Shown one piece after another: positions 1 to 64,000 of a DNA stretch of 64,000 bases. The notes beneath the pieces are model-generated. The model saw only the letters and a program-made list of their open reading frames with translations, was not told the origin of the DNA and did no database searches. This DNA is from Raillietiella orientalis. Lineage: Eukaryota. Each line of letters opens with the position of its first letter. Within the stretch, counting starts at the first letter, position 1. The position numbers were made by a program, and so were the translations under genes. The DNA lies in assembly GCA_036172245.1 (NCBI GenBank), contig JAYWIR010000026.1:62001-126000 (forward strand). Direction: 5' to 3'.

Positions 1-2822
1 TCTTCTCCTTTTTGGAGATTGTTACTGTAAACTCCCACTTCGCCGCAACATCGCTGTCCAGATCCTTTAGCAGGGAGGGCAGCGCAGCAGCGAGAAGGGT
101 TCTTCCTGCCCACGCTCTCTTCTTTGGATCCTCCAGGCTCTCGTGGAGCGTGCAACCTGTGTAACCCCCAAACAGGAACCTTCGTTCCTGTTGGGAGCGT
201 TGCAAGCCGAACTCTTCCCACGTCCGAACGATTTCCTGCAACCAGGCACTATTGTTCAAAGGGCGACAGGTGAGCAATCCTGGGTTTTTCCGATACAGCG
301 CAGCCACCCTCCGTAGCTGGAGTCCGCATCAGTTGACGCGGCGACGGAGTGTAAGAAACGACGTCAGTCCCGTCTTGCCGGTGGGTTGCTGGAGAAGGAG
401 ACGTGCATGGACGCACCAACAGGTGCACCACAACTCTGGAACGAGTGCCGACAATCGGAACTGGAGCTGAAGCTCCAGCCGCTCCAGCGTCAGGAGGCCC
501 AGACCACCATCCCGACGAGGAGCGCACAAGTCCTTTAAGCGGAATCGGGCCCTCCTGTTGCCCAAAAGGGCAATACGAAGGAGGTCCTTTGTCCACTTTT
601 TAATTCTCTCTGTGGGGGGGTAAACAAAAAGCAGGGGGCGGAAGAGAGGAGCAGCGAACGTGTTCCAAGCAGCGGCCCGTTCAGTCAGGAAAAACCTGCC
701 TCCTCGGAACGGGCCGATCGCCGTCTCTACTTTTTGAGGCAGCCGGACCACGCTTCCGCAGGACAGTAGTCCCCCAACGGCAGACCAAGGTACTTGAAGT
801 ACCTCACCGTGGGGATCCCCAAACGGACCCAGTCCTGCTGCCCTGCCGACACCGCACCCACTGGCATCACGGGCGACTTCGCCCTCTTCACCGTAAGTCC
901 GGTTCCCTTATGCAGCAGGTCGAAGAACTCCTCGACCGCCGAAGCCGGGGAGGACATAGGGAGCAGCAGCAAAAGGTCGTCCGCGTACCCTGAAACGGCT
1001 GAACTACCGGCACAGTCGTGCGGCAGGTGCGCCAGTGTTCCCCTGTACGCTCTCAGTACCAACTCAAAGTAGGTACTGAACTGCAAGGGGCTCCGGCTGT
1101 CTCCCTACCGGATCCCACGCCGCACTGGCACGCTGTGCACGGTCTGTTCGCTAAAAGAAACGTTGATGAGTGCGTCGCGCCAGCAGGAGCGCAGATAGGC
1201 TACTAATGAGGCCGGGAAGCCCAAGCGTTACAGAAGCTCCAGAAGGAGATTCTGGTCGACGCAATCGAATGCCTTGCGCAAGTGGATTGCGACCCCAAGG
1301 GCTTCCTCCCCCACCCGACCTTCCGACCCCTTGCCGGCGCACGCGCCGAAATTCCGGCTGCGCACCAAGCTTTTTTTTTCTTGGAGCTCTAGCCAGGCGG
1401 AAGCGTGGAACACGTTCGTTTCCATGCTTCGCCCGGGAACAGCATATGTCTCTTCCGGGCTGACGAAGGTGTTAACAACCCGTCCCAGACGCTGTGCTTA
1501 AACGTGAGCCAGCAACATGGCGTCCGCATTCACTATTGTGATGGAACATCAGTTGTTAATGCTCCTCAGATCTCCTCTCTTAGGGAGGAGCCGCACCTTT
1601 GCCTGACGAAACGAGGCGGGAACGTCACCTGTTCCGCGTAATAGCAAGGTGAGTTGCTGTACCAGGGCGGTAAGCTCAGCCGCGAAAGTTTGGTGAAACT
1701 CCGCGGGCAGGCCATCCTCCCTTGGAGCTTTGCGCCTTTTGAGCTTTCCGATGGCCGAGAGGATCTCGTCCATCGTGAAAGGCTCGTCGAGGGTCTTTCT
1801 CTCCTCCTCCCCGATTGCTGGAGCGCCTCCCGGGAGCAAGAGTCGTGAGCGGTTCCTCTCCGGAGGTGCCCTGGAATACACGGAGGAGTAGTAACTCCGC
1901 GTCCGGCCGTGGATTTGGGCGCGTGCCGAGTGCTCCTGACCCTGATCGTCCAGCAAGCTGGCCTATCCGGACTGCCAGGCTTGCCACTTCTTCTCCCGCT
2001 TTGTATTTCGCCAGCCTGCGGATGTCGGTGGTTCTGGCGTAACGACGGACCTGCAGGCAGGCTTGATCCTTACGGACCCCAGTTCCAAAACCCGTAGGTC
2101 GGCAATGCAGAGGGAATTGGTCGCAGAACCTCTGGACCGACCGCTTGAAGCGGTCTCAATCCTGGAGTGTCCGCAGCCTGAAGCTCCGTATGAACGTGCG
2201 GAGATGTTCAGCCACGTCCGTGAGCTTCAGCCAGTCCCCTAGGAGACGCCACGCTGATGAGTGGGGGCTTCTGCCGCGCGGATGGATCTCGAGGACTATC
2301 TGGCGATGGTCGGACAGCTCTTACGGTAACTTGCCGCGCCTGCCCACGCGAGGGCACAGGTACTCGTCCAGAAACACGTGGTCAATGCTGTCTTCCATCC
2401 ACGGTGCACTGGCCAACAGATTACAGGTGTGCATTGCCATGCACACCTCGTTGACCAGGTCACGCTAGGGATTCTGCTCATCTGGTTTCAGGCGAACGTT
2501 GAAATCGCCTGAAACCAAATGAGCATTCCGCACGCCTGCTTCGGTGAGCCTGTCTCGGCGGAAGGCAAGGAAAAAATCTTTCCTCGCCCTGCTGGTCATC
2601 AGGTCCGCGCCGCTCGGTGCGTACACGTTCGTGACTATCAGATCGATCGAGTCGGACCACCTAAGAGTCAGCTGGCCGACACGACCGTGATCGTCGAACC
2701 GTACGCCCCGAGCCGCGGCGTCGACGGCTGGCCGAAGCAGGTGGGCAATACCGCAACTTTTCGGTCTCCCTCACCTTCACCACAGCCGCACTCTGGAGAT
2801 CCGTTCGATCTCTTGCGCTCGT
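1..2822 (-). mobile_element. L1/Tx1-like element, family A, disrupted ORF2 fragment (APE-RT-C-terminal region); runs off the window start
   Basis: Minus-strand fragments EPFTMDEILSAIGKLKRRKAP, LRKAFDCVDQ, GYADDLLLLLP and YFKYLGLPLG; colinear with 17809-20630; has frameshifts and stops. Confidence 0.92.
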
Positions 2823-3377
2823 ACAGTGCAGACGTGTTTTCGCGTCTATCCGCGCCAACGATCGGGCAACTTTGTGCCTGCGTTTTCGCTCGCACTTGTG
2901 TGTTCCTATGCAATCTGCCAAGTAGCATAGTGCAACTTGGCCAGTACACAGTATAGTGTGGACGAGCAAGCCACTCGATGCACTTCAGCTGCACTCGAAG
3001 GGGCCGCATCCTCCGCGGATGAAAATAAAGCATCCCCGCCCGCAACTCCCCGAAAAGGGAAAGTCACGGCGGGAAAGCCAATTAAAAAGGGGCGCGAGGG
3101 TTTGGCGCGTGCCGTGCCCTCCCTCTCTGCCGAACTCGCAAGCACCTTTCCGAGCCAGGAATTAGGAAATCAACGTAACACCCTGGAGGGAAAGGTAGGA
3201 AAACAGGAAGATCGCAACAGTGCGAAGACTTTTTGCCCCGTTCCGTTGTCCCTACCGAGTTCCGGACAGCCCCACTGCAGCGCAGGCCCCTCTGCAAAGG
3301 CTACGAAAGCCGTAAAAAGCAGCGTCGCGACGAGCAAAAGCACGCTGCATGCAGTCGCTCCATCACCGACTCGGCAG
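2823..3377 (+). mobile_element. 5' end of B-like element D (5' motif plus start of a low-complexity ORF1)
   Basis: AGACGTGTTTT at 2830; Ala/Ser/Lys-rich reading frame that resumes after the TSD at 9040-9054. Confidence 0.7.
3363..3377 (+). repeat. Target site duplication of element C (left copy)
   Basis: TCACCGACTCGGCAG here and TCACCGACTCGGCCG at 9040-9054 (14/15 match). Confidence 0.9.
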
Positions 3378-3518
3378 TTTTCCCCAAGTCCCACGAGGGG
3401 TAGGGTAAATTTATTTTTCTAAAATTTTTCTATAAACACATTCACACTACAATCTCATCCATAACATTAGCACTTTTTTTACCACTATGAAGTCCTTGGG
3501 TTCTTACAAGTTCTGCAC

Positions 3519-6500
3519 TCATGGTGGGTTTCCTGCTGTTTGGTCCAGGGCGTCGTCTTCTATCCACTTCAGGATGAATCGGTACGTCCAGGCTCGGATT
3601 TTCCTACAGTTTGTAATGCCGATTGTCCTCTTCAGGAGCACTTGTAGGATCTCCAACGGTGGTGCGGCTCTTCTTGCTTTCCTCATTTTCCACCACCGCA
3701 CAAGTATGCCGGTGATGAAGAGGGCTATGGTCGTCCTCACCATGGGATTGTAACAGGGAACATTAATATCCCCCTGAAATATTCCGGCGAGGATCTCCAT
3801 AACGGACTTGTTGGTAAGTCTTATGATCCTTTTCAGGATCAGCCAGTGATTCAGCAATGCTGGACACGTCAAGACGTGAAGTCTCGTGTCGGTGTCTCCA
3901 CATGCTGCGCAGTCTCGGTCTTCCGGTGAAGTGCTGCAATCAAGAACCACTCTGGATTCCTCCATGATAAAACATCAGGAGATCATCCTAAGTGCCCGGC
4001 GAAAGGTCACTCCTCCAGAGCGTCGTGCCAATCGCTAACAGGTTGATTCGGTTACTATCGTAGCGATCGGCGGCTTCCTGGAGGGCACTAATATCACTGT
4101 GTTCTTCTTGAATTAGTCTTCGGTGGTTTGTTTTAATAACAATCGACCACGCGAAGTCGTTATGGTTAATCCACACCTCGCGGGTGTGATCAGTGAACCT
4201 CCCTAACATCATCTCTATGTACCGAAGAACACGAGAGTGATCTGGGTTTCCTCCTCGGCGCCATTCCTGGATCCGTTGCAGGGTAACTCTGGACCGTTAA
4301 TGGATCCAGCTTCTCGTGTCCGGGAAGACAGGAAGAATCCAAGAGATCACCAGGATGGACTCGTCCTGCCAGAGTTCCCTAATTCTCAAAGCGATCTTGA
4401 TTTCGTGCTTTTGCACCAGCCGTTGCTCACTCGTCCAGGTTGGGTCGATTTTTTTCCATTCGCGTGCTCCGCCTAGCAGCGCAGTCATCAGGCCTTTCCA
4501 GTTGTTCAACAACAACGCGTAGGCCCTGTTCGCCGCATACGGCCAGTCATCCCAGTGAGTGGCAATGTGCAGGATGTGTCGCGTATTCATGATTTCTATG
4601 GAGTGTGCAAGCGACGTCATCCCAAAACCGCCTTATTCCCTGGGACGACACAGGGGTTTTAGTCGGACTCTTGGGCGATAGTGGCCACACAGTGTTTTTC
4701 TCTGCAGCTTGTCGAACTCACTCGTGGTGTCCTTGTTCATCCTCGCGAAGGCCGCCCCGAAGAGAACTTTTGGAAGGAGTACTTCGTTCCATATGTTGGC
4801 CTTTCGCTTCATTCCAAGGTCCGTTCAGGTGTACTTGGCTGCTTCCTTGGCCGTTTTCCCTAGGATCTCGGTCCACAATAGCTTCGACGCGGAGACGTCG
4901 TCAATGTAGACACCCAGGTATTTGGCCTTGTCCACCGTTCGGAATCCTCTCCCCGCTAGAGTGGAGAGATCCAGGATTCCAACGGGCAAAAGCTAACTTT
5001 TCTGGGCGTTGATCTTTAGACCGAGGCCTTGATCCATCAGGTCTACCACATCCAGAAACGCCCGTTGATTTCTCTCTCCCTTGATAAAGAAGAGTAGATC
5101 ATCAGTGTTTGCCAGATGGGTAAGACGCTGGCCATCGATTGTTGTGCCTTGCAGTCGTCCGCTCTTCTCGATAAAGGACGACATCGACTCCATGTAGATG
5201 GCGAACAGTATCGCGCTTAGCTAATGGCCTGCCGGTCTCCCTGTTCCATCCGGATTGCTGCCGTCTCCTGGCCGTTGATTTTGATTCGGCAGTACTGGTT
5301 CTGGAGTACCACCCTCACGAAGTTGCTGAAGTGTTCAGGAACGCCTAGCTTCTCCGAAACCTTCAGCAGCATTTCATGGTCGATGGAGTCGAAAGCCTTC
5401 TCCATGTCAGTTAACACCAGCGCCAGGTTCTCGCCGACGTATCGGCTGAGTCCGACGGTGGCCTGGGCACACTTGACATTGTCCGACATGTGACGTCCAG
5501 GGACTGCACACGTTTGGACCAAAGAGATGAGCTTTGACATGACCTTGCCGAAGCGGTTGGACCAGATCTTTGCAAACCACTTGGCATCCGAGTTCAAGAT
5601 CGAGATTGGCCTCCATTAAGCGACCTGCGTGAGGTCGCCTCCTTTTGGCAACAATCTTATCCGACTCTCGTAGAAAAACTGTAGAAGTCTTCCTTCTTCG
5701 CGGATGCAAAAGGTCAACTGGTGGAACGAACGCATGTAGGCATGCAGGTACCGCTGAGATTGAGTGATGGGTACGCTGTCAGGGCCCGCTGCCACGTCCT
5801 TGCGTAGTTGACCAAACGCAGTCTTCACCTCGTCTTCGGAGAATTCCTCCTCCAGTCTGTTGCGCTAAAGATCGTCGGTCCTCTTCTCGAGGTAGCTCAG
5901 AAAATCCTGTTGACTAGAGCGACAGAGATGTTGTCGCCTGAAGTGTTTCGTATAATACCTGTGAGAGGCATCCACGATGTCCTCAGACCACTGTCGCTTT
6001 TGACCGTCGTACTGGATCCAGAAGATATCTGTTGCCAGATTTCTCTTCTCCCGCACGCCGACTTCCCATTTTATGTTTCTGAAGACGTACGAACTCTCGT
6101 ACTGATCGAAGTACTTTGATAGTGAGCGATCTTGGATGTTCACCTCCTGGTACGCCTCCTGCTTCAAGCGCCTATCCCCGAACTGCATGTTTGCAAACAG
6201 ATGTATCCTGTGTTTCAGGCTGTCCCAGCTGGCGACTCTTCGGATCGTTGTTGCCTTCAGAATCGTCTCGAGGACTGCCTGATATCCGGGATAGGTTTCG
6301 AACCAGGCGGGCATGCTGATGAGCGCCGCCATGATGCCTTGCCTTCGCCGAGGCTTCTCCGTTCTTAGGTAAAACCGCACCAGGAGGTGATCGGACACCG
6401 TGGTCATAATGTTTTGAAAACCCTGAATGCGATTCCCTAGTTCGGTGCTGTGGAGTACGTGATCGATCGGTTTGTGACTTGCTGTTCGCCACACCAGTCC

Positions 6501-7028
6501 GAACTCGTGGGATAGCCGCTGATAAGCCGTACTTCCTCTGGCGTTCTGGGATTGAGTGATCTCATCCAATAGGTTGTCATCGCCAGCAACAATCACGACG
6601 TCCTTGGGGGCGACCTTTTCACGGAGTGCTGCATGCAGCGCCTCCGCACCACGATGTTTCAGCCTGTGCGGCCCGTACACGTTCACCAGGATGAGGTGAA
6701 CAGTAGCGGACCAGGCCAGTCGCACGCCGATGATTCGTCCGGGTTGGGCACAGAACACTTCCAGAATAGTGGGGGCCAAGTTGTTCTTGATTAGGACCGC
6801 CACACCCTGCGTGTTCCGTTCTCCCTCGCTGACGAAAATCTGCCCGTTGAATCGCCGTTCCATTTGCTGACTAATCTCGAGACCCATCTTGTGGGTCTCC
6901 TGCAGGCACACTATGTCTTGTTGTGCGATGGTCCGCACAATCCTTCTTCTTTTTCCCTGGTCGACCATACCGTTTACATTCCAGGAGGCGATGTTCAGCC
7001 TCCTGGCGGTCGATAGGGAAGAGGCCAT
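3519..7028 (-). pseudogene. Element C ORF2 (APE + RT + C-terminal Zn finger), disrupted
   Basis: IASWNVNG, LQETH, NVYGP, IDH, SDH, DMEKAFDSIDH, NTDDLLFF, CAACG..HVLTC; several stops and frameshifts. Confidence 0.92.
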
Positions 7029-7154
7029 AAAAGGAAAAGGCCTATTTCTTTGCCTTCCTGAGCTTCTTCTGTCTGAGAGAGCGTGCTCTTCCAGACAGTG
7101 AAGAAGCAGCGGGCTTCTCGCTGCCAGCGTCACTCTCCGTTCCAGTAAGGTCGG

Positions 7155-8977
7155 TTATTTTTGCCTCCTCCGTCGAGTGTCGGCCCGCGCGATCAATTTT
7201 CGAGATAGTGCCTCTATCTGGACCTTGGCGAAGAAGTTCGCCTTTATGTCGTCAAGCTGTTCCTCGAACTTCTCGCGTTTGGTGACCTCTACAACTTCGT
7301 TGAGCTTCTTCTGTGCATTGCTGAGCTTCTGCAAGAGTTTCTCTCGATGGGGACCCCTCTGCACCTCTATGACTTCATTAGTTAGTGATGCCAGCCCCTC
7401 CGTAGATTGCAGGGCCTCCTGCGATACAGGAGTGCTTCGTCTATTTCTTCTTCCTCCCTTTTCTGCTCTACCTCCATCTTCTCGCCTTCTTGCTCTTCAC
7501 CTTCCAGGATAATAGGGATTTCTCGCTCCTTGACGAGCATCCTCCTCTTTCCTTTCTTCCCTACCTGTATGAAGCCGTCTTCCGATACCGGGACGGCTTC
7601 TTTCACCTTCTTCGGCCTTCCTGCCTTCTGAGGCTGTTCCGCCTCCTTGGTGTTTCTCTCTCTCACGGGAGAGAGTCCTCGAATCCTTCTGCAGTTTGCA
7701 AACTCCGGACAGCTCCATTTGGCATGTCCGTGTTTCTTGCAGAAGGAGCACACCTCCGGCTGCGGGCAGTTTCCGACTTGATGTCCTACTTTGCCGCAGC
7801 GGGAACAACGACACGTTGGGCAAGCGCCCGTTCTGTGGCCGAACTGCTTGCACCCGGTGCAGAATATCGGCTGTTGCCGGTAACGCACGTTCACTCCCTG
7901 GGATTGTTCGTCAAGAACGGCTAATCCAGGGATCACAGCTCCCTCTTTCAACTCCATTTTGGCGATCATGTCGCCAGAAAATATTTTTCCAGAGAAGTTC
8001 TGGAATTCAAGGTCCAGAACTTCTTCATACTGTTCCAAAAAGTTCCACACCGTGAGTTGCGGTGTGAAGATGGAGATGCCGTTCAGAAACACGGTTGTGT
8101 ATGGCATCTTGCCAATGCCACAAACCATCTTCCCTTGTATATTGATCCCCTTCTGGATCAGTCCCTCTCTAATATTTTCACAGTCTGTGAAGACTGTGAA
8201 CCCGTTGTTTGCTCGTATGATCGCCTGTATGCAATCAAAATTGATATCCGTTTTATCGACGGACAGATACACCTTCCTGATATTATTAAACTTGATCACC
8301 CAAGTCTTGAAAATGATGAGCTTCACATTCGGTTCTAACTCCACGATCGGCCGATCCACCTTTTGGAGTTTGCCGCATAGCGGCTTCCCGAATTTTCTTG
8401 GTGGGTGGACACTCGCTTGTCCAACCGGCACCGACGCATAGGAAAAGGGCTGCGCCGCCGCAGCCGAACAAGATGGCGTCTCGCCCTGCACCGCGTGGAC
8501 GCCCGCGGGTCCTGCCTGGGACGCCGCTGCCGCGAGCGCAACCCTCGACGTCGCCACCGTTGCCGCCGCCGGCGGCACCCTCGGCATCGCCGCCGCAGGC
8601 ACGACCTTCCCTGCCGCGGGCACGCTCCTCGGCGTCGCCGCCGATGGCAGGACCTCCGCCGTCGTCGCCGCGGGAACGACTCTTGGCATCACCGCCGCCG
8701 ACGCAGCAAAGCCCGCCGCGGGCGCGATGCTAGGCATGCCTGCCACCGCCTCGCCGTTGCCGCACGTTACCTCCATGGCTTCCATGGGGGACGACGGTCT
8801 CTCCACTCCTCCTCCAGGTGCCTGCATGCTGGCAGCTGGTCTTCCTGCACGGGACGACTGCAGTTCTTTTGCCGTTATCTCCTCGGCGCTGCTTTTGTAG
8901 CTGTATGAGGAGATCCTATGCAGCCCACTATAGTGCACACTCACTTTCTTCAGGATACTTTCCCTCTCCGGGCACAT
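7155..8977 (-). CDS. Element C ORF1, gag-like with three CCHC knuckles (531-aa open frame 7382-8977; C-terminus probably frameshifted)
   Basis: CTGCKQFGHRTGAC, CSRCGKVGHQVGNC, CSFCKKHGHAKWSC; RRM-like upstream region; charged tail at 7155-7364. Confidence 0.85.
8550..8720 (-). repeat. Degenerate Ala/Pro-rich coding repeats in element C ORF1
   Basis: Repeated peptides such as MPRVVPAA, TPRSVPAA and MPRVPPAA. Confidence 0.6.
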
Positions 8978-9039
8978 ACGATCACAATCAACTAAGTAAT
9001 CCTCGTCGTGCGCGTTATACTATGACCCGCGATGCAAGG

Positions 9040-9054
9040 TCACCGACTCGGCCG
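9040..9054 (+). repeat. Target site duplication of element C (right copy)
   Basis: Matches 3363-3377. Confidence 0.9.
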
Positions 9055-10521
9055 GAGAGGAGCAATCTCGCGACTGTCAAGAAGGTGAATCCGTTGCCGC
9101 CTTCTAAAGGCGTAGCGAAAGCAACGTTCCCAGAGAACGCAGCGAAAATCTTGGAGGTTTCCGCAACTACTGTCGCGGAAGCCTCCGAAAATCGCGAAGG
9201 CGAATGGAAGGTTGTGGAGTGGAGGAAAGAAAAATCTCCAAAAAAAGCTTCCCAGCATCTCTCCCTGAGCTCTTCCAAAGGAAAAAGCAGTCGCGCGAAT
9301 AGGAAAACACGCGCGGCTTGTGCCTCTTCCCAGGAAAAAGCCAGCACCTTCGAAGCGTGCAAGTCCGCCTCTGTGAGCGCCGAGAAGACCACTCCGTTGC
9401 AATCGGACGGATGCAAGCTCACGTCAATCGTGCGAGCATCAGACTCCGCAAAGGAGTCCGATAGCGCCGCTGGATGACGCGTTACTCGCGCAAAAGCGAG
9501 CGCTTGCAGGGCTAAATTCCTGAGGCGTGACACACTCGCCGCGAAACGGCGAGTGCTCACCCCGGAACCCACAGGTTCTGCACCCGGGGAGGAGCACTCG
9601 ATTACGTGCAGCACAGTTGAGGCCGGTGGCGACTGCGCCCTCCAGCTTGTCGTGCTACTTACTGTCCGCTCGCCAAGTGAGGCGAGCACCACGGCCTTGC
9701 TTTCCCAGCCGTGATGAGGGCAATCGCGTCTCCTCGTCGTGTTGTTGGGACGTCTTGAAACTTCAACGGGCTCCAACACGAGGAGAAGAGGCGACTAGTG
9801 GCTGACACTCTGCGCGCCTTCTACTTGACGCTCCTGCAGGAGATTCACAGCATCTCCGAAGAGCAGGCTGCCGAAATCGAACGGCGCGCGGGCGGAACGC
9901 TACTTTATAGGTGCGGCGTTGCACGTACGTGCGGCGTCGCTTTCCTCGTGCGAGGAACTTTGGCGGGAGCGGTGCGCAGCCCTAGTTTCGACAAGGAAGG
10001 CCGAGTGGGACAGCTTGTACTCAAGTTGTTCGACTTGATCGACCTTGTCGTAACCAACGTGTACGCGCCGAGCGGTGCTGGACGATGGGCCGAAAGGATT
10101 GAGTTCTTCGGTACCGTTCAAAGCCAGTAGCCCACTCGATCTCACCCTACTGTGGATCATCTCATTGCGGGGGCTTTAACGTACACCTGCTTTCCGAGAA
10201 TAGCTCCCACAAAAGGAAAAAGTTGCTAGCGGAAGAGATGTGCGCGTCCGTGCACGCGTGCAACTTGTTCGCTAGCGACCCTATTATAGCAGCAACGCCG
10301 GACCACGTATACCTTGATGAATACTTGCTCTCTCGAGTGGGTCGGAGAGGTCCCGTGCCGTCCGTGCTTTCAGGCCACAACAGGCTCGAGTTCCATTTGC
10401 TCCCGCCAGGTAAGAGGCCTCCAAACTGTTTTTGGAGGATGCCGGCAGACTGGATAAGCCACCCGGAGGCGGCTGAGCATCTTCGCCAGTACCTCCTCGG
10501 CATTGCCATTAGTGAGCTCGA
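9055..10521 (+). mobile_element. Element D continued: ORF1 C-terminus and ORF2 APE domain (from 9714), degenerate
   Basis: TGATG at 9712-9716, then LLQEIH, CGVAFLV, VTNVYAP, DHVYLD and a degenerate SGH motif. Confidence 0.88.
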
Positions 10522-10767
10522 TTTTCATCCGGTTGCGCTGGGGCGTTCATTCCTTAGAATAGAACAAACGTTGGTGGCTGACAAGGTGGTCCGGCCACGC
10601 ACTGGTATACAAAATTAAGCCTGCCGGGTCAACAGTTCGTATTCCGGCACGGTCCATTACGACAGTAGAGGAACCAAGGACAAAACAAAAAATAAAACAA
10701 AAAAAAGAAATATTTAAAATCAAGATCTGGGGGGCACGGGAAGGGATCACAGTCTGCTGTGGGGCCG

Positions 10768-13700
10768 TTACATCCTTTGAAGGATGCCGGCAAGCTGTTT
10801 ATGGATTTTTGAATCCACATAAGTCCATCCTGTCGCCGTCCGCATAAATTCGTCTGCGCACTGGACGGCACCCTTATCGCGAGGGCCTCCCGTTGCTTTG
10901 CTCCATGCAGCGACGATCCCATGAGAGCAGCAAAGGGCTGCTAACGCGGCCGAGGGCCGAAGGGCGTCGCAAACGAAGAGGCATCTGATTACGTCTGTGG
11001 GGTTGCCACAGGGGTTACCGATTGCCGCGGCAAAACGGTTCCAAAGGGACCAAAAAGCCACACAATCCAAAAGGAGGTGAGAAAGGGACTCCCGTTCACC
11101 ACACCTCGCACAATTAGGGCTCACTGCTCCCAAGAAACAATGGTGACGGCGGACGTTGCACAGGAGTTCCTAATGCAGCAACAATAGCGCCGACTCCTGT
11201 CATTTTATGGGGAGGATGGAGGTGTTCATCAGCACCGGGAGCCACTTCAATTGTTCTCGCGGAACATTAAGCAGCTCGCTTCAGCGCATAAGTCCAATAG
11301 GAGGAGTAATCCGGGCCGCAGTATCGAAGAAAATACCCGTTTTCCATTCCCCGATCTTTTTTTACGTACCGGAGATATTAACATACACATCCCATTTCGC
11401 AGCAGTGTTGTCTTCCAAATGTTCCGCGAGCAGAAACAGCATTGCAACGAGGGGAGTTTTTCTTGCCCACGCTCGTATTTGTGGGTTTTCCAGGACCTCC
11501 CGGAGCATCAGGCGGTCATTACGTTCGAAGAGATGTCTCTGCCCTTCTTGGGTGCGTTGCTGGTTGCTCCTTGGCCACGTCTGAACCGTTTCCTGTAGCC
11601 ATGCAGGTCCGTTAACGAAGCGACAGCAGAGCCATCCTGCGTACTTGCTCATCAGGTCAGCCACTCTCCGTAGCTGCAACCAGCAGTGACCGACTTGGCG
11701 GCGCCGACGGAGCGCAAGGAAGGATGACAGTCCCACCTTGCCTGTAGCCTGCTCGACGAGGAGACGTGCGGGCTCGCACCAACTGCTACTCCAATATTTC
11801 GCCACTAGGGCGAGTAACCGAAACTGGAGCTGGAGCTCCAGCCGCTCTAGCGTCAGGAGGCCGACACCGCCGTCCCGACGCGGAGCGCTCAAGTCCTCAA
11901 GCCGGACTCGGGCCCTCCCATTACCCCACAGGGCAATCCTTAGGAGGTCCTTCGTCCGCTTTTTAGTCTCTGTGGTGGGAGGGCAAACAAAAAGTAGTGA
12001 ACGGAGAAGGGGTTTACGAACGCGTTCCACACCGTGGCCCATTCCGGCAGAAAAAACCTGCGGCCTTGGAACGGGCCGACAGCAATCTCTATCTTCTGAA
12101 GATAGCTGGACCACGCATCCGAAGGAAAAAAATCCCCTATCGGTACTCCAAAGTAGTTGAATTAGTTCACCGTAAAGATCCTTAAACGAACCCAGTCCTG
12201 CTGCCCTGGCCACGCCGCACCAACTGGCATCACGGACGACTTCGACCTGTTTACCTCAAGCTTGGTTCCCCGACTTTGCCGGTCGAAGAACTCCTCGACC
12301 GCCGATGCCGGGGTGGACATAGGGAGCAGCAGCAGTAGGTCGTCCGCATATGCTGACACCGCGGGCGTACCGGGATAGTCGCGCGGCAGGTGCGCTAGAG
12401 TTTCCCTGTACGCTCTGAGTACCAACTCGAAGTAGGTACTGAAGAGCAAGGGACTCAGGCTGTCTCCCTGTTGTATGCCGCGTCGCTCCGGTACGCCGTG
12501 CACGGTGTGTTTACTGGAAAAGATCTGGATGAGCGCGTCGCGCCAGCAGGATTGCAGGTAGGTCAGCAAAGAGACCGAGAAGCCCAAGCGTTCCAGGAGC
12601 TCCAGAAGGAGCCTCTGGTCGACACAGTCGAATGCTTTATGCAAATCGACTGCGACTGCGAGGGCTCCTTCCTCCCCCCCAACCATCCCGTTTCCTAGCG
12701 GCGGACATTCCGGAAGTCCGGTTGCCCATCCTGATTCTTTCCTGTTGGAGCGCGAAAAAGGTGCTGGCGAGGAACAGGTTGCCATCCACGCTCCGCCCGG
12801 GAACAGCATATGTCTGCTCCAGGCTAATGAAGCTTTCCGCTAACCGCCCCAGGCGTTCAGCCCACAATTTCGCTAGCAAATTGGCGTCCGGGTTTATCAC
12901 GGTAATCGGCCGCCAGTTGCTCATGCTCCGAAGGTCTCCTCCCTTAGGGAGGAGACGCACCTTTGCCGAACAAAACGAGGCGGGGACGTCGCCCGTTTCG
13001 CGGATCAGCAAGGTGAGTTTCTTTACAAGGGGAGTAAGCTTTGCCGCGAAACATTGAAAAAATTCCGCTGGCAGGCCGTCCTTTCCTGGAGCCTTCTTCC
13101 TTTTGAGCTTTTTGATGGCCGAGATGATCTCGCCCATCGTGAAAGGCTCGCCGAAGGTGTTTCTATCTTCCTACCCGATCGCCGGAGCGCCTTCCGGAAG
13201 AAGAAGTCGCGAGACATCCCGTTCCGGTGGAGCGCGCGCGTATACGGAATAGTAGAATTTTTTTAATAAGCCTTTTCCCCGGGCGGGGGCCGAGTGCTCC
13301 GAGCTCTGGTCGTCCAGTAAGCTGGCCGACCGGGATTGCCACGCCTGCCTCTCGGCTTCCGCACAATATTCGGCTAGCCTGCGTACGTCTGGTGTTCGCG
13401 CGTAACATCGAGATAGTAAATACCATCTCTCCTTACGCACGCTTTCACCAAACCCGGCAGGCAGGAGGTTCATAGGGAACTCCTCGCAAAAATTCCGGAC
13501 CGAGCGCTTGAAGCGGTCCCAGTCCTGAAGCGTCTGCAAGCTGAAACGTCATAGGAATCCGCGGAGATGCTCCGCGGCTTCCGGAAGTTTCAGCCAGTCC
13601 CCCGCTAAGCGGCACGCAGATGACGGCGGACCCCTGTCGCGTGGGCGCACATCGAGTACGATCAAGTCATGGTCCGACAGTTCCGACGGTAACTTGCCGC

Positions 13701-14334
13701 GCCTGCCCACGCGTGAGCATAAGTACTGGTCAAGAAACACGTGATCTATGCTGTCGGCTATTTTCGGATTTCCCACGAACAAGTTGCGCGTGTGTATCTC
13801 TGCGCACAGCTCGTTCACGCGGTCCCGGAGTGTGTCGGACGCACCTGACAGCAGGCGCAGGTTAAAGTCACCTGCGATTAGGTGCGCTTTGCGCACTCTA
13901 GTTTCGTCCAGATATTTGCGCCTCAGGGTAAAAAAGAAATCTCTCCTTGCCTTTGCCCTTAGCGCGTCGCTGCCGCTTGGGGCGTACACGTTGTTAATGA
14001 CCAGATCGATGGAGTCGGACCACCTGATGGTAAACTGCCCGACGCGACCGGCACTATCGAACCGTACGCCCTTTGCCGCAGCCTCGACAGCTGGAAGAAG
14101 CAGGAACGCGACACCGCTAGATTTTACGGTGTCGCAACGCCAAAGCAGCCGTCCACCCGAGATACGCTCGATCTCGGTTGCTTGATCTGCGGAGATCACG
14201 TGGATCTCTTACAGCAGCACCAGGTCGAACGATGCCAGCTTGGAGGCCACGTCTCGTCTCTTGCCGTCGTCGCTTAGCCCGTTGACGTTCCAACAGGCGA
14301 TTCGAAGTCGGCGTCAAGAGGTGATTCACGGCAT
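10768..14334 (-). pseudogene. Element E ORF2 (APE-RT-CCHC), disrupted
   Basis: NNVYAP, AGDFN, IDH, SDH, KAPGKDG, WRPIT, DLHKAFD, QQGDSLSP, YADD, CARCGERESLSHLLLDC. Confidence 0.93.
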
Positions 14335-15962
14335 CAAGGCTGGGAACGTGGCGTTGCAGCATCTGTTAACAAACAGGTGGGAGGGACGAGTAAGGGGACC
14401 GCGGCCATCTCAGGCACTTGAACCACCTGGGGCACAGACTCTACCCTTTTCCTCCCTCCGGGGTCGCAGCGTGAGGTTACCTCTCGAGGAGAGTCCCCGA
14501 AGTTCCCCACTTTATCGGCACGCTCGCTTCCCTCAATTATCTCTCCTTTTTGCACGGACGGGATAATTTTGCGGGTAGCCTTCTTCGTGCGATTGGCCTT
14601 CGGGCGGGAGGCCGCGATGCCGCAGGCTGTGTTTTCCGCCTCTGCGTCAGAGTTCGGAATCTCCGACTTCTTGATCGAGGTCGGACGCCTTAAGGCCTTT
14701 TTCGCGGATTTAAGGGGACGCTGCAAGGACGCAGCGAGCTCCTTCGCCGCTCGCTCAAAGGCGACGTCGTCGAGCATGCGTTCGACGACGGACGCCACCG
14801 CCGGGTCGATAGCCTCCGGCATTAATTTGCCGGAGGGCTGAAAGTCGGCAGCGACGAGTGCAATTTTGCCGCTCTGTTCGACCGCAGGAATGCGCTTGAT
14901 GACGACAGAGCAGCGTTTGATATTTTCGCGACGCGGCAAATTCTCGCTGCGTTTCGCGACATTTTTTTTTGCTTCCTTGAGGCTTTTCTGCCTCTTGGAT
15001 TTTACTACCTGCCATCCAGGTTCCTGGCCGTTCTCCTCGACCTTGTCCGAGTTTTCCAAGATCTCGGAGCTGACCTTCACCTGGGGCACGATAGTTGTTT
15101 TCCGAGCGGCGGCTGTCTCTTGGGCTGCCTGAACTCGTCTTTTTCTGGCCGCGCGCTTCTTCGCATTCCGTGCGGACGCGACGCGGACTTCATTTTGCGG
15201 GCACACTGGAAGAGTGTGCCCGGGTTGCTTGCATTGCTTGCACTGCAAGTGGGGGCACCTTTTTTTCAGGTGACCTGAAGTGCTGCAATGCCCGCAGAAA
15301 TGCGGCTTACCGACATACCAGATGTCAACGGGTTCGCCGTTGACCTCCAGCTTGTTAGGTAGGGAGCAACCCTCGCGGACCGTGATGCGCGCGGAAGCCA
15401 TACCGCAATTCAGAAGATCGTACTCCCAAAACGGAGTCGGCCTTTTCCACAACGCGTGGACAGTTCCAAATTTAATTAATTCCTTTCGGACAGCCTGTTT
15501 GGCCATCCGGAAGGTGATTCCGAGGAGGTGGATCACGATAGATCTATCCTCCGTGATGGGGAGGAGCCGGCGATTTCCTAAAGGAACAGGTGTACGGAGC
15601 AAACGCTGGGCAAGACTTGCTTCTTTGCAAATCACCTCAACGTACTGTCCACCACTCCTGATGGTCATCGCCAAGAGCTCCTCCTGTGGTACTTTGAGGG
15701 AGTGCATCGCTTCCCTGAAAGCGCGTGCACTCTCAAAGGAGTAAAGGTTGTCTACCTTGTAGAGTAGGAGTGGATTGTACTTCTCCTCCAGGTAGGCTTT
15801 CAACTCAGCCGCAGCCGCTCGCGTTGGTGTTGCAGCCACGGAACTCCAGCTTCTCCCTAGCGAGGGAGTCGCTTTTGTGGAAGCGGTTGCCCCCACATCC
15901 ATTGATTCAGGGGGCGACATAGACGTCGCCCCTTCCTTAACATTGATGGTGGTCCCAGGCAT
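14334..15962 (-). CDS. Element E ORF1, intact 542 aa, RRM-like plus two CCHC knuckles
   Basis: ATG-to-stop open frame; CGHCSTSGHLKKRC and CKQCKQPGHTLPVC; stop overlaps the ORF2 ATG (TGATG). Confidence 0.92.
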   Translation of the reverse strand: MPGTTINVKEGATSMSPPESMDVGATASTKATPSLGRSWSSVAATPTRAAAAELKAYLEEKYNPLLLYKVDNLYSFESARAFREAMHSLKVPQEELLAMTIRSGGQYVEVICKEASLAQRLLRTPVPLGNRRLLPITEDRSIVIHLLGITFRMAKQAVRKELIKFGTVHALWKRPTPFWEYDLLNCGMASARITVREGCSLPNKLEVNGEPVDIWYVGKPHFCGHCSTSGHLKKRCPHLQCKQCKQPGHTLPVCPQNEVRVASARNAKKRAARKRRVQAAQETAAARKTTIVPQVKVSSEILENSDKVEENGQEPGWQVVKSKRQKSLKEAKKNVAKRSENLPRRENIKRCSVVIKRIPAVEQSGKIALVAADFQPSGKLMPEAIDPAVASVVERMLDDVAFERAAKELAASLQRPLKSAKKALRRPTSIKKSEIPNSDAEAENTACGIAASRPKANRTKKATRKIIPSVQKGEIIEGSERADKVGNFGDSPREVTSRCDPGGRKRVESVPQVVQVPEMAAVPLLVPPTCLLTDAATPRSQP

Positions 15963-16064
15963 TGCTGCCCAGCCATTACTAAATCCACCGGCACACCAAG
16001 AAAAAGAAAAAAATAAAACCGCAAACGCTCAACAGCGAAACAAAAATTCGTCCGCACTCGTTCG

Positions 16065-16971
16065 TATACCTGGACGATCTGGAAAGATCGGTCCGCGAGT
16101 TCTGCAGGCGTTTCCCCTTGCGCCTGCTGCCCCGTGTCTTCAGGCAAGGCGTGGCCAACAGCAGAGAGTTTCGGCAGGTCCGCCAATTCTCGCGATGCCC
16201 GAACGTCCGTTACCTTGCGGAGTACAAGGCCAAGACCGAGCGCCATTTCTGGCAGTCAGAAGCGGCTTGTCTGCTCTACGACCAGGGCCTGGAGTGCTCG
16301 GGCGCTGCCGATGTTCGCAGCCTCCTAAAGCGCTACTACTTCTCGTTGTATGCTAGGGAGCCGACGGAAAGAAGTCTTTCAAAGCTGCTTCTGCCGGTGG
16401 ATTCCCCTGCGGTCGACGAGGAGGAACGCGCCAGTCTTGAGTTGCCCTTCACGGCGAAAGAAGTGTCTTCCGCCATAGCGGGCCTCAAGAAGCGCAAGGC
16501 GCTCGGTGAAAATGGTCTGCCTGCAGAGTTATTCCGATGCTTCTTGGAGGAACTCATCCCCCTGGTGCTGAGGCTTTCTGCGCTGATGCGAGAGACGGAC
16601 AATGTCCCGGCCCCGTTTCGGTCAGCAAGGGTGCGTCTCTTGCCGAAAAGCGGAGAAATGCGCCATTAAAGCAACTGTCGTCCGATCACCTTGGTGAATG
16701 CGGACGTCAAGTTGTTCTCCAGGCTTTGGTTCGCGCGCCTAGGCAGGATTGCTGGATCCGTGGTAACTCCGTAGCAGTCTTTCGCTGTTCCCGGGCGGTC
16801 CATGGAGGCGAACCTGTTTTTCGCGCGCACGTGGCTCGAGCTGCGACGTCGCGTGGCTCACGACAGCCAGGCAACCGCATCTGCGGCTGCCAGGGCTAGG
16901 CGTCGCTGCATTTGGCCTGTGGAAGCGCCGGGTGCCTTGGCGGTCGCAATCGATCTCCGCATGGTGTTCGA
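16065..16971 (+). mobile_element. B-type ORF2 middle segment (linker to RT motif A), interrupted at the KAFD-equivalent codons
   Basis: Highly similar to 40514-41420 reversed; ends ALAVAIDLRMVFD. Confidence 0.9.
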
Positions 16972-17197
16972 TTTTCAACCGGATTTCGCCGGGGCGTTTA
17001 ATATAAAACAAACATTTATAGAGACGTGCAGTGGCTGGACCATTGCTTAAGCCACGCACGAAGAAACACAGAGCCTGCCGGGTCACCGGTTCGCAGACCG
17101 GTACGGTCCACCACGGCAGCAGGGGGAAGTGGGAAAAACAAAAAAAAAAAACAAACAAAGAAAAGAAAACAGAAAGTTGGGAGGGTAAGGGAAGGGA

Positions 17198-20100
17198 TCA
17201 CAGTTGCTGGTGGGGCCGTTGCATCCTTTGCAGGATGCCGGCAAGCTCCTTCTGTATTCCTGGATCCAGGTTAGGCCATCGGGACGCCCTCCTCAGGAAC
17301 TGGGAGGCTGGCTGGATGGCACCCTGGTCGTGTGGTCCTCCCGTAGCCTTGCTCCAGGCGGTGACGATCCCGCGTAGGCAGCACGCAGCTGCTAACGAGG
17401 CCGCTGGCCGAAGGGCGTCGGCAACGAAGAGGGCTTTCAGAGCGTCCCTGGGGTTGCCGCAGGGGATTCCGATGGCCGCGGCAAAGCGAAACCAAAGGGG
17501 CCGAAGGGCAACACAATCCACTAGCAGGTGGGGGAGGGACTCCCGTTCCCCACACCTGACGCAATTGGGGTCCACCGCTCCCCAGGTCCAGTGGTGTCGG
17601 CGGGCGTTGCAGGGGAGTCCCCAGTGCTGCAACAGAAATGCCGATTCCTGCCATTTCAAGGATAGGGTGGTGGTGTTGATGAGTACCGGTGGACACTTCA
17701 AACGTTCTATGGGAACGTCGAGCAGCGCGCTTTAGCGAAGAAGTTCATGGGGAGGCGTACTCGGGGTGGCAACGTGAGTCACCTGACCCGTCTTCCACTC
17801 TCCTATCTTCTTCTCCTTTTCGGAGATTGTTACTGAAACCTCCCATTTCGCCGCAACATCGCTGTCCAGATCTTCCATGAGGGAGGGCAGCGCAGCAGCG
17901 AGGGGGGTTCTTCCTGCCCACGCTCTCTTCTTTGGATCCTCCAGGCTCTCGTGGAGCGTGCAACCTGTATAACCCCCAAACAGGAACCTTCGTTCCTGTT
18001 GGGAGCGTTGCAAGCCGAACTCTCCCCACGTCCGAACGATTTCCTGCAACCAGGCACTATTGTTCAAAGGGCGACAGGTGAGCAATCCTGGGTTTTTCCG
18101 ATACAGCGCAGCCACCCTCCGTAGCTGGAGTCCGCATCAGTTGACGCGGCGACGGAGTGTAAGAAACGACGTCAGTCTTGTCTTGCCGGTGGGTTGCTGG
18201 AGAAGGAGACGTGCATGGACGCACCAACAGGTGCACCACAACTCTGGAACGAGTGCCGACAATCGGAACTGGAGCTGAAGCTCCAGCCGCTCCAGCGTCA
18301 GGAGGCCCAGACCACCATCCCGACGAGGAGCGCACAAGTCCTTTAAGCGGACTCGGGCCCTCCTATTGCCCCAAAGGGCGATACGGAAGAGGTCCTTTGT
18401 CCGCTTTTTAATGCCCTCTGTGGGGGGTCAAACAAAAAGCAGGGGGCGGAGGAGAGGAGCCGCGAACGTGTTCCAAACCGCGGCCCGTTCAGGCAGGAAA
18501 AACCTGCCTCCTCGGAACGGGCCGATCGCCGTCTCTACTTTTTGGAGACAGCCGGACCACGCCTCCGCAGGACAGTAGTCCCCCACGGCAAACCAAGATA
18601 CTTGAAGTACCTCACCGTGGGGATCCCCAAACGGACCCACTCCTGCTGCCCTGCCCACGCCGCACCAACTGCCATCACGGACGACTTCGCCCTGTTCACC
18701 GCAAGTCCGGTTCCCCGATGCAGCAGGTCGAAGAGCTCGTCGACCGCCGCAGCCGGAGTGGACATAGAGAGCAGCAGCAGAAGGTCGTCCGCGTATGCTG
18801 AAACGACCAGCGTCCCGGCACAGTCGTGCGGCAGGTGCGCCAGAGTACCCCTGTACGCTCTCAGTACCAGCTCAAAGTAGGTACTGAAGAGCAAGTGGCT
18901 CAGGCTGTCTCCCTGCCGGATCCCACGCCGCACCGGCACGCCGTGCACGGTCTGGGCGCTGAAACAAACGCTGAAAAGCGCGTCGCGCCAGCAGGAGCGC
19001 AGATAGGCCACTAATGAAACCGGAAAGCCCAAGCGTTCCAGAAGCTCCAGAAGGAGATTCTCGTCGACGCAAGCGAATGCTTTCCGCAAGTCGATTGCAA
19101 ATGCAAGGGCCCCCTCCCCCACCCGACCATCCGATTCCTCCCCGGCGCGCGCACCGGAATTCCGGCTGCGCACCAAGCTCCTTTCATGTTGGAGCTCTAG
19201 CCAGGTGGAAGCGTGGAACAGGTTCGCCTCCATGCTTCGCCCGGGAACAGCATATGTCTGTTCCGGGCTGATGAAGATGTTGGCAACCCGTCCCAGACGC
19301 TCTGCCCACATCTTGGCTATCAACATGGCGTCCGCATTCACTATTGTGATGGGACGCAAGTTGTTCATGCTCCTCAGATCTCCTCCCTTAGGGAGGAGCC
19401 GCACCTTTGCCGAACGAAACGAGGCGGGAACGTCACCTGTTTCGCGTATCATCAAGGTGAGTTGCTGTACATGAAGGTAAGCTCAGTCGCGAAAGTTTCA
19501 TGAAATTTAGCGGGCAGGCCGTCCTCCCCTGGAGCCTTTCGCCTCTTGAGCTTTCCGATGGCCGAGAGTATCTCGTCCATCGTGAAGGGCTCGTCGCGGA
19601 TCTTTCTCTCCTCCTCCCGGATCGCTGGAGCGCCTTCCGGAAGCAGGAGTCGTGAGACGTTCCTCTTTGGAGGTGCGTTGGCATACAGGGAGGAGTAGTA
19701 ACTCCGCAGCAGGACGCGGATTCGGGGGGGTGCCGAGTGCTCCTGACCCTGTTCGTCCAGCAAGCTGGCCGATCCGGACTGCCAGGCTTGCCTCTCGGCT
19801 CCCGCTTTGTCTTCCGCCAGCCTGCGGATGTCGGGGGTCCTGGCGTAACGACGGGCCTGCAGATAGGCTCGTTAGTTACGGACCTTGTTCCCAAAACCCG
19901 TAGGTAGGCACAGCAGAGGGAACTGGTCGCAGAACTCCTGGACTGACCGCTTGAAAAGGTCCCAATCCTGGATTGTCCGCAGCCTGGCGCTCCGTATGAA
20001 CGTGCGGAGATGTTCCGCGTGTTCGGGAGTTTCAGCCAGTCCCCTGGGAGAAGCCAGGCTGACGATGGGGGGCCCGTGTCGTGCGGATGGATCTCGAGGA

Positions 20101-20776
20101 CTAGCGGGCGATGGTCGGACAGCTCGCACGGTAACTTGCCGCACCTGCCCTCGCGAGGGCACAGGTGCTCGTCAAGAAACACGTGGTCAATGCTATCTTC
20201 CATCCCCGGTGCATTGTTTACCAAATTACAGGTGTGCATTGCCATGTACACCTCGTTGACGAGGTCACGCTCGGGAATCTGTTCATCCGGTTTCAGGCGA
20301 ACGTTGAAATCGACTGCAACCAGATGGGCATTCCGCACGCCTGCTACGGTCAACCAGTCTCGGCGGAGGGCAAGGAAAAACTCTTTCTGCGCCCTCCTGG
20401 TTATCAGGTCCGCGTTGCTCGGTGCGTACACGTTCCTGACGATCAGATCGATCAAGTAGGACCACCTGAGAGTCAGCTGGCCGACACGACCGTGATCGTC
20501 GAACCGCACGCCCCGAGCCGCGGCCTCGACAGATGGCCGAAGCAGGTAGGCGACACCGCAACTTTTCGCTCTCTCACACCTGTACCATAGCCGCCTTTCG
20601 GAGATCCGTTCGTTCTCTTGCGCTTGTTCTGCAGAGATCACGTGGACTGCCTTTAGCAGCGCAAGGTCGTAGGACTCCAGAAGGGCGGCCATGTCTCGTC
20701 TCCTGCCGGCGTCTCTCATGCCGTTTACGTTCCAAACGGCGATGCGCAGGCGACGGCGGGAGGAGATTCGCGGCAT
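17198..20776 (-). pseudogene. A1 ORF2 (APE-RT-CCHC), frameshifted
   Basis: IAVWNVNG, NVYAP, IDH, SDH, DLRKAF, RQGDSLS, YADD, CVRCGERESLPHLLVDC. Confidence 0.93.
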
Positions 20777-22364
20777 TACTGCTAAGAAGAATAAGGTGTG
20801 GGGTAGCCCACCTACTGCAAGGCATGCGGGATATCCACGGGGGTTTCGGACTTCTGAGGCACGTGAGGCACCTGTTCGGCCGCGACCCCTTCCATCCCCT
20901 CCGTTGTAGTGCGTGGGAGTCTATCGAGCGACGGGTCCCGAGAGTTTCGCACGCTCATGGCACTGTCGCTTGTGGAAGCCATCTCTTCCACTTCGACAGG
21001 GGAGACGAGGTTCCTTGGCTTTCTGGACTTACGTACAGTCTTCTTGCGCGGTGCCGTGTAAACGGAGGCTGCGCATCCGGCCTCCACGTCGGGGTCGGAA
21101 GTGGGCGACTCCTGACGGCAGGCCGGACGCCTTACGGCCTTTTTGCCAGACTTGGAGGGTTCTGGCTGCAAGGAGGCGGCCAGCTCCTCCGCGGCTCGCG
21201 CGAAGCCTACGTCATCGATGGTGGTGTCGATGACGGACGCCGCCGCCGGCTCGCACCCCTCGCTGTTGACAGATTCAACAGAGGGAAGGTAGTCGATAGT
21301 GGCGAGTACTTTCTGGCAGCGTTCGGCAACATCGAGAACGGGTTCGACGATGACGCTGCACTCTTTAATTATTGCGTTACCCTGCTGTTTCTTCTTCTGT
21401 TCGTAGGCGATTTTTTTTTCCATCCTCCTCTCCTTCTTTGATTTTTTGGATGTAGCCACCTGCCACCCAGGCTCCTGGCTAGTGCCCTCGACTTCTTCGG
21501 CGCTGTTCGCCGGGGTCTCGGGTGCGGCCTGGGCCTTGGGCGCGGGTGGCACAGCCTTCGCGGCAGCTTTCGCCGTCAGCCTTTTCTGCAGAAGCTGGGC
21601 GCGTTTTTTAAGGTTTCTCTTGGAAAGCACCCGCACTGCTGCTCTTGGGCACACCTCTCTCTTGTGGCCCATTGTGCCGCATACTTAACACTGCACGTTG
21701 GGACACCTCTTTTTGAGGTGGCCCGACGTATTGCAGAAGGCACAGTATTTCGGCTTCCCCACATACCAGAGGTCGACGGTTTCGCCCCGACCACCAGTTT
21801 GTGGGAGAGCGTCCTGCACACCCGAACGGTCACGCGTGCAGCCGTGAGGCCGTGTTGCATCCCCGTGTATTCTTCGAAAAGACTAACTTTCGTCCACTGC
21901 TCGTGGACCGTTCCCAACTGTTCCAAAGCGGCGCGTGTCCATCACAACGGGGGTTTTAAGCAGTCGTTGGGCCAGCTCTGCATGTCTGCAGATGACCTCA
22001 AGGTACTGACCCTCGCTGCGGATGGTCATAGCTCTGAGCTCTTCCTCTTTCACATCGAGAGCGCGCATGCCCTTCGAGAAAACGCGCGCGCTGTCTATAG
22101 AAATAAATTGCTTACCTTGTGGAACAATCAGGGGTTGTACCCCTTCTCTACATAGGCTGACAATTCCGCAGCGGCTGCAGGCGATGGCGCCGACACAACG
22201 GCGCTCCATGCCCGCGCTGCAGCGGGGACCGATTCTGTGGGGGCGGATGCTCCCACCTCCATCGTCTCTGGGGGCGACGTTGCCGCCGCCCCCTGGCTCT
22301 CCATTGTCTCTCGGGGCAACGTTGCCTCTTCCCCCTGACCATCCCTGGTGATCGCGTCATGCAT
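20776..22364 (-). pseudogene. A1 ORF1, frameshifted
   Basis: Fragments homologous to E ORF1 (EEELRAMTIRSEGQYLEVIC, GHKREVCP). Confidence 0.85.
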
Positions 22365-22458
22365 CGCTGCCTGATCGACCACGGAACCACACGACTCTTG
22401 CACTGGGGGAGACTTTCTGGCACGAGGAGCACCGAGAAAACACGTCCACCCTGGAGTA

Positions 22459-24321
22459 CGCAAGGCGTTCGACTGCGTAAATCAATATGTCCTGCTGGAG
22501 CTTCTGGAACGCCTCGGTCTTCCGGTGCACCTCGTGACGCATTTGCGCGCTTGCTACCACCACGCGCTCATTTCCATCTCTTTCAGCGGCTGTTACGTGT
22601 ACGGCGTGCCGGTGCGGCGGGGCATCAGGCAAGCTGACACCTTAAGCCCATCGCTCTTTAGCATCTTCTTTGAGTTGGTGCTGAGGGCGTACAGGGTAAC
22701 GCTCGCCATACTGCCGAGCTTTTGTCCAGGAACGCCGTACGTGGCGGCCTATGCTGACGACCTGCTCCTCCTCTTACCCATGACCACCCCGGCATCCAGT
22801 CTCGAGGATTTCTTCGAGCTGATTCGCCGGGGAGCGGGCATGAGCGTAAACCGGAGCAAGAGCGTGGTCGTACCTATTGGTGCGGCGTGGGAGGGGCAGT
22901 CCGACTGGATCCGCCTGGGGATCCCGACCGCTTCCTCCGTGCAATATCTAGGCGTTCCGCTGGGGAACATCAGCCCAGTGGAAGTGTGGTCGGACTGCCT
23001 TCGGAAGGCTTCGAATGCCCTGAGCCCGTTCCACCATGGCAGGTTCGTCCTGCCGGAGCGGGCCACGATATGGAACACCTTCGTTGCCCCTCTCTTGCGT
23101 CCCCTGCTTTTTGTTTGCCCGCCCCCCTACTCGGCCAAGCTCCAGGCGCTCAGCCTGTTGAGGAACGCTCTGTGGGTACCTGCGAGGTCCAGGATCCGCC
23201 TGAAAGATTTGGCGGCTCCGCGTCGGGATGCTGGCTTAGGCATCCTGACGCTGGAGAGAATCGAGCTGCAGGTGCAGCTTCGGATGTTGGCCCTGTGCGC
23301 CAACCTTTGGTCCACTCCGTGGTGCGCTCCCGCGCGCCTGCTTCTGCGGCGCTGCACAGGCAGCGACGTACTTCTGTCGCTGCGGCCGCACACGGAGCGC
23401 GCCACGAGAAGCTTCGGTTTCCCCTTGAAACCGCTGTATCGGCTCCGGGAAGCCCAGGAATGGATCTCCTGCCGCCCAACGAACTTTGAAGCCTGGCGGC
23501 AGGAACCGTTGCATGGCTGGGCAAAGCACAAGGATGTTTCCCTCCTGGAACTCCGTTGCGCTCACCTCTCCCCGTACTGCACGGTGGATGAGGTGTGCAA
23601 CAGCCAGGAGAAGTGGACCCGCCTGGCCGTCACCCCCCTGTCCGATGCACTGTCAGTCCTCAGGGCAAGAGATGACAGTTGCGAACCGACGAGATGGGAG
23701 GTCGCCTGCACCATCGCAGGAACAACGCGACCTATTGGCGGCTGGAAGACTTGCGAGCTGGCGGACGCCGCCACACCTCGCCACGTTCCGGAGGGACTCC
23801 TTCGGTGGAGCGAACACTTGAGTGTGCCCCTTGAAGAACTTGTGGTTCCTCCCTCGTGTCTGAACACTTCTGTGTTCCCCCTTTCGTGGAAGCAGGACGT
23901 GATTATGCTCGTGCATTGGGGTTTTCACTCCAACCAGCGCACGAACCTTGTTTCCGGGGGAGTCGTCTCCCCAAACTGTAAGCGGTGCGGGGAAGTGGAA
24001 ACGCTCCCGCCTCTGCTCTTCGTCTGCGGTGTCCTCGAAGGACTGTGGCGGAGGCTGGCTCCAGCTCTCCTGCACCAGGGGGACACCGCGAGGGAGTTGA
24101 TGCGCCGCTTCTTCACGCCAGGCGGCCTGTCATTGGGTGCTGTCGTTGCAACCGTGTGTTGCACCCGCGCCATCGACAAGGCCCACCGAGAGTTGGAGAA
24201 GCTGGCCATCCTTCGTCAGCCCACCGGATTAGCCAGCGCCAGCATGACGTCGGCAGCCGAGTGGGCGCATCTCCCACAGGGCGTAAGGAGAGAGATCGCC
24301 GGCATCCATCGCCGGTTTTGA
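22459..24321 (+). CDS. Open 3' half of B-type ORF2 (RT + C-terminal region)
   Basis: Uninterrupted frame with YADD, YLGVPLG, AGLGILTLE and CKRCGEVE. Confidence 0.88.
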   Translation, partial: RKAFDCVNQYVLLELLERLGLPVHLVTHLRACYHHALISISFSGCYVYGVPVRRGIRQADTLSPSLFSIFFELVLRAYRVTLAILPSFCPGTPYVAAYADDLLLLLPMTTPASSLEDFFELIRRGAGMSVNRSKSVVVPIGAAWEGQSDWIRLGIPTASSVQYLGVPLGNISPVEVWSDCLRKASNALSPFHHGRFVLPERATIWNTFVAPLLRPLLFVCPPPYSAKLQALSLLRNALWVPARSRIRLKDLAAPRRDAGLGILTLERIELQVQLRMLALCANLWSTPWCAPARLLLRRCTGSDVLLSLRPHTERATRSFGFPLKPLYRLREAQEWISCRPTNFEAWRQEPLHGWAKHKDVSLLELRCAHLSPYCTVDEVCNSQEKWTRLAVTPLSDALSVLRARDDSCEPTRWEVACTIAGTTRPIGGWKTCELADAATPRHVPEGLLRWSEHLSVPLEELVVPPSCLNTSVFPLSWKQDVIMLVHWGFHSNQRTNLVSGGVVSPNCKRCGEVETLPPLLFVCGVLEGLWRRLAPALLHQGDTARELMRRFFTPGGLSLGAVVATVCCTRAIDKAHRELEKLAILRQPTGLASASMTSAAEWAHLPQGVRREIAGIHRRF

Positions 24322-24549
24322 AAGGAAGGAACGGATTTACCAAAGACCCGTGTCCCCTGCCCTCCATATTTTTCTTTTTACTTTTTTTATAGTAGTGTAT
24401 TTGTGGTCCCCTCCCTCCCGTTCCGGACTTTCGGCATACCGACCTGCGTGTCGGGGATCCCACCCCCTTCGTCTCTTGTTTTCCCCTTTGTCCGGGAACC
24501 CTGTTCCCGGATAGTTTATAATAAACGCCCCGGCGCACTCTGGTGACAA
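22459..24549 (+). mobile_element. B-type element 3' half (RT, C-terminal domain, 3' UTR, terminal hairpin)
   Basis: Resumes at RKAFDCVNQ; near-identical to 38437-40527 reversed; ends GGTGACAA. Confidence 0.93.
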
Positions 24550-26662
24550 ACAGCCGAACCCCCGCGATCGTCTCTATCTCCTGAACGTCTGCTGCGGTGA
24601 CCACGTGGATCTCCTGCAGCAGGGCCAGGTCGAACTCACGCAGGTTGTCGGCCGTATCTCGTCTGTTGCCGTCGTCGCGCAGCCCGTTGACATTCGAACA
24701 GGCCACGCGTATCCGACGGCAACAGGCGAGCCCAGGTGTTAATCCCAAGAAATCGGAACTGCGGCGTCAGCCACCTGTTGGGGTGGGACGCTTGGAGGTG
24801 GACGGGTCGGTGCGTGGAGCACCTGTTCCTCCTCCTCCATTGGTGTCGGCGCGTCAGGCGGATCGCCCGAAGGTGTGATCGCGCCTACCTGATCGCCCTC
24901 CTTCATAAGGGCGGGCTTTTCGGGTTCGGCGCATTCAGGGTTGGCTCCGTTACTCTGCTCATCTTCCTCCATAGGGGTCGCCTGTGCGCCGGCTTCCGAG
25001 CGTGGGAGTTGCCCCTCCGGGTTTCCCACGCTGCAATCGGCTTCCGGCTTCTCCTCCTCGTTCAAAACGGGAGGGCACCTCTTGGGCCTTTGGGACTTAT
25101 GTACTGCCTTTCGAGGAGGTGCCTCCACGGAGGATGATGAGTTTCCGGCCTCCCGGTCGGACTCACCTGCGGGAGGCATTTTCTTCGGAGCCGGCCTGCG
25201 GACGCCCTTACGCGACGGGGTTTCGCGCTCGGCGAGCGTTGCCGCGAGCTCCTCTGCGGCCTTCTCGAAGGACGCGTCATCGCTTTCGGCAAACGTTGCC
25301 GCGGGCTCCTCTGCGACCTTATCGGACGCGGCGTCCTCGCTTCCGGAGCGCGAGTCTCGCGTCTCATCCTCTAAACTTCCTCTAAACTCTAACGAGTGAG
25401 CTCGTCCACGCTTGTTTCGATCGCGTCCCCATCAGATGTTTGCTAAATATTGCCGCGGGCGACCTCCGCAGGAACGGCTAAGCGTTCCAATGCCACCGAG
25501 CACTCGCGGAGTTTTTTTGAAATCGGCGCGGCTTTTTTCTTTATGCCGGCAGTTTTTTTCTCCGACTTTTGCTCTCCCAGAATCTTCTTTTTTTCTTTTC
25601 TGACCTTAACCAGTTGCCATCCTCCCTCCGCTTCCGCATCTTCCGCGATTTTATCATCCGACGCCTGGGTGGGAGGAGGAGGAGATGGCGGCTGGGGCTG
25701 GCCATTGTCACGCGCTGGTCTTTCCACCAGCTTTCCGCGCTTTCCCTTTGGCTTTTTGGCAGCAGGGAGCTCCGGGGTGGGGCGCTTAAAGCACACGCGT
25801 CGCACGTACCCCTTCACCCCGCATAAGTGGAACACAATGTTCGGGCACCTTTTTCGAAGATGCCCTACTGCATTCCAGTAGCCACATAATTGGGGTTTCC
25901 CCACGAACCAGAGGTCTACCGGTTCTTGGCAGACCTCCAGTTTGTAAAGAACCGCACCACCCTCTTTCACCGTGACACGCGCCGCGGCCTGGTTTCCGAA
26001 GATGCTACTGAAGCCATCAAAAATCTTAGGCTTCTGACACAACGCGTGCACTTCCCTGTGCTTCCGCAACTGATCACCAGCCGCTGACCGCGTCATGCAG
26101 CTGGTGATCCCGGTGAGATGGACCACTACAGAGCGGTCCATCATCACCACTAAGATCTTGCGACCATCAACGACCAGCGGGTCGGTAATCAGGCGTTGGG
26201 TCAAGGTGATATCTTTGCATACCACCTCGACCCGCTGACCCCCGCTGAGGACGAAGAGGCCGTCAAAATCTTGCTCCCGAATATTTGCGTTCTGCAGCGC
26301 CTTCGAGAAGGCGCGTGCAGTCCGCCCATCAAATGATGGTCCTACCTTATATATGAGCGAGGGTTTATATCCTGCTGCCCAGTAGGCCATTTGTTCGGCC
26401 AAGGCTCCGGCGCTGGGCGCTGCCACCATGGCACTCCAAGTCCTCGTCTCTAGCGGCGGATACGATTCCGAGGCGGATGCCCCTAAACAAGTAGGCTGTG
26501 GGGGCGAACAAGCCTCCCCCACGGTTACTTCCATCGCGGTGTCCTGTGGCAACGAAGCCATCGGACACCTACGATGTGAACGCACAAAACGCTTAAAGAA
26601 AAACGATCCTCTTGCCACGCAGGAGGATCGACGGAAAAACATGTCCGCTCACCACAAGCGAC
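24550..26662 (-). mobile_element. F-type element 5' part (ORF1 24739-26561, disrupted; start of APE), interrupted at the GVRL site
   Basis: 5' GGACATGTTTTT; ORF1 homology; RIRVACSNVNG and LLQEIH. Confidence 0.9.
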
Positions 26663-29587
26663 TTTGGTGGAAGCGTGCGTAAGGAGAGATGGTATTTACT
26701 ATCTCGATGTTACGCGCGAACACCAGACGTACGCAGGCTAGCCGAATACCGTGCGGAAGCCGAGAGGCAGGCGTGGCAATCTCGGTCGGCCAGCTTACTG
26801 GACGACCAGAGCTCGGAGCACTCGGCCCCCGCCCGGGGAAAAGGCTTATTAAAAAAATTCTACTATTCCGTATACGCGCGCGCTCCACCGGAACGGGATG
26901 TCTCGCGACTTCTTCTTCCGGAAGGCGCTCCGGCGATCGGGTAGGAAGATAGAAACACCTTCGGCGAGCCTTTCACGATGGGCGAGATCATCTCGGCCAT
27001 CAAAAAGCTCAAAAGGAAGAAGGCTCCAGGAAAGGACGGCCTGCCAGCGGAATTTTTTCAATGTTTCGCGGCAAAGCTTACTCCCCTTGTAAAGAAACTC
27101 ACCTTGCTGATCCGCGAAACGGGCGACGTCCCCGCCTCGTTTTGTTCGGCAAAGGTGCGTCTCCTCCCTAAGGGAGGAGACCTTCGGAGCATGAGCAACT
27201 GGCGGCCGATTACCGTGATAAACCCGGACGCCAATTTGCTAGCGAAATTGTGGGCTGAACGCCTGGGGCGGTTAGCGGAAAGCTTCATTAGCCTGGAGCA
27301 GACATATTCTGTTCCCGGGCGGAGCGTGGATGGCAACCTGTTCCTCGCCAGCACCTTTTTCGCGCTCCAACAGGAAAGAATCAGGATGGGCAACCGGACT
27401 TCCGGAATGTCCGCCGCTAGGAAACGGGATGGTTGGGGGGGAGGAAGGAGCCCTCGCAGTCGCAGTCGATTTGCATAAAGCATTCGACTGTGTCGACCAG
27501 AGGCTCCTTCTGGAGCTCCTGGAACGCTTGGGCTTCTCGGTCTCTTTGCTGACCTACCTGCAATCCTGCTGGCGCGACGCGCTCATCCAGATCTTTTCCA
27601 GTAAACACACCGTGCACGGCGTACCGGAGCGACGCGGCATACAACAGGGAGACAGCCTGAGTCCCTTGCTCTTCAGTACCTACTTCGAGTTGGTACTCAG
27701 AGCGTACAGGGAAACTCTAGCGCACCTGCCGCGCGACTATCCCGGTACGCCCGCGGTGTCAGCATATGCGGACGACCTACTGCTGCTGCTCCCTATGTCC
27801 ACCCCGGCATCGGCGGTCGAGGAGTTCTTCGACCGGCAAAGTCGGGGAACCAAGCTTGAGGTAAACAGGTCGAAGTCGTCCGTGATGCCAGTTGGTGCGG
27901 CGTGGCCAGGGCAGCAGGACTGGGTTCGTTTAAGGATCTTTACGGTGAACTAATTCAACTACTTTGGAGTACCGATAGGGGATTTTTTTCCTTCGGATGC
28001 GTGGTCCAGCTATCTTCAGAAGATAGAGATTGCTGTCGGCCCGTTCCAAGGCCGCAGGTTTTTTCTGCCGGAATGGGCCACGGTGTGGAACGCGTTCGTA
28101 AACCCCTTCTCCGTTCACTACTTTTTGTTTGCCCTCCCACCACAGAGACTAAAAAGCGGACGAAGGACCTCCTAAGGATTGCCCTGTGGGGTAATGGGAG
28201 GGCCCGAGTCCGGCTTGAGGACTTGAGCGCTCCGCGTCGGGACGGCGGTGTCGGCCTCCTGACGCTAGAGCGGCTGGAGCTCCAGCTCCAGTTTCGGTTA
28301 CTCGCCCTAGTGGCGAAATATTGGAGTAGCAGTTGGTGCGAGCCCGCACGTCTCCTCGTCGAGCAGGCTACAGGCAAGGTGGGACTGTCATCCTTCCTTG
28401 CGCTCCGTCGGCGCCGCCAAGTCGGTCACTGCTGGTTGCAGCTACGGAGAGTGGCTGACCTGATGAGCAAGTACGCAGGATGGCTCTGCTGTCGCTTCGT
28501 TAACGGACCTGCATGGCTGCAGGAAACGGTTCAGACGTGGGCAAGGAGCAACCAGCAACGCACCCAAGAAGGGCAGAGACATCTCTTCGAACGTAATGAC
28601 CGCCTGATGCTCCGGGAGGTCCTGGAAAACCCACAAATACGAGCGTGGGCAAGAAAAACTCCCCTCGTTGCAATGCTGTTTCTGCTCGCGGAACATTTGG
28701 AAGACAACACTGCTGCGAAATGGGATGTGTATGTTAATATCTCCGGTACGTAAAAAAAGATCGGGGAATGGAAAACGGGTATTTTCTTCGATACTGCGGC
28801 CCGGATTACTCCTCCTATTGGACTTATGCGCTGAAGCGAGCTGCTTAATGTTCCGCGAGAACAATTGAAGTGGCTCCCGGTGCTGATGAACACCTCCATC
28901 CTCCCCATAAAATGACAGGAGTCGGCGCTATTGTTGCTGCATTAGGAACTCCTGTGCAACGTCCGCCGTCACCATTGTTTCTTGGGAGCAGTGAGCCCTA
29001 ATTGTGCGAGGTGTGGTGAACGGGAGTCCCTTTCTCACCTCCTTTTGGATTGTATGGCTTTTTGGTCCCTTTGGAACCGTTTTGCGCGGCCATCGGTATC
29101 CCCTGCGGCAACCCGAGGGACGCTCAGTAATCCCTCTTCGTTGCCTACGCACTTCAGCCAGCGGCATCCTTAGCAGGCCTGTGCTGCCTTCGAGGGATCG
29201 TCGCCGCATGGAGCAAGGCTACGGGAGGACCACACAAACAGGGTGCTATCCAACCATCCTCCCAGTTTCTGAGGAAGGCGTCGCGATGGCTCTATCTGGA
29301 TTTAAGAATGCAGCAAGTGCTTGCCGCCGTTTTGCAAAGGATGCAACGACCCCACCAGCTACAGTGATCCCTTCACTTACCCTCCCACGTTTGCTTTTCT
29401 TTTTGCCTTGTTTTTTTTGTTTTTCCCTTCTTCACCCAGCTGCCGTGGTGGACTGTACCGGTCTGCGAACCTGTGACTCGGCAGGCTCCGTGTTTCTTCG
29501 TGCGTGGCTGGAGCAATGGTCCAGCCACCGCACGTCTTTGTTAAAGTTTATTAATTAATAAACGCCCCGGTGATATCCGGGTGAAAA
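26663..29587 (+). mobile_element. E-type ORF2 (RT) with an A-type 3' end; chimeric 3' portion
   Basis: 26663-29084 is an inverted near-identical copy of 11031-13452; the rest resembles the A1 3' end; terminal hairpin at 29557-29587. Confidence 0.92.
29557..29587 (+). terminator. Conserved 3'-terminal motif: AATAAA + CCCGG-N6-CCGGG hairpin + TGAAAA (representative of 9 copies)
   Basis: AATAAACGCCCCGGTGATATCCGGGTGAAAA; function inferred only. Confidence 0.7.
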
Positions 29588-32500
29588 TCGAATGCTTTAT
29601 GCAAATCTACTGCTACTGCCAAGGCTCCCGGCCTTTCTCCTGTCCGTCCGCACTGGCGCACGCAGTCGGCAGAAGGTCTTGCCGCTGTTCGGCTATCCGC
29701 CGCAACGCGCTCCTGAAGCTGCCACCAGGTGCGCGCGAAAAGAAGGTTAACATCCATGGATCTACCCGGTACAGCGTAAGACTGCTCCGGGCTTACCAGG
29801 GTATTTGCGACTTTTCCTAGGCGCGTGACGTACATCTTGGAAAACAACTTGACGTCCGTATTCACTAAAGGGATTTTACGCCACTTGTTGAGATGTTGCA
29901 GATCTCCTCCTTTCGGAAGGAGACGCACCCTCGCTGAGCGGAAGGAAGAAGAAGCTCTGATAGAACTCCGCGGGCAGCCCGTTCTTACCTGGCGTCTTCC
30001 ATTTTTTGAGTCCTGCGATGGCGGAAGAAACTGCCTCCAACGAGAAGGGCTCGTCGAGACGTGCACGTCTCTCCTCGCCGATGCCGTGTGCACCCCGCGG
30101 CGGAAGCAGTTCCTACAGGATTCTCTCCGTCGGGGAATTGGCGTAGAGCAAGGAGAAGTGACGTCTTAGTGTTCGCCGTACTTCGACAGGAGCCATGCAT
30201 TCGCGGACTTGGTCGTCGAGCAGAATAGCCGCTCCAGACTGCCAGAACTGGCGCTCGGCCCTCGCCTTGTACTCTGCGAGGTGTCGGACTCCAGCACGTC
30301 TAGAGAAGGTGCGCGCCTGCAGAAATTCTCTGCTATTGGCCACGTCTTCTCCAAAGCTGCACGGTAGCAGGTGCAGGGGGAACCGGTGGAAAAACTTGCG
30401 AACAGATCTTTTAAGATGGTCCTAGTCTGCGAGCTGCCTAATGGCAAAGCCGCGAAGCAACTGTCAAAGATGCTCCGCCGGCTCCCGATGGCTCAGCCGA
30501 TCCGTCGGAATCCTCCAAACATTGTTCGGAGGTCCCTTGCCCAGCGGGAGTAGCTCGAACTCCAGCCTATCATGGACCGATAACGTGGACGGCACCCTGC
30601 CTCTCCTTCCCACTCGCGAGAGTAGGTGTTCATCGAGGTAGAGGTGATCCACGCATCTTTTCAATCCAGGCTCGTCGGCTTCCAAGTTACGCGCGTGCAC
30701 CGACGCGCATGCCTCTTCCACCCGCGACCGTTCCGCCAGGGACCGCGTCTCGTTGGAAAGCTGGTGGACGTTGAAGTCCCCTGCGACGAGATGCGCCACT
30801 CTGGCTCCGGAGTTTCTGAGCCATCGGCTCTCCAGCACGTCAAAGAACTCGATTCTTTCGACACGCCGATGAAAGCTGCTCGGCGCGTAGACGTTCGTTA
30901 CGACGAGGTCGATTGAATCTGACCACTTGAGTACAAGTTGGCCCATTCGCCCTTCCTTGTCGAATCGAACGCTGCGCACCGCTCCCGCCATCCTTCTATT
31001 GACGAGAAAACCGACTCCGCACGATTGTGCAGAACCTTCTCGCCAGTACAGGGTGCCACCCGCGCGCTGTTTGATTACCGCAATCTCCGCATCGGAGATG
31101 TAATGCATCTCCTGAAGGATCACCAATTCGAAATGTCGCAGGGTGTCTGACGCGCCGCGCATCTTTCCGTCCCTGCGCAGCCCGTTGACGTTTCAACAGG
31201 CTACGCTGAACCGACGAAGAGAGGCGACTTCCTCCATTAAGGCTGGGAAGTTGAGCACAGGTTTCTCTCCTTGTCCGGCGAGTGGTCACGAGACAGAACG
31301 GCAGATCATGGAGACTAGACATCTCCATTCGAAGCCGCCCTGCTTGTTGCCGGTAGCTCAGAGGTGAGGCCCATTCCATCCTCTTTGCTCCCCAGCAACA
31401 GTTCCTCTTCGACAACAACGCGCTTGCGGGTGTCCAAGAGGCGATTCCGCGGTTTCGGGCGGGTTTCCCGCTGTGTGCTGATTCTTTCTAACTCTGGATC
31501 GGAATCCGACAGTCGAGCGCTTGACAGGCGCTGCTTCTGTTTCCCGGAATTGGGGAAATCATTTGCTGCCTGTTCCTTAGCGCTTTCTGCTACTGCGGCT
31601 GGGACTTTCGTCCTTTTAGCCGCAGCAGCAGCTTTCCGCTGCATGCGCGAAAGGACGACTGCACAGAAGGAAAGGATCGCAATCTTTTTTTAAGATGGTT
31701 TCGCGGGTTTCTTTTGCCCACTCACCTTCACACAGAGCTGCGAGGACCTTGACGTTTCTTTTTAATAACCTTCTCACCTGTATCCAGCCGTCTTCCTTCG
31801 CGTCGCAGTTATCTTTGCCCTCCTGAGATGGCGCTGCGTGCGCGGATGTAAGAAACGCTGCCTTGGCTGCCTCTTGAAGTGCTGCCTCCGCGCAGGCGTA
31901 AGCGACTCCCTTAGCGATCGCGAGAGGCGCTGCCTCTTTCAGATCGGAGGATTCGCGCGTTGTCTTTGCGACCGCTGGGGGCACTGCTGTAGCGGTTGTG
32001 CTCGCCCTAGCAGTTTGTACCTTGGCCGCAGTAGGCGCTGCGTCTGCGCGCGAGGACTGCGGGTTTGCCGGCTGTTTCTTCGCGGCACTCGGCGCCTGGG
32101 GCACCTTGGCCGCGGTAGCTTCAGACGGCGCGGTGTTCTTTGCCCGCAAGCGCGATTCTCCCATTTCGGGAGATCGAACGCATTCCTCGCCACTTGCCGA
32201 GGCCTTGATAGGAGGCTTCGCGGTCGCGATGCCGACAGTAGAAGGCTTCTTGTCCTCCGGCGCACTCTCTCCAGCATTGAAAATTTCGCTAAGAGGTTTC
32301 GGTGAGATCTCGCATTGCTCGCGAGCTTCCTTCGGCTCGGTAGCCTGAAGCTCCGCCGAGACGCGTTTTTTTTTTATGTTTTTCTCCCCTTTTTTGTGGA
32401 GGATAGGAAGAGTTTTCTGCGCATGCGCGTTTGCGGTTTTCGCAACGCTCTCAGTTTTGAGGTTTTTTTCCCTCGATTCGCGGCGTTTATTTCGCGATGC

Positions 32501-33399
32501 GAAACGCGCTTCCTTCTTGCGCTTTTCGTTTTTTGAAAGGAACTTCGGGCACGTTTCTTTTATGTGCCCGGGCTCGTGGCGCAAACGGCAGGCGGCCGAG
32601 GACACTTCGTAAGGCGGTGACCCTCCTGACCGCATTCCGCGCATACAAGCGTTTGCCCCGCAAACCACAGGCGGACGGTCATCCCATCCACCTGCAGTCG
32701 CGTGGGCATTGCACGGCGATCCGTCATCGTCACTCGCACTTGCGCGAGCCCTCTGTGGTGGTCTTCGAACCCTTCAGCAGGGTTTGGCAGCCTCCAAATC
32801 GCGTGGACGGTAGCGAATTTTTCAAGGGCCTCCACGACCTGGCGGTCCGAAAGGCCCTTACACACTCCACTGAGCCGGACAACGAACGACTGGTCCGTTG
32901 TGACAGGGAGTATTTCCTGCCCACGAATGAGCAGCGGCGTGTGCAGCAAACGCTGCGTAAGGAGATCGTCCTTACTGGACACCTCCCAGTAGCCGCACCC
33001 ACTCATGGGCATGATGGACTCCAGTTGGCCTTTTTGAACTTCAATCCGTTGGAGTTCCTGGCCAAACTCGCGCCCAACCCGCTCAGGCATAAGGACACTT
33101 ACCTTATACCTGAGTGCAGGCGTGTAGCCATTTGCTACATACGCCTGAAGCTCAGGGCTGTCGGGCGAAGGTCTCATCGTAGCCGCAAGGGCAGCGACCA
33201 GGGCGAACGTCCTCGCCGTCGGCGAGGACAGTGGCTCCTTGTTAGCAGCCGAATCCGCCATCTCATGAGCAGGTACCGCTCCCTTCTTGCGGCTGATGTT
33301 CTTCGTTGCTCCCATTACAACACAGAAGCACAGCAGAACAAAAACACACAAGAGTCAGCCTACCGCGGAGCGACGCAAAAGCACGTCCGTACGGGACCG
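29588..33399 (-). mobile_element. B-like element G 5' part (ORF1 about 31237-33315; ORF2 APE to RT motif A), interrupted at KAFD
   Basis: 5' GGACGTGCTTTT; CAECGQEGHRLTKC; TAATG at 31235-31239; LQEMH, NVYAP, AGDFN; ends DLHKAFD. Confidence 0.9.
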
Positions 33400-33781
33400 G
33401 CGCTGATGAGGGAGACCGGAGATGTTCCTGCATCTTTCGGATCAGCAAACTGGCGGCTCCTGCCGAAAGGCGGGGATTTGAGCCACCTTAACAACTGCGT
33501 CCTTGATGAATTCGGACTACAATTGTTCTCCAAACTTTCGGTCGCGCGGCTGGGGAGAATCGCAGAGTCCTTGGTAAGTCCGGAGCAGACGTATGCTGTT
33601 CCAGGGAGGTCCATGGACGCGAATCTCTTCTTCCCACGAACATGGGTCGAGTTGCAGCAGCACGTGGCGCAGAAGAGCCAAGCAGCCGAAAGCGCCGCTG
33701 CCAAGGTAAGAGGCGGTGTTCAAGGCACGATGGAACGCCGGGAGCCTTAGCGGTCGCCTTCGATCTCTGCAAAGCGTTCGA
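33400..33781 (+). mobile_element. B-type RT fragment interrupted at KAFD
   Basis: LMRETGDVPASF, LLPKGGDL, EQTYAVPGRSMDAN, DLCKAFD. Confidence 0.88.
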
Positions 33782-36138
33782 TTTTCACCCGGATTTCTCC
33801 GGGTCGTTTATTAAAAAATAAACTTTTTGAAGAAGTTATTAATGGCTGTGGCAATGCTCCAGCCAGAAGCTAAGAACCACGGAGCCTGCAAATTCATTGG
33901 TTTCTACACCGGTACGGTCCACCAAGGCAGCAGGAGAAAGGCGAAAAACAAAAAAAACTAAACAAAAAGAAACAAAGGGTGGGGGGCAACGGGAAGGGAT
34001 CACTGATGCTGCTGGGGCCGCATCATCCCTCTGAGGATGCTGGCAAGCTCTTGTTTGTTATGAACATCTAAGTGAGGTCATCGTGACGCACTCCTCAGGA
34101 ATTGAAAGGCGCACTATATGGCCTCCTGATCGCTAGGTCCTCCCGTCGCCGTGCTCCAGGCGGCGACGATCCCACGAAGGCAGCACAAGGCTGCTATCGA
34201 GGGCGCTGGCCGCAGGGCGACGGCAACGAAGAAGGGTTTTAATGCGTCCCTGGTGTTGCCGCAAGGGATACCGATGGCCGCAGCAAAGCGGAACCAAAGG
34301 GGCCGAAGGGCAACACAATCCACTAGGAGGTGGGGGAGGGACTCCCGTTCCCCGCACCATACACAGTTGGAATCCACCGCTCTCCAGGTCCAGTGGTGTC
34401 GACGGGCGTTGCAGGGAAGTCCCCAGTGCTGCAACAGGAATGCCACATCTTGCCATTTTAGGGGGAGGATGGAAGTGTTCATAAGAACCAGGGGCCACTT
34501 CAGATGTTCAATCGGAACATCCAGCAGCGCTCCCCAGCGCAGAAGTCCATTAGGAGGCGTACTCGGGGTCGCAGCATCAGTTAGCTGGCCCGTCTTCCAC
34601 TCTCTCTGCTTCTTCTCCTTCCCGGAGATTTTTATTTTAACCTCCCACTACGCCGCAACATCGTTGTCCTGATGTTCCACTAGAGAGTCCAGCGCAGCAG
34701 CGAGGGGGGTTCTTCCTGACCACGCTCTCTTCTTAGGATCCTCCAGGATCTCACGAAGCGTGCAACTTCTGTAACCCCCAAACAGGAACCTTCGTTCCTG
34801 ATGGGAGGGTTGCATGCCTAACTGTTCCAACATGAGAACGGTTTCCTGCAACCAGGCACTACCGTTTGCGGGGAGATAGGTGATCCATCCTTGATTTTTT
34901 CTTGCCAGCGCAGCCACCCCCCGTAGCTGAAGCCCACATCGGTTGATGCGGCTTTGATGGAGTGCAAGAAACGACGTTAGTCCCGTCTTGCCGGTGGCTT
35001 GCTGAAGGAAGAGCCGTGCAGGGACGCACCAACAAGTGCACCACAACTATGGCACAAGTGCCAAAATCGGGAACTGGAGCTGCAGCTCCAGCCGCTCCAA
35101 TGTCAGGAGGCCGAGACCACCGTCCCGACGCGAAGCGCACAAGTCCTTCAAGCGGACTCGGGCCCTCCCGTTGCCCCAAAGGGCAATAGGGAGGAAGTCC
35201 TTCGTCCGCTTTTTTATCCACTCTGTGGGGGGGCAAAGAAAAAGCAGGGAACGGAGGAGAGGAGCCGCGAACATGTTCCAAACCGCGGCCCGTTTCAGGC
35301 AGGAAAAACCTGCCGCCTCGGAACGGGCCGATAGCCGTCTCTACTTTTTGAAGGCAGCCGGACCACGCTTCCGCAGGGGAGTAGTCCCCCAACGGCACAC
35401 CAAGGTACTTGAAGTACCTCACCGTGGGGATCCCCAAACGGACCCAGTCCTGCTGCCCTGCCCACGCCGCACCAACTGGCATTACGGACGACTTCGCCCT
35501 GTTCACCGTAAGACCGGTTCCTCGATTTCGCAGGTCGAACAACTTCATGACCGCCGAAGCCGGGGTGGACATAGGGAGCAGTAGCAGGAGGTCGTCCGCA
35601 TATGCTGAAACCGCCGGCGTTCTGGCGCATTCATGCGGCAGGTGCGCCAGAGTTTCCCTGTACGCTCTCAGTACCAACTCAAAGTAGGTACTGAAAAGCA
35701 AGGGGCTCAGGCTGTCTCCCTGCCGGATCCCACGTCGCACCGGCACGCCGGGAACAGTATGCCCCCTGAAAGTAACATTGATTTGCGAATCGCGCCAGCT
35801 AGAGCGCAGATAGGCCAATAATGAGGCCGGGAAGCCCAAGCGTTTCAAAGGCTCCAGCAGGAGATTCTGGTCGACACAATCGAATGCTTTCTGCAAGTCG
35901 ACTGCGACCGCAAGGGCTCGCTCCTTCATCCGACCATCCGTCGCATGACTGACGGACTCACCGGAATTCCCGGTGCGCATCAAGCTTCTTTCGTGTTGGA
36001 GCTCTAGCCAGGTAGAAGCGTGGAACAGGTTCGCCTCCATGCTTCGCCCCGGAACAGCATACGTCTGTTCCGGGCTGATGAAGGCGTTTGCAACCCGTCC
36101 CAAGCGCTCAGTCCAAACCTTAGCTATCAACTTGGCGT
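33782..36138 (-). mobile_element. Family A element A2, 3' part (RT, C-terminus, 3' UTR, hairpin)
   Basis: DLQKAFD, RQGDSLSP, YADD, CVWCGERESLPHLLVDC; terminal hairpin at 33782-33812. Confidence 0.92.
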
Positions 36139-36140
36139 GC

Positions 36141-36152
36141 GGACGTGTTTTT
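36141..36152 (+). promoter_or_regulatory. Conserved 5'-terminal motif GGACGTGTTTT, putative internal promoter element (representative copy)
   Basis: Present near 8 element 5' junctions; function inferred only. Confidence 0.55.
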
Positions 36153-36339
36153 GTAGCGCTCCTCCGCGCCTGGTGTAAAGCGTTTGGTTTCTTTTGTGTT
36201 TGTGTGTGAAGCATCTGCGGTGTCCAATGGCAGAAATGCCTAAGGACACCGCGATGGATATAGTAGGGGGAGAGGCTTGCTCCTCTTCTCAACCCACGGA
36301 AGTGGGGGCAACCGCCCCCACGGAGGCGACGGCAGCCGC

Positions 36340-36510
36340 ACCCCTGAAAAAGGGGTCAACCGCCGCCTCGGAAGCGAGGGCAAAGACCCCCTTGAAAAAG
36401 GGGGCAAAAGCCCCGCTGGAACAGGGTGCAACCGCTTCCTTGAAAAAGGGGACAACCGCAACCCTGGAAATGGGCGCAACCGCCTCCTTGACAAAGGGGG
36501 CACCTGCACC
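36340..36510 (+). repeat. Approximately 27-bp coding tandem repeat in the H ORF1 N-terminus
   Basis: 9-aa units PLKKGAKA-, PLEQGATA-, SLKKGTTA-, TLEMGATA-, SLTKGAPA-. Confidence 0.75.
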
Positions 36511-38436
36511 CTCGAATGCGTCTTCGGCATCGCCGTAGACCTGGAGTTCAGTGGCTGCAGCTCCATCTCCTGCAGCCCTCGCCGAGCAGAAAGCCTACCT
36601 GGAGCAGGGATACAAGCCGTCCCTGATATACAAGGTAGGCAATCTGTTTGTCGGGAACACCGCTCGCAACTTCGAAAGGAAGTTGCAGCGGTTGAACGTA
36701 AAAGAGGAAGACCTGGAAGGTCTTTCCGTGTTGAGTGGTGGTCAGCGGGTGTAGCTGACTTGCAGAAATGCAAGCCTTGCTCAACACCTCCTGAATACGC
36801 CAATCACACTGGAAGGCCGAAAGGTTTTCCCGGTAACGGAGGATCGCGCCGTGGTGACGCACCTCACGGGAGTCACCCTCCGCATGTCGAAAGCCGACGT
36901 GCAGGAGGAACTCGGAAAATACGGAACGGTTCACGCGCTATGGCCCAAGATCAACGTCTTCCAGAGTGACGGAAGACTGTTTAGTTGCATGACTGGTGCG
37001 CGTGTAACCGTCCACGAAAACGGTGGGCTACCCCACAAACTAGACGTCGGCAACGAGACCGTCGACGTCTGGTACGTGGGCAAGCCCAAGTACTGTGGAC
37101 ACTGTGATGCCACAGGGCACCTGAAAAAGCGGTGCCCTCACATCCAGTGTTTCCACTGTGGAGAGAAGGGCCACCTCCGCAAAGTGTGCCCGAAGCGCGA
37201 ACCCCCGGCTCCCGCTGCCTTGAAAAAGGCCAAAGGGAAACGCGCGGAGGCTACGGAAAACCCTGCGAAGGCACCCGTGAGGCGGAACCCACAGCCGGAG
37301 CCCGAGCCCGTACAGCAAACGCCGGTCGTGGAATCTACCGACGACGCTGAAAAGAGCGAAGGCTGGCAGAAGGCGAAGCCTAAAGCTAAGAAACCAAAGA
37401 AAACCGAAGGATCGACAGCGGAACCCGCGACGTCTCCTTTAAATAGGAGACAACGCCGCGCGTTGATCCGCGAATGTTCGGTCGCTTTGGAGCGTGTGGA
37501 GGTACCCGAGACCGCCACCGGTGGAGATATCCCCCGCGTCGACGCCGACGATAACGCGATCACGGAAGGCGAACCCTCTGTACAAACAGAGGGGGAACCG
37601 CGCGACGCGCTCGCCGCGATCGACGAGGCCGCCTTCCAGCAGGCGGAGGAAGAGCTCGCGGCCGAACTCGCCGACCGTGAGAACGGCGCGCGAAAGGCCT
37701 TGCGAAGGCCGGCTGCGACCAGGGCACCTCCGACAGGTGACCACGACCAGGACGCCGGAAGTGCGTCCTTCTCCACGGAGGCGCCTCCGAAGAAGACTGG
37801 ACGGAAGTCCAAGAATCCCAAGAGGCGCATCCCGACAAAGACGGAGGGGGACGCACCGGCATCCGAGGGGGAACCCGGAGCGTGGGAACGGAGGGAGGGA
37901 TTTTCCCACCCTTCGCTACCGAGCAACTGGGGACCCCCATGGAGGAGGGGGATAAGGTGAGTGATTGCCGCCCCCTCCCAACGGTGGAACCTGTGCAGGA
38001 GATAGCCAAGGAGGAGGGGGAGCAGACAGCTGACAACCGCTCCCCCCTGCCGTCCAACGCAGCCGACGAATCGGCCCCCATGGAAGACGGGGAGCAGGTG
38101 CGTGAAACCCGCCCCCTTCAACCGTTGCGGTCCGCCGAGGAATCGGCCCCCATGGAGGAGGGAGAACCGGTGCGCGGTGATCCCGTTCCTCCATCCGTCC
38201 CGCCCGACCAGGTGGCGGGAGCCCCATTGCCACTTTCCCAGGAGTAACACCTGGGCTCGCCTGTCGCCGTCGATTACGCGTGGCCTGCTCCAACGTGAAC
38301 GGGCTGCGCGACGACGGCAACAGATGGGACACGGCCGCCACCCTGCGTGACTACGACCTGGCACTCCTGCAGGAGATCCACGTGATCACCGCGGAGAACG
38401 CCCAGGAGATCGAAAGGATCGCACGGGGACGGTTGA

Positions 38437-41400
38437 TTGTCACCCGGGTGCGCCGGGGCGTTTATTATAAACTATCCGGGAACAGGGTTCCCGGACAAAG
38501 GGGAAAACAAGAGACGAAGGGGGTGGGATCCCCGACACGCTGGTCGGTATGCCGAAAGTCCGGAACGGGAGGGAAGGGACCACAAACACACTACTATATA
38601 AAAAAATAAAAGAAAAATATGGAGGGCAGGGGACAGGGGTCTTTGGTAAATCCGTTCCTTCCTTTCAAAACCAACGATGGATGCCGGCGATCTCTCTCCT
38701 TACGCCCTGTGGCAGATGGGCCCACTGGGCAGCCGACGACATGTTTGCGCTGGCTAATCCGGTGGCCTGACGAAGGATGGCCAGCTTCTCCAACTCTCGG
38801 TGGGCCTTGTCGATGGCGCGGGTGCAACACACGGTTGCAACGACAGCACCCAATGACAGGCCGCCTGGCGTGAAGAAGCGGCGCATCAGCTCCCTCGCGG
38901 TGTCCCCCTGGTGCAGGAGAGCTGGAGCCAGCCTCCGCCACAGTCCTTCGAGGACACCGCAGACGAAGAGCAGAGGCGGGAGCGTTTCCACTTCCCCGCA
39001 CCGCTTACAGTTTGGGGAGACGACTCCCCCGGAAACAAGGTTCGTGCGCTGGTTGGAGTGAAAACCCCAATGCACGAGCATAATCACGTCCTGCTTCCAC
39101 GAAAGGGGGAACACAGAAGTGTTCAGACACGAGGGAGGAACCACAAGTTCTTCAAGGGGCACACTCAAGTGTTCGCTCCACCGAAGGAGTCCCTCCGGAA
39201 CGTGGCGAGGTGTGGCGGCGTCCGCCAGCTCGCAAGTCTTCCAGCCGCCAATAGGTCGCGTTGTTCCTGCGATGGTGCAGGCGACCTCCCATCTCGTCGG
39301 TTCGCAACTGTCATCTCTTGCCCTGAGGACTGACAGTGCATCGGACAGGGAGGTGACGGCCAGGCGGGTCCACTTCTCCTGGCTGTTGCACACCTCATCC
39401 ACCGTGCAGTACGGGGAGAGGTGAGCGCAACGGAGTTCCAGGAGGGAAACATCCTTGTGCTTTGCCCAGCCATGCAACGGTTCCTGCCGCCAGGCTTCAA
39501 AGTTCGTTGGGCGGCAGGAGATCCATTCCTGGGCTTCCAGGAGCCGATACAGCGGTTTCAAGGGGAAACCGAAGCTTCTCGTGGCGCGCTCCGTGTGCGG
39601 CCGCAGCGACAGAAGTCCATCGCTGCCTGTGCAGCGCCGCAGAAGCAGGCGCGCGGGAGCGCACCACGAAGTGGACCAAAGGTTGGCGCACAGGGCCAAC
39701 ATCCGAAGCTGCACCTGCAGCTCGATTCTCTCCAGCGTCAGGATGCCTAAGCCAGCATCCCGACGCGGAGCCGCCAAATCTTTCAGGCGAATCCTGGACC
39801 TCGCAGGTCCCCACAGAGCGTTTCTCAACAGGCTGTGCGCCTGGAGCTTGGCCGAGTAGGGGGGCGGGCAAACAAAAAGCAGGGGGCGCAAGAGAGGGGC
39901 AACGAAGGTGTTCCATATCGTGGCCCGCTTCGGCAGGACGAACCTGCCATGGTGGTACGGGCTCAGGGCATTCGAAGCCTTCCGAAGGCAGTCCGACCAC
40001 ACTTCCACTGGGCTGATGTTCCCCAGCGGAACGTCTAGATATTGCACGGAGGAAGCGGTCGGGATCCCCAGGCGGATCCAGTCGGACTGCCCCTCCCACG
40101 CCGCACCAATAGGTACGACCACGCTCTTGCTCCGGTTTACGCTCATGCCCGCTCCCCGGCGAATTAGCTCGAAGAAATCCTCGAGACTGGATGCCGGGGT
40201 GGTCATGGGTAAGAGGAGGAGCAGGTCGTCAGCATAGGCCGCCTCGGACGGCGTTCCTGGACAAGAGCTCGGCAGGTTGGCCAGCGTCAGCCTGTACGCC
40301 CTCAGCACCAACTCAAAGAAGATGCTGAAGAGCAACGGGCTTAAGCTGTCGCCCTGCCTGATGCCCCGCCGCACCGGCACGCCGTACACGTGGCAGCCGC
40401 TAAAAGAGATGGAAATGAGCGCGTGGCGCCAGCAAGCGCGCAAATACGCCACGAGGTGCACCGGGAGACCGAGGCGTTCCAGGAGCTCCAGCAGGAGATC
40501 CTGATTTACGCAATCGAACGCCTTGCGGAGATCGACCGCGACCGCCAAGGCACCCGGCGCTTCCCCAGGCCGAATGCAGCGACGCCTAGCCTCGGCAGCC
40601 GCAGACGCGGTTGCCTGGTTGTCGTGCGCCACGCAGCGTTGCAGCTCGAGCCACGTGAGCGCGAAGAACAGGTTCGCCACCATAGACCGCCCGGGAACAG
40701 CGTAAGACTGCTCCGTACTTACCACGGATCCAGCGATCCTGCCCAGGCGCGCGACCCACAGCCTGGAGAACAAATTGACGTCCGCATTCACCAAGGTGAT
40801 GGGACGCCAGTTGCTCAAATGGCGCATGTCTCCGCCTTTCGGCAACAGACGCACTCTTGCTGAGCGAAACGAGGCCGGGACATTGCCCGCCTCTCGCATC
40901 AGCGCGGAAAGCCTCAGCACCAAGTGGATGAGTTCCGCCGCGAAGCACTGGAAGAACTCCGCAGGCAGACCATCCTCACCTAGCGCCTTGCGCTTCTTGA
41001 GGCCCGCTATGGCGGAAGACACTTCTTCCGCCGTGAAGGGCAAGTCAAGAGTGGCGCGTTCCTCCTCGTCGACCGCCGGAGAATCCGCCGACAGAAGCAG
41101 CTCCGAGAGACTGCGTTTCGTCGGCTCCCTAGCGTACAACAAGGAGTAATAGCGCTTTAGGAGGCGGCGAACTTCGGCCGCGCCCGAGCACTCCAGGCCC
41201 TGGTCGTCGAGCAGACAAGCTGCTCCTGACTGCCAGACCTGGCGCTCGGCCTTGGCCTTGTACTCCGCAAGGTACCGGACGTCCGGGCATCGAAAGAATT
41301 GGCGGGCCTGCAGAAACTCTCTGCTGTTGGCCACGCTTTCCCCGAAGCCACGGGGAAGCAGGCGCTATGGGAACCGGCTGCAGAACTCGCGGACCGATCT

Positions 41401-43437
41401 TTTCAGATCGTCCCAGTCCACGAGCTCTTGAACGGCAAAGGTCCGGAGATGCTGGCGGAGGTGCTCCGCAGCCACCGGATTTCTCAATCAGTCGGCCGGC
41501 AACCTCCAGACGTGCGTCGAAGGGCCCTTGCTAGGCGGGAGTAGCTCAAACTCCAGCCTGTAGTGGTCGGAAAGCTCGGACGGCACGGGACCTCTTCGAC
41601 CCACCCGACAATGCAGGTGATCGTCGAGGAACACATGGTCCGGCAAAGCACGCATTCCGGGATCGTCGGCCAGCAAATTCGAGGCGTGCACCGACGCGCA
41701 CACCTCGTTCACCAGCCGTTTCTCCCGCCGACGGTGAGACTCCTCCGATAGCGCGTGGACGTTGAAGTCCCCGGCTACGAGGTGAGCCACGTCGGGGCCG
41801 GAGTTGCTGAGCCAGCAGTCGCGCAGTCTCTCGAAAAACTGCAGTTTCTCGGTGTGACGCGCGGAGCCGCTCGGCGCGTACACGTTCGTGACGACAAGGT
41901 TGATCGATTCGGACCACTTGAGAACAAGTTGGCCCACACGACCTTCCTCGTCGAAACAAACGCTCCGCACCGCTCCCGCCACCCTGCCCCGAACAAGGAA
42001 TGCGACTCCGCAGGTATTCTGGGAGCCTGACCTTCAATGGAGCGTCCCGCCTGCGCGAACTTGCAGATCGGCCGCTTGCTGCTAGGAGAGTGCGTGAATC
42101 TTTCGCAGCATGGATAGATCGAAGTCGCGCAGGACGTTGGCAACCAATCGCCTCTTCTCGTTGTCCTGCAGACCGTTGACGTTCCAACAGGCCACTCGGA
42201 CGCGACGGGAAGAAGCGAGACCGCGCATTGCTGCTACGGACATGGAAGTGCGTTCCTCGCCCCGTCCGGCGAGGCATCAGCCGGGAGCACGGCGGATGAG
42301 GTAGCGCAAGCGCTTCCTATCCCCGCCGCGCCGCTTGCGGCCGGCTCGGTGGAGTCGAGGACCATTGCCTCGGGCTCCGAGGAGCATCGGCAACCGTTCC
42401 CGGCATCAGGCTCTTGCCTGGCAAGTTTTGGCTTGCGCGCAGCCCTGGCCTTGACCGGGGCTTGGCGAGCCTTAGCGCTGCCCTCGGACTCCACCTCGGA
42501 GTCCGAATTGCGTGCGCGCGGCGGCGGGCGTTTCGCCTGCCTCTTTGTTTGCTGGCAGCCCTGAGCTGGTCCAGCACTCTTAGAGGGTGCCTTCGTCGCC
42601 GATCCCCCTCTCGGGTCACGGCTTCGGCAGCTCCCCTCTCGCCGCGGGTGTTTGCGGCGGCGCGCGCGGCGGCAGCAGAGGCTTTTCCTTGCGCCTATCA
42701 GGGCGCGAGGGTTCGCTCTTCACCCCGCCTACCTTTTTGATCGGGAAGTGGGAAGGATCGCGCGGTTTGCGCTACTTCTTTCCCCCGACGAAGGTCCAGC
42801 CATTCTCGCCGCCTTCCTGTTTGCCCCGGTTGGGCGCGAGGGCTTGCAGGGTCCTTCGCATCCTTTCCAAGGCCTCGGATACGGCGATCTAGGCCAGTGC
42901 CTCCTTCGCCACGTCTGCCTTCTGCACCTCCTTACCGGGAGGTGCGGGCACAGTGGCGGGATTCTCGGGTGTCGCGCGAGGCTTTTCAGCCTTTGCTGGC
43001 GTTCGGCCAGCCGTGGCCGGCTTGCCTGTCGCGGGAAAAGGGGCGCGCGACCCTTTTTCGACGCTCCGGTGGTCTTCCTCTGCGTGCCACCGCTATTGCG
43101 CTCCGGAGAGAGAGCGAACGGAAGCGGCGGTGGTTTTGCAGCCTGCCCGATGTTATCGGCGGGCTGGGTCGCTCGGGGCTTCACTGAAGCAGCCTGGAGA
43201 AGCTTCTTGTCCTTTCGCGCGGGTTTTTGTGGAGCATTGCTCCGAGAATCGCCCGCGCAAGCGGACTTTTCACTTCTCCGCTGAGAATGCTCATTCGCGC
43301 CTGATTTCTTCCCCGACGACGGGGCGGATGGAGTCGTCGCGGACGGCGATGTTACGGGGAGGTTTCTCGCCCTCCTATTTCGTTTCAGCTCGGCGCACTC
43401 GTTAATCGAGTGGCCGAGCAGCTTACAGTATCGGCAA
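38437..43437 (-). mobile_element. B-type element lacking its ORF1 5' end; uninterrupted ORF2 (38665-42228)
   Basis: CRYCKLLGHSINEC at about 43396-43437; VACWNVNG, NVYAP, AGDFN, SDH; terminal hairpin. Confidence 0.93.
38665..41334 (-). CDS. Open 889-aa part of B-type ORF2 (complete RT + C-terminal region)
   Basis: KALGEDG, WRPITLVNAD, DLRKAFD, RQGDSLSP, YADD. Confidence 0.92.
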   Translation of the reverse strand: MANSREFLQARQFFRCPDVRYLAEYKAKAERQVWQSGAACLLDDQGLECSGAAEVRRLLKRYYSLLYAREPTKRSLSELLLSADSPAVDEEERATLDLPFTAEEVSSAIAGLKKRKALGEDGLPAEFFQCFAAELIHLVLRLSALMREAGNVPASFRSARVRLLPKGGDMRHLSNWRPITLVNADVNLFSRLWVARLGRIAGSVVSTEQSYAVPGRSMVANLFFALTWLELQRCVAHDNQATASAAAEARRRCIRPGEAPGALAVAVDLRKAFDCVNQDLLLELLERLGLPVHLVAYLRACWRHALISISFSGCHVYGVPVRRGIRQGDSLSPLLFSIFFELVLRAYRLTLANLPSSCPGTPSEAAYADDLLLLLPMTTPASSLEDFFELIRRGAGMSVNRSKSVVVPIGAAWEGQSDWIRLGIPTASSVQYLDVPLGNISPVEVWSDCLRKASNALSPYHHGRFVLPKRATIWNTFVAPLLRPLLFVCPPPYSAKLQAHSLLRNALWGPARSRIRLKDLAAPRRDAGLGILTLERIELQVQLRMLALCANLWSTSWCAPARLLLRRCTGSDGLLSLRPHTERATRSFGFPLKPLYRLLEAQEWISCRPTNFEAWRQEPLHGWAKHKDVSLLELRCAHLSPYCTVDEVCNSQEKWTRLAVTSLSDALSVLRARDDSCEPTRWEVACTIAGTTRPIGGWKTCELADAATPRHVPEGLLRWSEHLSVPLEELVVPPSCLNTSVFPLSWKQDVIMLVHWGFHSNQRTNLVSGGVVSPNCKRCGEVETLPPLLFVCGVLEGLWRRLAPALLHQGDTARELMRRFFTPGGLSLGAVVATVCCTRAIDKAHRELEKLAILRQATGLASANMSSAAQWAHLPQGVRREIAGIHRWF

Positions 43438-46400
43438 CGAGCTCGGCAAGGAGGCCAAAGTCACCCTGTAGGCTCTCAGCACCAACTCAAAGTAGGTGCT
43501 CAAGAGCAGGGGACTCAGGCTATCTCCCTGCCTGATGCCTCGCCGCACCGGCACGCCATGCACCTTCTGACTGCTGAAAGAGACGGAAATTATGGCATGG
43601 CGCCAGCAGGAGCGCAGTTAGTTGATCAAGGAGGGTGGGAAGCCCATGCGACCCAGGAGCTCCAACAAAAGCCCCTGGTCAACACAGTCGAACGCCTTAT
43701 GGAGATCGACTGCGAGCGCTAAGGCCCCCTTCCCCGCCCGGCAGTCCATTCCCTGCCCTGCTGGCGGCCTTAAAGTGGGGTTGCCGATTTTTCCTTTCCC
43801 TTCCTTTTGACACCTCTGCGCGTGCATCCATGTGCTCGCGAAGAAGAGGTTGGCATCCATGCTTCGCCAGGGAACAGCATATTTCTGCTCCGGGCTAATT
43901 ATGGCTTCTGCCACCTGCCCCAGACGCGGAGCCCATAGCCCGGCAACCAACTTGGCGTCCGTATTCACAATCGTGATCGGACGATAGTTGTTTAAATTCC
44001 TAAGGTCTCCCCCTTTCGGAAGGAGCATCACTCTGGCTGACCGAACCGAGGCGGGAACATCGCCTTCGTCTCGGATCAGCCTTGTCAGCTGAAGCAGCAG
44101 GGGTGCCAGCTCTTCCGCGAAGCTCTGATAGAACTCCGCGGGCAAGCCGTCTTCCCCTGGAGCTTTCCGCCTCTTGAGCCTTTTGCTACAGGCGGGAATT
44201 TCGCCGGTGGTAAAAGGCTCATCGAGGCTTAACGACTCCTCCTCCCCTATTGCCGGGGCACCATCCGGAAGCAAGAGCCGACAGGCATCTTGATCCGGGG
44301 CAGCCCTGGCGTAAAGGGAGGAATAATAACTCCGCAAGAGATGCCGTACTGACGCCGGGGACGAACATTCCCGGCCCTGCTCGTCCAGCAAGCTGGCCGA
44401 CCCGGATTGCCAGGCTTGGCGTTCGGCCTCGGCGCGGTACTCGGCCAGGCGACGGACATTAGGGGTTCGCTCGTACCTACGGGCCTGTAAATAGGCCCGA
44501 TGGTTGCGAGGACCCTCGCCAAATCCGGAGGGCAGGCGGTCCAGGGGGAACTGCTCGCAGAACTCCCGGACCAATTCCTTAAAAAGGTCCCAGTCTTGGA
44601 GATTCCGGAGCGTGACGCCTCTCAGGTATTCGCGAAGGTGTTCACTCGCACCTGAGAGTCGCGTCCAGTCCCCCGGCAGACGCCAGTCCCTGGATGGCGG
44701 TCCTTTGTCGCGAGGCCGCATCTCGAAAATTAACCGGGAATGGTCCGACAACGTTGACGCAACCCTCCCCCGTTTGCCGACCCGTGAACACAGGTCAGCG
44801 TCGAGGAAGACGTGGTCGATGCTGCGGACCATTCCCCTCTCACCCGCGAACAAGTTGCGCGCACGCATATCGGCGCACAACTCGTTCATCGCGTTCACCT
44901 GTGTTTCCGGCTCACCTGTCAGCAGGTGGAGATTGAAATCTCCCGCTATCAGGTGAGCATTCCGCACGCTCGTGTTCGCCAGCCAGTCGCGCTTCAGGGA
45001 TTCAAGCAGCCTGGTACGGTTGCTGTATCCCTTTTGACCGGTTGGGGCGTACACATTCGTGACGATCAGATCGATCGAGTCGGACCAGCCGAGAGTAAGC
45101 TGACCGACCCGACCGTCGTCATCGAAGCGCACGCCCTTCACGGCAGCGTCGATGGCCGGCTTCACGAAGAACGCGACCCCGCAGGTGTTGCGGATGCCGC
45201 ATTGCCAGTACAGCCGACCCCCCGCGATCGTCTCGATCTCCTGGACGTCTGCCGCGGTGATCACGTGGATCTCCTGCAACAGGGCCAGGTCGAACTCCCG
45301 CAGGGTGTCGGCTGTATCTCGCCTGTTACCGTCGTCGCGCAGCCCGTTGACATTCCAACAGGCAGCGCGAATCCGACGGCGACTGGCGAGCCCAGGTGTT
45401 ACTCCTGGGAAGATGGCAGTGCGGCGTCCGCCACCTGCTGGGGCGGGACGCTAGGTGGAGCAGGGGGGTCAGGTGCTGAAGGCACCTGGTCCCCCTCCTC
45501 CATCGGTGCCGGCGCGTCGGCCGGATCACCCGCAGGTGGAGTCGCGCCTACCTGTTCGCCCTCCTCCATGGGGGCGGGCTGTTCAGGGTCGGCGCCTGCA
45601 TGGGGGACTTCACCCCCCTGTTCACCCTCCTCCATGGGGGTGGCGGCATCGACGGCTTCCGTGCGTGGGAATTCCTCCTCCGAATTTCCCACGCTGCCGA
45701 CGGCTTCCGACTTCTCCTCCTCGCTAGTGGAGGGGAGGCGCCTCCTGGGCTTCTGGGACTTGCGTCCCGACTTCCTGGGGGGTGCCTCCGAGGAGGAGGA
45801 TGTGCTTCCGGCCCCCAGGTCTAACTCACCTTTGGGGGCCTTCTTCGCCGGAGCCGGCCTTCGCACGGCCTTGCGCGAGGGGTTCTCACGCTCGGCCAGC
45901 GTGACCGCGAGCTCCTCCGCCGCCTGCGCGAACGCGGCGTCCGTGGCTTCGACAGCCGCTATGTCGCGCGGCTCACCCTCTGTGTAAACAGAGGGTTCGC
46001 CGTCGCGAGCCTCGGGCGCAGCGGAAACGGCAAGGGGAGGATCGACGCTCCGGGTGGCAATATCGGGAACGACGATTCGTTCCAGTGCCACCGTGCACTC
46101 GCGCAAAGTTTTCGAACGCGGACCGGGTTTTTTCGGCTTTCCGGCCGTCTTGCGCTCTTTGCTCTCCGCGGGTGGGAGTTTCCTTGGTTTTCTGGCCTCT
46201 ACAAGCTGCCATCCCTCTTCGCCTTCCACCGTTTCAGAAGGTTTATCCTCCGGCTTACGCGCCGGAGGTTGAGGTGTTGGCAGCTTGTGTTGTCCCTTTT
46301 CCACTTTAGGTCTAGAGACCTTTGAAGCACGTTTCCCCTGCGCTTTTTTCGCGGCAGGGGGAACCGGGGTGGGGCGTTTGGGGCACACGCGCCGAACGTG

Positions 46401-47249
46401 GCCCCGTTCCCCGCACAAATGGCATTGTATATTGGGACACCTTTTACGTAGGTGTCCCACGGTATCACAATGCCCGCAATACCGGGGCTTCCCTACATAC
46501 CACAGGTCGACGTTTTCTTGCGCCACCTGTAGTTTGTGTGGAAGCCCACAATTCTCCCGTACGGTGACCCGCGCTGCAGCCTACCCACCAAAAAGGCTAT
46601 CGAAGCCGTCGAAAATGGAGGGTTTCGGCCACAGTGCGTGCACCTCACCGTACTTTCTGAATTCCTCACCAACCGCTGACCGCGTCATGCGGCTGGTGAT
46701 GCCAGTCATGTGGACCACCACGGAGCGGTCCATTGATACTGGCAGGATCTTGCGGCCGTCTACGTTCAGCGGCGCATGGATTAGGCGGTGAGCCAAGGTG
46801 ACATCTTTGCAGACCACCTCGACCCGCTGCCCGCCGCTGAGGACGGAGAGGCCGTCCAGATCCTTCTCTGTAACATTCGCGTCCTTCAACGCTTTGCTGA
46901 AGGCGCGCGCTGTCCGGCCGGCGAACAAGTTGCCTACCTGGTAGACAAGCGATGGCTTGTACCCGGAGGCCTTGTATGCGGCCATCTCCGCCATGGCTTC
47001 TGCGCTGGGCGCGGCCACCATGGCGCTCCATGTCCTCGGCGTGGCCGGGGATGATTCCGGGGCGGCTGCCCCTGCTCCAGTAGGCTGTGGGGGCGAACTA
47101 GCCTCCCCCACTCCCACCTCCATCGCGGTGTCCTCTGGCGTCGTGGCCATTGGACACCGACGATGTACACAAAACACCACACAGAAGAAAAAGCGCTTTG
47201 CTACTACTCTTTGGGGAGTGAAGGAAAAACACGTCCTTCAACTGGCCGC
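43438..47249 (-). mobile_element. F-type element F2 (ORF1 45399-47150; ORF2 APE to mid-RT), 3' part lost
   Basis: 5' GGACGTGTTTTT at about 47225-47236; two CCHC knuckles; 553-aa open APE-RT frame at 43618-45279. Confidence 0.92.
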
Positions 47250-48593
47250 GGAGGGGTTGGCTGCAACGATGGAGCCAACTCCTCCGCCGCACGCTCGAAG
47301 GCAGCGTCATCGATCACGGTCTCGATGACGGATGCTTCCGCCGTTCCGCTTTCCACGCTGTTGACATTTTCAACAGTGGGTTGCTAGTCGGTAGCAGCGA
47401 TTTCTACCTTGCGGCGTTCGTTGAGGACGCGTTCCACGACGACGCTGCATTCTTTTAAATTCTCGCTAATTTGCTGTTTTTCATTTCGGTAGGCGAGCTT
47501 TTTTTCAATTCGTCGTTCTTTCTTCGACTTTTTCTTTTTGGCTGTGGCTTCTTGCCATTCCGACACCTGACCGCTTTTTTTGATCTTTTCGGCATTCGTT
47601 GCCGGGGTGTCGTCTGAGGCCTGGACCACGGGAGTGGGTGGCACAGCTTGAGCGGCAGCCTTCGCCGCCAGCCTTTTCTGTAGCAGCCGCGCGCGTTTTT
47701 CCAGGTTCCTCGCGGAATCCACGCGCACAGCGGATTGTGGACACACGTCCTTCGTGTGGCCCATTTTTCCGCATACCAGGCACTGTACGTTGGGGCACCT
47801 CCTTTTGAGGTGTCCCGACTTGTTGCAGAAGCCACAGTATTTGTGCTTCCCCACGTACCAGAGGTGGACGCTTTCTCCGCCGACCACCAGTTTGTGGGGA
47901 AGGGTAGAGCCCTCCCGAACGGTTACACGGGCAGCCGTGAGGCCGCACTGAACTTTGGTATAGTTCTCGAAAGGACTAGGCTTGGTCCATACTGCATGGA
48001 CCGTGCCTTCTTTTCCCAACGCGGCGCGTAACTGTTCTTTCCGCATCCGAGCAGTAACTCCTAAAAGGTGGACCACCATACTGTGGTCCGCCGTAACAAG
48101 AAGGAGCCTGCGTGTCCCCATTTCCACGGGGGTTTCAAGCAGACGTTGGGCCAGATCTGCATGTTTGCAGATCACCTCTACGTACTGCCACCCGCTACGA
48201 ATGGTCATAGCGCAGAGCTCCTCCTCTTTAACATCGAGAGCGCGCATCCCCTTCGAAACGGCGCGCGCACTCTCAGAAGAATACAAATTTCCTACCTTGT
48301 AGAATAGTGATGCGTTATACCCCTCTTCCACATAGGCAGATAATTCCGCCGCGGCTGCAGGCGATGGCGCCGACACGACGGCGCTCCACGCCCGCGCTGC
48401 AGCGGGAACCGGTTTTGTGGGGGCGAACGCCCCCACCTTTGCCAATGAAGGCGACGTTGCCGCCGCCCCCTGACACGCACTGGTGGTTGTGTAAGGCATT
48501 GCTGCCTGATCGACCACCACCACACACGATGCCCACACCTAGGGACGGTTCCAAGCACGAGGAGCACCGAGGAAACACGTCCGCTCTAGCCGA
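47250..48593 (-). mobile_element. Family A 5' part (ORF1 from 48499), probably the 5' end of A2
   Basis: CGFCNKSGHLKRRC and CLVCGKMGHTKDVC; 5' GGACGTGTTT; abuts CGTAAAGCGTTCGA (48594-48607), which matches 33768-33781. Confidence 0.88.
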
Positions 48594-50659
48594 CGTAAAG
48601 CGTTCGACAGCGTAAACCAGGACCTCCTTCTGGAGCTTCCGGGACGCCTAGGCCTCCCGACGCACCTCATTGCCTACTTGCGCTCCTGCTGGGGCCACGC
48701 GTTATGCTGTATCTCTTTCAGCGAACGCCACGTGTACGGCGTTCCCATACAGCTAGGTATCAGGCAGAGAGACAGATTAAGCTCTCTGCTCATCAGCATC
48801 TTCTTCGAGTTGGTGCTCAGGGCGTACAGGCTTACGCTGGCCAACCTGCCGCGCTCCTGTCCGGGAACACCGGCCGTAACCGCCTATGCTGACGACCTTC
48901 TTCTGTTGCTGCCCATGTCCACTCAGGCGTCCAGGTTTGAGGACTTCTTCGAGCTCATTCGTTGGGGGCGGGCCTGTGCGTCGACACGACGAAATCAACT
49001 ATTGTACCGGTTGGCTCTACGTGGGATGGGCAGTCCGACTGGATCCGACTAGGGATCCCAACAAGGAGGTGCTTGAAGTACCTTGGCCTTCCCTTGGGCG
49101 CTTTCTGTCCAACAGAAGCGTGGTCGGACTGCCTTCACAAGGCCGAGACGGCTCTGGGCCCGTTCCAAGGCGGCAGGTTTCTCCTGTCGGAACGGGCCTT
49201 CGTGTGGAACATTTTCGTTGCCCCCCTCCTCCGTCCTCTCTTTTTTGTTTGTCCCCCTCCCTACTCGGCTAAGCGTCGGGCGCAACGCCTGCTGCGAAAC
49301 ACCTTGTGGGGACCGGAGAGGTCTAGGATACGCCTCAAGGACTTGGCGGCTCTCCGGCGGGATGCAGGATTGGGCATCCTGACTCTCGAGCGGATCGGAC
49401 AGCTAGTGCAGTTTCGCATGCTCGCACTTTGCGCCCAGCTATGGACTACTCCCTGGTGTTTTCTAGCGCGGATGCTGCTGCGGCGCTGCACGGGTGGCGA
49501 TGGTCTTCTTGCGTTGCACCTGCGCACGGAGTGCGCCCTGAGAAAATTCGGCTTCCCACTGAAGCAGCTCTCCTCGCTTCTGGGAAAGCATGCGTGGATC
49601 TCCTGCCGGCTGACGAACTTCAACGCCTGGAGGCAGGAAGCCTTATTGTCCTAAGCAGCGCAACAGGATGTGTCCCGTTTGGAACTCCGTTGCGTGAATC
49701 TTTCCCATATTGTTTAGTGGGGGAGGTGCTTGAAGACGAGAACCAGTGGACACGCTTAGCCGCTTCGCCCCTCGCCAAAGCACTGTGTGCATTCATGGTG
49801 GAAGACGACAGTGACCTGTAGGCGAGGTGGAAGGTAGTTTGCGAAATCGCAGGCGAAACCCGACTGCTGGGCGGCTGGAGGAATTGCGAGCTGACAGACG
49901 CTGCCACTCCTCGCCTTCGTTCCAAGGGACTTTTCTTGTGGAGCCAGATCCTCGGGGTGACCACCGTAGAACTTGTGGTCCCTTCTGCGTGCTTGGACGC
50001 TACTGTGTTCTTCCTTCGGTGGAAACACGACGCTTCTCTGCTGGTGCATTGGAGTCTTTACTGCAACCAGCGCGCGCACCTGGTTTCCGGGGGAGTTGCG
50101 TCCCCGAACTGTGCCAAATGCGGAGCGGTGGAATCGCTTCCGCATTTGCTGTTTGAGTGCGGTGCCCTCCAGGAGCTGTGGCAGCGGCTGTCTTCAGCGC
50201 TCCATCACCCCGGACACCGCACTGGATTGGATGCGCCGCTTCTACACGCGTGGCGGACTTTCTCTTGGAGTGGTCGTCGCAATCATCTGCTGCGTCCGCG
50301 CCATTGTCAGGGTCCGCCACGTATTGCAGATGCGAGCAGTCTCAACATCGGTCCCCGACACCGCAGCCTGCAACCTGCAAATGGCTGCCGGGTGGCCACA
50401 TCTTGGAGCAGAAGTGAGGACGGAGATCGGCGGCATTCAACGCCGGTTCTGAGAACAGGAACGGTTAGACTGTATACCCCTGTCCCCGCCCTCCCACCCA
50501 ATTTATTTATTTATTGTCCCCACCCCTTCCCGTTCCGAACTCTCAGTGTGCCCGGCCTGCGTTCCGGGAAATCTACTCCCCATCTTCTGTTCCCCTTGCC
50601 TGGGAACACACTTCCCAGATGATATTATAAATAAACGTACCGGAGCAACTGGGTAATAA
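48594..50659 (+). mobile_element. B-type element 3' half, degenerate
   Basis: Starts RKAFDSVNQ; YADD, KYLGLPLG, CAKCGAVESLPHLLFEC; degenerate hairpin at 50630-50659. Confidence 0.9.
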
Positions 50660-51800
50660 ACGATCGAAGCTCGATCCAGGGAATGCGTTCTATGTTAACG
50701 CGGCATTCCTATATTACTTCGCAGGGCGAAATTTTAATTTTACCTTTCGCTGGTTTTTTCGGAACGCTGGCGTTCTGATTTGTATTATTTTGTGTAGGTT
50801 TTTTTCTTTGATTTTGAATTTCTTTTGTTTTTTTGCTTGCGACGGTTTTCCATCCTTCCTGACTGGCAGTTGGCTCAGAAGTCTTTTTTCGAGAGTTCTG
50901 CGCCTCCTGCACGACTTTTTCTGAAGTTGGCTGGAGATCGCGTTGTTGGATATTTTGGGCCTTCTTCCCCTCTTTTGTGGACGGGGTTTCCGGCGTTGTA
51001 GCGGCGTTTTTTGGGCACACTACGCTAGTGTGTCCCTTCGCGCCGCATGTTGGGCATGTGGCATCCGGGCATCGCATCTTGAGATGCCCAAATGTGTTGT
51101 GCAGCCCGCAGTACTTCTCTTTCCCCACGTACGAGAGATTAACGAGCTCGTCGTTGATCTCTAGTTTTTGGGGAATGACGATGCTTTCGCGTAGAGTTAC
51201 GCGAGCGGCAAGTCGCACACTAAATGCAACTCGATATGTAAAGGCGTTGGGTAACTTCCACATTGCATAAATCTCCGCGAATTTATTGATTTCAGTGTGG
51301 ATGGCTTCGTCGCTCATCCGCACCGTTGTTTCTGTTACGTGGATTACTATCGAGTGATCCACCGTGTGAGGGAGGAGATTCCGCCCTTCAAAAGGAACGG
51401 ACGTGCAGAGCAGCTTATGAGTGATCGCTGCATTTCTGCAGATCAGCTCGTCGAATTTCCCGCCGCTCCGAACCGAGAAGCACAGAATCTCCTCGTTTGT
51501 AATGCCTATCCTGCGGATGCCGTTACCAAATTTCCGCGTTGTAAGCGGTGAATAGAGGTTACCTATCTTATAAATCAGGGCGGGGTTGTAGCCCTCCTTC
51601 ATATAGGCCTGTACTTTTGCTGCCACGTTGGGCGGAGCTGCCGCGGCCATTTTATTCCATGCCCTCGCCGAGGCGGCGGGGTCTGATTTTGCGGCTTTCT
51701 TCTGCGACGAATGCCCGTTGTGGCACGGGAGAACGCCTGGATCTCCTGCCTCCCAGGGAACAACACTGCAACACTGCATGAGCAAGTCTCCACCTGGGAA
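50660..51800 (-). mobile_element. ORF1 fragment of another related family (open 50709-51779)
   Basis: YNPALIYKIGNLY, YVGKEKYCG, CPTCGAKGHTSVVC. Confidence 0.85.
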
Positions 51801-51839
51801 GAGATCCACGTTCCTGCGTGCCCAAAGAACACTGGCCTG

Positions 51840-52850
51840 AAAAGTCACGCCCGCTGGACGCTGCAGGAGATCGTGCAGTCCCATGACCAGCTTCTGTGGG
51901 CCCTGATAACCCTCCTTACCCCAGTGCTGTTCTTTCCTTCTAAATGCCAGGGACAGTAGCGAGCAGGGGAATTAAAGTGTGTCTTGCACCTTAGGCAGCA
52001 GGACCCAAACGATAAAGGTGGGGACATCTCGGCAGCTAGCAGATGCTGCGACGCCGAGTGTCCCGCCCAACGGAATTCGACGCTGGGGCGAGCTACTCGG
52101 ACTATATCCGGAGGAGATGAAGTGGCCTCCAGCGTCCTAGAATTGTGGATCCCTCCTTCTGAAGTGGCAGGATGTGGCGCTGCTTGTCGTACACTGGGGT
52201 TTATTCTTTAAACTACTTCTGCATCATGCCACACATGGGGCTCTGGATCCCCAATGCGACCGGTGCGGAAAAAAAGAGACATTCTCTTACCTCCTTATTC
52301 AGTGTAGCACTCTCCGCTTTTTGTGGGAATGTCTTGCGGCGGTGCTGGACTTGCTCGGATGTGGCCCAAAGAACGTTTTAAGGCGCCTCCTCTGTAGTGA
52401 CGCCTTGTCCCCGCCCGCTAGTGTAGCAGTCCTCTGCTGCATTTGAGGAATCGTGGCGGCTTGGAACGCCACCAGAAGAAGGCGTCATCCAGCCGGCAAC
52501 GGCTTATACTGGACTCTCCTTTTCGCGCGCAGTGTCTGCAAGAGGCGCCACTTAGGCGCAGACAGGACTCAGCTTGTTCGGATCCTCAATAGGATGTAGA
52601 GGACCCCTCCGCACGCACAGTGATCCCTTCTATGCCCTCCCACCCATTAAACATTTGTTTTCCCCACATTTGAAGTTTTTGTTTGGTTTTGCTTTTTCTT
52701 TAGCGACCCCTGCGCATCAAAAGGACCTCGTCGGCATAGCGTCGTCAACCAGCAAGCTGTTTTGGTATGGTGATCCTTCGGGTTCGCCACGTGACAATTC
52801 TTGGTGCTTTTGTTTGTACAAATAAATGACCCGGCATACCCGGTTGACAA
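51840..52850 (+). mobile_element. Degenerate 3' end of an element (C-terminal Zn finger, 3' UTR, hairpin)
   Basis: LVVHWGL, DPQCDRCGKKETFSYLLIQC; AATAAA plus hairpin at 52821-52850. Confidence 0.82.
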
Positions 52851-53043
52851 GGCTGAGAGTCGGCAGCGACGAGTGCAATTTTGCCGCTCTGTTCGACCGC
52901 AGAAATGCGTTCGATGACGACAGAGCCGCGTTTGATTTTTTCGCAACGCGGCGTATTCTCGCTGCGTTTCGCGAAAGTTAATTTAGTTTGTTGCTTGAGG
53001 TTTTTCTGCCTCTTGCACTGTATTACCTGCCATCCAGGTTCGG
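52851..53043 (-). mobile_element. E-type ORF1 fragment
   Basis: Direct nucleotide similarity to about 14836-15025. Confidence 0.85.
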
Positions 53044-53940
53044 CCGTCTTCCTGGCCTACCTGCGCTCCTGCTGGAGCTTCGCCATCATTAATATTAATT
53101 TCAGCGGCCGGCACGTGTACGGGGTGCCGGTTTGCGTTCGCCGCTGCATCCAGCAGGGTGACAACCTCAGTCCCCTGCTCTTCAGCACCTACTTTGAGTT
53201 GATGCTGAGAGCATACAGGGAGACTTTGGCAAACCTGCCGAGCTCGTGTCCCGGCATGCCTGCCGTGTCGGCCTATGCCGACCACCTTCTGCTCCTGCTT
53301 CCCGGGTCCACCCCGGCATCGGCGCTCGAGGATTTCTTCGAGCGCACCGTGGGACCGGACTCGAGGTAAACAGCACAAAGTAGTCGTTACCATTCACCGA
53401 CTCGTTGCGGGACGGGCGGTAGGACTGGATCCGTTTGGGGATCCCCACAGGCGGGTACACCAACTACCTCGGCGTTCCGTTGAGAGACTTCTGCGCTGCA
53501 GAAGCCTAGTCCGACCGTCTCCAAAAGGTGAAGTTGGCTATCAGCCCGTTCCGGGACTGCAAGTTTTACTTGCAGGAATGGGCCGCGGTGTAGAACGCTT
53601 TTGCGGCCCCCCTTCCTCGCCCCCTACTTTTTGTGTGACCCATTCCTTCTAAAATTTAAAAAAAAAACAAGAAGTCTCATACGGAAACCTCTTTGGGGCA
53701 AACGGAGGCCCCTCGTACGTCTTAAAGACTTGTGCGCTCCACTCAGGGACGGTGGACTTGGTCAATTGACGTTGGAGCGCATAGAGCGTCAGCTCAAATT
53801 TGAAAAAATCGTCCTGGTGACAAAGTATTGGAGAGCACCCTGGTGTGCTCCGGCAAGATTCCACGCTCACAAAGCAAACGGCTGCTTCGGATTAATCTCA
53901 ATCACAGCAGCCAACGACCGTAACCAGCGACCACCCTTCG
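53044..53940 (+). mobile_element. Degenerate RT / post-RT fragment
   Basis: IQQGDNLSPLLF, YADHLLL, RLKDLCAPLRDGGLG. Confidence 0.85.
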
Positions 53941-53954
53941 GCAAAACAATTATC

Positions 53955-54228
53955 CCAATGGAACGCCAAGGTACTTAAAGCACCTGCCCGTGGATATCCC
54001 CAGGTGGATCCAGTCGGACTGCCCCTCCCACGAAGAGCCAACCGATACAACGGTGGATTTCGGCCTGTTGGCGCTCACGGCCGCTCCCCGACGAATGAGG
54101 TCGAAGAAGTCTTGGAGCCTGGACGCCGGGATAGACATGGGCAACAGGAGAAGTAGGTCGTCAGCATAGGCGGTCACGGCCGGCGCTCCAGGGAAGAAGC
54201 TCCGCAGGTTGGCCAGAGTCAGCCTGCG
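53955..54228 (-). mobile_element. RT fragment
   Basis: AYADDLLLLLP, FKYLGVPLG. Confidence 0.85.
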
Positions 54229-54849
54229 CGGCAAGACGTGTTTGAGCATAGCTCCGCCGTTGAGAAGTTCAAGTAGTATTAGAAATTTTTCTCGCCACGA
54301 CTTGTGCTCATTCACCGTTTTGTGATACATATATACGTACTCTAGCTGTACACGGAGAAATAGTATGGTAAGTTAGTGTTGCGGAAATCCGGATTTTCCT
54401 CTGTTGGCTCGCAGCTGCCGTAGTTAACTGGAGAGCTATTGGTTGGCCAAGGTAAGAGTTTTTGCTTTGTCGCTATCAAGAAATTGCATAAGTTTTATTA
54501 ATGCTAAGTTTGCACTCGTTTTTTGAAACATTTGATGCTTCGCAATATTGTTAGTGGAACGTGAATTTACTCACAATTCTATTGCAACCATCGATATTTT
54601 CCAAGATGGCATAGCGCACACGTGGAATGCTCGTAGCACACCCGCTCTGCGCGCTAGGCACGTCATAGGGTTCCTGTATTGCGCTTATACACTGCTAGTG
54701 TATAGAGAAGTATTCATACGTTGTCTCCTCGTATTCGGAAAAACTTACTTTTCTACCATGTCCATGTCCACATTGCCTCAGGCTAATCTCGTTCGTCACT
54801 GGAATCGGTGAGAGCACTTCCCATGGGGGCGCTCTTCTATAGGGACTCT

Positions 54850-57800
54850 TCTTTTTGTGCTCACCAAGGTGTGGTCCATAACTTCACCACAACGGCACGC
54901 TCTCTGAACTCGAGCTCCTGCTTCATTCTCTCCAGAGTAAAAAGTCTCGGTCCACCATTCCAGCGGGGAAATCACAATTCTTTAAATTGGGCACGGGACC
55001 TTTCTGTGGACTCAGCAGACACCCCGTGAAGTCCTCAGTCCGCTTTTTGATGGTGACTGCGCTCTTCGCACTGAGGACCGACATTCTCAGTGTGAACGAG
55101 TGAGATGTGGAGAGATGGATGCTCAAGCAATCCCGGTCGTTGTTTTTGGCTGACAATGGAAACTTTGCTGATGTGTAAGAGTTTGGTACTTGGCCTGCCT
55201 CCTGATCATTATCGCCAATCCGTGTGAGTGAGGTCTGCTGCAAAGAGTTTCGAAAATTCTGCGAAAAGCTCTTCAACGTGAAAGGAATTTTTTTTGCCTC
55301 TCTACCCTGCAATGGCTGCAGCTTTTGTTTGATCGGGAAGGGTAACGCAGACGGCTAGAAGCCTGCTTCACCGTCAGCGTGCGCAAGGCTGCCTCCAGCG
55401 GCTCTGTAACTCACTCCAGATCGGGAGGTGCACTTGCTCACATTTGTGCCTCACCATGTGATCTGTGAGCTTCGACGAAGAACAGAATGGGCCATCAAAG
55501 TTTTCGAAGGCATGCTGCACCGTCTGCCAGGGTTGTTGTCTCCCCGGAGTCGTGTAAAGTCAAGCTGCTTTCCAAAATCGCCGTCTTGCGAAAAACTTCC
55601 CTGACACGCTTCCTTTCCACAAAACCGGTTAGCGATGCGAAGGATGCAACCAACACGGAATCCTTGTGGTCGATCTCAATCCGCTACCGCGTCGATAGAA
55701 CAGCCGCTCAGGATGGTTCGGAGTTCCTGTTGCCGCTCCGATGACTGATCCACAATTGGGACATGCTCCGAATCTTCTTCTCCCTAATAGCCTCATGAGA
55801 ACATATGCTCCTAACATCTCACAACGGTAGGCTTTGTATTCTCTGGTCATCCCATTCCTGAATAGCGGACCGCACCGGGGCATGTGTGGTCAAGGTAGTC
55901 GGAACTGACACGCTTCTCGGTCCACGGATTAGCGACATGAACCTCCGCACATATCGTATTGACTTTTTGAAGCAGATTTAGAAGGAGCTCCGTCTGGAAG
56001 CAGGCAAATCAGAACGGATTTCTCCTGCTGTATGGTGTCATCTCAGAGCAAGTTGGCAGCAATCACAGCTCACATCAATTCCTCTTTGAATGACAACTTT
56101 CTTCCAACAGTAATCACAGTTCAAGGGAGCGTAGTCGTTGGTGACGATCAGGTTCATTGTGACAGGTCACTTGATCGCTGCCAACCCATCCGACTGTCCA
56201 CACTGAACAGAGCAAATGGCATCGTCTAACTCAGGTGAGGATTGGGAAGAGGCATGCGACTTCAAAGATGTATGCAAAATCGCATTTCGCCTTCAAGGAT
56301 TCCTCCTGAGGATTGTTCGACCTCGCAAATGATCTGCACGGAAAGAGAGTGCACCTCCTTCAGAAGCACGAGGAGGGAATTTCGGAAATGCCCCGCCGGC
56401 GCTGACCAGTTTCTGCTCTTCCACACAGGCCTCTGACATTCTACGGATTCCCGAGGGATGTGTTCACGGTGGTTTCCCTCCCAGGTGCGTCAGGTGTGCA
56501 TTTATTTCCTTCTTTAACAGTGGAGCGTACCAAAGTGTGTCAGCACGCTCGGTTCTGCCATGTTGATAACATGCAATACCTGCCGACCTGCCTGGATGCA
56601 CTCCATGAAAATCACCTCGCCATAAGGAACGGGAAAACAAAACAAAAGCAACAAATATGTAAATGTAAGTCACATTTCCGTATGCATCGGAAAGAGATAG
56701 TCACGGGTGCCCACAGAGACTGATGCTCTCATTGTGCCTGAGATGAAGACGTTTTCCCACCAGCGCACAGCCGGAGGAGGAACATTAGCAAAGAACACAT
56801 TTAAAAAGGCTGTGGCTCAACACGGTTCCTTGTGGATTCCGACAGATATTCTTCCGCTTCCCAACTCTTCGTCACTGAAAATTACTTCCCCCCTAAGTAC
56901 TTTTCGTTCGTTCAAAGTAATTTTATTGCTTTGAAGTACTTTATTAAGTGTCGCACGTGTTGATTCGATGCTCTAGTGACCGTGAGCACTTTTTCGAGGC
57001 TATGTGTGATTCTTCGCATGCGCCAGCTTCGAGGAGGTCGTGTGCATGCAGAAAGGTATCACTGGCGTCCTTATTTTTTACTAGACGCTCTCCTCCCTAG
57101 GCAACTTCTTGGTCACTAGAATTGCTGTTTGCATTGCACGCCGTGCACTTTCCTCTTTTATCCGGAACCATTTTCTTCATATGCAATGCTTTTTCTGATG
57201 GGCTCCCGGCTTTCTGGTTTCAGTGCGTGATTTTCTCCAGGCAGTTTACTTCCCACAGATTGTTTAGCTCCTACGTGAGCCGGAAGCATCCATGGCATTT
57301 TCCGATTCTTTAGGTCATTTGAGCGCGAATACCTTTTTTGTCCCCATGCTCTTTTTCTGGGGATTTCTGGCTGTCGTGCTCCCTTTTCTCTTTCGATAGT
57401 CTGCCACGTTGCCAGCAAATGTCAGATTTTCGCAGCTTGACCGCATGGAATGCTCCTGATATTCGTTTCCCGTGACCTTGCAGAGTTTACAACTTTAGGC
57501 CTGACCACTACCATATATCGACGATGTCGTCGTTGATGCATAGCTCTTCTACGATGGGCGACCTATTTGCTGCACGCGTACGCGTTTCTTCCAGCCCACT
57601 ATATGTTCCGAAAGGCCAGCATAGCACTTGTTTTGCTCCAAACAGCATAAAGAGCACCGAACTTTGATAGTTCGGTCACCACTGCAGACTATTGCATGTC
57701 AACACGGATTCGCCCTTGGGGATAGGAAAGGTGGCATGTCTCCTTTCTGCACGCATTGACGACTTCTGTAGGCGGTGGGCCAATGCTGCAGTCGTACTGC

Positions 57801-57900
57801 ATAGCTCTTCACAGCTTCCGCTACCAGGCGTTAGCAGCACTCGTCAAGTTCCCTAAGGAACGCTGAGATTTTTGAAGGATCGAAATGAAAAAGGATTCTG
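54850..57900 (-). mobile_element. Heavily decayed element of the same group (ORF1 about 57100-57900; APE about 55880-56300; post-RT about 54850-55060)
   Basis: Hand-translated remnants TELSKFGALYAVWSK, ELCINDDIVDIW, NLIVTNDYAP, VNTICAEVHVANPW..YLDH and FTLERMKQELEFR..LWTTPW, in the expected order. Confidence 0.72.
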
Positions 57901-57949
57901 ATATCAGATGTACTTGTATTTAAGAAAAACTGTTGCACCCATGGACAAA

Positions 57950-60450
57950 AGAAGTCCTGGACAGCATGTCGATGTTTTTATCCTTGCTGATTGAGGCAGC
58001 CAATGCCTTCGCCGACGTCTCCGATGCGGCTTTTGTCATAGGGAATTCGTGGGCCCCAAATTTTGAAATTTGCAGGAGATTTAATTCCCTTTCAAGGGTC
58101 ATCCGGAATGTGAAACTTCTGTTTGCCATCCGGGCCTCACTTGAGATGAAAAGCGTTGCTCACTTGTAGGATCAGCCGCCCAACATGCACACAGAGAGGG
58201 CGACAGACACCATCGTCTCTTTGGCTCAACCAGGAGAGAAGGAGTTTCTTGTAGAGAACGACCCAATATTCCAAACCACCAGAGCAGATGTTATTGCTTG
58301 ATAAATGTGGAGTTGCAGCGTTTGCCTCCTTGCTCGCTCTGCGACTGTGACCTGCTTCCACACCTTCGATTATTCGGAAGAGCTACTTCCCCTCCGGCTG
58401 AAGTTCTTCCTCCCAGCGTAGACAGGGCTGTGAGACGCCTTCGCGTTAGTTGTGGAGGAAAAAATTGAACTCGAGAGGTTGGCTGTTATCGAGAAGAATC
58501 ACCAAGCCAGCGACGTAAATCTCGACGGAGAAGCCATCCATATCCCCGATGTGCGCAGCGCTTGGTCTGCTCCTTTTTAAAGGGGAAGACTCCGCCCAGC
58601 AAGCAGTGGAAGTTCAAAGCACTCCTTTGATCGTAATACCTCACAGTGTATTGACTTTCTTGTTACACAGTGTGTGTAAAAGAATACTCTGTTCTATTTG
58701 AAAGAAACTGCATGAGCACAAATTGGAAGCGATTTCCAATACACAGTGATCCGTTGCTTTTCGCGCTACCTCATTGCAGCGAAGCAAATGTGCTCGAATG
58801 ATCGCGAAACACTGAGATCTTCAAAATCCATGTGATTCACCTCAGAATAGGCGTAGCTGCAAAACATATGTTCTCCTTACGTAAGGCCAAAATCCTCTTG
58901 TTGGTTGATTACCTTCTATTTAAAGGTGTTTTGGATGAGTTGCTGCTCTCACGGAACGTGAGAGCAATGCTGCTCCGAGGGCACGCAAAGATAAACGTTG
59001 ACCAACTACGAAACAAAATGCAGCTGCCGACCCGAAACATTTGCAAGAATTCTCTCTAACAAGGAACGAACAGATCTTAGAAAATGTAATTGGCATCTGT
59101 GAAGATGATGCCGGTTTTCTTTTCCAGCACTTGCGTCCTGATATAACCATTCCGTGATAACTGACTCTGAGATGACCTAATTGTGTAGCCGAAAACACTT
59201 GTTCAACGGCGGAATCTGAATTTATTTCCAAGAAAGAGCGCTCACTTCGTAGTTCACCCTTCCAGCTTACGTGGCATCTTGCTCCCGCATCGAAGTCTCC
59301 AGTGGGCATCAGTAGGCAATCCCCAAGAATTCAGGCGAAATGATTCTTCCTAGGATGCACATGGTGAGTGTCTTTTGCATTCCTTACTCTTCAGTCATGA
59401 GGACGTTAATAACATGCGTGGCCACTCTTTAGAGGAAGAAGCGCATAGTGGCAAAGCCTAGACTGGTCGGCTTGTTCCCCTCCTTCTTTCCTCCTTCACT
59501 TCTCAATGAGGACACATCATTGCTCCTGGGCCTGCATCTTGGGATGTTTGAGCAGTCAGAGTCTCCCACTTTCATGGCCGCCAACCGCGATTCGCGACTC
59601 CTGGCAGTTGGTTCCTCCTATGCGGATTGGCACTCTTAATCGTTTCTCAAACCGCTGTCGGAGGCAACACGCGCGTTGCCACTACTCAGAGATAGCACCG
59701 TGAGATGCAGGTTGTGCTCAACTTTGATCCTAGCTTGCATCATTACGATTACAATTGTGCTAGCATTCTTCCGGATGACATAACGACGTTTCTTGTTAAA
59801 CTCGCTAGCCAATGCAAAAGATGCGCTTGCTGGTCCACAACTGAAGGCCCCTCAGGTAAGACAGCATGAGCAGCAGACTCCTAGCAAAGCAGTCTGATGC
59901 TCAGAATGCCTTATTGGTGAAGTGCAGAACTTCAGAAGGCTTCTGAGATTAAGCTGCATCTCGGGATGACATCGTAGGTGTCTCAGGAGCGCAGGGCCAT
60001 GGAACGGGACATCCCAGCGGGAATCCTTGCGTTGTTGAAATGCAATCGAAAGCTATGCGCTGCGCTGCAATATCGAGAAACACTCTTCTTCTCTATCGAA
60101 GACACTTACGCACATGGGGAATCGAGGTGGGTGCATGGCAATTGGGTTTTTCTGCTACTTCCAATCCTTGATCCAGACAAGGATCGACCACCACGTTGGA
60201 AAATTGTGCAACAGATAGATCATACTTTTCAGCTGCTCCTGCAGGCTCTAGTTCTTTTCTTGGGAACCAACATATCTGCCACAAAGGCTTGGAAGGTCTA
60301 CCCGCTCTGGGAACACTTCGAATTTTGGAATTTCACTGGAAACTGTTCGTTCCTCTTGGAAATTCCACATAAGGAACAGGAATATAAGGAAGAAATTTGC
60401 ACGCTAGGATGGGGACCGAATAAACGGCCATCGAAACGTGAAGAACGATG
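57950..60450 (-). mobile_element. Second heavily decayed LINE-like remnant
   Basis: Weak remnants in the expected order: CSLCG (about 60370), RVATHVINVL (about 59420), GDFDA..VEQVF..SYH (59150-59300), GGLEY..LLLSWL (about 58250). Confidence 0.45.
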
Positions 60451-61764
60451 CTCTGTCGGTGTCACGGTATGATGACATCACGCTCTTAGAAATGTCTTAT
60501 CGGATTTCTCAGACTGACGTCGATCTTCCGAAAAATTTAAGTGTCTATTTCAACGGAGGTTTCTGCAGTGCTCTCTGCATCTTTTCACCTCAAAAAGGGT
60601 AAGAGGCCATCTCATTTCGACATCGTAGTATGCATGCTGCTTTGCCTCCTTTGCATGAATATTCCTCACGAATACGACATGGAAATCAAATTTGGACTTC
60701 TGTTCTGCGCCTCGATGAGATTTTCATCACAGGATAAATGCCAAACTTGGTTCCTCCGAATTTCCGCGTTTTGAAAAGCACGAAAGCATGTCGATGATCA
60801 GCCATGCAGTCTTTTGGTGGTGTTCACACCAGAAAAAGATAGCATCGCTGATCACTCCTGGTAAACCTGCAAGAAAATGGACCCTCGCAACTGTGAAAAA
60901 GTTGACTGCGTGGCTCTAAGCGGCAAACTTCACATTACGCTTTTTCATGATCTCAACATAGCTTTTGTGATGCAATAGAAAAGTACAAATCGAAACTTCT
61001 CATGAGGAGCATTCATTGCGTTCACAGAACTTTCAGAATGAAAGCATTCAAACCAACATTGATAGACAGACTTCTTTTTCAAAGAGCATGTATTTCATTT
61101 AACCAAAACTGTATTTATTTCAGTAACCCTGTAAAGCTGACCCGTATCATGGACGTATCAACTCCGTTCACTGTAACATGCGATTTTCATAAAAACTCCT
61201 CATGCTGGCTGGAATTCAGGCCAGAGGTTTTCGCGACTGGTCAATACGATGAAGGCGAAGATTACTACGAAGAATACCGAGCAATCCACTGATAATGAGA
61301 GAAAAACATATCATTTTTTGCTCTATAGTGAGGAAATAAACCGTTTACCGTTCTTATTAATTGCATGTTCTAATGTGGCTGAACCATCGAAGAAGCCCAT
61401 CAATCCGCAGAGCACTCAAACGTAAGACCACAAGGTCCGTGCCTTTTGTTTCGAGTCTCCATCAACTGCGGTGCAAACATTGAAGTCAGGTCGTGATTGC
61501 GACCTGACTTCAATGCGTCCGAGTCAAAGATCATCTAATCACCTGACCTGTTTGCGCACACGATCAGTGCTTTTACTGAAAGTCATGCAGATGTGCTCAA
61601 TTGATGGCTCTCTACACGGATATTTCTCGGCAGAGGCACAGAGTGCTGCTCCATGAATGGGGAACGAACTCGCTGCTTCGCCGTTAGAAAGCACCCGCTG
61701 CGATGGGCGGGTTTCCAGAAACTCCAGAGTTCTGTAAGCAGTTTCCCATGAACAGCCTACCCTG

Positions 61765-62350
61765 GGGTTTTGGTGAGGGTCCTCGCAACTATACGACCTA
61801 TTTACAGGCTTGATGTTACGAGAAAACCCCAAATGTCCGTCGCCTGGCCGAATACCGCGCCGAGGCCGAACAAAAAGCCTGGCAATACGGGTCGGCCAGC
61901 TTCATGGACAATCAGGGACGGCAACGCTCGTCCCCGGTGTCAGTACGGAATCTCATGCAGTGTCATTATTCCTCCCTTTACGCCAGGGCCCCTCCTGAGA
62001 GAGACGCCTCCTGGCGCATGCTTCCGCATGATGTCACGAAAATAGGGGAGGAGGAGATGTTAAGCCTCGACGAGCCTTTTAACACCGGTGAAATCCACGC
62101 CGGCATTAAAAGGCTTAAGAGGCGTAAAGCTGCAGGGGAGGAAGGCTTGCCCGCGGAGTTCTTTCAAAGCTTCGCGGAAGAGTTGGCCTCCCTGTTGCTA
62201 CAATTGACAGGGATAATCTGGGACGAAGGCGCTGTTGCCGCCCCGTTTCGGTCAGACAGAGTGAGGCTCCTTCTGAAGGGAAGAGACCTTAGGAAACTTA
62301 GCAACTGGGGTCCGATCACGATTGTAAACATGGACGCCAAGTTGATCGCT
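61765..62350 (+). mobile_element. F-type ORF2 linker/RT-start fragment
   Basis: Matches about 43945-44525 reversed; EPFNTGEI..KRRKAAGEEGLPAEFF..NWGPITIVNMDAKL. Confidence 0.88.
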
Positions 62351-63135
62351 GTTCCGCTACGAAATCGGTATACGGTGACGTCACGTTCGCTTAACCCGCC
62401 GTCGCGCATGCGCCGACGCCGCCACCAAGTCGCGAATCGAGCGTAAGCAGCCAAGACGGAGCTTTCAGGAAAGCGACGGAAGAGCTGGTGGCCATGTTCG
62501 AGCAGCAACCCAAGGCCGAGGAAATGGCGTTGAACCCATCGGCTGAGGCGAAAGGACCAGAGACTAGCGAGTCCGAAGCCGAAGACGGCAACGTTCCTTC
62601 CGTCGATCTCCGAAACAGCCGGGCAGGTTGTAAGGTAGGCAACCAGAGACGCACCACTCCTACTCAGGCGGAGGAAGGAATGCGCACGGAAGACCAGGAG
62701 GCGAAGTCCGCTAGGTCTCGCGACCCCTCTCCGGAAGCGACGATGCCTAAGATACACCGCCCTTGATCGACGCACAGCAAACATGCGATGCTCAAGCCGT
62801 CGAAGTTAATGCACTTCTCCCGCCTCCTGAACAGGAGGCATTGATCACCGCATCATGATAAGTACACCATCGCGTGGACTCTCCTCCCACCGGCGCTTGC
62901 GTGTAATCAGTAGGAACGTCAACGGATAGCGTGAAGACGGAAAAAGGAGAGGAATAGCCGTCACCTTGAGAGATTTCGATCTGGCACTCCTGTAGGAGAC
63001 ACACGTGCTCCATGCGGAAGGGGCTCAGGAAATTGAAACGATCGTAGGAGGGCGCCTCAAATGGCGAAACGGTCAAAACCACACCCGCGGTGTAGCGTTC
63101 TTCGTAAGACCAAACATCAATCAGGCGCTGCGACG
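62351..63135 (+). mobile_element. Degenerate ORF1 end and APE start
   Basis: RDFDLALL*ETHV, AQEIETIVGGRL, RGVAFFVRP. Confidence 0.75.
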
Positions 63136-63765
63136 TTTTCACCCGGTAAAGCCGGAGCCTTTATTTGAAAACTCACAGAATTTGCAGTACAAGGCCCGCT
63201 GCGGCCAATAGTTCTATAAAGCTGTCGGGTGGTCGGTGCACAGACCGACTTAACACCCCACGCCAACCAATGGGGTTGGGAAGAAAACAAACATAAAATA
63301 AACAAAAAACAAAAAGTACAAACACTTGTCAATTGGAGGGCCGGGAAGGGATCACTGCCCGTTGCGTGGAGCTTCCATCCTTTGCAGGATGCCGACGAGG
63401 TCCTAGTACATATTTCCCAGGTGGGGCCAGCAGGATGCTATTCGCAGACAGCGAGCTGCATACTCCAAGGCATCCCTTTCGTTCACATTCTCTGCTTCTT
63501 TGGATCCACTCCAAGCTGCCACAATACCTCGTACGCAGCAGAGAGCTGCTATTACAGCGGCTGGCTGCAGGGTTTCCCGCACGAAAAGGAGCATAAAAAC
63601 GTCTCTGGGAAGGCTACCTTCCAGGATCCCTAATGTGGAACCGAAACGTTCCCACAGTAACAGGAGGGCAGCACTGTAACCAAAAAGTGCGGGAGGGTTT
63701 CCCGCTGCTCCCACCGGGCACAGTTGGGCTTCAGACCTGTGTCTTTCTAGGGAGAGGAGGTGGTT
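63136..63765 (-). mobile_element. 3' end of an element (C-terminus, 3' UTR, hairpin) inserted antisense into an APE domain
   Basis: IAALCCVRGIVAAWS; terminus AATAAAGGCTCCGGCTTTACCGGGTGAAAA. Confidence 0.85.
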
Positions 63766-63799
63766 TGCATTGTTCAGCGGTCTAGTTAGTGCGAAGGTA

Positions 63800-64000
63800 T
63801 TCGGTGATTTTGTACGGTGTGTAGGAGCGCCGGACTCCCATGGAAGAAATGCCTGAGGACACCGCGATGGAAATTGGGGGAGGAGAGGCGAATTTCTTTC
63901 CACCACCCATAAAAGTGGAAGCGTCCGCCCTCACGGAATCCGGGGCACTTGCCCCATCGGAATCGAGGGCAACCGTCCCTTCGCGATTCTTTTCGCCAGC
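63800..64000 (+). mobile_element. H-type ORF1 start (ATG 63840), runs off the window end
   Basis: MEEMPEDTAMEIGGGEA compared with MAEMPKDTAMDIVGGEA at 36227. Confidence 0.75.

Follow-up and report, generated by a model that had tools for sequence, protein, structure and literature searches.

Independent antisense insertions of APE-type LINEs at codon-level sites of related LINEs in a nested cluster of Raillietiella orientalis

The window, by which we mean the whole 64-kb stretch of Raillietiella orientalis DNA analysed here, holds a nested cluster of at least three related families of APE-type (L1/Tx1-like) LINEs. The cluster covers at least 54 kb, is nested up to five deep (B3, A_c, F1, B1, A_d) and has a GC content of 0.52-0.64 versus 0.46-0.50 in the flank. 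Long open frames were looked for in this flank and none was found, and it carries no RNA genes, the Rfam search giving no match and the tRNA search no hit; satellite arrays were not found. ORFs of the window match PF03372 (E 7e-13 and 5e-14) and PF00078 (E down to 2e-21) in Pfam, and the APE domain precedes the RT domain in ORF2 (tblastn map), as in APE-type non-LTR retrotransposons. The closest proteins are L1-type ORF2, the atlas neighbours are LINE-1 ORF2 clusters, and the nearest named proteins, 25-33% identical, are L1/Tx1-like and come from fish, frogs and ticks. A single close relative of the B2 RT (P0001, 60% identity), with an uninterrupted KAFD motif, was present in the protein collection.

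Common to the families are a 5' terminal motif, GYGGACGTGTTTT, and a 3' end that consists of AATAAA, a short stem-loop (CCGG/CCGG) and a tail of 5 nt, without poly(A). This end reads ...AATAAACGCCCCGG-N6-CCGGGTGAAAA in A-type and ...CCGGGTGACAA in B-type elements. A consensus fold of the 3' ends gives a terminal stem of four predicted pairs, with no covariation or compensatory change. Searching with seven tails, we recovered a total of seven intact 3' termini of this kind in the window. The integrity of all these termini (7/7), the presence of both full-length and 5'-truncated copies, and target duplications (TSDs; two of 14 bp, one of ~4-5 bp) are hallmarks of TPRT, the mechanism that we infer for these elements.

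We call the A-type copies A_a to A_e, the B-type copies B1 to B4, the F-type copies F1 to F3, and the piece first described as H-type H; J1 to J5 are the five junctions of the original prediction, in window order, and Jb is a sixth, newly found. For the left half (1-33390), a complete nested parse was attempted and none was obtained. It opens on the minus strand with A_a (1..2827), an A-type copy running from about aa 62-66 of the APE on, with its 3' part off the window and an empty KAFD site at 1275 (tblastn); it is 89% identical to A_d. Adjoining it, 46 nt upstream of its RL-codon site, lies G (2828..3450, plus strand, right border approximate), a 5' fragment with a canonical 5' end (GCAGACGTGTTTTCG) and no translated similarity to other copies in the window. 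The following element, X (3450..9701, minus strand, borders approximate), is an unrelated, divergent LINE, with an APE at 5865-7154, an RT extending to 4549 (PF03372, tblastn) and a 545-aa upstream ORF at 7382-9019; it has ~26% aa identity to F and forms the outgroup in trees.

B1 is a single copy in three plus-strand pieces (9702-10519, 16056-16971 and 22459-24549), split by two A insertions. The first piece encodes APE aa 14-284 with an empty GGTL site; the second, 90% identical to B2, runs up to the KAFD codons and ends in the left TSD copy (16958-16971); the third opens with the right TSD copy (22459-22472, 12/14 versus the left one) and continues through the rest of the RT and the C-terminal part to the 3' end. 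Both inserts are full-length A-type elements on the minus strand: A_b (10520..16055, canonical 5' end at 16055) occupies a non-KAFD site, and A_d (16972..22449, 5478 bp) lies antisense at the B1 KAFD (J1), with nine extra nt at 22450-22458. F1 (24550..26648, minus strand) is an F-type 5' part with its 5' end at 26648, ORF1 and an APE reading to ...IAGVRL, broken after CGG-CTG-T by the B1 3' end (J4). It is followed by A_c (26657..29587, plus strand), an A-type copy without its 5' part, whose 3' end is antisense at the B3 KAFD (J2), and by B3 itself (29588..33390, minus strand), a B-clade host whose 5' end is at 33390 and which reaches as far as the KAFD codons; no 3' part of it was found within the window. 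Two pairings of these parts were tried. The idea that G supplies the absent 5' portion of B1 is not supported: no translated similarity links G to B2, B3 or any ORF1, and ~1.5 kb would still be lacking. The pairing of F1 with A_a, as halves of one B1 host, was rejected; it would imply a 46-nt duplication, the putative copies of which are only ~63% alike in a codon-by-codon comparison.

The right half parses cleanly: B4/H contains A_e/A_h, which contains F2 and F3, and B2 lies inside F2/F3. B4 (33391..33781, plus strand) is a 5'-truncated B-clade host extending from RT aa 154 to KAFD, with its left TSD copy at 33768-33781. It resumes as H (48594..50659, plus strand), which comprises the right TSD copy (48594-48607, 12/14), the rest of the RT and a 3' end reading ...CTGGGTAATAA. 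The A-type insert of J3, on the minus strand, is itself in two parts, A_e (33782..36141, 3' part, at the B4/H KAFD) and A_h (47250..48584, 5' part, with a canonical 5' end at 48584 and the start of ORF1), with nine extra nt at 48585-48593. F2 (36139..38436, plus strand) is an F-type 5' part with its 5' end at 36139, ORF1 and an APE to ...IARGRL, broken after CGG-TTG-A by the B2 3' end (J5). B2 (38437..43438, minus strand) has an open RT/C-terminal frame of 899 aa, with both the KAFD (40524) and the GGTL site unoccupied; a canonical 5' end is lacking, and on the 5' side B2 is joined to F3 at RT aa 369. F3 (43439..47238, minus strand) runs from its 5' end (47238) to the same RT residue, with empty KAFD (43698) and GGRL sites. 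The 3' end of H (50659) lies not at GGRL but in O (50660..52000, minus strand, right border approximate), the ORF1-like 5' part of another LINE copy, which in host sense reads ...GCTTCGATCGT up to the junction.

Our analysis shows that A-type elements insert, in antisense, into other copies at one position within the RT motif ...KAFD. Their 3' ends adjoin host ...TTCGA at 16971/16972 (J1), 29587/29588 (J2) and 33781/33782 (J3). All five junctions (J1-J5) lie at the nucleotides originally proposed, with a cut position that is ambiguous by 1-2 nt, and the host frame is on the opposite strand in 5/5. The predicted pattern of occupancy also holds: KAFD sites are occupied in 3/4 B-clade copies (B1, B3 and B4; B2 at 40524 is empty) and in 0/6 A/F copies (1275, 12638, 19083, 27477, 35890 and 43698), the copies at 12638 and 27477 being 100% identical there. 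A further KAFD site, in the unrelated LINE at 5399, is also empty. The fourth A-type 3' end (Jb, 10519/10520) is at a non-KAFD site, where the host reads ...GAGCTCGA up to the junction; A-type 3' ends are at KAFD in 3/4 cases and at ...GCTCGA in 1/4, with the core TCGA common to both. Both flanking junctions are kept in 3/4 A inserts. J1 and J3 display 14-bp target duplications, each matching at 12/14 positions, plus the nine extra nt, and a 12/14 match was reached by only 5/5000 random 51-nt windows; the duplication at Jb is of ~4-5 bp (CTCG). The window contains 34 occurrences of TTCGAT and 38 of CTCGAT. The use of the same nucleotide and orientation in hosts that are only 64-75% alike cannot be chance.

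B-type elements, for their part, integrate antisense behind the R-L codons (CGG-YTG-N) of the APE motif GGRL, as shown by the 3' ends that adjoin host ...CGG-YTG-N at 24549/24550 (J4) and 38436/38437 (J5), that is 2/3 of the B-clade 3' ends. The hosts had been described as F/H-type; both are F-type, and H is the 3' half of the J3 host (33391-33781). Likewise, the APE sites of B-type copies are empty as predicted, but their sequence is GGTL rather than GGRL. A matching 5' flank was found in 0 B-type insertions, the 5' sides of B1 and B2 joining other elements, so that deletions or rearrangements must be assumed; the two flanks of B1 correspond to nearly homologous positions of two different elements. 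Altogether, 3/4 A-type and 2/3 B-clade 3' junctions are located at a single nucleotide within a motif of the host, a sequence-specific insertion such as characterizes the Tx1 clade.

Alternatively, one old insertion of each kind could have been copied by segmental or inverted duplication and then have decayed, the junctions being identical by descent. Alignments do cross junctions (16580-19334 with 33400-36141 at 82%, 22459-24866 with 40527-38127 at 94%), and the arms 22459-33390 and 40527-33391 are mirror images with the same order of element types. Congruent trees together with equal divergence had been proposed at the outset as the signature of such copying. The insert and host topologies are congruent, which for three taxa has a 1 in 3 chance, but host and insert divergences are unequal in each pair: in the same gene region, inserts versus hosts are 84 versus 72% identical (Fisher p = 0.0003), 77 versus 64% (p = 0.0001) and 72 versus 65% (p = 0.047). 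At the GGRL events, inserts match at 1944/2000 and hosts at 193/240 (p = 1e-20), then at 45-68%. The ORF1 of F1 and F2 (pN 0.31, pS 0.76) are saturated at synonymous sites, as against a divergence of 3% between their B inserts (97% alike), and the 5' flanks of F1 and F2 differ. Moreover, the KAFD hosts have mostly evolved under purifying selection, although an inherited insert would have broken their ORF: dN/dS is 0.26 for B1-B4 (dS 0.89), 0.38 for B1-B3 (0.94) and 0.27 for B3-B4 (1.21), with a third-position excess at p = 0.003, 0.002 and 0.0003, respectively. Pairs of A inserts have a dS of 0.28-0.63 and a dN/dS of 0.28-0.36. The equal and neutral divergence of insert and host expected between copies of a duplicated composite was thus not observed. 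In addition, A_d and A_e/A_h are each full length with their own TSD, A_c starts elsewhere, and the F1/A_c and F2/A_e borders are ~180 codons apart. Copying by duplication is largely refuted by these data, and we consider it very improbable. The junctions are shown instead to be several independent insertions, spread over time while insert and host lineages diversified. The TSDs, the purifying selection on hosts and the far greater likeness of inserts bear out the central claim of the original prediction, site-specific antisense insertion into codon-level positions of other LINE copies.

Gene conversion, a DNA-level homogenisation, also occurs in the cluster, as seen from mosaic copies. A_b and A_c are 99-100% identical over 2.3 kb (26757-29056 of A_c), with the same broken frames, and 57-82% over the last 530 nt; the identity of B1 to B2 changes along the element from 69% to 90% and then 96-100%. 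Arguments from identity alone are therefore weak. One could go further and view the junctions as hot spots of recombination, template switching or gene conversion at conserved motifs, not as products of endonuclease-directed integration. Besides the mosaics, the position of the B1 flanks and the fall of between-family similarity at the KAFD motif are in line with this. However, the partner at the junctions is an intact antisense LINE 3' terminus and not a homologous position, template switching would be expected to produce sense-oriented chimeras, and two inserts are flanked by 14-bp duplications. We give such hot spots even less credence than duplication of a composite.

The original prediction had the families target each other. 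This reciprocity is not seen: in the window, targeting forms a chain in which A enters B and B enters F, and possibly A-type copies as well; neither B in A at KAFD nor F in B occurs. In its strict form, the proposal would be that each family hits a version of the motif found only in another family and leaves its own copies untouched, with the result that the families live on, or disable, each other. The destruction of a competitor, also put forward in the original prediction, would be an evolutionary reading of these insertions. The KAFD occupancy (3/4 B-clade versus 0/6 A/F copies) agrees with it, as do the sequences of the sites: downstream of the cut, B-clade copies read GTAAAYCAR (3/3) and A/F copies GTYGACSAG (6/6), and the core CGGYTG is missing from 3/3 B copies and present in 5/7 A/F-like copies. 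The order of nesting (left: B, A, F, B, A; right: B, A, F, B) points the same way. Nevertheless, the occupancy contrast is confounded because inserts are by definition younger than their hosts, which makes A copies less exposed, and its hypergeometric p, calculated by hand, is only 4/120 = 0.033 in this small sample. TTCGAT/TG is found in the empty A_a and A_e sites as well as in the empty site of B2, A_b occupies a non-KAFD site, the 5' end of G, 46 nt from the A_a RL site, hints at an A-type host for a B-like insert, and the window contains zero reciprocal pairs.

Run X1 bears on the same question. Only 0.05 of the words of 52000-61999 are present in it, and uncovered parts were left out; mapped on 22400-42399, it gave 471 contigs, 304 of them <90% alike, and related elements are present. 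Most joints in these contigs, being switches from one paralogous RT region to another, were discounted. One joint, from 33848 to 27473 with two letters between (depth 2, one low-depth contig), fits a truncated A-type insert, 66 nt long, at the KAFD site of an A-like copy, the duplication starting at most 1 nt from the expected position. Its host side, at an A_c-like RT with at least 80% likeness, speaks against strict cross-family targeting, which we hold to be possible but rather doubtful. Two other X1 contigs end at the B-type terminus (38440) with a different flank. A joint from 41971 to 38441 was also seen.

The chain could even close into a cycle, with A inserting into B at the RT motif, B into F (and A) at the endonuclease motif, and F into A, each family having altered its own copy of the attacked motif (GGTL in B; VDQ for VNQ after KAFD in A/F). 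Such a self-renewing 'rock-paper-scissors' community of LINEs would build and maintain a Zepp-like, possibly centromeric, domain. The order of nesting, the fixed motif differences between families, and the A-type sequence that adjoins 3/3 F-type 5' ends and G are consistent with this idea. On the other hand, the F-type 5' borders are at four different A positions, F-type 3' ends in the window number zero, and one of the X1 contigs points to an A-type insert in an A-like host. A closed cycle appears unlikely to us.

Relatives of the 3' termini were also sought elsewhere. The 3'-terminus pattern occurs at two loci in metagenome_contigs, neither similar to the elements, and at one locus in genome_contigs, with no similarity to them; viral_contigs gave no match to the B2 RT protein. 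The 204-aa frame across J2 had no match at E <= 1e-10 in the protein collection, with 532 candidates (junction-derived tails).

We favour, with a probability of roughly 0.8 and on the basis of one 64-kb window with n = 3 + 2 events, a nested cluster of at least three LINE families in which independent antisense insertions, A into KAFD (with a 14-bp duplication) and B into GGRL, are directed by the element endonuclease and make the cluster self-feeding. The endonuclease would nick the host sense strand at the junction position, the freed 3' OH would prime on the stem-loop-bearing RNA end, and a second nick 14 nt upstream would give rise to the duplication. Recognition probably reaches past the TCGA core. 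The APE of B itself (GGTL, no CGGYTG) may be a poorer target, as may the RT of A/F, with GTCGAC versus GTAAAY 6-9 nt downstream. As the targets exist only inside LINE copies, such a cluster would feed itself, as proposed for Zepp.

A codon-level target in the RT or endonuclease genes of sibling LINEs would provide a concrete and testable mechanism of clustering. The landing site would be found only where LINEs already are, renewed with each new copy and held constant by selection on the enzymes, so that strict clustering could be accounted for with no need of a chromatin reader. In addition, this would be a further instance of an autonomous retrotransposon lineage whose copies are inactivated by another such lineage, with a bearing on competition between transposon families. 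Endonuclease assays could make direct use of both short target sequences and of the compact 3' end.

The nearest precedents known are Tx1-type LINEs with other transposons as their targets, and Zepp and Cnl1, which nest in themselves. Tx1L inserts into the Tx1D transposon, Tx1-Mar into Mariner-N4_AMi and Tx1-9_AMi into Harbinger elements, and the specificity of the Tx1 clade is attributed, in the account cited, mainly to the endonuclease (PMC4494074). Going by that description, the elements of the window resemble Tx1-clade LINEs in being APE-type and in inserting at one position of another transposon family; unlike in the cases described there, what they hit is no DNA transposon, RNA gene or microsatellite but a coding motif within an autonomous sibling LINE, and two families of one cluster use two different motifs. 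R1/R2, Keno/Utopia and other LINEs aimed at conserved multicopy genes similarly exploit a constrained multicopy sequence as a renewable and harmless landing site (PMC4640811, PMC5035012), but here the constrained multicopy 'gene' is the RT or endonuclease of another retrotransposon, and R2 and Utopia have a different type of endonuclease. Nested clusters of Zepp (Coccomyxa/Chlorella) and ZeppL (Chlamydomonas) are the main sequence of putative centromeres in several green algae, with one cluster to a chromosome, and have a raised GC content (61% versus 53% for Zepp); in the accounts cited, new copies find the cluster in that the element 'targets existing copies', with no nucleotide-level target given (PMC3446292, PMC8226300). 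Judged from these descriptions, our cluster is like Zepp in its raised GC, in the absence of satellite arrays and in nesting by insertion into existing copies. Zepp clusters, as described, consist mostly of 3' ends of one family, whereas several diverged families, with full-length inserts in antisense at two codon-level sites, are found here. Cnl1 of Cryptococcus, finally, 'inserts preferentially within itself' and forms nested arrays in one chromosomal compartment (PMC9942834); those arrays are described as tandem, subtelomeric and of one family, whereas the insertions reported here are antisense and, in the window, into other families.

The window is made almost wholly of LINE fragments from position 1 to ~54,300, where its GC content is 0.52–0.64; the flank at 54–62 kb is poorer (0.46–0.50). 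Pfam matches in this block are to APE (PF03372), to RT (PF00078) and, weakly, to a zinc knuckle in ORF1. The closest proteins in public collections are of the L1-type ORF2 with at most 33% identity, the exception being one unnamed metagenome protein (60%). No tRNAs, Rfam matches or satellite arrays were found in the window. The flank (54300–61700) has no long open frame, RNA gene or LINE similarity, and LINE fragments appear again at 61727–63133.

Three reference frames taken from the window were mapped by tblastn, which gave the protein coordinates of every fragment. Maximum-likelihood trees, computed for the 900 nt that follow the RT motif KAFD and for the 380 nt that precede it, were rooted with X, an unrelated LINE of the window. 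They group the A-type copies as ((A_a, A_d) 98, A_e) 96 plus (A_b, A_c) 100. The B clade reads ((B2, B1) 100, H) 98 after KAFD, H being the piece originally called H-type, and (((B2, B1) 98, B4) 76, B3) 92 upstream of it, and F3, an F-type copy, falls between the two clades with weak support. X itself (3450–9701), a LINE of a different lineage inside the cluster, has ~26% amino acid identity to F-type ORF2 and an upstream ORF of 545 aa (7382–9019, minus strand) with no Pfam match. All families have in common the 5' terminal motif GYGGACGTGTTTT, of which five copies were found by pattern search and three more by eye (2828, 33390, 47238), and a 3' end formed by AATAAA, a CCGG/CCGG stem-loop and a 5-nt tail, without poly(A). 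The tail is GAAAA in A-type copies, GACAA in B1 and B2 and AATAA in H. The seven 120-nt tails, used as queries, recovered no termini in the window but those seven. Short tandem repeats occur in the 5' UTR/ORF1 region of F2 (36304–36511, 24/48 bp), A_d (22257–22337, 42 bp) and F1 (25229–25346, 57 bp).

The junction sequences bear out the five positions of the original prediction, with the host frame on the opposite strand at each: A-type 3' ends lie at KAFD codons at 16971/16972, 29587/29588 and 33781/33782, and B-type 3' ends at codons of the APE motif GGRL at 24549/24550 and 38436/38437. The occupancy counts are likewise correct. Three of the four B-clade KAFD sites are filled and none of the six A/F sites, among which one pair is 100% identical. 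None of the three B-type APE sites is occupied. A_b and A_d split B1, a single copy, into three pieces (9702–10519, 16056–16971 and 22459–24549), and the junction at 24549/24550 is the 3' end of B1. B4 (33391–33781) and H (48594–50659) together make up one B-clade copy, truncated at its 5' end, and the A-type insert that separates them has A_e (33782–36141) and A_h (47250–48584) as its two ends. Both pairings follow from the match of the pieces to parts of A_d and B1 that complement each other and from a duplication flanking the insert; moreover, B4 and H are each 72–75% identical to B1/B2 and sister to them. The 3' end of H (50659) sits in ORF1-like sequence and not in GGRL. A fourth A-type 3' end (10519/10520) occupies another site of B1, which ends in GAGCTCGA at the junction and has only the TCGA core in common with the KAFD sites.

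As alignments continue across the junctions, the crux is whether these are separate events or copies of a single composite. Three A inserts have kept both ends. Two of them are flanked by 14-bp duplications (16958–16971 and 22459–22472; 33768–33781 and 48594–48607), each matching at 12/14 positions, a level reached in only 5 of 5000 random 51-nt windows; the duplication at 10519/10520 is ~4–5 bp. Most differences among the three occupied KAFD hosts fall on third codon positions (p = 0.003, 0.002 and 0.0003), and pairwise dN/dS is 0.26–0.38 with dS of 0.89–1.21; their lineages were therefore functional when they separated, and each host is a retrotransposition product of its own. Selection of this kind could not have acted on an ORF2 interrupted by a 5.5-kb antisense insert. 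The A insert lineages also split under selection, much later (dS 0.28–0.63), and in the same gene region the inserts are always closer to each other than their hosts (84 vs 72, 77 vs 64 and 72 vs 65%). In the GGRL pair, the inserts match at 1944/2000 positions, with differences even over codon positions; the hosts match at 193/240 and then at 45–68%. These hosts, F1 and F2, show pN 0.31 and pS 0.76 in the conserved ORF1 domain, and their intact 5' ends adjoin different positions in different A copies. Congruent trees with equal divergence had been named as the sign of one old insertion copied along with its host; the three-taxon topologies do agree, which has a one in three chance of happening at random, but the divergences are unequal. 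Although a copied composite would account for the alignments spanning the junctions, the duplications, the host divergence under selection, the closer inserts and the F1/F2 differences make a single such composite very unlikely. We count a minimum of three A insertions at KAFD and two B insertions at GGRL, all of them independent.

The sense strand of the KAFD hosts reads GCRTTCGA up to the junction, followed by the reverse complement of an A-type end in TGAAAA. Since the right-hand duplication copies read TTCGAC at both 16971/16972 and 33781/33782, a cut after TTCGA, give or take 1–2 nt, is the simplest reading. TTCGAT and CTCGAT occur 34 and 38 times in the window, so that recognition must extend over more than six bases. 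At 6–9 nt downstream of the cut, the B clade has GTAAAYCAR (3/3) and the A/F types GTYGACSAG (6/6), the A/F-type context being GTCGACCAG and its B-type counterpart GTAAAYCAG. The GGRL hosts end in CGG-CTG-T or CGG-TTG-A. This CGG-YTG core is kept in F1, F2, F3, A_a and A_b and altered in A_d and in an F-like fragment (62876–63133); all three B copies have ACN-CTN (GGTL) in its place. Integration would proceed by target-primed reverse transcription via a sequence-specific endonuclease, with the conserved terminal stem-loop, a fold of only four pairs without covariation, as the putative entry site of the RT. The RNA 3' end may also pair with the target. Both full-length A inserts at KAFD have 9 extra nt between the 5' end and the duplication (CCTGGAGTA at 22450–22458 and TCTAGCCGA at 48585–48593); A_b has none or one.

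The contrast in KAFD occupancy (3/4 vs 0/6; hypergeometric 4/120, computed by hand) suggests that the own family is spared, an argument confounded by the fact that inserts are necessarily younger than their hosts. Two empty A sites read TTCGAT/TG, exactly as the empty B2 site. Only one public sequencing run (X1) shares words with the window (share 0.05), and it yielded 471 contigs on 22400–42399. One joint of depth 2, which links 33848 to 27473 across two intervening letters, fits an A-type insert truncated to 66 nt and lying antisense in a KAFD site like that of A_c, its duplication starting at most 1 nt from the expected position. Two contigs also stop at 38440, the B-type terminus, but carry another flank. 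Thin as it is, this evidence speaks for the site and against strict family avoidance. The reciprocal targeting originally proposed is not seen in the window, where the chain runs from A into B and from B into F. The 5' end of fragment G lies 46 nt upstream of the RL site of A_a, a hint that a B-like insert may have had an A-type host. G and all three F-type 5' ends adjoin A-type sequence, but at four different positions, and a closed targeting cycle is therefore only a possibility; F-type 3' ends are absent from the window.

DNA-level homogenisation occurs in the cluster. A_b (10520–13458 compared) and A_c (26657–29587) occupy different hosts and sites; they are 99–100% identical over ~2.3 kb (26757–29056), then 57–82% over the last 530 nt, and share broken frames (pieces of 177, 225 and 297 aa). 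The pattern resembles one left by gene conversion between two dead copies, or by a master copy that was itself recombinant. In A_b, the deviant 3' end and the deviant target site coincide. B1 and B2 (9702–10519 vs 41421–42218, 16072–16973 vs 40512–41413, 22459–24549 vs 38437–40527) are 69% identical in APE, 90% before KAFD and 91–92%, 96–100% and 92–97% after it, the 96–100% stretch covering 1.4 kb; such a mosaic would result if B lineages recombined or if two B copies fused. Identity alone is therefore a poor clock in this cluster; the selection-based argument for independence is unaffected because it does not rely on identity.

A matching 5' flank is missing from every B-type insert in the window, and the left half of the window did not resolve into a clean nest. 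B2, which has no canonical 5' end, is joined at RT aa 369 to F3, and both run in one direction; this implies that several kb were deleted on integration or that the region was rearranged afterwards. B1 starts at APE aa 14, adjoining X. Two arms (22459–33390 and 40527–33391) have equal element order (B 3' part, F 5' part, A, B up to KAFD), with identities of ~97, 45–87, 73 and 65–69%, respectively, and different F/A borders, a pattern that we attribute to recurrent insertion at the same targets rather than to an old inverted duplication. At five borders (9701/9702, 26648/26657, 33390/33391, 36141/36139 and 2827/2828), an element 5' end abuts an opposite-strand element cut internally at an arbitrary position; four of these 5' ends carry the intact terminal motif, and the fifth is the approximate end of X. 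Right-side nesting accounts for two of the borders. The outer flanks of the block from G to B1 (2782–2836 and 24550–24595) are nearly homologous positions of A_a, 46 nt before the RL codons, and of F1, at the RL codons, in stretches ~63% alike, and may be the trace of two GGRL-type B insertions later fused by recombination.

Overall, site-specific, antisense and independent insertion of LINEs into a conserved codon position of another LINE lineage is real in this window, and this codon-level targeting persists across diverged sublineages. The original observation is thereby confirmed and its interpretation supported in part: reciprocity is not seen, and strict self-avoidance, competition and generality are possibilities only. 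A full-text literature search, with the original Zepp papers, Repbase and Dfam outside its scope, returned no case of a LINE coding motif as target. LINEs of the Tx1 clade hit one position of another transposon family: Tx1L inserts into Tx1D, Tx1-Mar into Mariner-N4_AMi and Tx1-9_AMi into Harbinger elements (PMC4494074). Zepp and ZeppL are self-inserting LINEs forming nested clusters at putative green-algal centromeres (PMC3446292, PMC8226300, PMC9940879, bioRxiv 10.1101/2025.03.28.645958), and Cnl1 is a self-inserting LINE that forms nested clusters in Cryptococcus (PMC9942834). The consulted passages of these sources give no nucleotide-level target in a LINE coding motif for Tx1, Zepp, ZeppL or Cnl1. 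By analogy, the LINEs of the window would resemble the Tx1 clade in their insertion at one position of another transposon family, and Zepp, ZeppL and Cnl1 in the nested clusters that arise from insertion into LINE copies.

Follow-up and report, generated by a model that had tools for sequence, protein, structure and literature searches.

A LINE inserted antisense into RT motif A of a sibling LINE: a probable TPRT event at a recurrent coding-motif site

LINEs with specific targets are known to insert into rRNA and snRNA genes, telomeres, microsatellites, DNA transposons and LTR elements. In R1Bm, the positioning of reverse transcription may be aided by transcripts that extend into the adjoining target. 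Clusters of the Zepp type have been proposed to be algal centromeres. Green algae mostly use a polyadenylation signal other than AATAAA; the elements in the window, by which is meant the whole 64-kb stretch of DNA analysed here, have AATAAA ahead of the 3' end. For LINEs of the Tx1 clade, the sections cited here describe targeting of transposons by Tx1L (in the piggyBac-type Tx1D), Tx1-Mar (in Mariner-N4_AMi), Tx1-9_AMi (in Harbinger) and Tx1-8_Crp/Tx1-4_AMi (in LTR retrotransposons) (PMC4494074). The rDNA-specific LINEs of the R1/R2 type are described there as inserting with nucleotide precision into a multicopy conserved sequence (PMC4494074). Zepp of Chlorella and Coccomyxa and ZeppL of Chlamydomonas are clusters of L1-type LINEs (PMC3446292, PMC8226300), and the cited account of Zepp is one of tandem arrays which, through 5' truncation, consist mostly of 3' ends (PMC8226300).

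The locus studied here, in which a LINE copy of one lineage (A1, of the A clade) interrupts a LINE of a sister lineage (H1, of the H clade), shares features with all of these systems. Like the Tx1 clade in the sections cited, the A-clade family appears to be APE-type with a CCHC ORF1, and it occupies a fixed position and orientation in another mobile element, so that host genes are spared. It differs in its target, which is RT motif A of a sibling LINE and not a DNA transposon, LTR element, RNA gene or microsatellite, and the likeness to Tx1 is one of insertion behaviour. As with R1/R2, insertion is nucleotide-precise in a multicopy conserved sequence, but this sequence is the gene of another retrotransposon and not a host RNA gene; read-through of the R1Bm kind is suggested in the A clade by one off-site junction, that of the copy A2. 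Like Zepp and ZeppL as described in the sections cited, the window is a LINE-only island of nested related copies, and from 1 to ~54,000 and 61,700-64,000 it consists almost wholly of LINE copies cut by one another. Unlike those Zepp arrays, it holds two full-length copies (A1 and A2), its 3' junctions are antisense in 8/8 cases and not head-to-tail, and its insertions are made across clades, not into self, at one nucleotide of a coding motif. In open-access full text, a limited search returned no description of a LINE that has a coding motif of sibling LINEs as target. If LINEs do home to the catalytic-motif codons of their siblings, this would add a new class to the known targets, one that can hardly escape by mutation and in which each hit kills a competitor; it would also provide a concrete and testable mechanism for the self-assembly of LINE-only islands.

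The main reading, which we hold with a probability of roughly 0.75, is that A1 was integrated by TPRT, antisense, into the DNA for RT motif A (D-L-R-K-A-F-D) of an H-clade LINE. The parts of the locus and of its uninterrupted paralog H2 are as follows.

16072..16971, plus strand: upstream half of host H1, RT N-terminal residues 1-284 of the paralog ORF, 89-91% identical to H2
16958..16971, plus strand: left TSD copy CGCATGGTGTTCGA, end of the host upstream half, encoding ..R(K)AFD of RT motif A
16972..22458, minus strand: A1, the inserted LINE, 5,487 bp, antisense to the host
16972: 3' end of A1, sense ...ATTAAACGCCCCGGCGAAATCCGGTTGAAAA
17198-18136: C-terminal ORF2 pieces of A1
18535-19482: RT of A1 (RVT_1)
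19433-20920: EN and linker of A1
20827-22394: ORF1 pieces of A1
22458: 5' end of A1, with GGACGTGTTT at 22447-22438
22459..22472, plus strand: right TSD copy CGCAAGGCGTTCGA, identical to the single copy in H2
22473..24549, plus strand: downstream half of host H1, rest of RT, C-terminal domain and 3' UTR, with the 3' end ...AATAAACGCCCCGGCGCACTCTGGTGACAA at 24549
38437..41413, minus strand: H2, uninterrupted host paralog, with the 'empty site' at 40514-40527 and the 3' end at 38437
38665-41364: ORF of H2, 899 aa with RVT_1
42276-41476: EN in the upstream continuation of H2, the element extending to about 43420

The insertion, its duplication and its orientation are seen directly. The first-pass annotation had placed a 14-mer on each side of A1, and both are present at 16958-16971 and 22459-22472, matching at 12/14 positions (2/14 differ); as it had also said, the 14-mer of the right side occurs singly in H2 on the minus strand. 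In the window 22 14-mers were found with up to 3 mismatches against 9.4 expected, and 0/100 shuffles reached 22. The 3' end of A1 abuts the left 14-mer directly (ATTAAA signal, CCGG stem, ...TTGAAAA), and its 5' terminus has the layout of another copy at the same site (A5), namely 11 nt and then GGACGTGTTT. No LTR-like repeats were found in a self-BLAST of the window. In the same comparison 16072-16973 matched 41413-40512 (89.6% over 902 columns) and 22459-24866 matched 40527-38127 (94.3% over 2,409 columns), the two matches sharing 16 nt (40512-40527) of the empty copy. The duplication thus stands as annotated, but its length is perhaps 14-16 bp, as the two T's after TTCGA could be target or tail.

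When A1 was excised, the rejoined host (15900-16971 + 22473-25000) was colinear with the reverse complement of 38000-41600, and a single HSP crossed the joint (3,295 columns, 92.99% identity, 4 gap openings). The colinearity expected for a host rejoined from 16065-16971 and 22473-24549 is therefore borne out, except that host homology starts at 16072 and not at 16065. The rejoined coding region (16121-16971 + 22473-24321) is restored to one frame of 899 aa, which aligns to the 899-aa ORF of H2 with 0 gaps and 90.8% identity and has 2 internal stops, which lie in the left half. Identity between H1 and H2 is nearly equal on the two sides of A1 (91% over 16872-16971, 90% over 22459-22658). The anatomy of A1 supports a TPRT insertion and not a rearrangement, which was also the earlier interpretation: there is a 14-bp duplication, the insert ends are exact and the host halves, once rejoined, are colinear with the paralog and share its frame. 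H2 had been taken for the empty site itself. It is an uninterrupted host copy, but it is a paralogous member of the host family and not the same locus before insertion; since its identity to H1 is mosaic (90% near the site, 98-100% farther 3'), it serves as a proxy for the pre-insertion state and not as the ancestral locus. Of the examples in the window, the A1 locus is the cleanest. As both junctions, the 14-bp duplication and an uninterrupted paralog are available, the target and both nick positions are defined for an endonuclease assay.

The split motif DLRKAFD pairs with IDAEKAFD in human L1 ORF2p, which identifies the broken motif as RT motif A, in agreement with the annotation. In the alignment of P0001 to the same protein (8c8j, E 3.4e-32), VDLRKAFDCVNQ pairs with IDAEKAFDKIQQ. 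This is the best solved relative of the RT, as compared with E values of 1e-14 to 1e-11 for R2 proteins, and RVT_1 is matched at E 3.8e-18 by the RT piece of A1 and at 5.1e-19 by H2. The EN region of A1 (P0002) is without a Pfam match even at E <= 5; over residues 36-298 it is 50% identical to the EN of M, an unbroken relative in the window whose ORF matches Exo_endo_phos (E 6.9e-13). A zf-CCHC was found in ORF1 of G2 (E 5.5e-5), of M (6.9e-4) and, below the cut-off, of A5 (0.0056); the ORF1 of A1 is frame-broken and homologous to that of A5 at 47-52% identity. A1 had been called full-length. This is correct for its structure, but not for its coding capacity, because ORF1 and ORF2 are split over several frames. 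The nearest named database proteins, from fish, frogs, ticks, fungi and plants, have identities of 25-33%. The A1 lineage is likely to be an L1/Tx1-like LINE, with A1 as a dead but structurally complete copy. The length of P0005, the closest outside protein (60% identity), had suggested a start at the motif-A break; this was discarded, as it spans the motif intact. No Rfam family reached the gathering score anywhere in the window, and RNAalifold on eight 3' ends gave an invariant 4-bp stem with 0 compensatory changes, which is neutral evidence.

The same nucleotide of H-clade hosts is met by A-clade copies elsewhere in the window. The elements concerned, together with a second copy inserted in the element of H1, are listed here.

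29588..31282, minus strand: h29, upstream half of an H-clade host, ending ...CATAAAGCATTCGA at 29588-29601, broken at the same nucleotide by A3
26663..29587, plus strand: A3, A-clade insert, A1 coordinates about 2610-5487, 3' end ...ATCCGGGTGAAAA at 29587, antisense to h29
33400..33781, plus strand: h33, upstream fragment of an H-clade host, ending ...TGCAAAGCGTTCGA at 33768-33781, broken at the same nucleotide by A4
33782..36141, minus strand: A4, A-clade insert, A1 coordinates 3125-5487, 3' end at 33782, antisense to h33
47250..48593, minus strand: A5, 5' part of an A-clade insert, A1 coordinates 12-1305, with ORF1 at 47384-48538
48593: 5' end of A5, adjoining the host 14-mer
48594..50647, plus strand: h48, downstream half of an H-clade host, starting exactly with the 14-mer CGTAAAGCGTTCGA at 48594-48607
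10522..16071, minus strand: A2, second structurally full-length insert in the element of H1, at another site ...GTGAGCTCGA^TTTTCATCC (^ marks the joint), after the EN domain
9642-10521: host piece left of A2

Besides A1, A-clade 3' junctions lie at this nucleotide of diverged H-clade hosts at 29587/29588 and 33781/33782, and a 5' junction at 48593/48594. The three 3' junctions (16971/2, 33781/2 and, on the minus strand, 29588/7) read TTCGA^TTTTCA(A/C)CCGGAT, and at the two 5' junctions (22458/9 and 48593/4) the 11 nt and GGACGTGTTT lie beside the 14-mer. Five junctions from 3-4 insertions are thus seen at one nucleotide, all of them antisense; the site is used by 3/4 of the A-clade 3' junctions and 2/3 of the 5' junctions, numbers which are small and come from one 64-kb window. 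The antisense orientation holds for all 3' termini found in the window (8/8, two-sided P = 0.008).

This recurrence appears to represent 3-4 independent events. A single chance insertion without targeting, with the other filled sites produced by segmental duplication or gene conversion in a repeat island, is the strongest of the alternatives, and we consider it unlikely. Near-identical tracts do exist between A2 and A3 (~100% over 2.4 kb, 11016-13415 against about 26.7-29.1 kb, beside a stretch of 65-71%) and between H1 and H2 (100% over 23659-24058, 98-100% over 22859-24258), so DNA-level copying occurs here and composite copying is conceivable. The arms H1-G1-A3-h29 and H2-G2-A4-h33 are also mirror images of each other in the order of their parts, and for the pair A1-A4 the first 380 bp of the inserts (3' UTR) are 71.7% identical, which equals the 71.4% of their hosts. 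However, H2, the closest relative of H1, is empty, and it is the far more distant h29, h33 and h48 that are filled, which makes the A1 event, at the least, a separate one. Between the upstream flanks of the hosts identity is 64-72%, against 73-83% between the inserts (P 1e-7, 1e-6 and 1e-3 for the contrasts), the host pairs being less alike than the insert pairs in 3/3 comparisons over 2 kb. High-identity tracts are absent from the host flanks beside the junctions, the internal cut lies at 2610 in A3 but at 3125 in A4, with the cuts of their hosts differing as well, and the flanking nests differ among the filled sites. It should be noted that A4/h33 and A5/h48 are on matching strands and in the right order, with 14-mers alike at 12/14 positions, and therefore may be the two ends of one insertion, which would make 3 events and not 4.

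Independent events at one nucleotide could also come about if the targeting were real but loose, favouring some short motif, TCGA^TT for example; the motif-A hits would then mark a hotspot of this region, and the H-clade gene as such would not be recognised. The A2 junction too ends ...CTCGA^TTTT, and in a region that is nearly all LINE any insertion strikes a LINE. This explanation is less likely still than chance insertion followed by copying. The window contains 149 TTCGA and 35 TTCGA[TC][TA] sites, yet most A-clade junctions share one, so a preference of 5-7 nt cannot explain the recurrence. The clade split is also directly seen: ML trees separated {H1, H2, h29, h33, h48} from {A0-A4, M} with support 100/99 and 99/98, and the motif-A site is broken in 4/5 of the H-clade copies and in 0/6 of A0-A4 plus M (Fisher P = 0.015, or 0.048 with A2 and A3 counted once), although the sites of the latter are nearly identical to those of the hosts. 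It is unbroken as well in the one copy of the distant family K (0/1), giving 0/7 for the non-H RT copies overall. We therefore favour targeting: it is likely that the A-clade family aims at a conserved coding motif of sibling LINEs and that the site is chosen and not random.

As to how the site would be recognised, the 14-mer of h29 is identical to the unbroken motif-A 14-mers of A2 and A3, so the 14-mer alone cannot be the signal. The bases just 3' of the nick are GCGTAAAYCA (C-V-N-Q) in the H clade and GYGTYGACSA (C-V-D-Q) in the A clade and M, a proposed discriminator based on 3 against 5 sequences. Our best guess, held somewhat more firmly than its opposite, is a sequence-specific endonuclease that reads beyond the 14-mer, probably the bases just 3' of the nick.

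We infer the order of the nicks along with this mode of recognition. The endonuclease of the element would nick the sense strand of the host just past ...GCGTTCGA, or up to 2 nt further, and the freed 3'-OH would serve as the primer for reverse transcription of the element RNA, beginning at the RNA end ...CCGGUUGAAAA. A nick of the other strand 14 nt upstream would lead to the 14-bp duplication, and synthesis would run to the RNA 5' end. Read-through transcripts carrying the old flank UCGAAC... could anneal to the nicked target and may assist. A hint of this comes from A2, which groups with the A clade yet occupies another site: its off-site junction reads GAGCTCG+A+TTTTCA, with an extra A that is absent from the homologous host copies, and an RNA ending ...GAAAAUCGA would supply such an A. 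The duplication at the insertion site of A2 is not cleanly readable.

A rearrangement or mis-assembly joining unrelated repeat copies is very improbable, since, even if the window is highly repetitive with some suspiciously identical tracts and a joint-spanning read or contig was not obtained, a mis-join is not expected to give a 14-bp duplication, exact termini, a restored frame and equal flank identity to a paralog, and diverged forms of the same junction sequences recur in the window. Two DNA sequencing runs (0.08 and 0.06 of sampled words) gave 338 and 1 short contigs on 15500-25500, mostly 85-95% identical, and bridged neither joint, which is neutral. At least 120 metagenome loci with the junction pattern were set aside as chance, as the matches listed share only a 31-nt BLAST hit (E 4e-4) and have no tblastn hits to P0001 or P0002.

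The host family has a landing site of its own, in the EN gene of a third clade.

24550..26660, minus strand: G1, element that H1 landed in, with the 5' end, ORF1 (25443-26648) and EN to about residue 111, antisense to H1
36137..38436, plus strand: G2, target element of H2, interrupted in EN at the nucleotide where G1 is
43432..47240, minus strand: M, related to G1 and G2, neither site broken
45210/45211: H-family target in the EN of M
43688-43701: RT motif A of M itself, CATAAGGCGTTCGA

The ends of H1 and H2 fall on one and the same nucleotide of the EN gene, in G1 and G2 respectively, and M is the unbroken paralog for this site. The flanks of G1 and G2 are 80-86% identical, dropping to about 60%. 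It is possible, though rather doubtful, that a directed chain of sibling LINE clades exists, each landing antisense in a conserved enzyme-coding motif of another and sparing itself by a codon difference beside the nick (C-V-N-Q vs C-V-D-Q). In such a chain the A clade would land in RT motif A of the H clade, and the H clade in the EN nucleotide of the M/G clade. If true, LINE-only islands would be built and renewed by LINEs alone, without cost to host genes, and there would be an arms race in which the most conserved codons of a retrotransposon are the point of attack. Twin priming was considered for the head-to-head G^A joints and rejected, as the ORF1 of G1 and G2 is distant from that of the A clade (30-43% identity) and there is no sign of the target duplication that such an event should leave. 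The 5' ends of the M/G clade adjoin A-clade copies in 3/3 of the cases seen.

A1 (16972-22458, minus strand) was described in the first-pass annotation as a full-length element that had entered the RKAFD motif of a reverse transcriptase (RT) by target-primed reverse transcription, duplicating 14 bp. Both 14-mers, CGCATGGTGTTCGA and CGCAAGGCGTTCGA, flank the element, and a related copy with a single 14-mer at 40514-40527 was found where claimed. This unfilled copy belongs to H2 (38437-41413, minus strand), a paralog of the split host LINE H1. In a self-BLAST of the window, 16072-16973 matches 41413-40512 at 89.6% and 22459-24866 matches 40527-38127 at 94.3%; on the H2 side these two matches share 16 nt. 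When H1 minus the insert and one 14-mer was aligned, as proposed, with the reverse complement of 38000-41600, one HSP crossed the joint (3,295 columns, 92.99% identity, 4 gap openings). Rejoining also restored the host RT frame, giving 899 residues in a single frame with two stops, 90.8% identical without gaps to P0001, the 899-aa ORF of H2. H1 is 91% identical to the unfilled copy immediately left of the insert and 90% identical immediately right of it, which is what simple insertion into continuous sequence should give. The A1 observation is confirmed, and its reading as target-primed reverse transcription is supported.

P0001 and the RT piece of A1 both match RVT_1. Among solved structures P0001 is closest to human L1 ORF2p (E 3.4e-32). 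In the alignment of the two, VDLRKAFDCVNQ of P0001 is paired with IDAEKAFDKIQQ, which is RT motif A and includes the catalytic aspartate. A1 is coded on the minus strand and is thus antisense to H1. Its 3' end in the sense direction (...ATTAAACGCCCCGGCGAAATCCGGTTGAAAA) directly touches the left 14-mer, and its 5' end reads TACTCCAGGGT and then GGACGTGTTT. In the proposed mechanism the second nick would lie 14 nt upstream of the first. The same 5' layout is found in the copy at 48593 and in several other elements. "Full-length" holds for the structure, as ORF1, endonuclease (EN), RT and C-terminal regions are present in order; these regions are split over several frames, so the element is structurally complete but dead. 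Exo_endo_phos, and in ORF1 a CCHC knuckle, are found in related elements of the window. With at most one mismatch, GGACGTGTTT occurs at 2830, 22447, 26646, 33388, 36141, 47236, 48582 and 54234; in at least six cases, from several clades, an apparent 5' end has it 10-16 nt further in, and many copies therefore seem full-length at the 5' end. The eight 3' termini identified in the window (10522, 16972, 24549, 29587, 33782, 38437, 52850 and 63136), all antisense to their hosts, share an AATAAA-like stretch followed by CCCGG, a loop, CCGG(G) and TGA(A/C)AA. The stem is invariant and thus provides no covariation evidence.

By itself, one LINE nested in another with a duplication is ordinary. A1 is of value as the clearest case, with both junctions and an empty paralog available, of what appears to be a site-specific LINE-in-LINE system. 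Other RT copies of the host family in the window are interrupted at that same residue, in the hosts h29 (29588-31282), h33 (33400-33781) and h48 (48594-50647):

Junctions at the motif A site (break marked by a slash)
16971/2, left junction: ...gatctcCGCATGGTGTTCGA / TTTTCAACCGGAT
33781/2, left junction: ...gatctcTGCAAAGCGTTCGA / TTTTCACCCGGAT
29588/7, other strand, left junction: ...gatttgCATAAAGCATTCGA / TTTTCACCCGGAT
22458/9, right junction: ...CACGTCCACCCTGGAGTA / CGCAAGGCGTTCGA
48593/4, right junction: ...CACGTCCGCTCTAGCCGA / CGTAAAGCGTTCGA

Maximum-likelihood trees built from 390 bp before the site and 600 bp after it (support 100/99 and 99/98) separate a host clade of H1, H2, h29, h33 and h48 from an insert clade of A0-A4, to which element M (43432-47240) is sister. 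Among 12 RT copies with the site visible, it is broken by A-clade elements in four of the five H-clade copies, in none of six A/M-clade copies and not in the single copy of the distant family K (H against A/M, Fisher P = 0.015, or 0.048 with A2 and A3 merged); the RT fragments 53049-53966 and 61757-62350, which lack the site, were excluded. A preference for a short motif does not explain this recurrence, since the window contains 149 TTCGA sites. Nor is the 14-mer the whole signal, because that of h29 is identical to the unbroken 14-mer inside A2 and A3. In the stretch that directly follows the nick on its 3' side, (Y)(W)GCGTAAAYCA is present in the three H-clade copies that show it, and GYGTYGACSA in all A-clade copies and M. 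These few sequences suggest that the endonuclease may read this stretch.

It could be asked whether the broken sites arose by copying of one filled site. Between hosts the flanks are 64-72% identical, and between inserts the first 2 kb are 73-83% identical, a difference significant in all three pairs. H2, the nearest relative of H1, is empty and distant hosts are filled; the truncation points of inserts and hosts differ, having been made by different later insertions. On the other hand, DNA-level copying does occur in the window. A2 and A3, on opposite strands, jump from 65-71% identity in the last 500 bp to about 100% for 2.4 kb (11016-13415 against about 26.7-29.1 kb), by either recent gene conversion or assembly homogenisation. 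H1 against H2 is likewise a mosaic, with 90% near the insert, 98-100% over 22859-24258 and 100% over 23659-24058. In the A1-A4 pair, 3' UTR similarity is no higher than that of the hosts. In addition, a single insertion could have A4/h33 and A5/h48 as its two ends, as their strands and order fit and their 14-mers agree at 12 of 14 positions. Three to four independent events were therefore counted. The order H, G, A, h is also seen in mirror image, H1-G1-A3-h29 (16072-31282) against H2-G2-A4-h33 (43420-33400). Together they make a large, imperfect palindrome, with arms that have diverged to different degrees and are cut at different points.

Tx1-clade LINEs have fixed-position targets in DNA transposons and LTR elements (PMC4494074), and Zepp clusters are said to form by nested insertion targeting existing copies (PMC8226300; PMC3446292). 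A limited search of open-access full-text literature found no report of a LINE homing to a coding motif of sibling LINEs.

A2 (10522-16071), also full-length and also inserted in the element of H1, is an exception to the motif A site: it lies past the EN domain, at ...GTGAGCTCGA / TTTTCATCC. Over its last 500 bp it resembles other A copies at only 63-73%, and it may therefore belong to a different lineage, its RT having been overwritten. An extra A at its junction is absent from homologous hosts; RNA that continued into the usual flank (UCGA...) would provide this base, so this one case hints at a part played by read-through transcripts. To the left of A2, the host piece (9642-10521) is colinear with the upstream region of H2 and only 65-70% identical, whereas identity is 90% in the piece to the right (from 16072). 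The change coincides exactly with the insertion. Either the insert stopped a conversion tract there, or the element could be chimeric.

The H family is itself site-specific. G1 (24550-26660) and G2 (36137-38436), members with M of a third LINE clade, have their EN genes broken at one and the same nucleotide, after codons ..G-R-L, by the antisense 3' ends (GGTGACAA) of H1 and H2:

H-family junctions in EN genes
24549/24550, filled
38436/38437, filled
45210/45211, unbroken in M

The G flanks are 80-86% identical, dropping to about 60%, so the H1 and H2 insertions are separate. The 5' ends of G1, G2 and M adjoin A-clade copies at A1 coordinates 2610, 3125 and 1305; their 3' parts are not visible, the remainders not being found in the window. 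At 43420-43437, H2 is 5'-truncated within a zinc-knuckle-like stretch of ORF1 and adjoins the RT of M, similarly oriented, near residue 369, a joint that simple insertion fails to explain. Family K (4549-9019, minus strand), a distant LINE 25-32% identical to the others in EN/RT, has an unbroken motif A, TDMEKAFDSIDH. The region 54300-61700, in which the searches run found no LINE homology, has lower G+C (46-50%), few long ORFs and no tandem repeats; the LINE island may end here.
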